Notes: generated by a model not told the origin, from the letters alone. DNA of 64,000 nucleotides from Moniliella sp. 'wahieum' (GCA_003971905.1 RSEE01000052.1:372001-436000), one strand, 5' to 3'. Counted from the stretch's first letter, positions 1 through 64,000 are shown. Numbers and translations are program-made.

Positions 1-2246
1 GCTTCATCATGCAGACACCACCCACGGAGGTGAGCATAGCGCCTATACGAAGAGCATTACAACAGCAAGAATCCCGCTCAGGCAGCGCCAAAAGCTGTGT
101 AGAGTAAAAGGCGTTGAGGATGCTATTTCTAAGCAGCCTGTGGCATTGAGAGACCCCTGAGGCTCAGGCCTGAGGATATACTCATAACTCAGGCAACTCT
201 CCAGTTATATCATTACTCAGTTTCCGTCGTAGTGTTCATAATACCCTTTCCAGAGCTTAAGGATTGATACCTGAACAAAGAAACGCTGCAGTGCCTATAT
301 CAATCCGAACACTACTTTCCCTTTCTCTGGTCGAAATGCCACATGATATCGATTCCACGTACTCAAAGTTCCAGCTAGATCAGTCGAAACCTCGTTAGGG
401 AGCTAGGGCTTCTAAAAAATGGGCTGTCACATTTGCTAGACACATCCGATAATAGGGCCCGGTGTCACTTCTTATCGCGTTTGGGACCTGAGAGATCAAT
501 GGGGCCCCAGGCGGCCGAAAGTAAGTGCTGATCGGATCGTTGTATGCGTCCTACTATAACAGTTCTATCTATGCGGTTGTTCTTCTGCCTAAAAGGTGTC
601 AGGACTGTGGTGGAACCCGCGGTGAATGGGCGAAACTCATGTTGATATCCGTCGTAGGACCGCAGAGGCTCCCACAGTCACTTGTGAGTCAGCTCATTTT
701 TTTCCGCTCCTTCATAGTTCATATCTGTTTTTTTCCGGACTCTTCAAGCGCAGATGCCCCTGCTCTTCGTCCTTAATACCGTCGTTCAGTATACTAGTAG
801 TGTAGGAAGACCGGAACCACTGATTGAAGCTTGAGGAGCTGTGACATGTGAGGGTTCCTCTGGCATGTGGCTTATATTCCCAGGATACGATAATGAATGG
901 TCGGGGCTTGGCTTTTGAAGCACAAGGGTACTAGTAGTAGTAGTTAGAGAGAGGACTGTCCACATATTGCAGCGTTTCGATGCTAAACACTTTGTTGGAT
1001 GAGTACTGAGTACTGAGTATATAATATGGGATGCATATGTGTGTGATATTATATGCGAAAAAGAGGCAAAAGGAGACGTGTACTATCGAAGAACTCCAGT
1101 TGGCTCAGCCAGAGTATGTGTGTTGACCTATAACGAGCCGTCGGAATTGATGAATTTTAACCAGAGTACTTACTAGTTAGGTCTGGGGGCATCGGCATAC
1201 CTAATATATGGGAGGTCGAAGGATAGGCACACAGGCCACACACAGTGAGTGCACAGGAGAGAAAGGAGGGAGCAGGGGGTGTAGGCATGCTGGCACGATA
1301 CCCGCAGCGGGGAATCCGGTGGAAGCGGAAGGACCCTGATCTTATCGGCTGCCAAGATTGTTTTGGACGACTACGGTGCGGGGTGGTTGGGTTGCATGTT
1401 GAAGGCGAAGAGCGGAGAAGAAGTGAGACGCATGCCAACCATGGCTCCCAGGAGAGAGTGCATGTGTGGGCACGTATATTGTGTGAGACTCATCTCATTA
1501 CCTTGGGTTGATGCGCTGTTGGAGCGACGAGCGATAGGGAGTATCTGGACTCAGACTAGTGTGTGTAGAGGACCGAGCGAAGACTCGGGACGTCTGTAGT
1601 AGGCCCAGTGGCATGTCTCTAGTTCCTGGTCACTGCATGTACCTGCCCCCCCCTGCCGTGTGCACCTGGGCAGTGTCATCGGCACCTGTCACCGGTCACC
1701 GGTCACCTGTCAGCCGTGCCAGCGTGGGGTGGCATGCCGTCTGTGTCACATGTCATGCACCATTGATCATCCATGTTCCACCTGCACACAGGCGCACTGC
1801 GCTAACCCCGCCTTGTGGGTGCGTGTCACATGTCACATGTCATGCATCATGCATCATGAACCACTAGCGTACTGCGGCCTGAGAATTACTCACAGTCTCA
1901 GTACTCGGGACGGAGCTACGACTTGTTACATGTTACAGCTTGCCGCGCCAGACAGACGGGCAAGCAGTATGCGGGGCAGCTGGTGTGTTCCTCTCTGCTT
2001 CCTCTGAGGCCTCACCACTCCCAGCACTTGGCCAAGCCAAAAGCCATTTCATTGCACACTACTGTGCCTCTCTATGTAACATGCACTCATTTAAGAAGGG
2101 CCAGCCATCCGCGCATCTCTTTTTCCAGCCTCCATCCTCCCTCCCTCCCCCTCCCCCCCCCCACCCCCCCTTCCCTCTTCCTCTTCCCTCACGTTCTTTG
2201 CCCCCCACGGTCTTTGCCTATCTTCTCTCCCCCACCCCCCACCAGA

Positions 2247-4316
2247 ATGCTTACACGATGCGTTCTCCTCCTGGCTGCCTCCTCGGTCGCCCTGGGCGCC
2301 CGTGTGCTCGGTGGCGCTAAGATCCACCCGGGCGCGTACAAGTACATCACCCCTACCACTGAAGCCCACAATCAGTACAATATGGAGTTCACCATCTACC
2401 TTCCCTCGGGCGACGATGCTGGCCTGGACAAAAAGATGCACGAAATCTCTCTCAACCGTAACCTGCCCTGGCTGACGGACGAAGAGTTGGGCAAGTACGT
2501 GCGCCCCAAGCCGCACCACATCCAGGCCGTGCAGAAGCACCTCGAGGCACATGGTGTCTCGGGCAATTCATTGGTTTGGTCGCCCCACCAGGATCAAGTC
2601 AAAGTCAGACGACGGCCAAGACGGTCAAGGCCATGTTCCCCGGCACCAAACTGCACCTGTACAAGTTCCGTGGCACTACTCACACACTCAAGTCCCACGC
2701 TGTCCACATCCCCGACCACCTCGATGAGGCCGTGGCCCATGTCTCCCACCTGGCCGACTTCCCCATCACGCGCCGCTCGGTCGTTCGCGCTCCCGAGCAC
2801 CTCCAGACCAACAAACGTGCCGACCTGGCGGACCCCACTAGGCCCAGTAAGCACAGCAAACGCATCACTAGTGCCAACGGTGTTGTTCCTCGCAAGGCAC
2901 CAGGGAAGCCTCATCCGGGGCCCAGCGCAAGTGTCAACGCGACTGGCAACAGGGGAACTTCGGATCCAAACAGAACCTCACCCTTGAACTGACTGGATGT
3001 TCCGAGCAATTCATTCCGGCTGACTGCCTGCGTCACTACTATGGCACGTACGATTACACGAAGAACCTCACGGTCGACACCTATGACGGTTCACCTGATG
3101 TCACCATCTTTGGTTACCTTGGCCATAATGCCAACCAACAGGACCTGACGACGTATCTTAAATGTTCCGTCCCGAGGCGGCTGGTTACCAGATTCCGATT
3201 CAGGACATCTACGGTGCTTCCACCAATATGTCGAAACCCACGAGCGAAGCGCAGACGGACATTCAGCTGGGTACGTGGTATTACTTGTTCTTGGTTCCCA
3301 TCATTCGTACACATCCTGACTTGGCTCTTTTCCCTTCTTTTTTTCTCCCCCGGTTTTCTCCCATTGTAGTCGTCGGCCAGTCCTGGCCCCTTCGGACCAA
3401 CTACGTCAACGTTGGCCCGGCCAACAATCCGCAAGACATTTCCTCCAGGCCTTTGACTGGCTGCTCTACGAGGGCGGCTCGACGCAGCGGCCTGGCGTGG
3501 TATCCATTTCCTACACGTCGAACGAACACGGCATGACCGCTTCGGGTGCTCAGACCATGTGCAATGCGGCTAAGAAATTGTCGGCTTTGGGAACGACAAT
3601 CGCCGTGTCAAGCGGGGATCATGGCACGGCGGGCTTTGGGCCCGCGGCGAGGGAGTGTGTGCGGCCGATGGGGGCCAGCATCCATTGTGCCGCTTTACCC
3701 TGTTACATGCCCCTACGTTCTGGCTGGGGGGCCAACCGTGGGTTTAACGGGATTGCCGAGGGTGAAGTCATGACCAATGTCAGCCATCTTCCTGGAGGCC
3801 AGATGTTGGGCTTTTCTCGGGGGCCGGCCGTTCCAACATCTTCCCCCTGACGCAAGCAAAGTATCAGAACAACTTGTGCGCCAACTGCAGCCTCGCATCG
3901 CTTCCTCTCCCGCCGAACCTTCCTACATGTACAACCAGAGTGGCCGTGTCTACCCCGATCTGACCATGAACGGCTGGTGGGCCGATATCGTTGGGCGGGA
4001 TGGTGAATGGGATCGGAGGCACGTCTGCCTCGACGCCCACCACGGCTGCCATCTTGTCGCTGATAAACGATGCGCTGATACGCAAGGGCAAGTCGCGTCT
4101 TGGCTGGGTGCACCCTATGCTCTACTCGCCTAAAATACGCACTAAAGTCTTCCATGACATTCAGCCGGCGGCTCCTTTGGTTGCATCCCCAACCCGACCC
4201 CCCATGATTGGGGGGTGATGTATGTTGGGACTAGGGCCCTTCCGGGGTACGACGCTTCGGCAGGCTTGGGCTCATTCCGGTTCAAGCCGCTAGCCCGCGC
4301 TTTGGGGGCTTTGTGA
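2247..4316 (+). CDS. Secreted S53 (sedolisin / tripeptidyl-peptidase-like) serine protease with pro-domain; intron ~3271-3369; several apparent sequencing frameshifts
   Basis: Signal-peptide-like MLTRCVLLLAASSVALG; activation-domain-like WLTDEELGKYVRP..IQAVQKHLEAHG; EAQTD, SSGDHG, GRVYPD, GGTSASTP (catalytic Ser), LGWVHPMLY, FHDI and GYDASAGLGS motifs spread over several frames. Confidence 0.85.
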
Positions 4317-5239
4317 ACTCATCACACCGGTTTCGTCTAAGGTGGCACATGTCATCTGCCAGTGTAGCCGTGGGGGGTTATACGAGCTGCTGATTCCCAA
4401 AGCGGGTTTGCGAATGGTACGCTCTTTCCTGTGTCAATCAGCATATATGCTCCGGTATATACTTGATCCGTTCACCTTCCTCTTCGCCCCTTGTTATTGT
4501 CAGAGAGCGAGGGCAGGTGAAAGACGGTTCGATGTTATACAGCCGTTTTCCAATTTATACATGTTGAGATATTCTCTCTTCTCTATTCTGTTGTGATTGT
4601 CGATTTTTGACTCAGGGATTGGAACGGGAACTGTAACGACGCGTAAACGTTCTGACCTGGGAGACACTTAGTCTCTAAAGCACAGAACAGTTAGCGACGA
4701 GTGGTAATGAAGTCACGAAGTGAGCGAGAGAGAAGGGAAGGGAAGGAGAGGTAGTGGCGAAATCTAAGTAAGGTCAGTTGCTTTCCCAACTACTAATCAT
4801 GCCAGCCACCGTGTGTTGGGGGGCCGACTGGGCGACAGAACCCAGAAGACTGAAGCCAAGACTACTGAAGCTGAGACTGAAAATCCCAAAGACTGGGAAC
4901 TGCGGAGCTCTAAACACTGAGCTGTGATAAGCTGGAGCTGAAAGAAGGATATAACTGAATGGAAGGCAAGATGAAGGGGGAGTAGAGGGGGAAAATCAGA
5001 GGAGTTGCTTGCTGGATTGATCGAAGTGACAAAGGAGATGGAGACACCAATAACGGATCTCTCATCGTCGGGGGGAGAGCCACAGTCCATTCCATATGTG
5101 TAGCCAGGGACTAATATTAAAGAGAAACAACGCAGTAGATAGAGAACGGGGAAAGAGAAGAATGTGTGGAGGAGACAAGGTGTCCACGTCGGGGCTAAGG
5201 CGAGGGAGACCAGGATCGGACTAGGCCAAGGGGTGTAGT

Positions 5240-5960
5240 AATCGTTCGTGGGAAGAAGCAAGAACAGAGGACATGGTGCGAAGTGGAAGGAACAGGGAAG
5301 GAGCGAGACGCTCGAGACGAAGAATTTGGAAATGGGAGCGAGATCAGCCAAACTATGACACAAGGACTTATGGAAAGGAAACAGTCCACACCGGAGAGGT
5401 CCTCGGCGGTGGTGGTTTCACGATCGCGGTGCACTTCGGACTTCATTAGCCCCGAGGCTCCGCGGGCCCCGTGGACTGCTGATGCGCGCATAATACTACC
5501 AGCGAAACCAACGACTAGTAGCTTCTCCTGTAACATATGTAGCCCTTATTGTCCTGTTCCTACCACCAACGCCTATCTCTCGCCCGCAATCGATCGCCTA
5601 CGCTACTGTCCTAAACCGTGTGATGGAAGTAGGAGGAGGAGAGAATATCAACAGGCAAGGGGCGACTGTGGTCGCCGACCCTATATTACGTGGGGTTCTG
5701 TCACAGTCGGGGCTAAAAGGCCCTAAGACGAAACCGGTGACCGGTGACCGACGAGCGGTGGAGTTGACGTTGAAGCTTGAAGCTTGAAGCTCTTGAAGGC
5801 AGACCAGAGTCGAGAGGAAGGTGACAATTGTTCGTGGGGAAGAAGCAAGAGCAGAAGATATGATGCGGAGCGGAAGAAACAGGGAAAGCCAAGCAGAGCG
5901 AGACGCTGGGGACGAACAAATTGGAAATGGGAGCGAGAGCAGCCAAATTACGGCAGGGTC
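5240..5960. repeat. Diverged direct repeat, ~120-bp core at ~5240-5365 and ~5826-5960
   Basis: TTCGTGGG(G)AAGAAGCAAGA..., GAGCGAGACGCT and TTGGAAATGGGAGCGAGA.CAGCCAAA occur in both copies, ~585 bp apart. Confidence 0.75.
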
Positions 5961-6229
5961 TATGGCCGCTTTGGATACCGACATGGCACAACCGGTCTAC
6001 GGCCGTGACTGCGAGGGGTTGGGAGCGAGAGTTCTGTTAGGATGTCGGATAGAGAGCATCGATCGTGCCTGTATACTCCCGGCATAGCCGGGCCATATTC
6101 CTGTATTTAGCTTAATTGTGCGCCTGTGGGAGCAGGATTTGATGAGGTGCGAGGAAGGCGAAGAATGCACGTAGGTTCAGCCCGGCACGCCTTCCCGCCT
6201 TAGACCATGGCACTCCTGCATCATGATAG

Positions 6230-7720
6230 GCTTCAAGTTAGCTTCACGCTTTTGTGAGGCTAAGCGCTAAGCCGCTAAGGTCTCAGCATCTCAGGCCTTA
6301 ATAATAGGCCCTTAGGCCTTAGGCCTTATCGATTTTCGATTATCGATTAGATCGATTATCATACAATCTCAGATCTTGTGTGGACGGAGTTGGGGGGGGC
6401 TTGGCCCTCTGGTCTGGCGCGTTCAGAACGTTGTTGAACGTGTTGAACGCGTTGGATACTTCATCGATGGTCGATCGAGATGATCAATTACCGGTTACTA
6501 GTTACTAGTTACTATAGTTACTAGTGATAATCGATAATCACTTTGATCACTAATCATTAATCATGCATCATGCACCTAGTCACTTTAACCACACACGCTG
6601 TATCTCTATAGAAGTGGGAACCGTGGCTAAAAGCGCAAAGGTGGCGAAGAAGGCCGGTGGCTAAGGTGGCGATGGTGGAACGGTGTGGCTTGCGACGCAG
6701 CACCCAGGGGCACTAAGCTGGGTGACCGGTGTACCGGGCTGTAGGCCCGCTGGTCTCCTCGTCTATTAGAGGGCTTCAAGCTTACCGGATAACCGGTAAC
6801 TAGAACTACGAGAGTAACTCGTAGATGGCTATTGTTCTGCTTATAAGATCTAAGTATAATAGTCACTAGTCACTAGTCAAAATGTTCAACGTTCACTAGT
6901 CACTAGTCACTAGTCACTAGTCGCTGAACACAGTCTCACTCTGAAAGAATCGGGCTCTGAAGGATCTGAGATCTGAAGCCCGATGAGATCGATGATCGAT
7001 GAGTTGATGAGGCCGATGAGAGGTCGATGATCGATGAGGGCAAAATGCACCTGCAGGACGATCGATGGGTGAGGACGAGTAGTCGCGATCACCTCGATCA
7101 CCGGGGAGAGTATAGACCGGGGTTGTCCGTTAACATGTAGCAGTGGGGAGGATAGCCACTAGTTACTAATTCGATAACCGGAAACCTTTGATCTTCAAGC
7201 TTCAAGCTTCTCAAGCTTTCCTGCCATATACGAGTGTAGCCAGCCACTATTACTGTCACAAGTCACCCATGTCACCATTAAGTGGTAAACACACACCTGT
7301 AAACACACTTGTCGCTCTACTATTTATCACAAGCGTCACGCGTCCGCGTCACCCCGACGGCCACAGTACACAGACAGCGACCGAGTAGTCACGGTGACAG
7401 TAGTAGTTAATCACTGTGACGACCGCCAGTACTGTTCAAGCAAAACTACTCAGTTACTGAGTGTACACATTACCTCAAGCTTCAAGCTGCTCTGTATGGC
7501 CCTTTCAGGCTGCGGCCAGCTGAGGCGCTGAGGCTGGCTGCTGAAAGTCTGGGATCTTGGATATTGAGCGCATTGAATATTGAGCCAGCGTCTCACAAGC
7601 TACACGCGTCGATGACACGATTATGACAAGCGCTTGAAGCGTAAAGCTTGAACAGCCTTTTGGGGGCTGTGCCTAACGCGTAAACGCCGCAGCAGTCGTT
7701 CTCATCAGCATCAGCTCTCT
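6230..7720. repeat. Dense cluster of palindrome-plus-spacer heptamer arrays
   Basis: (AGGCCT-T)2(ATCGAT-T)n 6314-6356; ACCGGT-T-(ACTAGT-T)n 6490-6525; (ACTAGT-C)n with AACGTT-C 6865-6921; (AAGCTT-C)2 7197-7209. Confidence 0.9.
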
Positions 7721-8046
7721 CAGCTCAGTCACGGGCCAGCTCCAGCTTCCACCTTCAAGCCACGCTCTTTCGTGACGCTGATTGAAACTTCCTTGAAGCA
7801 TCAACTAGGCTTCTCCGGGCGCTTTTTGTGTTGGAATTGAGTTTGGCTCTTGCTTGCGACAGAGCAACCCCCTCGACGCCCTCCCTTCTGTGGAAGAATC
7901 GCCTCCTTCGCCTGAGGTCTTGGACTTTTTGCTCTTGATCTCGTCCTTCCATCGCCACCCCCTACACCCCCTACACCCTCTATTATTTCCCTACGCCCCT
8001 ACGTCCCTCTAATCCCCTTACACCCTCAACACCCATCGAAGCCACC

Positions 8047-11000
8047 ATGAACGCCCACCGCTCCGCCCACTCCCTCGACCAGACCTTCCAACCACTTCCT
8101 GACGAAGCTCGGGCTATGATGGGGTATTGCCCGGTGCATCTAACGCGTCTACCGACCCAGCCTTGCTTGCTCCATCACGGGCGCCGCATGAAGCTGTAGC
8201 CGGCACAGACCAAAATGGTCCCGACTCCTGCAGCCACGCCGCAAGAAACGAAATCGGTTGACGCTCAGTTGTACCCATTGTCGGTATGTGTTGCAGTTCG
8301 ATGATTCTTTCGCCACTTTTTACTAATTCCTTATACGGTCTCTGTGGCGTACCTTTGGTTTCCACTACTCCAGGGAGCGCAAGATCAAATGTTCCCGATC
8401 CGTACCCTGTGACCAGTGCAGCAAGCGCGGCGACGCGGACACCTGCCGCATTGTTCCTTTTAAGAATCACATTGTCTTCCCGCTCTTTGAGGTGGACGAG
8501 TGCCGGGAGTATCCAGCCGATGTTCGCCCTGAGGCTCCTCTTCAACACCCCGGGCAGCATGGGTACGAGCAAACAGGGTTTGGACCCAGGCATCCCCCTC
8601 AGGAGCGTGGGTCTCATCATTCGTACCTCCCCTATCACAACCGCTTGACCAATTCTGATTACCTGCATCAGGCACCCCCACCATCCGTTAGTTCCGGCGG
8701 TCAAGACCGCTGGTTCGAGTCGTCACGACCCATTCAAACTCAAGTTGATTCAGTGGATTCGTGGAACCCACCCGAGAGCGCCCCTTTTCCCGGGGACAAC
8801 AGCTCGTCATCCGCGACTGTTTCCCCCCGTACCCATTCTTCATTTGCAGATCACAGCCAACAGTGGGCCTCGCCAATAGCGACACAAGAACGCTCTTCGG
8901 TGCGCCACGACTTTCCTTCAAGCTCGTCTATGATCCCTGCGGTACAAGCATATCCTCCTCCCCCACAACCATCCGGACAGGTGCCCTTGTCTGAGCGCAT
9001 GGACGAGTTGGCTTGGGCCCATGCGCGCATCGCTCAGTTGGAGAAACACGTTGCCTCCTTAACCGTTGAGTTGGATGAAGTGCAGACGCGGTCAGAGGCG
9101 CAAGCCGAAGAAAGGATCCCATCCCTCACTTACCTTCTGTCCCGTACGGGCTTGAACAACTACCAGATGGCTTCGCGTGGGCGACCTCGCAAGCCCCACG
9201 CTCCACGTTTGGCCCCAAACAGTCAAGCAACTGACGTGGATAATGCGGCGACAGTCTTGGAAGGGTTGGCTCTGGGAGGAGCACAGCACACTCGTCCTGA
9301 TCGGGCCAATCGCTCCGTAGGAAGCAGGGCGATTCATCGCGTGCCTGAGGATCCATCTACCATTTCAACCGAGCGATTGCTCCCACACGGATCGGCGTCT
9401 GAATGTTTAATCACTAACTGCCCAGAGTGCTCGGAGCACCGCCAGGCCGTCGCAAACGCCAGTATGAACCCTTCTCTAAATGCAACGGATATTCTCGACC
9501 CGCGACGGATTGATCCTTTCGGTCCGCTAACGGGAGAGCCGCCTCCAGTGCCTACAACAACGGGAATGGGCCAAAACTATGTATCGGCCCAGCTTCCAGC
9601 TTCTACATCTTCCCACGCGGGTCTTCGGGCCAGCTAGACAACTATCGTGATGACGAGGAGGAGTCCAGCGGGGGGTCTAGCTCAACCAGTCCCAGGGGCG
9701 TCTCGGAGCATAGGGATCACAAAGTGCCTCCGTACGGCGCTTATGCTCAATCCGCCAAATTGGCAGTGCAAAATCGTGGTCTATTTCGCCTCAAGCAAGG
9801 ACCCGACACACTTTTGGGATGGGGTATGGGATGGGCTCTTGGCTCAGCCGAGGTTGCTGCTGAGTACAATACCATCACCCCTACTCCTCCGTTTCTTTGT
9901 CCGGGTGCACCCGAGCGCGAGTCAGTCTTGCGCAGTATCATCCGGTCCTTGCCCCCCAAAAATATTACGTTACAACTGATTGACGTTTATCGAACCAGAG
10001 TTTACTACCTCACTGGCCATGTGGTGCACGTCCCCTCGCTCCTGCGTGAGGTGGAGAGGTTTTATGATTTGCCTTCGGTGGAAATGCAAGCCCGCATCGT
10101 CAACCACCTCGATCCGGGTTGGCTGGCTCTCCTTTTGATGGTGCTGGTGCTGGCGATGCAATTCTATCCCAACCCCGGTCACGCGCCAGAACATTATGCC
10201 AACATAACTTTTCTATTTGACGGCCGCACAATCCACACGTGGTATTCTGCGTTCAAAACTGTGCTGTTGCTGGCGGGGTACATGGCGAGCAAGAGCGTCA
10301 CGGTTCTCCAAGCCATCCTACTGGCCGAGCTGTTCAGTGCTGAGAGCGATGAGGAACAGGCGGCGCTCCTTAAAATTGCCATCAGCACTGCGGTGAGTAT
10401 GGGCCTTCATCGGATGGGAGATCTCCACCGTCTCCCCCAACCGGGAGAAGCACCTGGTACGGTCATTCTTCGCGAGACCTACTACCGCATCTGGTGGACG
10501 CTTGTCTGGCGCGATTGGTGTGCTTCCGAGACAACGGGGATGTACACCATCCAGCGTAACACATTCAACACCCCTCTTCCGGGGAACTACAATGATGTGG
10601 ACTTGTGTCAAGTTCAGCTCCCCCCACCTCATCCTGATGAAGTTCATACGGAAATGTCTTTTGTGCTCTCCAAGCTCGCCTTCGCCGACATCGTTCGTCA
10701 AACCACCGATCTGCTCAACGATCGCGACTTGAGTGGACCACATAACGGATCCAGCCGCCGCCTTACGGCAGAAGATACAGGCCAACTTGACAAGCGATAT
10801 CGTGCTTTGCTTTCTAGTCTCCCTTCCTTCTTTTCCCGCGATGAGAATCGGGCGCAAGTAGAGTTGGGGTCGGATGTATCCGTACAGCGCTGGCTATTGC
10901 ATCAAGCCGTATTCTCCAAGTTGCTCCGTCTGCATCGTGTGGCGCTTTCGTCGGACCTCGAAGGGCGAGGGGTATGTGTCCGTCTTGCACGTTATATTCT

Positions 11001-12157
11001 TGCGATGCAGCGACAGCTGCGCTCCATCTCCTCCCGTACAATCGTCGATCGTCTCTGGTTCATCATTCTTCAATCATTCAACGCAGCTGTCGTGCTTCTC
11101 TTTGACCTCTTGTCTGCACCACCAGCAGACGAGAGAGAGAGAGAGCATGCACTTCGGGATGTTCAAGAAGCCATCAATGCACTTGATAGCGTACGCACGA
11201 CCTCGCCCTACACTGCTCGTTCGCTTTCTATCCTACGTGCCATGCAAGCTGCGGAGAAGTCACAGTGGGACTCGTGCCAGCGCCGCTCGTCTGACCCGTC
11301 GAACTCCCTCAAGCGGCGTCGGGGCCAGCAGACCAACGTTCTCGATCTTGCCCTTCGCATCAAGGAGCAATTGAGTCTTCCTCCAATAACCCTCCTCCTG
11401 CCGCTTCCCCCACTGCAAGCAGAGAAGAGCGCCCCCTCCGTCGAATTGGATGAAAGGCCTCCTCCTGAGAAAGTAGCCGCCCCGGTTTTCAGTGGGTATA
11501 CCGACCCTACCATTGTTTCTGGACTTATCTCGGGACGAGCTCCAGGAACAGTGCGGCTATGAAGGCGAAATCGGCTGGGCTGCCTCTTACGGCTGATTTC
11601 CCCTACCTTCTTCGTCCACCCCCTGGCGAAGGGCCTTTGGACCTGCCTGCTGTCGCACCCAATGGCTCCGATCTTTTCTCTTTGGCAGTGGGATCTCCAC
11701 CGTCCATGTTGGAATTCTCCAAACCCGGAACTTTGCCCACTCTTCCAGTCCAGTCCTTCGATCTGCCCGCATTTTTGCCTCGCATCAGAACCCCTCTGTG
11801 GTCTCCACCCACCCAGACTTGGGGCCAAATGCAGAGGTACCAATCCTTGGACACCGGACCTCACTCCCCGCATTGTCTTCCTCTGCAGTAACCGCCCGAT
11901 CGGCGGATGGACTGGTGCTTGACGTGACAGGAGGAGAAGCAAGGGAAGTCAGAACACCACCCCCCGCCGACCCCACCAAGGCAGATGCAGTCCTTCCACG
12001 CCAGACTCGATTCACTTTTGGAGTGGGTTCTGTCTGGATCAGCCCCCTTGCGCGTAGGATCCACCAACCAGCCACCCCTGGGCAACTGGCTCCACTGGCC
12101 TCCGAACAACAAATTACTGGAACCGCGCGCACCACCGGCTCTAGCAAGTGGAACTAA
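8047..12157 (+). CDS. Zn(II)2Cys6 fungal transcription factor with fungal-specific TF (middle homology) domain; intron ~8284-8373; frameshifted
   Basis: Spliced translation RKKRNRLTLSCTHCRERKIKCSRSVPCDQCSKRGDADTCR; ORF 9724-11562 has AISTAVSMGLHR, ETYYRIWWTLVWRDW and FNTPLPGNYND. The 3' end is uncertain. Confidence 0.9.
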
Positions 12158-13140
12158 GAGCTCACTGGCACTCGCTGCTCCCTACTCACGCTCAGAAACG
12201 TCTCCTACCTACCTCCCTCCCACCCATCAACCGGACAACGTTCCTCCGGTTTTGCCCTCTTCATCTCATCTGTTGCGTCAACCCACTTTGATTCTTGGTT
12301 CGCTCAAAGCCTTGAAGGGTTCCTGCATTCAAATTAGTGTTCCCAGTCGACCGCCTTTTCCCTCCATCTTGCTCACCTCGTTTTGGTCTTCGTTCTCGAT
12401 GCGTTGTTCGTTTTTGGTATGAACTCTGCTATTTCTCTGTCTTATGTCTGCTGCTGCGTTCCGCTCGGCTCTCTGGCGCTCAACACTTGATGCACCTTTG
12501 AATATGTTCTACTCGATGCTTTTAACTATGCTGATGGGATGGGGATTCACAAAGCCTGAGCTTGAAAGAGGACGTGCATGACGCGACGGTAGCGAGATTA
12601 GGGTAGAGGGTGGCGTGTCAAGCTAGGGAACAGGGAAAATATCGACAATCGCAGCGAAATGCAAAACAGAGATGTGGGTTTTTCTGTCCCTGATAATCCC
12701 CGGGCCACTCACAAATCAGGCAATGTGCCCGAGCGTTAAGGGATTGATTCGAACTACTGATTGCAATTATCAATTAGGCTTTGCCTGCACAGGTTCGAGT
12801 CCTGTCATTGTCGTTTTTTTTTGGCGACCCCTTCTTGTCGCAACTTCAAGTGTGAATGGAACTGCTCGCGTGCACATGCGGTACATGTTGGGCATTGGGG
12901 GCATTGCGGCGTCGACGCGGACGACTCGATACGGTCGTAAAAGCATTGGAGGGTATAAGTATTTCCATCTGTCCCTTTTTTGTTCGGGGGTTTTGTCAAC
13001 ATTTCAGACGAGGTTCTCGGGGCAGACAGCAGATAGGACGAGGCGAGGATGCAGCAGAGGTGGTTGAGTATTGAATGTTCAGTTGAACGTTGAACGCCAC
13101 CAAGCTTGCAGCCACACGCCTTGCCCGCCCCTCCGCCATC

Positions 13141-13231
13141 ACCCACCATCGCCATCGCCATCGCCATCGTCATTGCCATCTCCATCTCCATCTTCATCTC
13201 CGTCTCCATCTCCATCTTAATTTCCATCTTC
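13141..13231 (+). repeat. Hexamer microsatellite (CATCGC/CATCTC)n
   Basis: caccatcgccatcgccatcgccatcgtcattgccatctccatctccatc... Confidence 0.8.
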
Positions 13232-13275
13232 ACCGCCTCGCCTTCTCTCCCCGCACGCGGCGGTCGCCAGAATCA

Positions 13276-15397
13276 ATGCCGTCACATGTACCCCTCCACC
13301 ACCTCCCGGTTGAGGTGGTCGAGACGATTGCGTACTACGTTGCTGTCCTACCAGAGTGCAGTCCTGCGCCTACCATCTTTCCTGCCCCCGATCCACCCCA
13401 TTCCCCCGCTTGCCCCCAGCGCCCCCAGCGCCGCCTACCCCCTCAGCTCTGATACCGCTTCTCTGCACGTGCAGTCAGATCTACTTGAAGATCAGGCGAC
13501 AGTCTTGTCCTCGCCTCTACGCCAGCATCTTCCATGCCAAGTTTGACACCTCCGCCCTAGCCCGCCGATACGGCCGCGCCATTCTTAATGCTCCCATCTT
13601 GGCGGACGAGCTGGTCAAGCGATGCTGCATTCTCAAGCGCATCCGCTACGCCGTTGCGGTTGGACGGCTGTTCCCTGGGCTTGATCCTGTTTGTGCGCCC
13701 AACCCAGGCCAGCTCCAGACCCGCGCCGAAGCCGAGGCTGAGCTCGAGGAGAACCTATGGCTTGCCTACCTCATGATGACCGAGAATGATGGCAAGAACT
13801 ACCAACAGTTGCTCTGGGCAGAAATGGCGAGCTATAACCAGCTCTTTTACAACCAAGAAATTGTTTCGGACTTGCTTCGGCCCTCCTACCCGCCCGACGG
13901 CCCTGCTCGCTCCCTCGCGTTCCACCTGATTACCCTCGTTCAGCGCCAATCGGCGTTGAACAAAGAGGATGCCCGCGAGGCCACTCAGCGCATTTTTCTT
14001 TTGCGTCCTTACGTCTTTGCTTCACATCAGGTATGTCCTCTTCCAACCAACCAGATGAACAAAAAACTGATCCTTTTTATTCCAGTTTGATGCCTTCTTT
14101 GCCCCCTGGAGCGAGCCCCACCCCCTCTTCAAGATCCCTCAAAGACGACAGTCCAGCGACCTTTGGCCGATTCGCCTGTGCCTCCCTCAGAACCCGGAGT
14201 CTCGACCCCCCTCGTCCCTCATCTTGGCAGAGCCGGGTGTGCCACATCCAACACCTCGGGCAAGAGCTCACCATTTGCCCCCCGATCCTGTCGCATGCTG
14301 CGTGCGTCATGTTTTTCCAGCGAGTCGAACGCGACCCCAGTGTGATCACCATGTCGGGCGAGCTCGCAGCGCACTATCCCGACGCGCCAGCCCAGCACGC
14401 TGAAGGTGCCTCCGGCTTTCAAGTGCCCCATCGCCCGCCAGCACGTGTCCTTACCGATTCGTCGGACACAACGCCCCTCCATCTTGGTGTGAGGACGGAC
14501 CCGCAAGGGACTCGGTCCCGAAGCGGAGATCAGCCAGGACGAAAGGCAGCCTGCCGCTCGCGTTTGGGCGTGCCCGGTCGCCCCTGTTCCCGTCGGTGGC
14601 GTACGATAAGGACCTACTGCGTCTGTTGGCGTGCGCCTCTCCTTCTCGATCGCTGGGTCTACGGCCCTCGTTCTCGGCGGGCGAGTTTGCTGGATCGTGG
14701 GAAGGACGGTTTTGCTTTTTTGACTTTGATGCGTTTGGCCAGATGCTGCAGGGGGACATGCGCGCATTGTATGATGGCACGTTTGGGGAACAGCCGCAGA
14801 TGTGGAAGCTGAAGGAACGCATGGTCCGCCTTGGACCCTCCGAATCGGTAGGCGGCAGCGGCAGCCGGCTCAATGCCGGTTGCGAGGACACGAACAACCA
14901 AGACGACCGGTCGCATGAAGAGTTGGTTCGCAACGTTCCCCACCCCCCCGCGCTTCATCAGGAGAGCGTGGCGCCCACGTGGGTCCGCGATCCCGACCAA
15001 GACTACCCGTCCTTTGGCCTGGACGAGCTTACCACCGAAGAGAGGGAACGCTACTCGGACGACCCGGATTGCTACGAGATTCGGATCCGGGGCACGGGTC
15101 ACTCGGCCTGGGGCCGCTTTGCCCTGCGTGGTCGTATTCGCAGCTGGGACGGCATGATCATTTTGAAAAAATCGTATTGCCCCGATGGACGCGGGCGCTG
15201 GCTGTACCGCGGCTACGCGTTGACGGGCGGGTGCCTGGTGGGACGGTGGAGGGATACGTTTACGCCTACCGATATGAATGGGTATGAGGGGTGCGTATCT
15301 GGATTTCCTGTTGTTGGGTCGGGTGGACGGGACACTGACGCTGACTCTTGTTGGTTCGACCAGGAGCTTCTTACTGCACAAGCGACAGACTTCGTAA
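13276..15397 (+). CDS. Conserved fungal hypothetical protein with F-box-like N-terminus and Trp/Gly-rich C-terminal domain; introns ~14031-14086 and ~15292-15363
   Basis: MPSHVPLHHLPVEVVETIAYYV (F-box-like LPxE); YASIFHAKFD, LWLAYLMMTENDGKN; C-terminal GSWEGRF, GHSAWGRFALRGRIRSWDG, GRWLYRGY, LVGRWRDT, GYEG. Confidence 0.65.
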
Positions 15398-16153
15398 TAA
15401 TTGCAACGCATCGTCTCCCTCTTCATCCTCGCTTCTGGACAGCAGTGCTAACACGGCAGTATGATGCGCCGGCATCGGAAGCGCCGCACGGGAGCCATGC
15501 GATCCTTGTTCCGGTTGGAAATCATGGACATCCTGCGTGCTGCCAATTAACTGCCAATGCACTAGACACCGTTAGCACTCCTTGAAGTAGATGAACTGAC
15601 GACCAATAGCAGGGAGCCTCAACACAAGAGCCAGGTATATCCATTCCCGCACTAGTTGACACAGGCGGCACAATCACAAGGCTGCGAGCACTTCGCCTGG
15701 CCGACAGAATGATTAGGATACGAGGCCCTAGGAAGCAGGTAAAACGATTGGCTTTTGGCTCGAGGATTCAGGAATGTACAAGTGGGGTGCATCGCCAAGG
15801 TGAGGCTAGGACAGTGGTCCGATGAAATGATAACAGGTCACATCTGATGGGAATGGAAGACTAGATATTACCTGCATAGATTCTGAGCAGTCGGGGGTTA
15901 CCAGCAATGAGGTACAGCCCAGAGAGACATGACTACCATGTTATGGGCTGCGCTTTGTTCAAGTTACACAGGACGATTGCACAGATTAGTAGCAAGGAAA
16001 CCAGTGGACTAGATGCAGATGTAGAACGGCGGCAGGAAAGAGGCAAAGCACCCAGATTGGCTCATCAAACTCGAGGGGCCATCCTCAAGCAAGAGACAAT
16101 CGTGCCTTGGCAGGAAAAGTGGGGTGTATACGAAGAGAGGAGAGGAGGAAGCA

Positions 16154-17309
16154 CTACTCGAGAACGGTGCTGTCGGGGCGAGCGTGGAGCTCTCTCCGCT
16201 CTTCCCGGCCCGAATCCCCAAACGAGCCAGGGATGCCATCGCGCTGGGCACGGTGGGTAATGGCAAGACTGGTGTACTCGATCAGGGACCAGGTAATGCC
16301 GTGGGAGAAGAAGCTGCGGAACGTGCTCACTCCCAAGCCGCGGTAGAGCCGGAGGAAGCGACGTGGGAGACTCTGTCGTTCGCCCGGCGCGGGAGCATTG
16401 AGGATCTGGAGAAAAATGCGCACGGACGATGTCGGTGGCGCTCCGGCCAACGCTTGTTTTTGCACACGGGTCTTGACAAGGTCCAGGGGGTATACAAAGA
16501 ACCAGGACGCGATTCCGGCTACACTGCCATTCAAAAAGGCCACAATGGGGCCGGGATGCCCCAGACTGAGACGGGACCAGCAAAGACCTGCTCGGATGAC
16601 AGCCCCTGGTGTCGCACTGCCTGCTGGGCCAACAAGGCACGGCAAGAATCGTAAAATCCAAAGTAAAGGGTCGTGCCAAACGTGTCGCGCAAAAGATGAA
16701 GACGGAAGCCCAAGTAAAATCCACGAAGACCGCGGTGGTCGCGATAGATCTGACGGGCAGCTTGCACGCCCGTCATCGCGGTCTTGAAACCGGTCTGAGC
16801 GCGGCCCTGCTGGAGTGCAATGATGTACTCCAGTTGCCGCTGGACCTTGACTAGCTCAAAGGGGGCCGAACCACAGGAAATGATCATGCCCGACGTGGCG
16901 CCGCCCAGGGCGCCCGAGGCAGCCACATCACGAACTGAGAAGGGGTCACAGAACCAGCCGGCTTGTGGAAGAGGCGCTTGGTATTGGTGTAAATGCCAAA
17001 GCTAGAGGTACGCACAAAGGAGATGGTGGCGAGTGGGACGGCCATGCCACGAGTAAAGCCGCGGATGCCCTCCTCGGCAAAGACGGCGCGGGCGCAGTTG
17101 ACGACGGCCGGGCGGGGGTAGACGCGTACCTGGAGGCGTGCCTTGAGCGAATCAAGCGGAAAGGACACGGCGGTGCTGACGAGAGAGGCAGTGCCGGCCG
17201 CAAACCGTGCGATGGTCCCAGAGCCACTGGGACAGGGGGCGGGCGGAGGGGCAGGAGGAGGAGGGGGAGGGGGGCACCAACAGGGGGGGGTCGGGGGTAT
17301 TGGTGGCAT
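16154..17309 (-). CDS. Mitochondrial carrier family (SLC25) protein
   Basis: Three Px[D/E]xx[K/R] signatures: PLDSLKARLQ, PFELVKVQRQ, PLDLVKTRVQ; also GIRGFTRG, GLRGFYLG, LYRGLG; split over three frames. Confidence 0.9.
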
Positions 17310-18680
17310 CGGTCAGCGTCAGCGCTCCGCGCTCAGCACGCTCCTCCCGTTGACGCCCAGCGGACGAGGGGCGGGGCGAGGGAAGAGTGGAGGTGGTGGT
17401 GGCAGCGCACCAGCCGCCGCGGGCGGTGCGATCGGCCGGCCTGGGCTGCTGCTGGAGAGTGCAGCGCCGGGGCGCCTGCACGTGCACACCCAGCATGCAT
17501 CACGTGACGCCCGCCCCACGCCTCGGTTTCATGGGCGGAAGTGCCGTGGGCGGAAGCGCGGAACGGGAGGGGGATTGAAATGTGAAACTGGCACATGGCT
17601 GCGGCCCTGTGGATCTTGGGCGGTGACGCGTGACGCGTGATGCGTGATGGTGATCTTATTACCGCCTGTTGATTTTTCTTTGTTCGTAGACCCTACTCGT
17701 GTTGACGTTTCGAACGTAGGCCAGGGACTAGGGAGCGTCGGCCCGGCATCTTCTGGCCCCGGGTGGGATGGGATTGGGCTGGCGAATGCAGATGCATGAT
17801 ACGCTGACGCGCTGACGAGGGCCGAACGGGAGGAGGATGCAACATGGGCGAACACAGAAAAGGAGGCCATCATGCATCGTACACCCCTTGGCAAGCTTGC
17901 AAAGCTGCAACAAGCTTCCAGGGGCAAAAGGGGCCAAAGGGGGCGAAAAGGGGAAGTGTGTTGTTCGCTGCGGGTGGTAATGTGGATGGGGCCGGTGGGG
18001 GCTACGCCCGTGTGAGGCTTGGGGCGTTGGCGGAATGGGCGGTGGATGCAATCAGTGAATCAGTCCGGTGCATCCACAGGCAATGGCCGGGACAGAGACA
18101 ATGCGGCTGCGGTAACGCCGGTAACGCGTAACGCAGCGGCCGTAATGATCCTGCCATGGCATGTGCGGGTATGGGGCAGGCTTATTTAGGCTGCCCCAGT
18201 GCCAGCGCTGGCTGCATCACACCTCGGCAGCGCTGCGTCCAGCAACCCAGACCAAGCATGCACACGAGGCCCACCAGGCCAGTGTCCACCACACCAGAGA
18301 TAAGGACGCGCCCAGCGCCCAGCGCCCACACAGCCCCTGTGCTGCCCGCCCGGTGCGTCCTGCTGTCCGCCGCCTGCATGCACCTGCTGGGCGTTTTTAC
18401 CTCGCCATCCCAGACGCCATTCGTCGCCCCCCCTCCACCTCCACCACCACCTCCTCCTCCCACCTCCGCCTCACCCGCTCCACGGCCCCTGCCCAACCGC
18501 AGGCCCCGCCCACACCCATGCCCCCGCCCAGCTCTCCCTGGCCGGCGCTCCCGCCCAGCCACTCCCTCGTCCTCACCCCCACCCCGTCCCCGCCCCTGCC
18601 CCCGCCGCCCCCGCCGACACCTGGGGCTCCACCACCCCGACCTCAGCCTCTACCCCCCCCTCATCCTCCCTGCGTCCGAG

Positions 18681-21614
18681 ATGAGCCATGCGCTGCCTCC
18701 GCCCCATCCTCGCAGCCGCCTCCGCAGTGTGTCCGCCGTATCACTGCCGCCCAGTTTTGCCGCCTTGTACACCCAGTTTGACCGCACCGATGTTCCTGGC
18801 CCAGTTTGTATTTCCCTGGCTCTACGGCAGCGGCCTGGGCGCCTCGGCGCCTCCCAAGTATCGCGGGATGGTTACAGTCCGTGCAGACATGCCGTCCCGG
18901 GAACGACGCTCTACAGCACCGCCCCACTCCTACCCCCACTCCACCTCCCCCGCGTCACCCGAGCCTTTGAGTCCTTGTCGTCCGATCAGGGCACAGTGCC
19001 TCCCTTGCTGCATACTGCATCGCTTGATTCGCTGTGTACAGATATGGAGGCCCATCGCAGCTTGTTTGAGCGCACGTCTGTCGATACCCTCGACTCGTCC
19101 TCGCGCGAAAGTTTGAGCGCCTGGTCCAGCCTCTCTCTCGAGGCCCGCGCCAGCATTGCCTCGGCCGCAACAAGTGTAGAGAGTATGGATCCCGCCACCT
19201 TGGGCTCCTCCCCCTCTACCAAGCACACATCTTTCCTGTCGCATGACGCGCCAAGTGGAGAACATGGGTGCGAGGCTACCATGTCACGTCTTCATTCCGG
19301 CCCCTACCTCTACCTTGTCTGCTCAGCCCAAGACTGTCCAGTGTCATCCGCGTGGAAAAGCGGCTGGAAATGGAAAGCGTACGATCCACAGCCTCCCCAT
19401 TCGCGTTTGGCTGGCACGTTTGATGTGCGCAAGTGCCTTTACGCACCATTGCAGGCGGGCGAACGAAAAGTAGGAGCGGAGATGAACGCTGGCTTCCTCG
19501 TTGATAGCCCCGAGGAAGATCCAGTGATCAGCGCTTCTGCCATGGATTTGGACCCGGCCGAAAAACAAGAGAATTGGCATGCTCATTTTCAGCCCGCACT
19601 GCGTCCTGGCAAGCCAGACCTGCCTCATGAGCTGCGCAACTTTGGCGGACAGTACTCACTTTTCACCAAAATCTCGGACGTATTTATCTATTGCCCTGCG
19701 GGCCTACACAGTGGCATGCTCGAACTCGCGCAGTGGATTGCTCAGCGCAAGCTACCCACAAGAAAGATGGTTGACCTGTGGGTGCCGAAGCGGTCCCCGT
19801 AACTTACAATGTCTTTGTGGTCGAAGATCCATTCGACGCATTTGACCGTCACTTCCCCTCCCTTGTTGAGGTTGGTTCCGATGGCCACGCCCACTTTGGC
19901 GTCGATTTTGAGGAAGACGAGCGGAACTTGCTGCAAGTTCTCACCAAAGCCAGCGAGTTGGGACCTAACATATTTGTACGTTACCCGTCCATTAGCAATG
20001 GTGCCTGGTCTGACTGGATTCCTAGGTCGGTGGACCCGGAGATGTTCCCACGATATGTTGAAGCCGGTGATATCAAGGTGCACAACCCAGCCGGATATGC
20101 GGTGGTAGTGCATGCTGAAAATGGCTTTGACACAGCCGACCAAGGCCAGCTGACCCGTGTAGCATCCTTCCTCGACTCCCTTGAACAGCGAACTGCCCAA
20201 GCGCTGCGTAAGGATCAAGCTTTAGTGGGTTATGAGGCTGAGAATCTCCCGACGGCAACCCCCTCCGCCCCACCCCTTGCAGCGGCGGATGTGACCGCAG
20301 CCTGCAATCAATACTGCCAAGCTTCGGGCCCTGTGAGTAGCTTTGCTGTGCGGCCCCGCAGACCCCGCTCGGCAGCGGTGGACAAATTGATCGACTTGGT
20401 AATGTGGATGCATCGCATGGCCGAACCAGCTTCGTTTGCGGACGAATCCAAATCCTGTCGACGAGCTCCCCATTCTTCGAGCCGACGGCGGACCAGCGCC
20501 GAGCCCAGCCAATGGGGAAGAAGATTCTTCTCTACTCGAATATTGGCTACATGGGTATCGCGGTAATCTCACTCACCTTTCTCATGTACCGTTATTCACT
20601 CGGTCTCCCCCAAGCGATGATGTACGCCCACAACATATGCAAACGCGAGGTGCACGTCTATCCTGACCAGATGCCTCTTTTGCGGTCCATCGAGGCTCGC
20701 CTTCATGCGCGCGTCTGCCTCGGCCAGACGCCCCCTCGCCGTTCTAGCGTGGGAATGGTCTTCTCCGTTGGCGCGGTGGAAACTTCTCTCCCCGTTCGCA
20801 GCCACAGCCTGGCCAATGTCGCGGATCTCTCGTCATACCGACGCGTGGGGGGCTCGATCTTGGACGAAATGGCGGTGGAGGATTGTGTACATGCCGCAGT
20901 GCTTCGTTTACCCGTATCCCACCCAACGAGTCGGTCGCACTTGAGGGTGAGTGGGTAAACCATCCGTCATTCACGGGCTCGCTCGCCTCGCGCATCTTGC
21001 CCCAGCTTTACCTCGGCTCTGCCGACCACGCCATCAATGTGGGCATGCTGCGTGCCCAGAAGATTACCCACGTTGTATCCGTGGGGGAATCACCCCTGAC
21101 TCAGTCGCTCATTGAAACGGGGTCCGATTCCGCCCCTACCCCCAACACGCTGTGGGTGCCCATGCCCTTGGCTTGATCCAATTACGTGAGGTCGCGGGTC
21201 TTCCCGACGATGGGCTGCAGCCCTTGCGGGACGTACTTCTCCCTGCCGTCGAGTATATCCACACCGCCATCGCTCAAGGTGGTACGGTCTTGGTGCACTG
21301 CCGAGCCGGGGTGAGCCGGAGTGTTACGGTGATTCTGGCCTACTTGATGGCTCATGCCAACATGTCGCTCGAGGATGCCTACTCTTTCACTCGTGCGCGC
21401 CGACTGGCAGTGCTGATCCAACCAACCTTACTCTTTTTCTGGGAGCTGCGCAACTGGCAGATTTATCTTTCCTCTCGTAACCAGCAAGACCAAGGCAAAG
21501 AAGGTGGGGCCTTACGACCCTGCCGGTGCCACTAGCCCCCTACTCCGCAATTCTTGGCTTTCATTGTCGGCACTAATCGCCCGAGCCAATGTGCGGTATG
21601 GGTATGCCGACTAG
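18681..21614 (+). CDS. Large dual-specificity protein phosphatase, Pps1-like
   Basis: SRILPQLYLGSADHA..., catalytic VLVHCRAGVSRS, IQPTLLFFWEL; upstream degenerate phosphatase-like segment (KILLYSNIGY); frameshifted. Confidence 0.8.
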
Positions 21615-22164
21615 CCTTCTCCAATCATTCATCTTCATCTTTGTCTATCTTTCCAACATTTTTCATACCCCCCCCCCCCCCCCCTGCGTCCCCCGCCTCA
21701 CTCAACCCCACTGCCATAACCCATCAAGATGTTGCCCTCATCCAGTTTATTTGTATCCTCTTGACCGCAATGGTCCTGCCTGCTGCTGCCCTGCACTCAA
21801 AATGTGTCGGCAGCAATTCCTTCCTGCTCCTTCTGTCGCTGGACAGTATCTGTCGATCCGTCCTTGCTCTGAACGCTGAAGCCTGTCTTTTTTGACTCTT
21901 GTATTATTCTTCGCCTCGAACCTGGTTCTGTTCCTACTTGCTGCCACAACGCATCATGAGTGCTACCATAGTGAAATCCTACAGCGCCACAAGCATTGTC
22001 CAATCCACCACAACAGCCGTGAGCAGAGCAGTCCGATTGTACCTGTCCCTGTCGAAGCAGGGTCAGAGTAGTAGCCCTAGTCGCCTGAAGGAAGCGCGCG
22101 AAGCTGAGGCGCAGGCGCCAGGCGGGTGCGACCAGCCCGCAAGGCATATTTGTCAAGCCAAAGC

Positions 22165-22647
22165 TTATTCCTCGTCCTCCTCGTCGTCGTCCTCCTCCTC
22201 CGACTCCTCCTCCGATTCCTCCTCGGCCTGCTTCTCGAGGCAAGCAACGGCGATGCGGTCCAGGTCGCGCATGCCGTCTTGGGAGATGCGGCGGCCGCCC
22301 TTGGGGTCCTTCTCCAGCACACCAATGCTCTCCAGGGCCTGGACGACCTTACGCTGCACCGAGCCCGAGGCATCAGCGTGCTTCGAGGGACGGTAGCCGC
22401 GGTTCTGCGCACCACCTTGGTACCTTTGCAGCGCACCAATGCCTACGCTCTTGCGCAGGTAAATGTGCCGTGCCACAGCGGCCGCGCGAACGTAAAACCA
22501 CGTCTCATCGTACGGCGCCAGCTCCTTGTACGCGCCCGTCTTGACAATGTCCACCCACGTCGGCAACTCAATCTTTCCCGAGCGGCGCAGGTGCTCGGCG
22601 TACTCCTGGATGAACAGGTCGGCAGCAACGTCACGAACGTTGGGCAT
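22165..22647 (-). CDS. RPS19: 40S ribosomal protein eS19
   Basis: VRDVAADLFI..LRRSGKIELPTWVDIVKTG.YKELAPYD..WFYVRAAAVARHIYLRK, GGRRISQDGMRDLDRIA; acidic C-terminal tail; probable 5'UTR intron ~22654-22806. Confidence 0.97.
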   Translation of the reverse strand: MPNVRDVAADLFIQEYAEHLRRSGKIELPTWVDIVKTGAYKELAPYDETWFYVRAAAVARHIYLRKSVGIGALQRYQGGAQNRGYRPSKHADASGSVQRKVVQALESIGVLEKDPKGGRRISQDGMRDLDRIAVACLEKQAEEESEEESEEEDDDEEDEE

Positions 22648-23390
22648 GGTGGGCTACCAAACAAACAACCCAAGTGGGGGTAGGGGGTCAGCCACCCTGT
22701 CATCCACACGGATTCAGAGCGGAGACGCAAGCCATCGTCGCCTGTCCTCCGCTCGCCTTCTCCCCCGCCCGCCCTCCTTCCCTCGCGCCCAAAGCGAGCA
22801 ACGTACCTATTCTTCTTGCTTGGAGCGGTGGCCTGGTGTCGTTGCGCAGCGGGGGCGCCCGAGCACGCAGCTAGGTCCCTGCGGGCCGGCTGCGCTAGCA
22901 ACCAGTAGGGTTCCTCCGCCCAGTTGCCGCAGCAATGGCCCTGCTAGGTTGTGCACGTGACGCGATCCATTTGTTTCGCGCTGCTCCCCCGCGAGGACAG
23001 GGGGGCAGTCGTAGGACTCGGGATGCCCGGGGGGGCGACGAGGCCCATTGCTTCGTTGTCAGACTCGGCCCCGCCGTCGTCAGAGCGACGGTGGGCATGG
23101 GCCCGTGAGGCAGGCCACCATGTTGACGGGTTGGACGGCGGGGGGCGGATGCTGCCCTGGGGCTACCAGCCCGACGCCGCTGCTTCTGGTGCATCTTACA
23201 CACAAGGACGCGGAAATGAGTCATAGGCCGCACGGCAGGGCGGAATTGCGGGCGCTCGTAATTCCGCTTGCAAGGTGGAAGAAGCAGATGTGGTTTTTTG
23301 GTGGCACACAGGGGCAGGCGGGTGGCGATGCCCGTGTGGTGTGCGGGAGGAGCTCGGCGAGGCACTACCATCTGTTTTTGCTTGACCAGG

Positions 23391-24400
23391 ATGCGGTTCT
23401 ACGAGAAGGTGCTCCCCGACCCCGATGATGTGGTGATGGTCCAGGTGCGGCAAATCGCCGAGATGGGCGCGTACGTCAACCTGCTCGAGTACGACAATGC
23501 CGAAGGCATGATCATGCTCTCGGAGCTCTCCCGCCGTCGCATTCGCTCCATCCAAAAGCTCATCCGGGTCGGGCGGAACGAGGTGGTGGTGGTGGTGATG
23601 CGTGTTGACAAGGACAAGGGTACGTTTTTTGTGTTTGCTCGCTCTCCATCGTGCCGCGCACGTGCGTTGCGTAGCAGTCGACTGACCCCGTTCGGCGAGC
23701 TAGGCTACATTGACTTGTCCAAGAGGCGCGTGGACCCCGAAGACATTGAAAAGTGCGCGGAGCGCTACCAAAAGTCCAAGACGGTGCACAACCTCATGTC
23801 CCAGGTCGCCGGGAAGACCAACTACCCTTTGGAGCAGTTGTATGAGAAGGTGTGCTGGCCGCTGGACAAGAAATTTGGCCACTGCTTTGATGCGTTCAAG
23901 TTGTCGATTGTGGACCGGGGCCAGGTATTTGATGGCCTGGACCCGCTCCCGCCCGAGGTGGCGGAACAGCTGAGGCTCAACATTGTGCGCAAGCTCACGC
24001 CCAGCCCGTCAAGCTGCGTGCCGACGTGGAGGTGACCTGCTTCAGCCCCGAAGGCATTGACGCGATCAAGAAGGCGCTGCGGGCCGGCATGGCCTGCTCG
24101 ACCGACGAGTTCCCGATCCAGGTCAAGCTCGTCGCGCCACCGCTGTATGTGTGTTGTGCAGCACGACCAACAAGACGGGTGGGCTGGAAGTGCTGGAGAA
24201 GGCACTGGAGCAGATCCAGGCGTCCATCAGCGCCTCGCGCGGATCGATGGTGGTCAAGATGCAGCCCAAGGCGGTCTCCGAGACGGAGGACAAGGAGCTG
24301 GAACAGCTCATGGCACGCGCCGAGAAGGAAAATGCCGAGGTCGATGGCGACTCGGACTCGGACTCGGATAGAGGAGAGAAGACAGCTTCCTTATCTCCAT
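23391..24400 (+). CDS. SUI2: Translation initiation factor 2 alpha subunit; intron ~23620-23703
   Basis: [90 protein letters not shown]. The stop is blurred by frameshifts. Confidence 0.97.
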
Positions 24401-24955
24401 TATCCCAGGGCAATGCACGCTCTTCTACGATCTTTGCGTCGGATCTTTGTGTCGGTCTCGGCCTCAGCCTTGAACTGGGTGGTCAGGTGGCCCGCGAGGT
24501 GGCTCCTTAGCTTTAGGCTGAAACAGCCGCAGTACTCATTCAGGATCCGCGCCGCCCCACGCCTCCGTTCTGGATGTAGTTCTCCATCGTGCTGTTCCAC
24601 AAGCCTGGAACTGGATGCGGTCGGTTGCTCCCTTTGCAGTGTACGAGCCTCTATTGTGGCTTCGATTGAGTCAAGTCCGTGCCACAGAGCTCTCGTCAAT
24701 CTGCCCGGGAGGAGGAGGAGGAGGTAGCCGGCAGTCAGATGGAACTGGTCTCGCAGTTTCAGTGTACAAACGAGTGGACTGTAGGCGCCGCACAGGTTTG
24801 ACAATGGAAGAGAATTCGTCACATATAATAGCGGGTCAGGCTATTATATTAGACCTGAGAAGGACACATACGTGTTCGCAACGAGAGCCTGTTGCCGAAG
24901 CGGCGCTTCCCTCGCGGGCTAATGCGCCTCAGCATACGGACGAGGAACGTACCAT
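24400..24955 (-). CDS. Possible small hypothetical gene (ATG directly followed by an intron)
   Basis: Minus strand ...GTCATG|GTACGT (~24955) ... CTGAC ... polypyrimidine ... CAG (~24701), then an open stretch to 24400; no recognisable domain. Confidence 0.3.
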
Positions 24956-25783
24956 GACTCGACGATGGGAGAGGAATGGGTGTGTAACAGCCACCGTTTG
25001 AAGCTTCCGCCTATCTAGTAAGGCGGCATCGTCTGTTATTTGCCCACACAAAACTGAGCGACTGAGCCAGCATGTGCTTGTGGAGTTATAGGATTGTTAG
25101 TAGTAGAAACCACAGTACATTAGCACCCGCCCATCGTCTCAGATCTCACCGCTCATCTCCCCAGGCCTAGTATCACAACCTTCAAGCTTCTCACCCAGAA
25201 GGCACCGGCCACAAGGTAGCTTTCATCCCAAGCGCTGGCCGAGCTGTGTTTCTTGGGCTAACCCACGAGAGAGCCATGTCTGGCGTACCAGGAGAGGTGT
25301 GGTTCCATCGCTGTTGCGGACATGGGGGATGACCGGTGACGGCCACCAATGATGGGCAGCGGAACTGCCGGACAGGCAGCAGTGATCGGTGGTCGCTGAT
25401 TCCGCTTCCTACGCGTTACGCGTCTTATGACGCGTCGCGCTGGCTGTCCCACGGCGTTTACGACGTGGGAGAACCGAATGCCGAGCAGTCACGTGCCTGT
25501 CGGTAGTTGTACAGTTCACGGTCAATGCCGATCACTGGTCACCGGCCAAGGTGCAACACTGCCGTGTGGCCTTCGGAGTAGATGCTTACGTACAGCAGGC
25601 AGGAGCGGCCGGGCACACTGCCCCCCTGGTGCGCATTCGCTCACCAATGGCCGATGCGCCTGTTGCTTGCTTGGGCTGCCTCAGGCCTCAGGCCGCGTCC
25701 CCATCCCGCCCGACTTTGGCCACAGCCACCTACCTACCTTTTTCTTGTCTGCCTTCTTACCGCCACCCCCCCATTGGATCACC

Positions 25784-26466
25784 ATGAGCGAAGCTGAACC
25801 AAGCCCGACGGTCTTCCACCGCCGACGAGCACCTCAACCTCAAGGTCAAGAACAGCGATGGTGCTGAGGTCTTCTTCAAGGTACGTCTCCTCCCGTCCCT
25901 GCTTGGCACCAGTAGCTGACGTTTCGCTTTCTGGTCCTCATTCAGGTTAAGGACGACCAAGGTACGCCCAGCAACATTGATCTAGCACCTCCTTCTTTTG
26001 CTTGCTTGTTTATTGACGCGTTCTGATCCGATCCATTCTGTTACTCTGTGCAGCTGTCCAAGCTGATGAAGGGTATGTCACCCCCTCCCCCCCTGGTTCG
26101 AATGTCTACTAACCCCAATCTTCTCCAGCTTACGCCGACCGCATGGTATGCTTTTGCCCAGACTAGTGCTAAGATGGCGAGAATTACTGACTCTGTTGTT
26201 TCCCGTTGCGCACCACCAGGGTACCGACAGTAGGTATGTACGCCCCCCTACCTCTCTGTGCTCCATGCATGGCGTGCGTTGCTGACTGTCTCCCAGCTCT
26301 GTCCGCTTCGTGGTTGATGTAACCGTGTGCAACCTGATGACACGGCCCAGTCGGTACGTGCCCCACACGGCTCCTTCCATCCCGCTTGTGCTAACTCATC
26401 CAGCTTGGTCTCGAGGACGACGATGAGATTGAGGTCATGACGGAGCAGATCGGGGGCGGGCTGTAA
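25784..26466 (+). CDS. SMT3: SUMO, 7 exons
   Basis: Spliced: EHLNLKVKNSDGAEVFFK|VK(R)TTK|LSKLMK|AYADRM|GTDS|SVRFVVD(G)NRVQPDDTAQS|LGLEDDDEIEVMTEQIGGGL*; six GT-AG introns. Confidence 0.92.
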
Positions 26467-27450
26467 GCTTCCCATGTTCTTTCTTGTTTCCCGTGTCTTG
26501 TCGCGCCGTATTGCGCTTCCTTGGGCTCCCTTCACGGCCCTTGCATCCGAGCAACGTACGCAGGCTAGTCTTGATCTCTCTCTCTGTGCATTCATAGCGG
26601 TGCGGGGCCAACCAAGTAGGCCTACCTCCTTGGCTCTTCCGTGTCAAGGCGTATGTTGCCCTTTGGGAGGGCCACTGCTCCCCATGCCCCCCCTGGCTGC
26701 GTCCATAGTCCGCAGCTAGGCAACTTCACGACACAAGTATTAGGCCACAGCTTTGCAACTCCAAATAGCTTCTTGCCAGGCCCGCTGGACACTGTGACAC
26801 CCGGTATGCCCGTCTGCGTGTTGAGATGCAAATCCGCGGCCTCAGAATTTAGAGGCGTTAGGCCTTAGGCGTTAGGCCAAGGCCCGTTTCGCGTCAGGCC
26901 TGGCCCAATCGGCCGGGGAAGATCGCTGAAGCGCGAAGCAGCTTAACGCGCGCGTGAAGCCGAACCGGCTGAGCCCTGAAGGGCACAACCGGTTGGGCCT
27001 GATTAAATTCCACGCCACGGCGGATGACACCCCCGTGCGGACTGCCCATGGGCGTTCTTGTGGTTCCCTGCCCCTTTTGTGGCTCTGCTTCACGAGAGGC
27101 GGCTGCAGGCCACCGCCAGCCAGGCCGCGCACAAGCGCAAGTTGACCATCGAGCCATGGAGTCAGGCCTTCGCACCTTCTCCGGTTAGCGATCAGCTTCC
27201 GCTGGCGCCCTAGCTGGCTAGGAGTTGACGCGGCATGAGGCCCAGGGCTGAGGCTGAGGCTGCGCGCTGGGGCTCAATAAGCGCTTAGGCTAAGCTCGCC
27301 TGGCGGCAATGGCTGATCAGATGATCGATGATCGATCAAGCGCCTCGGGACGCCCAGGCCAAATCAAAAGCCACGCGGGCCATGTGATTTCAGTTGCAGC
27401 TTGTCTTCCCCCCCCCACCGTTTTCCTCGGCCTCGCCTGCCTCGTCCATC

Positions 27451-28060
27451 ATGTCCTGGGCCGGTTGGCTGTACATCTTCAGTGTCCTGGCTGCGGCCGG
27501 ATTCATGTTCACCATGGTGTACTACATCATCATGTTCTCTGACCTCGAGTGCGACTACATCAACCCATTGACCTGTGTGCAGCAAGCTCAACGACCTTAC
27601 TGTGTGCCCGAGATGGCCGCGCACGCTGTGCTCACTGGCCTCTTCCTCCTCTGTGGCCAATTCACCGCCGTGCTCATCAACCTGCCGCTCTTGCTGTACA
27701 ATGCGCACAAGTTCCGAACCCACTACCTACCTCCCGATGCGACCGAGATCTCCGAACGCTGTCCCAGGCCAAGAAAGTGTGCTTCTTCAAATTGGGCTTT
27801 TACCTCGCCCTCTTCTTCTCTACAGCCTTTACATGTGCGTCCTCACTGCCCTCTCCCTTGATGCCAGCCAGCTGACTCTGTTCTTCTGTTCGTTTGATGC
27901 AACCGCATCATCCAGGATGAATTACCGTTCTGATTGCCGGTAAGCTTTTCTTCTCTCTCTTCTCTCCATCACCACGCCCGCCCGGATGCCCCTGACCTTG
28001 TCTTTTCCATCTGACAGACCATGACGAACATTACAAATCCCCGGCCCACCTATTGACGCC
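27451..28060 (+). CDS. ERV14: Cornichon family ER cargo receptor
   Basis: MVYYIIMFSDLECDYINP, PEMAAH, LINLPLLLYNA, DATEI, FFKLGFYLALFF; short 3' introns make the end approximate. Confidence 0.9.
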
Positions 28061-28819
28061 AGGTGTAGCAGACGCATTCAGCGTTTTCCCCCCCCGCCCC
28101 CCGCCCCTTTCTCCTGAGGACAATGACGCCTGTCTTGTGTAGTCTCGTCTTTCCTCCTCCCATCCTCCCATTTCCGTATTTTCCTACCCCCAACTCGGTT
28201 ATCTCGGTACCTCCTGGTTTGCGCCCTGGCATGAGCAGAGCAGACTGTGTGTGTGGCTGCAATGCGATGCGATCCTGTGGGCGTGCACGTTTGCTGGGCC
28301 CCGTATGGGGATGGAGCCCCGCTACCTACATAGCAGTGGGAGGGAAGCGGCAGGCCGTGAGGTAAGCGAGGTGCAGTCGGGTGCAGCTGGCAGCGACGCC
28401 GATGGCGAGGAGGCCCACTTGCCTTCGCATCGCGCATGCGGCGTGGCGGGGGGGGCGGCCAAAGACAGTGGTAGGCAGGCAGGCAGGCAGGCTAGCTGGC
28501 GCGGCGATGCGCATGCATGCGCCCAAGTGGGTAGCCAATCGCACATGCAACACCGGGGCGCCCCTTTCCGTTTGAATTGCCAACTTTCAAACGGGAAGAG
28601 CACTCCGTGAGTACTCAGGGAGCACTCAAGCGCTGGGCTCTGGTGGCGCAGGCAGATGCAGACCAGCTGCGCCGTTGCAGAGCATCAGCGGCCTGTTTCT
28701 CGCGGCGGTATATATACTTCGGCTGTTGGCCATCAATCCATGGATTGCCTGTCTGTGTCCCACCGTCTGCGCTCCACCACCTACTCCCCCAGCGATCCAC
28801 TCCCCCAAACGAAATAACG

Positions 28820-30720
28820 ATGAACGGAACCCAGAGTGGAAACACTCCGTCTCCCTCGTCGCGTCCTGCCGCTGGCCAGCGCGACCTCACCTTCACCAAC
28901 AACTTCTGGGTGCGTTTTCTATTTTTTTCCCTCCTTCTCATCTTCGTATTCATCTCCACTTGGCCTGCTGGGCTCAGCGTCTGGTTTGCTGACAACCTTC
29001 CTTCCCCCCCCCCCCCAGGGTGAAGGCGACGAAGGTTTCAATAGGGTCATCTGCCGTGTAAACGACACGGCCAAGACCTTGGACAACTGGGCCGCCTATT
29101 GCAACGATCGCGCTCAGATTGAAGCGGACTATGCCCGACGCTTGACCCAACTGGCCCGCAAGTCAATTGGCGAGAATGGTACTGGGTACGTGCTTGGGTC
29201 TGTCACGCGTATGAGAGTGCCTGACTTTTTGCCGCCAGGGACATGGGCGCAGCGCTGGCCACGTTGCAGCAAAAACGGGACGCATCGCCCAAACACACGC
29301 TGCTATGGCCAAGGAGCTGGAGGATGGCGTGTCTGGTGAGGTAGCCCAGTTTCAGAAGGACCATGCTGCCTTTTTCCCCACCTCGGTGGATACGATGGTC
29401 AAGGAGACCTCCATCAAGCGCAAGCATGTTACCATGCAAATCCAAGCGCAAGAGACGTACCAGACCCTGTGCCGCAAAGTCAAATCTTTCGCCGCTCACA
29501 TGACGGTTGTGCGGGGCCGCGACCTGGAGCAAGCCGAGGCCAATTTGGAGGCAGGCTAAGCAGGCCAGGGCCGTGGCCGAGCGGGATTATCGCCAACACA
29601 CCATGGCCGTGCGCAATGCCACGCACAAGTGGAACAAATATTGGAAAGCGTTCCTGGACCAAGCTCAGGATGAAGACGAGGAGCGAACCAATTTCATCCA
29701 AGGAAGCTGCTGGCGATACGTCGATGCAGTGGCCACAGCATGTGTGGAAGACGACAAGGCATGTGGAGTGGTGTATGATGCATTGCGCACCATCGACGCG
29801 GCTCGTGACTCGGCCAACTTTGTTGCCGAATCGCGGACAAGCAACTATGTGGTTGAAGCCCCTGCATTCATTAACTTTGCCCAAGATCAAACCCGACCCA
29901 CGAGTCTGCCTTACGGTATTGCTGGCTTCACTCGTTCCTCGAGACACGACCCTGGGCACGAGATCCCTCCTCAAGCGCCGCCCGAGGATGCAGGCACACC
30001 ACCGCGGATGACTCTGTCGCCGCCCCCCCTTGTAGGGGAATTGCAAGCACCCTACAACCCCAAACAGGGTATCCAACCCGGACCGATGCGGACAGACACA
30101 TCGCCGACTCCCCCGTCCAAGGAGCGGACGTCCAGCTACCCGCCCACCGTCTCTTCCAACCAATCCTTTGCAGCGCGCCAGCCTCCCACCACCCACAGCT
30201 CCTCTTTCTCGTCCAACTCCATCGCCCTGCCCCAACACGCGCGGTCCCAATCTTTGCCATGGGAGTGCGCCCTGACGCAACCAACACAGGTGCAGCAGAG
30301 AGAGCGTGTATCGGTGGAAGATCGGCTGGCAGCGATGCTCCCTCGCAACCAAATCGCCAACGCAAATACGCCACCTCCCTCTACCGTCGTGTACGAGCCC
30401 CGAAACCTGCCGCAACAGCCGGCTCAGGGGAGCGGGGCAACCTTTTCCTGCGACCCTCCCCAACCCGTTTCCGGATGAAACGGAAAGCACGCCGCTTCGT
30501 TCCCAGTCGGGTGTGGACCAGCCGCAACAGGCTACCCAGAATCAGATGCCTCCGTCGGACGCAGCGCAGTATATGCGTGCGTATCAGCGCCGGCAGTCTG
30601 GAATACCACCCCATTACAATGAAGCTTCCATGGGCACCTCCGTGCCCCCTCCTATTTAAACCCGATATCTCACCTGCACTTGCACCTGCACCTACACCTG
30701 CGCCTGCTCCTGCACTTACA

Positions 30721-30805
<85 letters not shown>

Positions 30806-31291
30806 TGCTCCTGCTCCTGGAACCGCACCAAAACCAGAGCCAAATCCACGTCCACCAGTGCCAGCGCCAGCGCGAGCACCAACTGCGGCTCCGCCTGCTG
30901 CGACGCCGTACCTGGCGGGAGAAATGTATCCCTCCTTTTCTTCCTCTGAAGCTTCCCAATCGCTCAATGGGCAGCATATCCCGCCTCCCGAGCCAGAGGC
31001 TGCGACGGCGCCTGTCCCTGGCCTCCCCTCGGCATCGACCCAGCAGCCTCTCTCTGGCACCACTGCTACGAATGCTTGGACCCAACCGGATGGACGGAGA
31101 GTAAAGTTTTTCGTCAAGGCCATGTTTGATTACACGGCCGCGATGGACAGTGCGTTTTCGTTTACGAAAGACGATGTGATTGCGGTCACGGCCTGTCCGC
31201 CCAATGGTGGTGGGAGGGCGAGTTGATGGACGAGGATCGTCGAGTCCAGGAGCCAATAAGTTCCCGTCCAACTTTGCGAGTTTTTATTTAA
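28820..31291 (+). CDS. F-BAR (FCH) plus C-terminal SH3 protein, Cdc15/Hof1-like
   Basis: FTNNFW|GEGDEGF, YCNDRAQIEADYARRLTQLARK, QDEDEERTNFI; SH3 FFVKAMFDYTA...FSFTKDDVIAVT...FPSNF; Pro-rich linker. Confidence 0.85.
30673..30818 (+). repeat. (CCTGCT)n hexamer microsatellite, probable Pro-Ala linker
   Basis: Long run of cctgctcctgct... Confidence 0.95.
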
Positions 31292-31305
31292 TCCCACAAC
31301 TATAT

Positions 31306-31497
31306 TCCTCTTCCTCTTCCTCTTCCTCTTCCTCTTCCTCTTCCTCTTCCTCTTCCTCTTCCTTCCTTTCCTCTTCTTCCTTCCCTCTTCCTCTCTTCCT
31401 CTTCCTCTTCCTCTCCTCTTCTCTCCTCTTCCTCTTCCTCTTCCTCTTCCTCTTCTCTCTTCCTCTTCCTCTTCCTCTTCTCTCCTCTTCCTCCTCA
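31306..31497 (+). repeat. Pure pyrimidine (CTCTTC)n microsatellite
   Basis: ~190 nt of C/T only, immediately 3' of the F-BAR-SH3 gene. Confidence 0.95.
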
Positions 31498-31826
31498 TTC
31501 TGCATTGTACACATCTTTGAACCTTGATTCATTGGTGGCCTAAACGGCGAATTGGAGGAAAGAAAGCGGTTGGGGACCGGGACTATAGGTGTCCCAAGAC
31601 AAGAGGAAGGAAGCCGTTCGCTCCATCGCTCCGCTTCAGCACCAACAATCGCCGCAGACACGTAGTGACGAGAGCTCGTGACAAAGGGTCGGACCGATCA
31701 GAAAACGAAGAAAAAGAAAGCGACTTCGGTCCAGTCTGAGCACCAACCAAAAAAAGGTAGTAGAGGGTGCTGAAAAAATCCGCCAAGAGGGGAGGTGAAA
31801 GGAAGCGCTGCCACGATCGACTTGAT

Positions 31827-32498
31827 CTACTTTGCCGATTCAGCCACCTGGGCCTGCTTCAACCGACGAATGGGGCATTGATGGCGAACCGGGGCTGAGT
31901 AGGAGGGAGCAGGGATGAACTTGGCCCCGCGGATGCGGCCGAGGCATGTCCCATGTCCGCACTGGCACGCAAAGGGCTGGGTCATCTCCCACTCGGTCGA
32001 GGGGTAAAAGAAGCTCAGTGCATCGCCCTTCTGGATGGGCTGGAGCGCTACCACCTTCCATTCGGCTTGCGCTGGAGAAGAAACGTCAAAGTGCACGTTG
32101 GGCACGCACGAGTGGTTGCAGTACAACAAACTGGATTTAGGTTCATAGTCCCCGCAGTCCTGTCAGCATGTTCTCCAGCTCTCAAGATAAAAACATGTGG
32201 TGGTGCAGATGGAAGATCCCGAGGTTTAGGAAGGAGCGTACTCGCTGTGAAGCTCAATGTTATTCTCCCCCACCTGGACTGAGGAGTAGCGTACGGTCGA
32301 TGTCGGCTGCGCGTGGGAAAACGTGGTGATCGTCTCACCTTGGCAAAGTCGCGCTGGACAACGAGGGAGGAGTTGTAGGCGCCCGGCTGGAACTCGACTT
32401 GGAAGAGCCGGGGTGGGTGGGCGCGTAGACCGCCTTGGCTTCTCTCCATCGCCATTGGAGAGGTGGAGAGCAGGAACGGTGGCGACGGTAGCAGACAT
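31827..32498 (-). CDS. Small SET/post-SET domain protein
   Basis: LYCNHSCVPNVHFD, IQKGDALSFFYPSTEWEMTQPFACQCGHGTCLGRIRGAK; upstream exon YSSVQVGENNIEL; TATA-like TTTATAAA at ~32612. Confidence 0.8.
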
Positions 32499-34520
32499 GA
32501 TGCACAGAACTGAGAGTGGTGAGCAGGGCTGGGCAGGCTGGGCAGGAGTGATGGTCGAGGTGGGATGAGGTGGGGGGTGAAGGCAGGCTGGGAGTCGGCA
32601 CCACGCAGCCGTTTATAAACTGTCGGCTCCCGCAGGAACGTTTAGTATACTAGACACAGTGTAGAAGCATAAATAGTACGTACTTTACATATTGAGTGTT
32701 GCGGACAGCCCATGCCATATGACCGTGATGGGTTGATTTGGTTGACGCCCGCAGCAGGAAGAAACTTTTGGCATGAGAGAGTTTGGGGACTCGGAGGGTT
32801 AGCTTCCGGCAAATTGTGGCCCGAGAGGCCGGGAGGGAGTGGGGAATACGGGATGCTTTCGGTTATGTGTGTCCACACACGGTACAGGCCGGGGGCGACC
32901 ACATGCTTCATCTCCGTTGGTATGTGGACAGCTTTTGCCACAAAGGCAATCGCATGTATGGTATTCTGGCCGTTATACTTGCGGAGATGGAACTGGCCTG
33001 TGGGAAAAGAAGAGTGGGAGCATGGGGATGGATATAGAACTCTTCTTCCGACGATCCACACTGCAGTGATGTCATCTCGCTTTCTGCGGGCGCAGCCAGT
33101 GTCTATACTAGCCAAGGAACAAAGAGGGGGGGTTGTAGCCGTTTCGGGCCGAGCTTGGACCGGGGGGGTTATGTGTTTTGTTGCGAGAGCTGAGAGGGGC
33201 AGGGCGGGGCGGGGCAGAGAGGATGAAGCAAAGCAGCCAGATCCCCCAAAGCAGACGGGTACAGACAGTAAAGAGGTCGGCAGTGCAAAACGTAACGAAC
33301 ACGTGCTGATAAACGTTACACGTTAAGGGGAGAGGATGGTGGACGTTGGGTGCTGGTGGGAACATATGTGGGCCACCACAAGTGCCTATACCAGCCAATG
33401 AACGTTTTTGGATCAGTTATCAATTACCCCACAACTGCTGCCCCACACACAGCGTGGGGTCGAAAAGATATGGTAGAGTGAAAAGTACGTGCTGCCACGT
33501 CCTCGTTACAATTGATTCCCACACGGAGGTTTCTGGTGCCAAGAAACAGCAAAGGACGACGGGTGAGTAAGTCCGTTGGGCGCATGGCTTCTTTGTCCCA
33601 GCCATTAATAAGCTCTGTCAATGATAGAACTGCAACAATTGACAGTTATATTGACCCATCGATACGGTACCATTTTATCCTACCTTTTGTGGTGTGCCTG
33701 GCTACTTTATCGTTACTGTCATGGCTGCAAAGCCATTATGTGCTAAGGTTCAAGTTTTCAACTCAGACGAATATTCCAACTCTGATCCCATCCTCCAGGT
33801 AGCTCACTACACTCCATGCCCCAACCTACCTTATTCTGGATCCCAAAAGGGAGAGGGGAAAGAGATGATACAAGACTCACTGATGTGTCATTGCGGGCAT
33901 GAGCACAACAGATATGGGCACCTGTATGTACACCACGAGGCCGCATCAGCATTAGCATATATCTCCTCTCTCGCGGATGATTAGGATTGATGCATTTAGA
34001 CCTCTTCGTGGTGGGCGCACGCCGCCTCAGTCGATGGCACAGCCCAGCATGGACAATGCGGCTACTAGTCCAAACCGGAAACCCCCATAATGGCGATTGG
34101 CGCTGTGGTCGCTGCTCTGGGTCTTCTCGGCCCCACCCCGGACTGGGGGTTGCGGTTCTCGATGGTTTCCGGAGATGTCGATGATTGTGATGTCATCGAC
34201 CCAGCTCAGGCCTGTGAGCCCCACAAACGTCGCCGCCCCCGCCGCCCCCCGTCGTGCCCCGTCATGCCCAGTTTCAATTTCTGTGCCCCCCCCCCCTTCG
34301 ATCTGCAGGCTGCCGAAGCAGTTGGAGCAAGCCATCCTCTTACCCGAACTGCTTCCCTCCTGAACAAGGCAAGATGGCGAGGGCGTAGTACCTCTACCTC
34401 TACTGTATGTGGCGACAGGGTCTGGAATTACATGGATTATTGCGGATTTTATTTGCAGACGAGGAGCTGGTCTGGGCCATGAGCGCTGAGCCTGGGACAA
34501 GAACGATGCTCTTGCCCGGT

Positions 34521-36122
34521 TTACTTGGTCAATGAGACCAGCGTAGGCGCCTCGCCCGTGCCGGGCGGCGTCGTCAACGCACCTGGCACTTCAAAGTTGC
34601 TGACGGGGGCGCCTTTGAGAGCCCGCGCCTTGATGCACTCGTCGACATAGTCCGTAAACATTTCCGCACAGTCTTCCGGTCCCCCCGCGTGCTCGGGATG
34701 GAACTGGACGGCCCAGACGGGGGAGCGGTCAACAGTGGGCGAAAGACGAATGCCTTCGATCGAGCCATCTTCGCATTGACAAACCACGGCTCCCATCCGT
34801 CGGGCCACTTGCCCTGCTCGATCGTCTGCGCACCTTCTTCCCACTTGAGTGCATACCCGTGGTTCTGCGACGTAATGACACCCGACCCGCCTTGACCGAC
34901 TTGCCGTGGGTCGCCATGGCCACCACCGGCTGGTTGTGACCACGGTTACCAAACTTCATCCGGTACGCTTGGATCCCAGCTGCGAGCCCAATAATCTGCC
35001 GATTCCCACGTTAGCTACTCACCACGTCGCGCAGGACTCGCTTGTTTGTGTGCGCCTCTCTCAACTCGGGACACAGCCAAAAGGGAAACCGACGTACCTG
35101 ATGGCCCATGCAGATGCCAAAGATGGGGCGGTCAAATTCCTGGATGGCCTTGCGCACGACGGCGATGGCATTGGGGATCGAGTGTGGGTCGCCCGGGCCG
35201 TTGGAAAGGAACAGACCATCAAACCTTGTTGGACCGTGCTAAAGTCATAGTCCCAAGCACCGTGACCGACGCACCACGACGGACAAGGTGACGGATAATG
35301 TTGGCCTTGGAACCAAAGTCCAGCAGGGCCACGTGCACCTTGGCTGCACTTGCGCCGCCCTGGGGATGGACCGTGTAGGGCTGCTTGGTGGACACTTGGC
35401 AATCAAGTTCTCCGTCATGGGGTCGACAAACTCCTCGGGCTTAGGGGGCACGAGGTGGTCCGGACCAATCTTGATGGCGCCAAGAGTGGAACCTTGGGTC
35501 CGCAGGAGCGTAGTGAGCGCGCGCGTGTCAATCCCCGTCACGCCCGGCACACCATGCCGAGCGAGCCAAGTGGAAAGACTTTCGACCGCATCAAAGTGCG
35601 AGAAATGTTCAGACAAGTTGGAGCAAATCACTCCGGCCGCTTGCACGCCCACCGATTCCATGTACGAGCCCACATTCACGTCGCGCGGATCGCCCGTCGG
35701 GTCGACCCGCGCAAAGTTGTCCGGCACACCATAGTTGCCAATCAGGGGCTGGGTAAACGTGAGCAGCTGGCCCTGGTACGACGGATCGGTAAGCGACTCG
35801 GTGTAGGACGTGATGCTCGTCGAAAACACCGTCTCGCCAAATTTGACGGGCTTGGGCGACCCAAAGCTCTGGCCACTAAACGCCTCGCCCGTCTTGAGGT
35901 GCAGCGTGGCGGGCTGCGAGGGCGGCGCATAGGTGTACGTGATGCGCGGCTGGGAGCTGATGGCAAACCCGCCGAGGGACGCGCTCGCGGGGGGGTCGCA
36001 AGCGCAGCGCAGGCCGAGGTGGTCAAGCCGTGCTGGTGGAGCTGGGGCGGGGGCTTAGGCAGCGCACGCACCACCGCGGACCAGGCGGGGGCAGGGCGGA
36101 GGCTGAGGCTGGGCAGCATCAT
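34521..36122 (-). CDS. CPA1: Arginine-specific carbamoyl-phosphate synthetase small subunit; intron donor ~35097
   Basis: FSTSITSYTESLTDPSYQGQLLTFTQPLIGNYGVP, GIDTRALT..LR..G, FGICMGHQ, GNRGHNQPV, VQFHPEHAGGPED; presequence-like N-terminus. Confidence 0.95.
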
Positions 36123-36183
36123 TCTGGGTCTTGTAAACTTGGTCCGAGATGTAGTCGTCGCGGGTCTGGGCGGAAAATCGCAT
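36055..36183 (-). promoter_or_regulatory. Arginine attenuator peptide (AAP) uORF
   Basis: MRFSAQTRDDYISDQVYKTQND... matches the fungal AAP core DY(I/L)SD; starts 61 nt upstream of the CPA1 ATG. Confidence 0.85.
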
Positions 36184-36792
36184 AAACGCGAGGCGAGGAA
36201 GCGGCAGAGGCAGCGGTGGGGGGGGGGGCAGAAGGAAAGGTGGACCGGTAGCGAGTCTCTTCACTTCCGGCGCTGGCGCGGGGATGCGTGCTGCCCTCCG
36301 GCCTTTTCCACCGATTTTTTCCTGCGGGCTGCCCAGGTTTTTCTCCACCACACTGCCCCCGTGCCCCAACGTGTCTGAGTGCGCTCGCCAGAGTCATCGC
36401 GCGGCGGAACGCACGGCGGCGGGGCGGAACGGCGGCGGGCCAAAGGCCAAACGAGGCGCCCAGCACGGCAGCGCGTGTGCCGTGCACCGTTCAACACCCC
36501 CTGTCCTTGTCCCCTCCGATGCCCACCTACCGCTAACCCTCTCGGGCTCACCTATTTCCGTTCCTTTCCACCGCCATGCGTATGGCTGGAACTCGTGTGG
36601 TGTCATTCTTATCTTCGGCGCTGCCGTCTCTGCAGCAACGGTGGAGCGGAACGAGATGGGCGACAGAGAAGGCTCCTGAGCAGGTACATGAACAGCAGGG
36701 AAGTGCGCGGGACAGGGGGAAGGGGTCAGGGGGAGCAGTGCGTCGGTACATGGAGAATCTAGATCAGATCGGAGCGAGGAGAGAGACGTAGG

Positions 36793-38026
36793 TTACAGCA
36801 AGCGTACATAGCCCGATGCGTACGACACGCTCGAGTCCCTCACCGCCTCGGCATGGGAACTTTGCTCGTAGCGCACAAAGCGTGCCTCGGACGCGGTCCC
36901 CGTCTTCTCCAATTCGGCCAGCGCAGCCAAGAGCAACCCGATCGGCTTGGCGCCACAGATGGTATTCTCGGTTTCGGTCAGGTACGTTTGAAATGCCGCG
37001 GCGGCCTCCGAGGCCGACTTGGCAGGGCGCGGTGCGTGGGCGCCATGCGGGCCATGGGAGATGGCCTGGATGCCATCCAAGTCCAAGTCGCGGATCGATT
37101 CCCAGAGCGCCGCCTTGCCGCGCGGCACGCTTTCGCCCGGACGGAGAAAGGTGGGGCGTTCGGCGGGGGAGGGACGGTAAAAGGTGTAGTCAAAGCGGAC
37201 GCCCCAATGGCAAAAGTCTGAGCTGATCACAAAGAAGGTCTTGGGGTCGGCCAGGTAAGGGGCAAGGATTCGGCCATAGGTCGCATGCGTCTCGGCCGGC
37301 ACGTGGCCCACCATGATGGGCACCAGTTGGACGTGTGGGTTGGTAAACACTTTCTTAATGTACGGCAGGTGCATCTCCAAACTATGTTCGTCCTCGTCCA
37401 CCGCCAACGACATGCGTACAAACTTGCCTGTCTGATGCAGCTCCGAGAGCGCTAGCGAGCAGCCATTCGCGTCAGCGTCCCGCATGGCCACACACACGCA
37501 TCGACAACCACCTACTCTGTTGGTCAATCGCAAGGTTCCCCAGGGGCGTAGCGTACTGGGATGCGGTCGACAGTGCGCACTGGCGCAGGTACACATGGTG
37601 CGACGGGCCCAGCAAAATACACGTTCGATCGAGCTCGGGTCCACCACTGGTACGCCCACGCCGCCGCCGCACCCGAATAGGCGTACCCGGCATGCGGGCC
37701 GATCAGCGCCTTGATCCCCGGCACAGGCAACGTGATTCGTTCCGCCTCCGCTTCGGGCCGAAGACGCCCGCTCGGGATACACGACCTGTTGCGCACTGGG
37801 GATGCCAGCCGGCGTAACGGCGGCCAACCATTGGGTCAGAGAGTGGTCCAGCGCCGGCGCTGGGGCGGGTCAGTCCTCCGTCCTCAGTTATCAGTCCTCA
37901 GGCTGAGGCCTCTCGCTTGCCTCACCATCACCTCAGAGCAAAGTGAAGCGGTGCGCAGAGGGGGGGGGCGAGCGTACCCTTTGACGTGTACCAAGAGCCC
38001 GCATGGGTCGCTGCGCGGACCGACAT
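36793..38026 (-). CDS. MEMO1 family protein
   Basis: MSVRAATHAGSWY, IGPHAGYAYSG, LLGPSHHVYL, YATPLGNL, DEDEHSLEMHLPY, VISSDFCHWG, NTICG..PI, DSSVSYASG. Confidence 0.92.
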
Positions 38027-38899
38027 TTTCGAGCGGCGGGAACGGCAGGAGCTGAAGATGGTGGACGAGGTGGTGGAGACAGTGGCGGGCGTGGCGGGCG
38101 TGGCGGGCGACCGAGGCACGTAGGTCCCGCCTCAGCTCGGGGTGCTCAAGCTTCAAGCTTCAAGCTTCAAGGCCTCGCTCCAGCTGCAGGCTGAGGAGCG
38201 CCGAGGAGCGATGGGACATATAGTGATGCAATAGTGGCACACTGCCCCCGTGCCTGGGGTATGCAATCGTGCACAGGCCATCCCTCTCAAAAGTTTGGCG
38301 CAGCTGAGGATGAGAGGCCGAGGCAAGGACGGTCTCCTGTCCACCTAGAGTCAGGTCTAGCCGGCCCCCATCGCCCTCGTCTGCAGCGCGGCTGCGTCGA
38401 GGGGAGCTTTCCAATGCCAATGCCAATGCCCGTGCTGTTCGCAATGGTTGCCTACGCAGATCTAGTGCGCCGGGCTGCTTGCTCGTGGTTCCAGTAGGTG
38501 CTCTGGTCCGTGCTGCAGACTGCGGCATTTCGTCCAGGCGCACCAGGCTCTTCAGGTGTAACTTCAAGATAGTTTCACAGGGCAGCATCCACATGGCCGC
38601 TGGGGGGGAACGCTGGGGCAAGGAAAGGGCGGGGCGGTAGGAAAAAAGAAAAGGGAACGGCGAGAGGGAATCAGGTTACGGGCGAAGAGTTAGGAGGCAA
38701 GACATGGACGAGGAAAATGGACAGGGGATATCACGCAAACAGCAGGGGAGGATCAGAGGGAGACAAGTGTTCCATCAAACGAAGGTAAGAGACATTGACG
38801 ATGAGAAACGAGCCCAAACCGGTGGGGCACGGACCAAGGGGAGACCACCAACCACCTAGGCTCAGGGCGAACGGGTTGGCCAGGCCACCGCAACCGCAC

Positions 38900-40865
38900 A
38901 TTGAGCGTCCAACGTCAGGCTGGAGCAAGGCGGTGGCGGCAGGAGGCTCGGCGTTAGAAGGAGTAGGCTTCGTCGTCCTCTGTCGCAGCTTCGCGCGGGT
39001 GTTGGTGGTGGGGAAACCGGCATGCTCACCCTTCTCGCGTACCTGGGCAACGGTCTGGGTCGCGTCCGGCGGCAAGCCCGGTGGCACCTCGAACTCAAAC
39101 ATGCTCAGTCCGGCCACCGTGTCGGCGGTAGTGACCCTGGACACGGCGCTGTTGCGTTTCTCCTCGCTGGGGACGAGAGCGAAATCGGGAGCGCCTTGGT
39201 CGAGACAGGGTAGTGTTTGCGGTAGGAGCTGGAGCTGGGGCCCGAATCCGAGCGCGCATGCGAGGCTGGCGGCGCAGTACCCTCTTCGTGCAACGGGCCT
39301 AACGCCAAGCTCAACCCGGGACCGCCGCACCGCTCGAAGCAGCGGCAGGGGCAAGCGGTGTTCCATCCGGTGCATGCAGGTGCGCCGCTTTCGTCTCTCC
39401 TACCGTCTTGCTCGTGTCGATCAAGGGGATGGCAAACGACGAAGCTGACATCTCCGTCGAGCCCGATGCCATGGACCGCAGCGACTGCGCCCGGTCCTGG
39501 TGGTCCCCATCGTGCGGGGTGACCACAATCACATCGCGCGGATCTTGAAACGGATCGGCGGGAAGCACGTGCGGCCCAAGCTCAGGACGTAGCAGCCGCA
39601 GCGCCACCCTCTCTTCCTCGCCATGCTCGGTCGGAGCAGGCAGGGCGTGCGAAGCCGCCTCGGGCCGCAGCTCCCCGTCTTGCTCTGCCGAGGCAGTCGA
39701 CCGATTGGCTGATGGCCGACGAACCAGCTCGACCTTGCCGGGCTTTTGCACTTGAACGCGCGTCACCGTGGCTGGCACAGCTGTCGTAGCCGACACACCC
39801 GACGCGGCCGAGGCGCCCGAACTGGTACTCCCAATCGACAAACGGTGCCCGTCCTGCCCGGGCACGCCCAAGTGGGAGGGCGAGGGGGAGGCGTCGGAAG
39901 AGGCAGGTGGCTGAGGGCTGGTGTGGTACGAGGCGGAGGCTTGGACCGAGGCATGGTCGCCAAACGGTCGGTCGGCCGACTGACATCGGATGAACGCGAA
40001 GGGACAGCAAACCCGCTGCGTTGCGCCGGACTGGGCAGCGGGGGGAGGTTGGACCAGTTGGGCGCACGCGCAGTGAGGCGGGACTGGCGAGAGCGGACCG
40101 AGTGCAAGTCCTCCTCGTACTCGGTCCGTTCACTGATCCGGGACAGATGGGTGGCGGCCGAAGTGGAGAACCGTTTTTCCAGCGCATTCAGCGTGCCCAC
40201 TTGGTCTTGCAGCTCCTCCTCCTCGTCTTGGTGGCGGTACATGGTCAAGCCATCGGGACGGAGCTCGGTATACTCGGTTTCCTCATCCGCCGCCGAAGGG
40301 TCGGGCTGGACGAGAGCAACGCTGCTTGCGCCGGGCCGGCGGCAGGCACGGTGGGCACGCTTCCGGATGGGGTGGGTGGATCTGGATAGGCATGATGCGA
40401 CTCGGGGGCAGCGAGGGGAATGGCTCCCTCGCGCGAAGAGGCGGCGGGGCGGGACCCCTCGGGGCGGCGCAGCTTGCTCGCGATGGCCCGGACGGAACTT
40501 TTCCGCGGCGGCAGCACGGAGACGCGCCTCGTTGCGGGCATGCGCTGCGGCCAGTTTCCTGCGGCGGGAGCGGGAGCGGTAGAACCACACGGCGAGCAGC
40601 ACGAGCAAAATGCCGCCCAGGACGCCGCCCACGGCGCCGCCGATGGCAGCGCCCTTGTTGCTGTGGGAGGGCGGGGGGACACAGTAGTTGTCCTGGCAGG
40701 AGCGGCCGCAGGGGAGCGCGACGAGGCGCTGGACGCAGTTGTCGCAGCCGGCGGGGCAGACGGGGTGGTAGTTGGGGCCACACGTGCAGTCGTCGCGGGG
40801 GGCGAGGGTGGGGGGGAGGGCGTGGCGGGGGTGGCCGAAGGGGCGGGGGTGGGGGGGGTGCGCAT
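38900..40865 (-). CDS. Single-pass membrane protein with Cys-rich extracellular N-terminus, Opy2-like
   Basis: CTCGPNYHPVCPAGCDNCVQ...CGRSCQDNYC, TM segment GAAIGGAVGGVLGGILLVLLAVWFY followed by basic RRRK, long disordered tail; ends approximate. Confidence 0.6.
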
Positions 40866-41734
40866 TGGGAAGGAGTGTGGGGTTGTCCTTGGCCAGCAAG
40901 GATGTGGGGGTGGGGGTGGGGAGGCTGCTGGTGGGGGCTACGGCGTGGCTACGTGTAGGTTGCTGGGGCTAGTCACTAGTCACTGGTCGCCGCCAGCGCA
41001 GCCGACACGCAGCTGCGCGGAGGAGGCTTGGAGTCTGGAGCTTGGAGCTGGCAGTCTTTGTAACTCGGCTGGCAGTTGAGGGTTAGTTGAGGGTTGAGGC
41101 GTTGCGGCTGCTTAGGTACGCGTGCGTGGAGCGAGCGGGGTGGCGGCACGCCACCTGGCCAGTGTCCACATGTTATTTGCTGCAGTAACTAGCAACTGGT
41201 GCCCCGCCCACCCAGCCCTCCGATCGGCAGCCCGCCGCCGCAGCAGGCACAGCGGTCGTCTTACCTAAGCACACGCCATGTGCGTACTGAGTGGCTCTGC
41301 GCTGCTCTGCGCTGCTCTGCGCAACGCCCGCTCTCCGACCGTGCAGCAGCCCGTCGCTCGTCGCCCGACACACAGGCTGCGTCCGAATTCGCAACCGGCG
41401 CCCATCACACTGCGGCCGTGTGCCGCCGGGGCGAGTGCGACACGGTGCGTCTCGCGCTTGTGGCGCACCCACACTGGCCCTGCGCGGCGCGCGTGGCGAG
41501 TGCGGACCCATGCGCTGGGCGCCTGCGGGCCGCCCGCGCACGGCGCCAGTGCTGTGGTGGCAGCCCAGGGTGCGCGGCGCCACACAGCGCGCCCCCTCGC
41601 CCGGCCCGCTCCACCCGCGGCCAGCACCCACACCCCGCCGACCGCCCGCCCCCAAGCCCCGACGCCCGCCCAGGCGTCGCCATCCGCATCCGCATCTGCC
41701 CCCCACCACCACCACCACTCCCCCCTCCCACACC

Positions 41735-44700
41735 ATGGCCGCCGGCCCGCCTGCTCCTGGTGGGTTCGGCCCCCAGAACCCCTTCAACCTCGTCGCCCCC
41801 CTATCCCGACGACCCGGCAGCGCCGACGCCTTCCTCTCCAACGACGGCTACTTCTCCAGCGAGCGCGGCCATGCCGCCTCCGACGCCCCCTCCGCCTACC
41901 CCAACCCCTACCCCACCAGCAGCGACGGCCACAGCCAGAAGCTCGCCCCCTATCCGCCCTCGGCCACCGCCACCACCGCCTACTCGCCCAGCGCCACGTC
42001 ACCGGCACCTTTGGCTCCAGCCCCTTTGCCGACCCGCCCCCCCTGCGCCAGCGCGAGCCCTACCCTGCCTGGACGCCCCACGACATTCCGCTCTCCAAGG
42101 AGGAGATCGAAGACATCTTTATCGATCTCGCCAACAAGTTTGGCTTCCAACGCGACAACATGCGCAACATGTACGATCACCTCATGATCCTTCTCGACAG
42201 TCGTGCCAGCCGCATGAGTCCTGCCTTGGCCCTCGCCACACTCCACGCCGACTTTATCGGCGGAGAGCACGCCAACTACCGCAAGTGGTACTTTGCCTCC
42301 CAGCTCGACCTGGACGATGCCATTGGCCGCTCCCAGAATCCGGGGCTCAGCCGCGCCACCAGCATGCGTCGCACCGGTGGCGGCGCGGCAGCCATCCAGA
42401 CCGCCAGCGCCAAGAGCCTCCAATCGGCCTCGGTCCGCTGGCGCGAAGCGATGCACCGGATGAACGACTATGATCGGTTGCGCCAGATTGCTCTGTGGCT
42501 CCTGTGTTGGGGCGAAGGCGGACAGGTCCGCTTTGTGCCCGAGTGTCTGTGCTTCATTTTCAAGTGTGCCGACGACTACTACCGCAGCCCCGAGTGCCAA
42601 GAGCGTCTCGACCCGGTCCCCGAGGGTCTCTTTCTCCGCGCGGTTGTCCGTCCGCTCTATCGATTCCTCCGCGACCAGATCTTTGAGTGGTAGATGGCAA
42701 GTTTGTCAAGAAAGAGAAAGACCACGATCACATCATTGGATACGATGATGTCAACCAGCTCTTCTGGTATCCCGAAGGCATCTCCGCATCATCCTTCAGG
42801 ACCGCACCCGCCTCGTCGACATCCCTCCCCAGCAGCGGTTTATGAAGTTTGACAAGATTGATTGGAACAATGTCTTTGTCAAAAACTACCGCGAGTCCCG
42901 CTCCTGGGGGCATCTGGTTGTCAATTTCAACCGGATCTGGATTCTGCATATCTCGGTCTTTTGGTACTACACTGCGTACGTTGATCCCCCCTCCTGCCCC
43001 TCCTTTTTTTTTCCTTTTAAAACGGTGAACCTAACCACTCGTTTGTGTGTGCCGCCCGCAGTGCCAACGCTCCCAAAGCCTACACTGACCAGACCCCTTC
43101 GACCGCCCAAAAGTTGACTGCTTCGGGCTTGGGTGGGGCAGTGTCGGTGGTGATCATGTTGTTTGCCACGTTCTTTGAGTATGGATACGTGGGTGGGAAC
43201 AAGCACAACAATGCCCACCTTTTCGTCCGCACCATTTCCTCTTGATCTGCCTTGGTCTGACCATCGCTCCGGCCGTCTATGTCCACGGCTTTTCTCACTC
43301 TGGCACCATCCCGGACATTATCAGCTACGTGCACATTGGCGTTTCGGGTGTGATTACAGCCTTTCTGGCGGTCGTCCCAGTGGTCGGATGTTTGGTGATC
43401 GAGGGCAGCAAGTCGCGCAAGTACCTGGCCAGTCAGACCTTCACTGCCTCCTACCCCAAGCTTCCTGCCACCCATCGCGCTGCCAGCATCATTCTGTGGC
43501 TCTTGATCTTTGGGTGCAAATTTACCGAGTCGTACTTTTTCCTCACGCTCTCGTTCCGTGACCCGTTGGCCATCATGCTGCAGATGCAGGTTCAGCACTG
43601 CGAGGACCGGTACTTTGGCCACAACCTGTGCAAGCACCAGCCCGTCTTTACGCTGGTCATTATGATTGTCATGGACTGTGTCCTGTTTTTCCTCGACACG
43701 TACCTCTGGCACGTCATTTGGAGTACCGTCTTCAGCATTGGTTGGGCCTTCCGGATGGGCATCTCGATTTGGACGCCGTGGAACGAAGTGTTCCAGCGCT
43801 TGCCCAAACGGATCTACTCCAAGCTTCTTGCCACCGCCGACATGGAGGTGAATACAAGCCCAAGATTCTTGTATCCCAGATTTGGAACGCGGTCATCATC
43901 TCCATGTACCGAGAACATCTGCTGAGCATTGAACATGTCCAACGATTGCTCTACCACCAAGTGCCCACTGCCGACGGCAAGCGCATGCTCCGTGCTCCGG
44001 CCTTTTTCATCAGCCAAAAGGACAAGGGAGCCAAGCCTGAATTCTTCCCCAAGGGATCCGAGGCCGATCGGCGCATCAGCTTCTTTGCTCAGTCCCTTAC
44101 CCTCGACTTGCCTGAGCCCATCCCGATTGATGCGATGCCCACCTTTACGGTTCTCACGCCCCACTACTCGGAAAAGATCCTCCTCTCGCTCCGCGAGATC
44201 ATCCGCGAAGAGGACCAGAACACGCGGGTCACTCTTCTCGAATACCTCAAGCAGCTCCACCCGATCGAATGGGACAACTTTGTCAAAGACACCAAGATTT
44301 TGGCCGAAGAGTCGGCTGCGTTTGCTGGCAGCTCGCCGTTTGATGAGAAGGGCTCGACCAAGAGCAGCAAGCAGGCGGATGACCTTCCGTTTTACTGCAT
44401 TGGATTCAAGAGCGCCGCGCCGGAATATACGCTGCGTACCCGGATTTGGGCGTCGCTCCGCGCCCAGACCGTGTACCGAACCGTGTCGGGATTCATGAAC
44501 TATGCCAAGGCGATCAAGTTGCTCTACCGGGTAGAAAACCCCGAAGTGGTGCAGCTGTTTGGTGGCAACACGGAGAAACTGGAACGCGAACTGGAACGGA
44601 TGAGCCGGCGCAAGTTCAAGTAGTGATTACGATGCAGCGCTACTCCAAGTTCAACAAGGAAGAGCAAGAGAATGCCGAGTTTCTTTGCGCGCCTATCCCG

Positions 44701-47193
44701 ATCTTCAAATTGCCTTCCTGGATGAAGAAGCACCGCGCAAAGAGGGGGCGAGTCGCGCTGGTTCTCCTGCTTGGTCGACGGTCACAGTGAAGTGCTGCCC
44801 AACGGCAAGCGCCGTCCCAAATTCAAGATTGAGTTGCCGGGCAACCCGATCTTGGGTGACGGCAAGTCGGACAACCAGAACCATGCCATCATCTTCCACC
44901 GCGGCGAGTATGTACAAGGCATCGATGCGAACCAGGACAATTATCTGGAAGAGTGCCTCAAGGTGCGCTCGGTCATGGGCGAGTTTGAATCGTTCAATGT
45001 GCCCAACGCCGATCCGTATGGCGCCAACCACCAGCAACACGCGCAGGCGCCCGTTGCCATCCTCGGCGCACGCGAGTACATTTACTCGGAAAACATTGGC
45101 TTGCTGGGTGACAATGCGGCAGGCAAGGAACAAACGTTTGGTACGCTTACCGGTCGTGGACTGGCTCAGATCGGGGGCAAGTTGCACTACGGACACCCGG
45201 ACTTCCTCAACGCCATCTTTATGACCACGCGCGGCGGGGTGTCCAAGGCGCAAAAGGGGCTGCACCTCAACGAGGACATTTACGCTGGCATGACTGCGTT
45301 TGCCCGCGGTGGGCGCATCAAGCATTGCGAGTACTACCAGTGTGGCAAGGGCCGTGACCTGGGCTTTGGCACCATTCTCAACTTTACCACCAAGCTCGGA
45401 AACGGGATGGGCGAGCAGCTCTTGTCGCGCGAGTACTATTACATTGGCACCCAGCTGCCCATGGACCGCTTCCTCACGTTCTACTATGGCCACCCTGGTT
45501 TCACACTCAACAACTGCATGGTTATCGCTAGTATGCAACTCCTCGTTCTCGCCATGGTCTTTATTGGCACGCTCAACAGTTCTCTGATCATCTGCCGCGT
45601 CAACAGCGAGAACTTTATCATTGGTACCAGTGGCTGCTACTACCTGACACCTGTCTTCTCCTGGGTCAAGCGCACCATCATCTCCATCTTCCTCGTCTTT
45701 GCCATCGCCTTCTTGCCGCTGTTTATGACAGAGCTGTGCGAACGCGGTGCCATCTCGGCCTTTGTCCGTCTCTTGAAACAAATCCTCTCCCTGTCCCCGC
45801 TGTTTGAAGTGTTTACCACCCAAATCTACTCCAACTCGCTCATCTCCAACTTGACCTTTGGCGGCGCTCGCTACATTGCCACCGGGCGTGGGTTTGCCAC
45901 AACGCGACAAAGCTTTGCCTTGCTCTTTAGTCGCTTTGCTGGGCCCTCGATCTACTCGGGCACGCGCCTCACCCTCCTTCTCCTCTACGTGACTTTGACA
46001 CTCTGGTTCCCGCACTTGATCTAGTATGTTCAACTCCCTTCCCCGCTGCTTCGATCAGTCGAGGCAAGCAAGCGACTAACCCTCCTTCTTCCTCTTCTTC
46101 CTCTTCCCCTCCACCCAGCTTCTGGATCAGCATCACTGCGCTCATCATTGCGCCCTACGTGTTCAACCCGCACCAGTTCTCGCTGTCGGACTTCTTTATT
46201 GATTACCGCGAATTTTTGCGCTGGATGAGCCGGGGCAACAGTCGTGCGCATGCCAACAGCTGGGTGGGCTACTGCCGTCTGAGTCGGACCAAAGTGACTG
46301 GGTACAAGAAGAAACGGTTGGGCCATCCGTCGGAAAAGTTGGCGGGCGATATCCCTCGTGCGGGCTGGCGCACCATCTTGTTTGTCGAGTGTATTGCTCC
46401 GGTAGCCCAAGCGGCGATCTTTGTGGTGGCCTATGCCTTTGTCAAATCTTTCCCTGGAGTCAACGATCCGCCCATGGGCGCCATCACGCGCATTGCCATC
46501 TTTGCCTTGTGCCCGATTGCGTGGAACGCGGCGGTGCTGTTGGTGTGCTTTTGATCAGCTTGACGCTCGGGCCTGGGCTGAGCAACCACTGTGTCAAGTT
46601 TGGCTCGGTCATGGCGTCGATTGCGCACTTTTTGGCCGTGGTGGGCATGGTGGTGATCTTTGAGTTTGTCTGGCTCGTGGAGCTGTGGAATGCGTCGCAT
46701 GCGGTGCTAGGGCTGATTGCGGTGATTGCGATCCAACGCGCCTTTTTCAAAATCTTGATCGCGCTCGTGCTCTCGCGCGAGATGAAGAACGACGAGACGA
46801 ACCGGGCGTGGTGGACGGGACGGTGGTACGGGCGCGGGCTGGGCGGACACGCATGGAGCCAACCGCTACGCGAGTTTGTAGTCAAGATCATCGAAATGAG
46901 CAGTTACTCGGGCGACTTTATCCTCTGCCACGATCCTCTTTGCGCTCTCGGTGCCCATGCTCGTGCCGTACATTAACCGGATGCACTCGATGATTCTGTT
47001 CTGGCTCCGTCCCGGACGCCAAATTCGTCGCCCACTCTTCTCCCTCCGGCAGAGGAAACAGCGTCGCTCCATTGTCATTCGCTATGGCGCCCTCTTCGTC
47101 CTCGCATTCGCAGTATTCGTCGCACTCATCGCCGTGCCGGCCATCTTCCGCTCCTCCCTCAACCTCAACTGCTCTTTCTGCAAGAAGATCTGA
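41735..47193 (+). CDS. FKS1: 1,3-beta-glucan synthase catalytic subunit; introns ~42976-43061 and ~46024-46118
   Basis: [115 protein letters not shown]. Confidence 0.98.
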
Positions 47194-47807
47194 ACACGAT
47201 CTCAGATCTCATGCCTCACCCAGCCCGCTCGCGCCACAGCCCAATACCGCTTCCTCCATCCACCCCTCCATCCCTCCATCCCTCCATCCATCTCGGGACA
47301 CTGCTCCCACCCTCCATCCTTTCCTTCGCCCTCTCCCTCTCCCTCTCTCCCTTTCCTTTGTCCCCCCCCCACCACCTGGCTGTGGTCCCCCATGTATTCC
47401 TGCCACTACCTCCCGTACCCTGCGCTGCTCTGCTCTCCTATCCCCCCCCCGTCCCCTCCCTCTGCGCAGTCGGGCCTCGGGCCTCCTTGCTTGTTTTAGT
47501 TTAAGGCCCGTGTGTGGTGCGCTCGCCAGACTGCCCGAACATTGACTTAGTTGTCCTCCCCGGTCGTTGCGTTGTGCGTTGTGCGTGGTGCGTTGTTCGT
47601 GTCTTTGTGCTTGGACGGCGCGGCAGGATGAATGAGGCTGTAGGATCCCTTGGTGGGTGGCGTGCCCCTGCGACGGGGATCTTCCAATGCGCGTCTCCGC
47701 GGGTGCTAGTGGTAGTGGTAGTGGTATAGTGGTAGTGGCAGTGGCAGTGTAGCACAGAGAGAGCCATGCACTGAGGCTCGGCCACCGGGGCTGGGCCCAG
47801 CGCTGAT

Positions 47808-47978
47808 ATCAACGCCATCAACGTGATCAACGTGACCAACGAACGTGATTAACGTGACCAACGGGATCAACGTCACCCGCGTCACCAACGGGATCAACGT
47901 TACCAATGGGATCAACGTCACCAACGTGATCAACGTGATCAACGCGATCAACGGGATCAGCGGGATCAATGCGGGGAT
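47808..47978 (+). repeat. 9-bp minisatellite, consensus A(T/C)CAACG(T/G)(G/C)
   Basis: atcaacgcc atcaacgtg atcaacgtg accaacg... atcaacggg atcagcggg atcaatgcg. Confidence 0.9.
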
Positions 47979-49112
47979 TGGGCGGCTTCCATGGTCTGCC
48001 CCCCGCGTAGGTAGGGTGACGCGGTGACGGTGTATGCCTACCGTCAGGCGTCAGGGCTCTGGCGGAGCGATCCCTCCATGAACGAGTGACTGATCGTGAG
48101 ACGTTAGTACTAGTAGTGATCCCAATCGACCCCTCACGCCGGCAGTGCCTACCGGAGTGCTAGTGACGAGGAGTCGTGGCTGAGTGGTCGGACCGTTGAA
48201 CGGAGCAGGCACGGTGGGACGCGGGAACAGATCGAGCAGCAACAGCGAATCGTAGCTGCCTTACTTCGTGGGCGGTTTTTTGCATACGCCAGGTTTCGTA
48301 ACCAGAGGTCGCAACTGGCTGGCGCTTCAGTTCAAGTAACTTGTTACCCCCCACCTTGCCTTGAAGCTTGAGACCGTTGCCAGATACTAGTTACTAGTTA
48401 CTAGTTACCGCATACCCACCATTCATGGCCGGTTAAGGGGGGGGGGGGGCTTGTGCATGCCACCCAACTGAAAAATACGATTGAGCTCTGGCCGACGAGG
48501 AGGCACTCGTGGGTGCGCTTCCAGGTGGAGGAGGATGCAGGGAGAGGGAGAGTGATGAGTTCAGTCCTGCCGGTCGCCCACGTGGCGGTCCTACCACACT
48601 GACGTAGAGCGCTGACCAAGTACGTGGACTCTGTAAACTGCCTACGAAGACGCAGCGCTGTGACCTGTGTCTGGCCTGCAGTGGCTACGCCTGAGGTTGA
48701 TGCAGATGTTGATGGTTGTGATGATGGTTGTGATGATGGTGATGAGGGGCCTTGATCTTGGTCCTGTGGCCCGCAGAGAAGCGGAGCCGAGGACTCAGGA
48801 CTCAGGCTGACACTTTGGACTGATGTGGGCGTATCGGTGCGGCACCAAGTTGGAGAACCACAGCGGCGTTGAGTCTGGCCCACTGGTTGCCCACAAGGCG
48901 CTAGCGCTGTGGAACACTGCGTTGTAGCTGCTCCGGGCGCTCGTAGGGCGCAGTGCATCACCTACTGTAACTCAAATTGGCGGCCCACCTATTCAATACA
49001 ACTACCTTAACCGGGAGGACTCGTGACTAGACTACAGCGTCGAAGGAAGCCATTGGATTGTCGAATGCACTCCGCCCTCTCTTGTCCCCAGTGCGCTGCT
49101 TGGCGGGGTGGA

Positions 49113-50796
49113 TTACAGCAGCGGCCGATGCAGCGGCGGGTGGTTCGCCGCCGAGGAGGAAGTGCGGCGGTGTCGGCGGACATCGGTGGTGGGCCAATCG
49201 TAGTTCTGGTTCTCGTACTTGAATCCGTACTTGGAAATCCAGTCGTTGAGCGCCTTGGGTCCGCGCGAGCCATACGCATACGCCTCGGGCTTGATCTCGC
49301 CGCGGTCAATGGCGTGCAGGAGCGGGGTAAAGATGGACCAGCTGGCTTCCAGCTCATCGTCCCGGACAAAGTTACTGTGGTCGCCCGTCAACGCATCGTA
49401 AATCAACGTCTCGTACGCTTCGGGGATCCGCGCACCGCTAAACCGGTCCTTGTACGTCAAGTCCAGCTCGGCATTGACCAGGTCGTACGTCAGCCCAGGC
49501 GCCTTGGCATTCACCTTGACGTACACAGCCTCGTCGGGCTGAATGCGGATCACCAGCTCGTTGCGCATCACGCCATCGTTGGCCTGGGCAAACAGACTGT
49601 TGCTCGGATCCTTGTACTGCACCCGAATCTCCACCTTGGCCTCGTTCAAAGCCTTGCCCGCCTTGAGAATAAACGGCACCCCCTGCCACCGCGCACTGTT
49701 CACCCACAGTGCCAGCGCGGCAAACGTGGGACAGTTGCTGTTGTCCGGCACAGTCGGGTCGTCGAGGTACCCGGGCTTGCCGCCCGCGGCAACATACTGG
49801 CCCAACAGCGCATCTTGCTTGGTAATCGCAGGAATGTCCTTCAGCACAGCCACCTTGGCGTCCCGAATGGCCTCGGCGTCCAACGAGCTCGGTTGCTCCA
49901 TCGCAAACAGCGACAAGACCTGCGACAGATGGTTCTGCTGAATGTCCCGAATGATGCCAAACTCATCAAAGTAGCCGCCGCGCCCGTCGGTGCCAAACGG
50001 CTCCTTGAATGTAATTTGCACATTCGACACATACTTGTTGTTCAGCGTCGCTTCAATCACCGGATTGGCAAACCGAACTGTCAACAGATTCTTCACCATC
50101 TCCTTGCCGAGGTAGTGGTCGATTCCTGGGGGGAGCGGTGGGCATTAGTACCTCCTCGTCAAGAAAAGGCGGGTGCATGCGGGAGGGGTAAAAAAAGAAA
50201 CTGGAGAGGATGGGGGGGGGGACTTACGGAACGTCTCGTCTTCCGTCCAGAGCGGCTTGAGCGCATCGAGCATGGCCTTGCACGACTCGAGGTCCTTGCC
50301 AAACGGCTTTTCGAGAATGATGCGGTTGGAGCCCGTGGGCGAGTAGTTGTTCTTCTTCAGGTGGCTGGCCACCTTGATAAACACGCTCGGCGGCAGGGCC
50401 ATGTAATACAGCCGGTGGGCACCGCCCTTGGCCAGGCCGCGCGCAGCTTCAATCGCCTCAATCTCCTGCTCCAGACGCTGGAACGCCGCATCGTCATCGT
50501 ACGAGCCGGCCGTGTAGCTGGTGAGCTCGAGAAACTTCTTGACGGTCTGCTGGGCCTCGGGCGTGTCGACGTGGCTCAGGTGGCCCACAACGCGGTCGTG
50601 GAAGGCCTGGGTGTCGAGCTGGGTGCGCGCATAGCCAATGATGCTCGTGTTGGCTGGCAGGAGGCCGAGGCGGTAGAGATTGAAGAGCGCGGGAAACGTC
50701 TTTTTGCGCGCCAGGTCGCCCCGACGCGCCGAGGACGACAATGACAACCTCGGACGCAAGCTTGATGTTGCCGGGGGTCTGCGACTGCTGGGTCAT
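49113..50796 (-). CDS. ZWF1: Glucose-6-phosphate 1-dehydrogenase; intron ~50126-50227
   Basis: VLGASGDLARKKTFPALF, IILEKPFGKD, IDHYLGKEMVKN, GRGGYFDEFGIIRDIQQNHL, RWQGVPFILKAGKAL, IPEAYE. Confidence 0.97.
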
Positions 50797-51679
50797 GGTG
50801 GTGGAGGGGGGAGGGGCAGGGGCAGGCAGCGGACGCTTAAGGGCGGCGGCCGAGGGCTGATTGACTATTGACGCCGGGCAAAAAGCCGGCTGGGGCTGGG
50901 CTGCGGCGTCAGCACGTAACTGTGCGGCGGCCTGCGTGTGTGTGCTGCTGCGTGCTGCTGCGTGCTGCTGCCTCCTCCTGCCGCCGAGGCGCGCACGGGC
51001 CGCTGAGCCCAGCCGCAGCAGAGCCAGCCTGTGCGGCTGAGCGGCGCTGGATTTTTTTCGGGGCTTTGTCCGGGCGCACGGACTTGTCTGCTGGCGAGCC
51101 ACCCAATCATTAATCACCCATCGGCGTGCTGATCAGATCCCGAGGGCCGCGCCGGTGCCTAGCCAGCGCCTGGCCAGCCAGCAGCCACCGCCGAAAAACG
51201 CCGGCGCTGCGCTACGCCCTGCTACGTCCGGCCGCCTCATCCCATCGGTGCAACGCCCGCCGCTGTTCCGCCCCGGGCATTTGAATCTGAGATCTGGCAT
51301 CTGACATCTGATCGATCCGATCGCACTCCAAGCTCCGCTATCGATCAACATATATCAACCCCGGTTCGTCCGACATGCCTGCCTGCCGCTCCACACCAGC
51401 CCTCGCCGCGTAGGTGTGCATTGCTCCGGCGCAATAAAGACTGTACCGTACCAGGACGAGTGGGGCGCCGGCGGGCCGAGCCACCGCACGCTCACGCTCC
51501 TGTACGAAAGCGAAACCAGTGCGAAAAAAAACATACGTGTGTGCGAGCCGATAGCAGGGCAATGTCCATCCAACAAACGTCAAGCGTAAAGCGCCAGCAG
51601 GCGCCGTGGTCCCAGGAAAGAACCCATCAACAAGGAAAGCAACAACAGAAGCGGGGAGAAACCCGTATCCTCAACGCGC

Positions 51680-53694
51680 CTAGGGTGCCCGTGCCAGAGC
51701 CTGCAGCGTGAGCATAGAAGAGTAGGCTGCGGTGGTCGAGCAGGGCAAGAGGTCAGGTCCCTTTCGCTTTCTCGCACGCGGGCAAGACGACGGGGAGTGC
51801 GGGGGACGTACCTTGTCGACACACGGGGCACGTATAACTCGCCCACTTTTTCTTTCTTGTACTTCGCGAGTTGGCCACCTTTTCGTTCTTTTTCCGCGAC
51901 GCTTCGCGCAGCTGCAGCGCACAGTCCTTGCACACTGCGTGCGTGCAGGGCAACAGCAACGTATGCGGCGGGTCGGTGAAGCAGATGGGACACTCGGCTT
52001 CCTCCTCCTCCTCTTCCCGTTCCAGCCCATAAATCGCATGCAGCCCAAACCGGATCCGGCCCACCACTGCTTCTTGGCGCACCGCATGCACGTGCCACGT
52101 AGGCTCGCGCTCAGCTTGCTCCGCCGGCTCGTCGCCGTCGTTGCCGCCTGCAGCAGCCGACTGCGTACATGTCAAGTAGGTGATTTGCGCATTGCGCGGC
52201 GTACGCACTCCCTTGTCGTCCAGCGTGTCCAGCACAATGGCTAGCTGAAGCTCCTTGGTCCATTGCGCGTCCCCATCGACTGCGTCGTCATCGGCAGCGC
52301 CAGCCTCGATATCGGGGTCCGCAGGCACGTCCAAGCCCACCAGGCCCAGGCCGGAGGCTCGGTGGCCAGCGGCGGCTCGGGCGGCTCGGCACGCTCCTGG
52401 TGCTCGTGCTGCTCGTCGGGATCTTGCTCCAGAAGCGGGGTGTGGGAGTTGGAGCGCGCATGTGCCGGTGTGGGGGGGCTGGGCGCGCAGGGCATCGGTG
52501 ATTTGCGCGTGGAGCGGGTCGAGGGCAAGGGGGAGAGCAAGGTGCTGACCAAACGCGCGACCAGGCACCTGCGTCGGTCCTAGCACCAAGCAAGCTACCC
52601 ACTCGGTCCCCCACGTGGGCGCCACAACATCCTGGAGCGAGTCGGAGCTATCCACCACACTGCGCGCAAAGATACGCACCTGCACCCCTTGCTCCGACGC
52701 ACAATCGTACTTCAACTCGAGCTGGTCGTAAAGTGCACCGTCTGAGATCGGACCGAGGACAAGAGCTGCAGATAGGCACACACCGTTGGCGCCGCCTTGT
52801 CCTGCGGGTCCTTGCTGCTGCTCGTACTGCTGGCTTCGGTCGTCGCAGTCGCGGTCGGGGTGTGAGGCTGGCGGTGCTTCCGCCAATGGGGAGAGTGAGT
52901 GTGGTGGCGCCCGATACAGCGCGGTCACCATCGCCATTGCCATCGCGGTCGCCATGGCCGTCGCCCTCGCCGTCGTCTGCAGCTTGGACGTCTTTCTTGG
53001 CCGCCTGTTCCAGCCGTTTTTGTCGCGCGGCCGCCTTGGCCTGGCGCGCCTTATCTTTCTCCCCCACGTCCTGCACGTACTTGGCCTGCCACCCGAGCCA
53101 GGAGACCAACGTGTGCAGCGCCACCGCACTACATCCTCCACCTCTGCCGCATGGGTCGGGGACATGAGCTGGTCCACGGGCGGGCCAAAGACCGTAGCGG
53201 CTTCCAGCTGTTCTCGCCGCGTGGGGGGATGGGCAGTGGGTCGGTACGCGAGGCCAGCCAGTGCGTCGCGCTCGCCAATGGGTTCCACCCAGGAAGAAGC
53301 GACAACGTCCGACGCACGTCCGCTAACAACGTGCCTGTCCGACTGGGCGGGCCTGACTCGCTCGGTGCCCGACTCCGACTCCGACTCGTCCCCCGCCCGC
53401 GCGCCTGCGAGTGCTGCGACGCGACGCGCGACCGGCCGCCGGTGGGCGAGCCAACGCCCAGGAAGCCAGAGTCCAGCGCGGGCTCGGGCAAGGCTCGGGC
53501 ACAGACGTGAGCCCAGTCCGGACCCAGACCCGGGCTGGCTCAGCAGCTGGTCGGTGGACTGGAACGCGGCAAAGTCAGGATGCGTCGGGTGCAGACTAAG
53601 GTCCAGCTCGCTCGCTTCCTCCGACACGCGGCTCGCAATCGGGTGCAGCGGGTGGGGCCTCGACGGTGTGCGCTTGGTATCCGAACGCCGACAT
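51680..53694 (-). CDS. C3HC4 RING finger protein, probable E3 ligase of MGRN1/RNF157 type
   Basis: CPICFTDPPHTLLLPCTHAVCKDCA...CPVCRQ preceded by AQITYL and RQEAVVGRIRFGLHAIYGL; intron donor at ~51811. Confidence 0.75.
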
Positions 53695-54569
53695 GGCGTC
53701 GGGAGGTGTAGGGTAGGGGTGGGTAGGGTAGTGGTAGTGGTGGTGGTGGCGGACCAAAGTAGCCAACCGAGGCGCTCGGCAGGAGCGACATGCGACACGC
53801 CTCGCGCCACCTCCCACCTCCGCCCTGCTCCGCTCGGCACCCGCCCCGGCTGCAGCCGACAGGACACTGCCCCCGCGCGGGCTGCGCTGGGCGGCTTGGC
53901 TCGCCGCTGCGGAAGACTGCGGCGGGCGGAGTCCGAGGGCAGGGGGGGGCTCTTATTTATTGCACTCCGTCCGTTCGATCGTCCCATCGATCCCGCCCAT
54001 CGCTCATCCTATCCATATCCAGCGGTACTTGACGCGCCACTAGCCACGCACCAACCCCCTCGATCGCCCCGCCGGTGGCCAGCAGAGAGCGCAGTGGACA
54101 CGCGTTGCTCGCTGACTCTCGCGTGCCAGTTGGAATGTGCATCCACATCTACATCCGCATCCACCGCCGCACAACAATCGTTGGTTGTGTGCCTCCCAGC
54201 CGTGTCAGTGCTCTCATCCTCCTCATCGGCAGCATTACAATTACAACACACACCGAGTGGTGGCAAGAGTGCCGGGTGGTGTTACATGTCATGGGCGTAG
54301 AGCCCCGTAGCACTATAACAACGCAAAAGAACCTCATAATAGATGATATGGTACAGACTCCCTATCGTATGATACCGATTGAAGCCAGGGAAGCAGCCCC
54401 AAGCACACCCCCAAGAATAGCATCAGCCAGAACGAAAAGAAGGAACAGAACGGCTTGGCTGCTGGAACGCAGCACCTTTGCGCTGTGCAAGAAAAAATGG
54501 TTTGTTTGGAAACGATCGTGAGGCAACGAAGAGACATTATGCATTATGCATGATGCATGGTACTACTCG

Positions 54570-55403
54570 TCACGGTGCCCGTCGTACGCCACCTGGCGCG
54601 CGACCAAGTGCTTGATCCGGCGCCACGAAAGATGGGCTGCGTGGGGCGAGGCGGCGGCGGGCAGCGCGGAAGCCAAGCATGGCCGGGGGGAAGGAGGCCG
54701 GCACAGTCACCGTCACTTCGACAGGAGGCATCCCTGCCCTCTCGTCCGGGGAGAGAGCGGGGAAGGGGAGTGCAAGTGGGCCCGAGTGTACAGTCCCACC
54801 ACCGCGCTCAACGGGCAAGGCGGAGGGGACAGAGAAACAGATCGTCTCCGACGGGTCCCAGCGCGAGAGCGTCACGTTCACGGTCCATGCCTGCGGGGCG
54901 GGGCGAGGCACGGGAGAAACCGGGCCCGAAGAGCGGTATCGACTTCCCTGGGGGGGAGACGGGTCGGCCTGCGTGTCTTGCACAAACGTGGTCTTGACTC
55001 CGTGGAAAGAAGGCGCGAGGGAAAAGAAGCCCTCGCGAACGTCTCGATGGTGAGGTGGACCGTGTCTGCACCAACGAGATGCGCACATTCCTCCGCTTTG
55101 GGCGCCCCGGGCATACGGCCAAAAGGGGCGGGGGCGGAGGTGCGCGGTGGTGAGCTCGACCGGGATGGAATGTAGGCGGGTGGGGGGGGGGAAGAGGGGA
55201 CCGCCACGTCGGGGCAAAAGGGACACGTTGTGGATCTGTGGCAGCAAAGGGAGACGGTGGTGTCAGGACTAGAACGCGAGACCATCTAGCAAAACTAAAA
55301 GAGTATACATCCAGGCCAAAAGTATAAAGGACACAGAGAGAGAAGACGTACGATCAAGAGAAGAGACACCAAGACACACACTCCAAGGAAGAATGCAGAC
55401 ATG
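54570..55403 (-). CDS. Hypothetical protein with hydrophobic N-terminus
   Basis: ATG near 55403 followed by hydrophobic codons (MSAFFLGVC...), open 225-codon stretch 54570-55247; divergent from the Stn1-like gene; no domain recognised. Confidence 0.35.
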
Positions 55404-55934
55404 ATGCGGATGATGCTGGTGCGCCTGGACGGGAGCTGTGGGTGGGGCATGCCTTTGCAGACACCCACTCTGCGTCGTGTTCTTCATCAACAAGGTGGTG
55501 TCGTGTTTGGAATCGTTTTGTTGATGGCCGGAAGGGTGAGGCCGACAGGTTCAGCCGGCGGGACAGGTACGAGGGCGGGGCGAGGGTGGGTGGGCAGGGG
55601 CATGGGCATGGGTGGCGCGTGAGAAGAAGCGGCAAGGAGGGCGGAGAGGGCGGAGGAAGATATATATCTGCTGCTGCCCACCAACGCCCTGCCCGCAAGC
55701 CCCGCAGGTGCGCCCGCGGGGGCGGACACTGCGTGGCTGCCAGCGCGGCACAGCAGGCAGGGGGCAGTGGCTGGGTCCAGCGCCGCTCTGCGCTGCTGCG
55801 CATGGGTGCGCAGTGGGTCACGTGGTCACGTGCCCACAGGCCGCCTCCTGGCACGCGCGCGCTGAGGTCAGCGGGCGGGCGGTGGCTGCCCAACACAATC
55901 GGCGGCGCTGGGCGGTGGCTCGTGGTTGCTGGCC

Positions 55935-58253
55935 ATGGCCATGGCCATGCCAGCCACCGCCGCCGCGGCCACCACCACCACCACCACGCCTTCCCCCACG
56001 CACATCGACTTTACCTCCTACTCGCATGTCGCCGCTGTGGTGCAGGCCGCGTCGGCGACGCCGCTGCGGACGAGCGCGTGGGATGTGGACCACAGCCTGC
56101 GTCCGCTGCGTCTGATTCCGGCCGTGTACGGCGGCGGCGAGTCGCGTGCGGCCGCGTCGCTGGGTGCGAATGTGTACTGGCTGCATGCTCGTCCTGCGTG
56201 CCAGTTCGAGCTGGTGGGAGAGGTGCTGTGCGCGAGGTGCGCGAGACGTGTCTCGAGTGGCTGCTGGACGATGGCACGGGCCTGCTCCGCGTGCGTCTGG
56301 CCCACACCAAGGTCCCCCTTTCGGATGCCGACGCTCATTTGCACCGTTCCCTGCGTCCCGATCTCCGGCCTCCCGCTCCCCAGCCTCGTCCCGCACAGCC
56401 ACCGCGGCCTAGCTTGGCCCATCGCGGCTTTCGCGAGAGCCAGACCATGTCGGCCAAGGCCAGGGGCAAGTTGCGCCACATCGAAGCGCCTCTGCCCGTC
56501 TTGCCATGCGACGCTGACGCTCCCACGACCTACCCGATTGGGAGGTTCTGCGCCGCCCCGGGTGCCCAAGGGCGCATGGCAACGCCGCTTTGGCTTCGAC
56601 TTGGCCCAACCGCTCAGGCCGAGCCCCGGGGCAGAAGCCGAGGTGCCGCCCGAGTACCGCGTCGTCCCCGTACCCACCCGCGCTCGGCTTCGTCCGACCG
56701 GCCCGGTGGGATCGGCGTGGGTGTACGTGCCTGCGGTGGAGGAGAGCGAGGTGGCCGTGGGAACGATGGTGAAGGTGCGGGGTAGTATCGGCAGGTGGCG
56801 GAATGCGCCCTTGCTCCAACTCGAGTCGGCCAAAGCGTTGACAGTGGTGGACCTGGCGCAACAGGCGGAGCATGTGCAAGCTTACTATACTGCCTCTCGC
56901 TTCCCGGCCGCGTACCACACCCTTCTTACCGCTGAGGAAGTGCCCTTGCCCACCTACCGCCAGCCTTGGGCGGCAGCGGACGAAGGGGTGGAAGAGCTGT
57001 ACGAGCGGATGAGGAGGATGGTAGATCCAGCATGGGACGGGGAGGAGCCGGCTGTGCGCCACGAGCCGTGCCAGATGGAGAGCCCACCCCCGGCCCCAAG
57101 GCCCCAAAGGTCCTTCGAAGAAAGGCAGGACGATTACCTCCGTGCCATGTTTGCCATGGCCGATGATTCTCGTGCTCCTCGGCTCGAAGTCCACCTTTCC
57201 ACCACCCCTTCCAAACCGTTGACGCGCGACCAGGAAGCGTTCAAGGCGCAGTTCCATCGGGCCCCTGTCGATCGTCCTTCGGGCGCCGCTGCGCCACGCG
57301 CCAAACTCAGCGGCATGACCCACTCGACCGCCACCGTTCTCGCGCGCGAAGAGGACACTACCTTGCTGCTGCGCGTGCGCGCGATGCCACCCACGCCCCA
57401 ACCCACCACACCGCCCGCGGCCAAGCGCGCCCACAGTCTCACCCCCACCCCTCGTGCTCCCAAGCGGAAACGACTTTTGCCGCCTGATCAGCTCGCACCC
57501 AAGCACCTGGCCACCAACACCGTCGGTCTCTACATGCTGGAATGGCTCAAGACGCATTGTGCTGGCCGGGCAGACGGGCAGGCGGGCCACCGGAAGGATG
57601 GACGCTACGGTACCTGCGCCGCGTTCCGCGCCTGCAAACCGTCGTGCGTCGTGTCATTCTTGCCCAGATGGCCAAGCACGGACGTGCGTCGTCCGAGGGC
57701 GTCGAGGCCAAGGCCAAACGCCTGTTTGCGCATATGGTCCGAACGCTCTGGAAGGGGGGCAAGATCGTGCCTGCGCCTCCTGGGTTACGTATCAAGCCGC
57801 CGTACGATGGTCGCATGCCCAACTTGCCCCCGCGCGAGCGCAGCAAGTTCACCCGCACCTCCTCCTTTGGCACCACGGTGGAAGAGTGGATGTCGCTTTC
57901 CGAGGAAGGCCAGGGCCATGCGCCCCCGTCGTCCGGTGCGTATGCTGGCCTAGAAACGCCGGCAAGTAGCATGCTCGGGTCCAGCAGCGAGGCGGACGAC
58001 GACTTGGTTTCCCCTGTCCGACTCGGACGACGCACAGGAAACGTACCAGTTGGTCACGCCCAATTTGATCGTCGCGGCACTGCAGCCGCTGGTGCGCCGA
58101 CCGCCGTCCAGCGCCTCAAAGACCCCACAGGCGTTGCATCTGTTGCAACGAGCGGACCTGAGGTGGATGCATCTCTCGCGACCGAGGCCGTTGCGCACGC
58201 ACTGGGCAAAGCTTGGGGGCAGTCGCGATGAGGCTTCCGGCCTCAGGCCCTGA
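55935..58253 (+). CDS. Stn1/RPA2-like OB-fold protein, probable CST telomere-capping subunit
   Basis: FELVGEV, WLLDDGTG, VGTMVKVRGSIGRWRN..L, in different frames; helical C-terminal region; assignment rests on motifs only. Confidence 0.6.
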
Positions 58254-58730
58254 AGCCCGGCCTGAGGCCGAGGAGCGCGAGCGGGACCATGTATGTACTG
58301 TACTACTACTATGCACATCGCAAAGGGCAAGTCGGACCCCCCGCCAATCCTACGATAGCATGCTCCTGTTATTCAGTTTACAGCACGGTGGATCGGGCTC
58401 TGTTTAGTTTAGGCTTAGTAGGAAAGAAGAAACGAGGAAACAGGAAGCGGATGCAATACGAAGCGGCCTAGGGAAGGCATAGTAGGATACAAATGGAAGC
58501 GAGTGTGGATCGTTGGAGCGAAGGTGGGTGAGGGGCGAGAGAGGCTTGGAAAGCGAGAATGAAAAGGCAAATAGTAGAGACAGGAGGCTCAAGGGGGCGC
58601 CAGGCCCCTTGTCCCTTGCCACCCGCCGGAACCAACGGATGGGAACCGGTAATGGTCCTATCGTGCGTGGCATGTCGCTGTGACACGCGGGCAGAAAGGC
58701 AGCAAGCAGGCACGGCATCCTACGACGCAC

Positions 58731-61304
58731 TCAGCCGAGCGACCGACTTGCGTTCGGTGATGCGGCGCGCTTACGTTCGGGCGAGGCGGCGCGCGCCGCC
58801 GCATTGCGCGGAGGCGGATTGGCAAACACGGTCGCGCCGCGCGCCTTGGGCGCCGTCCGGCGTCTGGTCGACGCAAGCGGCGGTAAATCCTCTTTGCCCA
58901 GACTGAGCGGACGAGACTTGGGGGGACTAGCGGGGGGCCTGCTCGGGCTCGGGGCACGACTGGGGAAGGCCTTGAGTTGAGGCGCGACGAGCGGGCTGAG
59001 ACTGCGCCGCGTAGGCGAAGGCGATTGCCTCGGCCGCGGCACCTGCAGCCCTGCAGTGACCAACGACGGGGTGGAGGGGACGTGCGCAAGCGGCGGCACG
59101 GGCGGCACGGGCGGGACCGAGGCCGGGGCCAGACGCCGAGTGACGACATTCTTCGTCGGAGACAGGTCAAGCGGGCGCGACGAGAGTACAGGACGAAGAT
59201 CGTGCTGCTTGTTGGGGGTCAGAGAGCCTTGTCTTTCCCGCTGAGCAGGGCTGGGACTGGCGATCGCACGGCGCGGATCCGTGACTACCCTGCGTTGGCG
59301 TGGGCTGGGAGTGGCATACGACGCGTTCCGTTGCGCCGATACGAACGACACCCGTCGTCCTCGCCGCATCTCGGACACGGAGCGCTTGGAGACGGACAGT
59401 CTGCGATGAGTGGATTTCGTCCGTCCCGTTCCACTTGCCATGCTCATACCCGGGGAGAGGGGGACATCCAGACGCGTCGTCGGTCGAGCTGGCTCCCGTG
59501 CTGGGGGGCGCGAGCAGAAGGCTCGTGGCTCCCCCGACGATGGTTTTGAGAACAAGAACAAGAGTATCGTACTGCTGCTGAATCCGTATGGCCTTGGTCT
59601 CCGCCTGGAGCTTGCACTCAAACCGGCTAACGCGGAACGGGCGCTGTCGTCAAGGTTGGGATTGCGCAGAGGGGTGGAGAGGGCGGTGCTAAAGGTCTTG
59701 TGTGCTGCGTCGAGCGCACGAGACGAAGCGAGCAGGTCGCGGCCTTGCATCTTGCTCTCCTGCAGAGCGAGAGCTTCTTGTAACCCCCGGTGCGCTGGGT
59801 GGGAGACGAGCTTGGAACGGATCACCTCGGCTTGGATATGAGCCGCGTGGAGGTGAACTTGCAGCGGTGCATTTGCCTCGACCGACGCGCGGTAGATGGC
59901 AGCGGCGCTGATCATCTCCTCCTGCCCTGCCTTGAGAAGGGTAGCCAGTTCCTGCTTCTTCCTCTCGTCAACGTCCGATGAGAGGGTTTTGCCCTGCTCG
60001 AGAAGACTCTTGAGACGCGCATTCTGTTCCTGTAGCTCCAGAATCGCCTTGGCATACGACTCGACATGCCGATCCACATTGATCAAGTTCTGGCTCACCT
60101 TGGTCCGGATTGACTTGGCCGAGGCGGCGTATTTGAGCGTCTTGTGCGTCTCTTCAAAGTGCTCCGAAGATGGCGACACACACAATCATCACCGTGCGAC
60201 AGTTGCCGCCCAACGAAAACTTGAGCAGCCGGGTCAACTTCGAGTCGCGATAGGCACATGTTTGTGGCCCCCGCGGCAGAGAGCGTTGATGCAGTTGGCC
60301 AAAGCAAGAAGAGAACGGTTGATATTGGCTCCTTCCATCATGCGTTGTCCACGGTTCCGTGTCGCGGAAGCGCGTTCGGACCCAGCAAGGTCGATGATGT
60401 TGAGGCTAGCCGAGGTACACTCCTCACTCAACCCCATGTCCTTGGGGCGCTGCGTCAGGTTCACCTGCAACACGGCATGCGAGCGGGAGGAGACTGCGTT
60501 GGCCTCGGTGGGGCTCATGGTGCGACGACGATTGCCTTCGGTAATGAGCTCCAGCACTTCTTTCGGTGAGCTTGGCGTGTGTTCACTGAGGCCTACCACA
60601 CTGATCTTGGTTCCACGACCGCACGCTGAGTCGCGCAAAGGCAGGCCTTGCCCGGGGGGGGTAGGCGTGGAGGAGAGCAAATCACGAATCTGCTCATTGT
60701 AGATCTCCAAATACGAGAGCTTGATCGTCACATCCTTCTCGTCCGCAACATCTTGCGCGCGCTGGAACAAATCCGACATGGTTTGGAAGATGATGCCCGG
60801 GTCGGTGGGTGTTCCCGAGATGGTGTGGGTCTTGCCACAGCCGGTAGCCTGCTCGTTCGTGTCAGCCAACTGGGGGATCATCGATCAAGCCGGAAGCGAA
60901 ACAATCCATACGTACACCATAGGCAAAGACAGTAGCGTTAAACCCATTGAGGACACCGTCCAGCATGGGCTGGACCGTGCCAGCATACACCTCCTGCTGG
61001 GTAGCCTGCTCGGGGAAGACATGGTCAAAGGCGTAGCGGGCGTCTTTGTTGGGGCGGGCGCCATGGCAGAAAGCAGGATTGGCTTGGCGGAGGCGCTTGA
61101 GCGCCTCGCGGTCGGGAGGATCAAAGACCAGGACGCGCTCACTGACCACACTGACAATCGAGCGCAACTTTTTGCCGCGCGGTTCGGGGGGCGGACAAAG
61201 CCGCCGTCGCCAAGGAAGGGGTCGTCGTCGTCAGGAAGCAGGTGCGGGAGCTCCTTGGCGTTGAAGGGACGCACGCGGACGGCAACCGAGATGCTGGACT
61301 CCAT
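58731..61304 (-). CDS. KIP3: Kinesin-8 (Kip3-like) motor
   Basis: [112 protein letters not shown]. Confidence 0.92.
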
Positions 61305-61729
61305 GGTGGGTCATGCGCAGCCGCCGCTGGGGGAGGGAGGTGGTTAAGGCAGAGGTGGGTTGGCAGAGGCAGCAGCGGCTGGCGGCTGCAGCCCTAATAA
61401 CGGCATGGCAGGTAGATGTTCAGACGACAATGACCTAATGGGGCGGTGAAATGTTCAACACGCCCCTCGCTCTCCAGACGGATGGTGGATGATCGATGCG
61501 TCGCTCACCGGTGATCCGCGTGTGGCCGCAGCCGCATAACCACGCCGCTTGGAATGGAGATGTCCCACATTTTGGTGCTGGCCCGCGGCTCTTGCTATGT
61601 CTGCCTGCCCTGCGTGTGCCACCCCCACCTATCCGCCCCTACGCAGCGAAACCCCCCATCACCACCACCACCAGCAGAAGCATGCACAATAGTTACGAGA
61701 GCGGATGACAGGGAAGAGACACGTTTTTT

Positions 61730-63280
61730 TTAGTTAGGCAAAGGGGCTGCTGTCAGCCAGGTACCCGTTGCTGTCAATGTGGGCGCGCCTGGCGTGGGCA
61801 GATCGTCCGGCCCCAAGTCCTGGTCAGGCGCATACACCACCGGCGGCGAAGGGCTGACACGGCCATAGCGTTCTTTCGCGTTGCGCGACATGATTCCCGT
61901 TAAAGGACCGAGCAGACGAGTGAACTGCTTCTCGCTCAACTTGGCCACCTTGAGCCCTTCAGGAGAGATACCCACTGAGGCTGCACGCGGTGTGTTGTAC
62001 AGCAGTGCCAGCTCTCCAAAGTAATCCCCCCTTCCTAGGCGAGAGACAGTCACCTCATCCTCCGCAACCTCAGGGAAAGGCGGGTGGGGCTCCGTTGGGG
62101 TGCCCACCGCGCTCGTCTTGCGCTTGCGCACCTCAGCCTGGCCTTGGATGATGATGAAGAATTCCCGCCCCTTTTCGCCTTGTTTGACCGGCCGGTCATG
62201 CACCGAGTACGAAGCAATTTGAAGCGAGTCTGCAAGTTTGGCCCGTTCCTCGCTGCGCATTTGCTCAAAAAGTGGGACTTCCTTGAGGAACATGTCAAAC
62301 AGCTGCCGCTTCCGCAGCGCCGAGTCGAGCAAAATGGTACGGAAAGTGACCCGATCCACTGCCCATAGTGTGCAAGGGGAAGTGGAAATGACGGAGGCGG
62401 CTCGCGGCTGCGCGTACATCAATGCCAGTTCGCCAAACGAGTCTCCCGCACCATAGGACAAAACCTTTTCCCCGAAATCCGTCGAGGACACTTTACTATT
62501 CCCTGTGCCGTTCTCCAAGTCCACCGACCCAGCCGAGCTGATGCTGCTGCCTTCCTCCACTGGTGGGCGCTTGAACGCCTCGAGGGTGCCTGTGCCCACA
62601 ATGTAAAAGTAGTCTCCCTCTTGCCCTTGTTCGATGACAGGCTTGTTGGCAGGCACTTTCACTTCCTTCATGGCGAGAAGGACAGCATGGTACTGTTCCT
62701 CATCAAGATTGTTAAAAGGAAATGGTTCTGGACAGCCTCACGCAAGCGGGCCATCTGTTCCTCCGTCTTGTGGATCTGCGGCACCTCCGGCGCAGTCGCA
62801 TTGACCGGCAGCGACTCGGCCGAGACCGAAGTGCGCCGGCGCAGGTCCAGGAAGGCCGGGGTCAATTGGGGCAAGTGGTGCTCGGGCTCGTCGTCGGTAG
62901 ACTCGGTGCTCGCATTGCTATCCCAAGAGTTGCGGAAGGTGACGCCACCGGGGTGTGGACGCTGGGCGCGGGTGCGGGGGGAAAGGCGCGGCCGATCCAA
63001 ACACATTTTGAGAGGGAAAGAGGGAGGTGGAGGTAGGCGATCGGGAGCGAGGGGGCGCAGCGGCAGGGACAGGGGGAGGGGCAGCAGGAGTGGCAGTCGC
63101 AATGGACGCGGCCGAAGCGCGGGCGAGGGGCGGAGCGGTTCTGCAGAAGAAGAAGGCGCTCGCGCTCCAGACGATGGTTGAACCAGTTGGCGCAGAACTG
63201 AAGCACGTCGCCGGCCGGGCGCGGGCCACGTCGCGGTTGAGCTCGTTGAGGATCTGGACAAACTCGTTGGGCACGGCCAT
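61730..63280 (-). CDS. BCY1: cAMP-dependent protein kinase regulatory subunit
   Basis: Docking domain ELNRDVARARP.DVLQFCANWF, inhibitory site RRTSVSAES, two cNMP-binding cassettes FGELALMYAQPRAAS and YFGELALLYNTPRAAS. Confidence 0.96.
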
Positions 63281-64000
63281 GGCGAGGCAGTGGTGGGGGC
63301 AGGCGCGCGAGCTGGGCCGGGGAGGATGACGCGAGGGCAGGCGCGGATGACGGCGGCGGGCACGAGCTCGGGCTCGGGCTCGAGCGCAACCCTCTGCTCC
63401 GCAGCGCTCCCAACTTGGCCCTGCGCGCAGAACACCGCCCCCGTGCCCCAGCCTCCCCACACCGCGTGGGGGCAGTGTTGCGCACCGACCGCGCCAGGCG
63501 TGCCCAGCAGCGCGGGGGGCCAGTGTAGCCCTGCAGTAGGGTTGTCCGTGCGGCTTGCCGTATGCCACGTGTAGCCTTGCACATCACACGTCACACATGC
63601 ATCACGCCACGCATATCACACGCCCCATGGGACCGTCGCCCAGCCGCTGCAGCATGGTCACGTGGCCAGACAGCATGGCGGATGCCAAGCTCTGCGGCAC
63701 CCAACCATGGACCGTCAGGCGTCAGGTGACGCCTCAGGCCCATCAGGTGTATCAGGATGCCTCAGGGATGCCTCAGACCATCAGGGGGGCGCGACAAGGA
63801 AGTGCCACCATCGCCTCCCCCTCGCCGTTAGCGTGCCCTTGTTGAGCCACCGGGTGGCTCGTGTGTTTGACCATTGAAGGTCACTTCGGTCCCTCTCTTT
63901 ATTAGGCCTCAGGCCTCAGGCCGCAAACCGCTTACGGTTCCCTTTTGTTTCTCTCTCGCTTCTGGTCCTCTTCGTTCCGCAGCATAGCCCCTGGTGGAGA

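Follow-up and report, generated by a model that had tools for sequence, protein, structure and literature searches.

TNA heptamer arrays in the Moniliella window

In a 64,000-nt stretch from the smut-related fungus Moniliella sp. 'wahieum' (GCA_003971905.1 RSEE01000052.1:372001-436000; hereafter the window), pre-existing TNA triplets have gained exactly 7 bp per event. The gained piece is a second TNA together with a 4-bp palindrome. The resulting period-7 palindromic arrays are genuine in the assembled sequence and far exceed chance, and they are better parsed as TNA + 4-bp palindrome + TNA. As a genome-wide pattern, such insertions seem to be undescribed; no printed description of one was found in the literature. 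The statistics are drawn from this single 64-kb window and from a single 20-kb metagenome contig, L063.

Exact period-7 duplications of at least 14 nt number 54 in the window, compared with a mean of 4.16 (maximum 11) in 100 dinucleotide shuffles. A 6-bp palindrome is present in 35 of these 54, and all 35 palindromes have the form A....T, with none beginning in C, G or T; a preliminary description of this DNA had likewise noticed no comparable C-, G- or T-initial arrays. Counting pairs of the same 6-bp palindrome by first base and spacer length, a check proposed in that description, reveals enrichment only for A-initial palindromes separated by 1 nt (24 versus a shuffle mean of 0.03, maximum 1). 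C-, G- and T-initial pairs at this spacer are absent (0 each), and the remaining spacers within 0-5 nt yield 0-2 pairs each. The arrays named earlier were all located at, or a few bases from, their given positions, with the sole exception of 51290, where the array is imperfect (TGA GATC TGg). The observation that at least a dozen of the 16 possible palindromes are used also holds, with 14 of 16 cores in use.

The association with T-N-A is supported. Same-N TNA-pal4-TNA 10-mers occur 63 times against 2.19 (maximum 6) in 100 shuffles, and the 12-mer abTNA b'a' abTNA is present in 80 copies, compared with 0.34 in the shuffles. Same-N units number 63 for the TNA class and 1-11 for each of the other 15 triplet classes. 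T and A are obligatory in the triplet (A 92; C 6, G 6, T 1), and the frequency of N in array triplets equals background; apart from these two bases, the targets share no consensus. Neither directly adjoining triplets (TNATNA, 37 versus 36 for the ANT control) nor TNA+8+TNA (31 versus 29 for the ANT control) are enriched. The 63 units form 45 chains, with 33 isolated units.

Arrays are mostly non-coding, in line with the preliminary description. Only 5 of the 45 chains fall inside stop-to-stop ORFs of at least 200 aa (p = 2e-7), even though 61% of the window sequence and 48% of all TNA sites in it lie under the mask of such ORFs. Outside these ORFs, 40 chains occur over 1156 TNA sites, or approximately 1 in 30.

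The palindrome is templated by the flanks

The palindrome is explained by a simple rule, in which the dinucleotide to the left (ab) or right (cd) of the ancestral TNA is joined to its own reverse complement. This rule accounts for 54 of the 63 units, whereas 2000 permutations gave a mean of 8.9 and a maximum of 23. It explains 37 of the 45 chains (permutation mean 6.1, maximum 15) and 27 of the 33 isolated units (4.84 expected). Periodic runs most frequently start exactly 2 nt ahead of the first TNA (17 of 49), and the commonest single run class starts there and ends on the last TNA (10 of 49). The arrays had been thought to share geometry rather than sequence; instead, the palindrome reproduces the dinucleotide next to an ancestral TNA.

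In the following inventory, lower-case letters are flanking bases, no strand is assigned to any entry, and units are coded as left-templated (L), right-templated (R), templated by both flanks (B) or outside the flank rule (x). Isolated L units lie at 842..851 (tg TGA CATG TGA gg), 1746..1755 (tg TCA CATG TCA tg), 6340..6349 (ga TTA TCGA TTA ga), 6967..6976 (tc TGA GATC TGA ag), 6993..7002 (ga TGA TCGA TGA gt), 7028..7037 (ga TGA TCGA TGA gg), 7574..7583 (at TGA ATAT TGA gc), 25139..25148 (tc TCA GATC TCA cc), 47202..47211 (tc TCA GATC TCA tg), 48362..48371 (ct TGA AGCT TGA ga), 51107..51116 (aa TCA TTAA TCA cc) and 60878..60887 (ga TCA TCGA TCA ag). Right-templated counterparts are found at 7475..7484 (cc TCA AGCT TCA ag), 18122..18131 (gg TAA CGCG TAA cg), 26858..26867 (cg TTA GGCC TTA gg) and 34480..34489 (ca TGA GCGC TGA gc). 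Both flanks fit at 1926..1935 (tg TTA CATG TTA ca), 5738..5747 (gg TGA CCGG TGA cc), 6261..6270 (gc TAA GCGC TAA gc), 6528..6537 (ga TAA TCGA TAA tc), 7195..7204 (ct TCA AGCT TCA ag), 13084..13093 (gt TGA ACGT TGA ac), 25681..25690 (cc TCA GGCC TCA gg), 27322..27331 (ga TGA TCGA TGA tc), 40973..40982 (ag TCA CTAG TCA ct), 54537..54546 (ca TTA TGCA TTA tg) and 63909..63918 (cc TCA GGCC TCA gg). Isolated units outside the rule occupy 825..834 (at TGA AGCT TGA gg), 1170..1179 (ac TTA CTAG TTA gg), 6790..6799 (ga TAA CCGG TAA ct), 6844..6853 (ta TAA GATC TAA gt), 7674..7683 (cc TAA CGCG TAA ac) and 25330..25339 (ga TGA CCGG TGA cg).

Longer chains follow the same scheme. Chains coded RR are located at 1000..1016 (ga TGA GTAC TGA GTAC TGA gt), 1689..1705 (tg TCA CCGG TCA CCGG TCA cc) and 5771..5787 (gt TGA AGCT TGA AGCT TGA ag), and an RRR chain at 38146..38169 (gc TCA AGCT TCA AGCT TCA AGCT TCA ag). 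Those coded LL are at 6312..6328 (cc TTA GGCC TTA GGCC TTA tc), 6863..6879 (ag TCA CTAG TCA CTAG TCA aa) and 48391..48407 (ag TTA CTAG TTA CTAG TTA cc), whereas the chain at 17624..17640 (gg TGA CGCG TGA CGCG TGA tg) is coded xx. All three fully explained mixed chains are ordered with L units before R units: LLRR at 1826..1856 (tg TCA CATG TCA CATG TCA TGCA TCA TGCA TCA tg), which collapses to TG TCA TG; LR at 6554..6570 (aa TCA TTAA TCA TGCA TCA tg); and LRRR at 6886..6916 (gt TCA ACGT TCA CTAG TCA CTAG TCA CTAG TCA ct). The fourth mixed chain, xRR, is found at 6488..6511 (aa TTA CCGG TTA CTAG TTA CTAG TTA ct) and is followed by TTA CTATAG TTA, with a 6-bp core.

Growth of the arrays by reflection or fold-back, as proposed in the preliminary description, would alternate N with its complement. 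However, 63 units keep the same N and 13 have a different one. Because N is constant between units, growth by direct 7-bp duplication (translation) is indicated.

Minor products and ancestral states

Two minor classes of product share the central triplet. Plain 7-bp duplications with a central TNA number five: CGTGATG x2 at 17636..17649 and GTTGAGG x2 at 41086..41099 (central TGA), and CGTCAGG x2 at 48042..48055, ACTCAGG x2 at 48793..48806 and CGTCAGG x2 at 63713..63726 (central TCA). In a further six cases, the 7-bp repeat is separated by two nucleotides (7+2 forms), and four of these are independent. These are 5783..5798 (CTTGAAG CT CTTGAAG; central TGA, two inverted nucleotides, period 9), 6433..6448 (GTTGAAC GT GTTGAAC; central TGA), 7087..7102 (GATCACC TC GATCACC; central TCA) and 18111..18126 (GGTAACG CC GGTAACG; central TAA), the latter two with non-palindromic flanks. 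The other two lie within the minisatellite at 47808..47969, a 9-bp repeat of approximately 18 copies whose unit, GA TCA AC GT, is an expanded 7+2 form. Since both classes carry a central TNA, they point to an underlying 7-bp, TNA-centred duplication.

Contig L063, a Lactarius-like (Russulales-resembling) metagenome contig of 20 kb, contains three diverged paralogous copies that were aligned (A1). Between them, these paralogues show TNA in its ancestral, single form as well as states with gains of +7 and +14. At a first locus the states run from CGC TGAGA AC to TGAGA TC TGAG and TGAGA TC TGAGA TC TGAGA; at a second, from AG TAA C to GG TAA CCGG TAA CCGG TAA. Array copy number varies between paralogues, and copy C harbors a long, mutated TGAAGCT-like array. 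More than 121 metagenome contigs carry the repeat (TCAAGCT)3, its phases being nearly uniform, and the wider TNA grammar was not seen in metagenome loci other than L063, L067 and L070.

A proposed cut-and-paste origin

The data support a sequence-generating process rather than a set of binding sites, as had been suggested. The arrays may well be footprints of a cut-and-paste element that makes a TNA-centred 7-bp staggered cut and a duplication, with hairpins opened 2 nt from the tip and later slippage. The most likely agent is an element family making 7-bp target duplications. At a site reading a b T N A c d, the enzyme would make a 7-bp staggered cut with N at its centre, and insertion followed by gap filling would yield a 7-bp target-site duplication. 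Upon excision, both flanks would be closed as hairpins and nicked 2 nt from the tip. One end would then be the duplex ..abTNA with the overhang c d d' c', and the other the overhang b' a' a b with the duplex TNAcd.... Ligation of these 4-nt overhangs opposite one another, with one kept by replication or mismatch repair, would give either abTNA cdd'c' TNAcd or abTNA b'a'ab TNAcd. Zero-loop palindromes are best obtained by opening hairpins that have formed at a break, a route also raised in the preliminary description.

Under this proposal, palindromic targets would generate two cohesive overhangs and therefore be over-represented; 11 of the 37 explained chains have such a target, compared with 7.8% of TNA sites. 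Arrays would lengthen through repeat hits on the new, palindromic TNA sites and through ordinary slippage. In gene-dense DNA, insertions may be lost while the neutral scars persist. No transposase family was found by Pfam among 100 window ORFs (10 + 90 of the 192 ORFs of at least 130 aa). A search for a candidate element flanked by 7-bp nnTNAnn repeats gave 0 matches in the window, and in 668 kb of metagenome loci such matches occurred only inside the arrays themselves. Approximately 63 scars with no resident copy in the window is an unusual ratio for transposon footprints and counts against an element. So does the product spectrum, which is far narrower than that of the hairpin footprints in the available text of PMC5873905.

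Comparison with known systems

The preliminary description knew of no name for this element class, yet its components (staggered target cut, target-site duplication and P-nucleotide footprints) match known transposase chemistry, as far as the accessible parts of PMC5873905, PMC4561436 and PMC12730594 describe it.

Tc1/mariner footprints consist of TA, element-end nucleotides and TA, with filler that derives from the inverted ends of the element and is constant per family. A short palindromic filler between target-duplication copies and a fixed-length scar are common ground (as a general statement in the accessible portion of PMC4561436), but here the host flank supplies the filler, in 14 different forms.

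The hAT elements duplicate 8 bp with the consensus nTnnnnAn, and the centre of their palindromes is a base, the complement of the one adjoining the element, rather than a point between bases. Like Ac/Ds and Hermes, the arrays carry palindromic filler copied from the host flank between two target-duplication copies, and flank-templated insertion is evident in the same 54 units. In contrast, their duplication spans 7 bp, in which T is the third base and A the fifth, and cd|d'c' is centred between bases, with N unchanged 63 times and different 13 times. According to the available text of PMC5873905, hairpin-capped flanks give rise to Ac/Ds footprints in the form of palindromic P-nucleotide insertions, a single host can favour two products, the host determines the dominant ones, and 28 kinds occur among 128 hairpin footprints in C. 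albicans. The arrays show essentially one product type.

PIF/Harbinger elements (mPing/Pong) share the target triplet, PIF/Pong targeting TNA whatever its middle base (PMC4561436, in the part available), as here, where T and A are obligatory and N is free. These elements duplicate 3 bp and excise precisely via 5' overhangs, whereas 7 bp are duplicated here and the TNATNA count stays at control level. No Pfam match to a DDE_Tnp_4-type transposase was obtained in the 100 window ORFs, and no Tourist-like TNA-flanked inverted-repeat element was found in the window besides the arrays themselves.

Duplication length is shared with Kyakuja (KDZ; Agaricomycotina, including Russulales, the order that L063 resembles) and hAT7 (Pucciniales), both making 7-bp target duplications according to the available text of PMC12730594. 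The likeness concerns this length, and the 7 bp here derive from scars (net +7) rather than from a resident element. No copy of either was found in the window, nor were the KDZ transposase and CA..TG termini expected of a Kyakuja-type element. The string 'Ustilagin' is absent from the accessible text of PMC12730594, which does not report Kyakuja or hAT7 from Ustilaginomycotina.

Alternative explanations

A less probable scenario dispenses with the element. A host enzyme, for instance a transposase that has been domesticated or some other nuclease specific for TNA, would make 7-bp staggered breaks in open chromatin, and the palindrome would be written as the ends are filled in with turn-around synthesis or capped as hairpins, in a genome-intrinsic mutational process. 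The absence of both transposase and resident element from the searches of the window and L063 favors this scenario, as do the narrow, nearly deterministic product spectrum, the high event density outside long ORFs and the presence of the pattern in a distant basidiomycete contig. However, filling a 7-nt staggered break leads to plain duplications, the minor class of five, rather than zero-loop palindromes, and no candidate gene was found in the window. To our knowledge, no such TNA-specific host enzyme has been described. A tentative, rather unlikely extension is that TNA-specific breakage and repair operates in basidiomycetes without any element, in open non-coding chromatin, and keeps producing heptamer arrays in promoters.

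Ordinary microsatellite dynamics, in which palindromic heptamers form single-strand hairpins and are preferentially created or expanded by slippage, is improbable as the origin of the arrays. Tandem copies and copy-number variation are shared with heptanucleotide microsatellites, and arrays of up to four identical units, the 9-bp minisatellite, the widespread (TCAAGCT)3 and copy C of L063 all fit slippage. Yet slippage requires a pre-existing direct repeat, whereas the ancestral L063 paralogue has one TNA, no repeat and no palindrome. Slippage cannot copy two bases inverted, and it leaves the absolute T..A requirement, the fixed phase and the sharp 2-nt boundary unexplained; the metagenome loci lacking the wider grammar also speak against it. 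Later expansion of arrays by slippage is compatible with the data.

Selection for cis-elements or a structural code is very improbable. Sites for a dimeric factor, cruciforms or three-frame stop arrays would suit the mostly non-coding location, and TNA reads TGA or TAA on one strand, recurring every 7 bp (7 = 1 mod 3). Against this stand the 14 different cores, set by neighbouring bases and not by a motif, and the copy-number differences between L063 paralogues, while depletion from ORFs is expected anyway from +7 frameshifts; the structural DNA code put forward earlier finds no support. Assembly, amplification or base-calling artefacts are hardly credible, given that the arrays are mostly non-coding, obey the flank rule and recur, with paralogue-specific states, in a different fungus represented by an independent metagenome contig.

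Implications for fungal genome evolution

If a cut-and-paste origin is correct, approximately 1 in 30 non-coding TNA sites bears the legible scar of a past enzyme visit. A cut-and-paste element or related enzyme would then be a major writer of promoters and terminators in compact fungal genomes, even element-free ones. Because the scar grammar is strict (+7, T-N-A, flank-templated palindrome), scars are countable genome-wide and datable, and they could reveal the cut geometry of the enzyme and the hairpin-opening rule of the host from sequence alone. The excess of heptanucleotide repeats and the 9-bp minisatellite would represent secondary growth from scars. Should the process instead be element-independent, it would represent an endogenous mutational signature of a new type that also feeds regulatory variation.

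Genomic setting of the window

The window is a gene-dense part of a fungal nuclear genome. Pfam matches include a fungal-specific transcription factor, sedolisin, eIF2-alpha, cornichon, FKS1 glucan synthase, G6PD, kinesin, and the PKA regulatory subunit. Among named organisms, the PKA regulatory subunit fragment comes nearest to the Ustilaginomycotina Pseudozyma flocculosa, Thecaphora frezii, and Violaceomyces palustris, at approximately 50% identity, and it has one further match at 81% identity. Three hexanucleotide arrays are unrelated to the heptamer grammar described below: CCTGCT x24.7 (30673-30819) and TTCCTC x32 (31305-31493), both in or adjoining an F-BAR gene region, and CCATCT x14 (13146-13229). 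Low-complexity tracts, C-rich and G-rich, occur at gene borders (2136-2243 and 17232-17297). All results derive from this 64-kb window and from retrieved metagenome loci.

Enrichment and unit structure of the heptamer arrays

At the places given in the preliminary description, Tandem Repeats Finder detects period-7 arrays, and the named arrays are present there, although the one at 51290 is imperfect. The window holds 54 exact period-7 duplications of at least 14 nt; the corresponding numbers for periods 8 and 9 are 10 and 17. In 100 dinucleotide shuffles, period-7 duplications had a mean of 4.16 and a maximum of 11. Restriction to A....T palindromes, as first described, is complete: a 6-bp palindrome is present in 35 of the 54 duplications, in every case of this form. 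When a 6-bp palindrome, one spacer base, and the same palindrome were counted by first base, A-initial cases numbered 24 (0.03 in shuffles) and C-, G-, and T-initial cases zero each; spacers of other lengths yielded 0-2. Core usage reaches 14 of the 16 possible palindromes, in agreement with the earlier estimate of at least a dozen.

The unit is better parsed as a T-N-A triplet (TNA, N being any base) plus a 4-bp palindrome (pal4). Same-N TNA-pal4-TNA occurs 63 times, against 2.19 in shuffles (maximum 6); different-N cases number 13, and the remaining 15 triplet classes in place of TNA give 1-11 each. Target preference does not extend beyond the T and the A, and neither directly adjoining triplets (TNA-TNA, gap 0) nor gap 8 is enriched in the window. 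The proposed absence from coding sequences holds for most chains, that is, runs of TNA-pal4-TNA units: 40 of 45 lie outside ORFs of at least 200 aa and five within them. This ORF mask covers 48% of TNA sites yet only these five chains (p = 2e-7).

N is unchanged along an array, and core switches within an array leave its TNA unchanged. If arrays grew by reflection, every other unit would carry the complement of N; hence, the constancy of N indicates growth by direct duplication and contradicts a pure fold-back process, fold-back synthesis having been one of the initial suggestions. Six of the 13 different-N cases are perfect 10-bp palindromes, TNA-pal4-TN'A (164, 2005, 27278, 27329, 28608, and 61505), a share somewhat above the expected one third. 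Arrays with the same core are inverted about the sedolisin gene (1675-1710 and 5733-5768) and about the 5.8-7.2 kb spacer (5772-5792 and 7190-7210). Given 45 chains, such inverted pairs around genes are probably due to chance.

Templating of the palindrome by its flank

The palindrome is templated by the flanking dinucleotide. The most frequent starting point of maximal period-7 runs lies precisely 2 nt ahead of the first TNA (17 of 49), and the commonest single class (10 of 49) starts there and ends on the last TNA. This boundary implies a minimal product, the 12-mer abTNA b'a' abTNA, in which ab is the dinucleotide left of the ancestral TNA and b'a' its reverse complement. It occurs 80 times over the two strands together, against 0.34 in shuffles.

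The flank rule was evaluated by reducing every chain to a single TNA bordered on the outside by ab and cd, the predicted core being b'a'ab (left-templated, L) or cdd'c' (right-templated, R). It accounts for 54 of 63 units; among chains, 37 of 45 conform and eight stay unexplained, whereas 2000 permutations of core lists among chains gave means of 8.9 units (maximum 23) and 6.1 chains (maximum 15). The count by chains is the fairer of the two, as units that share a homogeneous chain cannot be treated as independent. Isolated single units obey the rule in 27 of 33 cases, compared with 4.84 expected. In mixed chains, the L units lie to the left of the R units (LLRR at 1826, LR at 6554, and LRRR at 6886); the mixed chain at 6488 reads xRR, x being one unexplained core.

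Duplication geometry and minor products

In six forms of a 7+2 type (abTNAcd d'c' abTNAcd), the TNA sits exactly in the middle. Those at 5783, 6433, 7087, and 18111 are independent, two of these four having non-palindromic flanks; the other two lie inside a 9-bp minisatellite at 47808-47969, between the 3' ends of FKS1 and G6PD. This tract comprises about 18 copies of ATCAACGTG and variants; its unit, GA TCA AC GT, is the 7+2 variant of the TNA grammar, here expanded into a minisatellite. Plain 7-bp duplications with a central TNA number five. Together, the 7+2 forms and the plain duplications suggest a 7-bp duplication centered on N. Targets that were odd palindromes beforehand account for 11 of the 37 explained chains, whereas such sites form 7.8% of all TNA sites.

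A dense TGA run at 6960-7040 contains irregular fillers (AGGATC, GATC, AGCCCGA, GATCGA, TCGA, GT, none, GGCCGA, GAGGTCGA, and TCGA). It looks like the remains of many overlapping or decayed events, and the GATCGA filler could be two overhangs joined via 2-nt microhomology.

Metagenomic occurrence and ancestral states

A metagenome scan recovered (TCAAGCT)3 or its complement in >121 contigs with G+C of 0.30-0.65, the phases being spread almost evenly (44 classes among 119 arrays). Such a spread in G+C and the random phase indicate that AAGCTT-type heptamer repeats are common well beyond this fungus. Most of these contigs contain this array alone and lack the wider grammar, and A....T palindromic heptamers are not generally overrepresented in the metagenome loci (seed apart, 9 A-initial, 7 other, and 149 non-palindromic). 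The grammar is common only to three of them, L063, L067, and L070.

Contig L063 carries a helicase gene 86% identical to that of Lactarius sanguifluus, which identifies it as a Russulales-like basidiomycete contig. Its positions 1-20021 hold four tandem diverged copies of a 5.5-kb unit, with 76-97% identity over the repeat blocks compared; the unit encodes a MOV10/SDE3-like RNA helicase. Heptamer-array copy numbers vary between the copies. At a first locus, the three aligned copies read CGC TGAGA AC, TGAGA TC TGAG, and TGAGA TC TGAGA TC TGAGA; at a second, two of the same copies read AG TAA C and one GG TAA CCGG TAA CCGG TAA. From these paralogous states, the starting state is a single TNA without a palindrome, and each step gains 7 bp, namely two inverted bases and five direct ones. 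Copy C carries 600-900 nt extra, the paralogs being too diverged to delimit this as an insertion.

Origin of the arrays

We regard as evenly balanced the reading in which the arrays are excision scars of a cut-and-paste element with a 7-bp target duplication. Published reports offer partial parallels. PIF/Pong elements share the T-N-A target with a free middle base but differ in their 3-bp duplication and precise excision (PMC4561436). Kyakuja elements of Agaricomycotina, including Russulales, and hAT7 elements of Pucciniales match in their 7-bp duplications (PMC12730594), and Cryptococcus KDZ elements make duplications of 4-8 bp (bioRxiv 10.1101/2025.05.19.654958).

No transposase family was found by Pfam among 100 window ORFs. 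Searches for resident elements with inverted ends and 3-, 5-, 7-, or 8-bp duplications in the window, and for elements with 7-bp nnTNAnn duplications in the fetched metagenome loci, returned chance-level or array-internal matches only. The product spectrum is far narrower than in published footprints and the scar density very high, which also counts against excision scars. An enzyme process free of any element therefore stays a serious rival, albeit an unlikely one. Slippage alone fits poorly and is improbable, selected elements fit poorly and are very improbable, and an artefact, which also fits poorly, is the least credible of all.

Several other schemes were rejected. A 3-bp duplication with filler from element ends is inconsistent with filler that tracks the host flank and with 14 cores in use. 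A 5-bp duplication with two P-nucleotides fits the commonest 12-mer but is asymmetric, and leaves the 7+2 and plain 7-bp classes unaccounted for. hAT-type odd-centered hairpins with a 7- or 8-bp duplication predicted an A-N-T center or an ancestral A-4nt-T unit, neither of which is seen. Telomere-resolvase or tyrosine-recombinase hairpins would, by reasoning, yield inverted rather than direct cores. Three-frame stop arrays found no support.

A literature search, including by literal array strings, found no description of TNA-centered heptamer palindrome arrays. The components are known chemistry; to our knowledge, the 7-bp TNA-centered geometry, the single dominant product, and the genome-wide accumulation have no precedent.

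Zero-loop palindromes copied from the flank are characteristic of hairpin-capped ends opened off-center (P nucleotides). P-nucleotide footprints of Ac/Ds are documented in plants, yeast, and Candida, and one host can favor two products (PMC5873905). For excision scars, a 7-bp target duplication abTNAcd would form, and excision would leave both flanks hairpinned. Opening 2 nt from the tip would expose 4-nt palindromic overhangs, cdd'c' and b'a'ab, which would be ligated opposite one another, one being retained after replication or repair. Tip opening on one side would give the 7+2 form, and on both sides the plain 7-bp duplication. This symmetric hairpin model fits all product classes. Palindromic targets would yield cohesive overhangs and be favored. 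Every event would make a new palindromic TNA site, which would aid the growth of homogeneous arrays, with slippage contributing.

Follow-up and report, generated by a model that had tools for sequence, protein, structure and literature searches.

T-N-A-centred period-7 arrays in promoter-like DNA of a fungus grow by copying five nucleotides and mirroring two

Upstream of a transcription factor gene, at positions 6230-7720 of a 64-kb stretch of fungal, GC-rich DNA (64,000 nt, hereafter the window), short palindromes follow one another every 7 nt, and neighbouring palindromes of one array can differ while register and spacer base are kept. How can an array of palindromes change its sequence without losing its phase or its symmetry? 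A sequence-only reading of the locus had proposed that the palindromes switch into one another and that their symmetry is actively restored, one half templating the other. The four arrays that it quoted are all present where it placed them, and the region does lie upstream of a Zn2Cys6 gene, as shown by a zinc cluster and a Fungal_trans domain downstream of it. The Pfam scan located PF04082 (Fungal_trans) within 9514-11562, and the Zn2Cys6 motif, at about 8250-8420, is interrupted by an intron at about 8277-8372. At 8048-8420, the gene appears to open with a short ORF that runs from an ATG at 8048 to a stop near 8197, in a frame different from that of the zinc-cluster exon; its model requires at least one more upstream intron, or another start. 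The window also carries genes for a sedolisin-type protease, eIF2-alpha, the FKS1 glucan synthase and further housekeeping functions.

Period, spacer and outer letters of the arrays

Tandem Repeats Finder detected many short period-7 arrays across the window. Chains of in-phase 6-bp palindromes are most frequent at this period (32, the longest of 5 units, against 14-22 at periods 6 and 8-12), and so are perfect runs of at least two units (54 in the window, compared with 10 for period 8 and 17 for period 9). Nearly all units consist of T-N-A and a 4-bp palindrome placed after it, so that every hexamer takes the form A-NNNN-T. Links of the type TNA + 4-bp palindrome + TNA with the same N on both sides number 63 in the window, 25 of them inside 6230-7720, while 100 dinucleotide-preserving shuffles gave a mean of 2.07 and a maximum of 6. 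Between TNAs, palindromes of 0, 2 or 6 nt occur at chance level (37 vs 31.2, 7 vs 7.5 and 1 vs 0.53), links with complementary N lie slightly above the shuffles (6 vs 1.86), and outer letters other than T and A give 0-11 links. The spacer base is identical in 63 of the 76 TNA-pal4-TNA links of the window and in 25 of the 28 in the region; by our own estimate, composition predicts a share of about 30%. Random spacers between adjacent units, named beforehand as the outcome that speaks against the pattern, were thus not what we found, and the constant 7-bp register and spacer stand as observed.

The window contains 45 chains, 12 of them with at least two links, and 14 different cores. Each array is strand-polar, as had been claimed, and array orientation is mixed within the region. 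The spacer base follows availability, with 31 G/C and 14 A/T chains for 1658 and 568 sites, respectively. These features bear on the proposal that the arrays are selected protein-binding sites, for example sites of a dimeric transcription factor in the promoter of a regulator. Their location upstream of a gene and the resemblance of palindromic hexamers to dimer sites would fit, but the fourteen cores are each set by the neighbouring bases (see below), N tracks availability, orientation is mixed, and the same grammar is found in other spacers of the window. We therefore hold selected binding sites to be very unlikely.

Elsewhere in the window, some arrays keep the core and change the spacer: TTA to TGA (54537-54560), TTA to TCA (63902-63918) and TGA to TCA (27322-27338). 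These arrays, the converse of core switching, may reflect a point mutation followed by further growth.

The elementary gain of seven nucleotides

An unbiased scan was made for any 5-mer (W5) followed by the reverse complement of its last 2 nt and by W5 again, which together form a 12-mer. It returned 115 such 12-mers on both strands, of which 80 begin with TNA. Among TNAnn 5+2+5 repeats, in which the two copies stand at a distance of 7, the filler is mirrored in 80 of 101 cases; in the 15 other outer-letter classes, mirrored fillers amount to 0-7 of 14-92. Over filler lengths of 0-12, length 2 stands out (22.7 vs 6.7 per 1000 sites), and length 4 does so more weakly. The same rule governs perfect period-7 runs of 14 nt or longer, 14 of 14 in the region and 34 of 54 in the window. 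The scan thus demonstrates both a sequence rule and its specificity. The elementary change is a gain of 7 nt at a seed pq-TNA-xy, leading either to TNAxy-y'x'-TNAxy or to the mirror image pqTNA-q'p'-pqTNA. The right-type gain is xy + y'x' + TNA, and the left-type gain is TNA + q'p' + pq.

A related gain of 9 nt (7-mer, 2 mirrored nt, 7-mer) was found in 6 of 18 TNA-centred cases compared with 12 of 258 elsewhere, and it includes non-palindromic 7-mers at 7087 and 18111. The corresponding +11 class is empty (0 of 2), and non-palindromic TNA-centred 7+7 copies occur at 5 loci only.

Perfect signatures of the 7-nt event number 21 in 6230-7720, where they cover 147 of 1491 nt, and 55 in the window; shuffling predicts 0.02 and 0.23, respectively. 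They concentrate in ORF-free, promoter-like DNA. The interval 6037-8116 is the window's longest stretch without ORFs of at least 100 aa, has the highest T-N-A density and carries 13.9 signatures per kb. The ORF-free interval 48160-48403 (244 nt) is equally dense, with 16.4 signatures per kb; absence of ORFs is a crude proxy for non-coding DNA in GC-rich sequence, where 6461 nt qualify. The hot spot described by the sequence-only reading is therefore real (25 of 63 links, 21 of 55 signatures), though it may largely reflect the quantity of free, T-N-A-rich spacer.

Flank templating and growth in two directions

The rule predicts the core of an array from its surroundings, and the flanks agree. 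In 38 of the 45 chains, the native flank equals the adjoining half-core on at least one side, where chance would give 1/16 per side. The left flank matches in 29 chains and the right flank in 23: both match in 14, the left alone in 15 and the right alone in 9, and 7 chains have no match on either side. The flanks thus template the cores. The sharpest cases are ten same-core chains whose period-7 run is just 12 nt long, nine of them of shape (2,0) or (0,2). Such chains imply a duplication of 5 nt together with mirroring of 2 nt, and copying of a whole unit cannot yield them. The test is less clean for the 19 of 41 same-core chains with l+r of at least 3, for which decay of once longer arrays, fortuitous extension and copying of whole units are all possible explanations; the many with l+r of at least 4 are likewise compatible with whole-unit duplication or with decay of longer arrays. 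Palindromic seeds account for 11 of the 41 same-core chains, compared with an expectation of about 1 in 16.

Arrays with two cores are the most informative. Of the five mixed arrays in the window, four (1826, 6312, 6554 and 6886) have a left core that derives from the 2 nt to the left and a right core that derives from the 2 nt to the right, each being the reverse complement plus a copy of the adjoining 2 nt. Chains 1826, 6554 and 6886 match both flanks, and so does 6312-6361, though it is broken by one mutated spacer. A left core set by the left flank and a right core set by the right flank imply two series of growth from one T-N-A seed. As the mixed arrays show, growth turns a seed pq-TNA-xy into pq-TNA-(q'p'pq-TNA)m-(xyy'x'-TNA)n-xy. 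Mixed chains never contain more than two cores, and adjacent link pairs share core and N in 14 cases, differ in core only in 4, differ in N only in 3 and never differ in both. What had been described as core switching is thus the meeting point of the left and right series of one seed, and no palindrome is converted. The loci of the region, together with the clearest two-way array of the window and the downstream gene, are listed in Table 1.

Table 1. Seeds, growth events and neighbouring gene, with window coordinates
Feature	Position	Strand	Remark
Clearest two-way array: seed TG-TCA-TG; CATG x2 left, TGCA x2 right	1826..1858		Outside the region
Palindromic seed GC-TAA-GC, one +7 event (core GCGC), then 8-nt variant GCTAA-GCC-GCTAA	6259..6285		
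One seed CC-TTA-TC; left GGCC x2 (mirrors CC), right TCGA units (mirrors TC)	6310..6361		One mutated spacer TTT; one 9-nt unit (core GATCGA)
9-nt class: GTTGAAC, 2 mirrored bases GT, GTTGAAC; next copy degenerate	6433..6457		
TTA series: CCGG once, then CTAG units, one CTATAG	6488..6527		Right flank CT matches, left does not
Palindromic seed GA-TAA-TC, one +7 event (core TCGA)	6526..6539		
One seed AA-TCA-TG; one left event TTAA, one right event TGCA	6552..6572		Flanks ACTAAT, ATGCAC
Seed AG-TCA-AA, two left events (CTAG x2)	6861..6879		
One seed GT-TCA-CT; one left event ACGT, four right units CTAG	6884..6925		Last TNA mutated to TCG
TGA sites: TC-TGA-GATC-TGA, then 5-mer GATGA x8 across seven fillers	6965..7040		Mirrored filler TC n=3; others GATC, GTT, GGCC, GAGGTC
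+9 class: non-palindromic GATCACC, TC (mirrors first two bases), GATCACC	7087..7102		Points to 7-bp duplication
Palindromic seed CT-TCA-AG, core AGCT, plus 9-nt variant unit	7193..7216		
Seed CC-TCA-AG, one right event AGCT	7475..7486		Right flank only matches
ATTGAGC-GC-ATTGA-AT-ATTGAGC: one +9, one +7 left event; seed AT-TGA-GC	7563..7585		Probable event order
Zn2Cys6 / Fungal_trans transcription factor gene	8048..11562	+	First ATG ORF at 8048

In the array at 6965..7040, the fillers other than TC look like untemplated or mixed junctions.

These results leave little room for in-place conversion of palindromes, with symmetry restored by intrastrand templating such as quasi-palindrome correction or cruciform repair. 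Neighbouring units do change symmetrically, for example from CCGG to CTAG at 6488. However, all four quoted arrays can be explained without conversion, and the half-palindromes at their edges, AATGTT (6881), ACTAAT (6549) and ATGCAC (6570), are native flanks and not decayed palindromes. The step from ACCGGT to ACTAGT, said to need symmetric multi-base changes, takes a single C>T in the terminal copy plus templated addition; we infer that TTACC became TTACT in the end copy and that mirrored additions followed, so that the array reads CCGG and then CTAG. Asymmetric, mutated units persist (TTT for TTA at 6333-6335, TCG for TCA at 6921-6923); broken units that remain unrepaired argue against a restoring process, and the idea of active restoration finds no support. 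Single-strand hairpins predicted for six arrays range from -3.3 to -10.9 kcal/mol, and one of the six beats all 200 shuffles; such weak folds speak against a cruciform- or hairpin-driven origin. With no chain exceeding two cores, conversion appears highly improbable. The notion that one half templates the other was nevertheless right in spirit, since each palindrome has one half that was templated by the other.

Ordinary replication slippage of 7-nt units, with quasi-palindromic units favoured through slipped-strand fold-back, would leave short head-to-tail repeats in non-coding DNA as slippage-born micro- and minisatellites do, and the mechanism of growth may be shared with them. Multi-link arrays are indeed much more frequent than expected from independent events (two or more links in 12 of 45 chains), and the array at 6305-6362 folds better than 200 of 200 shuffles (z = -3.72). 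In contrast to slippage, which copies whole units of any sequence, the birth of the present arrays is bound to a rule of T-N-A, five nucleotides copied and two mirrored: T and A are near-obligatory (80 of 115), the 2-nt filler mirrors the flank in 80 of 101 repeats, and this one rule holds in 34 of the 54 runs of 14 nt or more. The ten chains with just 12 nt of periodicity and the two different cores on either side of one seed also contradict it, and five of the six folded arrays were matched by 6-132 of 200 shuffles. As the origin of the arrays, slippage is in our view quite improbable.

A possible origin in excision scars

A direct copy joined to a 2-nt mirror is the signature of a target duplication plus P nucleotides from an opened hairpin. 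On this basis, we think it more likely than not that successive excisions of a cut-and-paste element left the arrays as stacked scars, and that this element duplicates a 7-bp target with T-N-A at its centre. Such an element would insert at T-N-A and duplicate 7 bp; upon excision, a hairpin would close each flank precisely where the element ended. A host nuclease would then open the hairpins 2 nt past the tip, leaving 4-nt 3' overhangs xyy'x' and q'p'pq, whose 3' ends would be joined to the opposite recessed 5' ends. This would add 7 nt to both strands, with the right-type core on the top strand and the left-type core on the bottom strand, and replication or mismatch repair would fix one of the two. 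The product of overhang joining was derived by hand for one seed. The model yields a constant +7, exactly two alternative cores and self-reinforcing growth, and it predicts similar frequencies of the two cores, to be set beside the 15 chains with a left-only and the 9 with a right-only match. At palindromic seeds and in existing arrays, the two overhangs would be fully complementary, which would give a clean scar and provide more and better targets within the array; arrays would therefore grow and cluster.

A 5-bp duplication (TNAxy) with a one-sided 2-nt addition gives an identical main product. A 7-bp duplication, pqTNAxy, agrees better with the symmetry around T-N-A, with the +9 class and with the surplus of palindromic seeds, though the loci concerned are few. 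Products of sloppy end joining are not enriched in the window (TNATNA 37 vs 31; +11 class 0 of 2), so that repair would need to follow one course with unusual consistency. To reach 3-5 units, an array must either have been hit several times in one place or have gained units by slippage, which probably also feeds the growth of existing arrays.

We searched the window for the element itself. No transposase was found among the 43 ORFs of the 64-kb window scanned against Pfam, and no inverted-repeat pair in it was convincing. A search of the 64 kb for 7-bp TNA-centred direct repeats combined with inverted ends returned array-internal matches only, and inserts ending in CA..TG between repeated TNA-centred 7-mers were present in 14 of 1336 pairs of the window, none of them convincing. 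That no element was seen in the window would suit an origin without a mobile element, in which a host or domesticated nuclease, or another break-repair pathway, acts at T-N-A in open promoter DNA and the hairpin-capped or snap-back ends gain 7 nt. The unusual uniformity of the scars and their concentration in ORF-free, promoter-like DNA point in the same direction. Against it, a direct duplication of 5-7 nt is a normal by-product of staggered integration and not of a simple cut, and a staggered cut followed by nothing but fill-in should yield plain 7+7 copies, which in non-palindromic, TNA-centred form are limited to the 5 loci mentioned above. We know of no host activity that adds 7 nt at T-N-A breaks, and we consider an origin of this kind unlikely.

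The scars were compared with those of known systems. P-nucleotide scars at hairpin-opened ends are known from V(D)J coding joints and from excision of the Transib/RAG type, and an even-centred palindrome is to be expected if a hairpin formed precisely at the boundary is nicked 2 nt past its tip. The scars described here resemble these systems in their even-centred palindrome, with the last 2 nt of the flank mirrored (for flank hairpins, see the accessible part of PMC5499845): even-centred P nucleotides at the exact boundary are found in 80 of 101 TNAnn repeats, and the hairpin itself would be their putative source. They differ in that Transib/RAG produces 5-bp duplications and diverse joints, with deletions and untemplated bases, whereas the present scars are dominated by one product (80 of 101) and require T-N-A, and a duplication of 7 bp is suggested by some loci. 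The main 5+2 product agrees with a duplication of 5 bp but then needs additions on one flank only, and the 7+2 loci and the symmetry of T-N-A fit 7 bp better.

The target of hAT elements is nTnnnnAn, which does not fit the nnTNAnn of the scars. Ac/Ds and other hAT elements are otherwise similar in being cut-and-paste elements with flank hairpins and palindromic additions, and their scars are known in fungi: according to the accessible part of PMC5873905, P-nucleotide scars of Ac/Ds formed in Candida, and the Artemis relative Pso2 cleaves hairpins. The same part of that source describes hAT scars as centred on the complement of the element-adjacent base, which makes an odd palindrome. In the arrays, the junction is even-centred (xy-y'x') and the base before it is kept, not complemented. 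The odd-centred hAT signature is thus missing from the arrays, and we do not class the scars among hAT footprints. As regards duplication length, which is 8 bp for hAT and 7 bp for hAT7, the main product fits 5 or 7 bp, and the +9 class (6 of 18) favours 7 and never 8.

In the available part of PMC12730594, 7-bp duplications in basidiomycetes are attributed to hAT7 in rusts and to Kyakuja, of the KDZ group, in mushrooms; Kyakuja thus shares with the inferred element both the duplication length and a basidiomycete host. The supplement of that source, in its accessible part, gives consensus sequences of elements without target-duplication sequences. Excision through flank hairpins opened by host enzymes is described for hAT, Transib, RAG and MULE in the part of PMC5499845 cited above, which gives duplications of 8-10 bp for MULE; TNAnn repeats of the window are not enriched at these distances, save at the 9-nt period that corresponds to 7+2.

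The motif duplicated by PIF/Harbinger elements is TWA. Tc4 has a CTNAG target and duplicates TNA (bioRxiv 10.1101/2023.11.06.565293, accessible part), and duplications of 3 bp are given for PIF/Harbinger (PMC12730594, accessible part). Both types share with the scars a T-N-A-centred target in a palindromic context, but they duplicate 3 nt only and do not mirror the flanks. In the window, TNATNA is close to its frequency in shuffles (37 vs 31.2), and the cores follow local flanks (38 of 45 chains) and not element ends.

Several other schemes were considered and discarded. If element ends had stayed behind between 3-bp TNA duplications, the cores would not be expected to follow local flanks, as they do in 38 of 45 chains, or to number two at one seed. 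The products predicted from a 3-bp duplication with a flank hairpin, and those predicted from fill-in of a 7-nt staggered cut, are not enriched. For a hAT-type offset hairpin, reasoning through every register of a 7-bp duplication showed that no even-centred junction is possible (PMC5873905, accessible part). Our literature search found no published description of this lattice, and mitochondrial palindromic repeats, as treated in the accessible part of PMC7218506, are unrelated to it.

More tentatively, it seems quite possible that the scars were left by a new family of cut-and-paste elements, or by a transposase turned host enzyme, highly active now or recently in this fungus, with a T-N-A-centred 7-bp target and flank hairpins formed at the exact boundary. 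Such an activity would have left uniform +7 scars over about a tenth of a promoter region, creating palindromic sites and 7- and 9-nt repeats from scratch, and the two alternative cores would record which strand of a mismatched joint was kept. If the arrays are excision scars, the non-coding DNA of the fungus would be a readable log of thousands of insertion-excision cycles, from which the target rule, the position of hairpin opening and the mode of joining of an as-yet-unseen element could be read, and a basidiomycete would offer a natural assay of how hairpins are opened and ends joined. Promoters would then acquire short tandem repeats and palindromic sites in a rule-bound manner, and such arrays should not be taken for regulatory codes or for products of symmetry-restoring repair.

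Palindromes outside the 7-nt register were observed at 6460-6487 and 6780-6800. They comprise ATCGAT, TCGATCGA and TGATCA, as well as a complementary-spacer pair, TTACCGG/TAACCGGTAA, that forms a 10-bp perfect palindrome-like sequence; they may be decayed or inverted scars. The window contains other repeats as well. Long C/T-rich tracts with 8-9-nt repeats (CACCCCCTA, TCCCTCCA) lie directly upstream of gene starts at 7956-8040 and 47255-47460 and are free of T-N-A scars. The hexamer repeats CCTGCT x24.7 (30673-30819) and TTCCTC x32 (31305-31493) lie within or adjoin long ORFs and may be coding low-complexity tracts. An intergenic 9-nt minisatellite at 47808-47969, of about 18 copies, consists of the TNA-centred 7-mer GATCAAC and a 2-nt filler (GT, GC or GG), of which GT mirrors the last two bases of GATCAAC; it looks like the +9 (7+2) class expanded to a long array.
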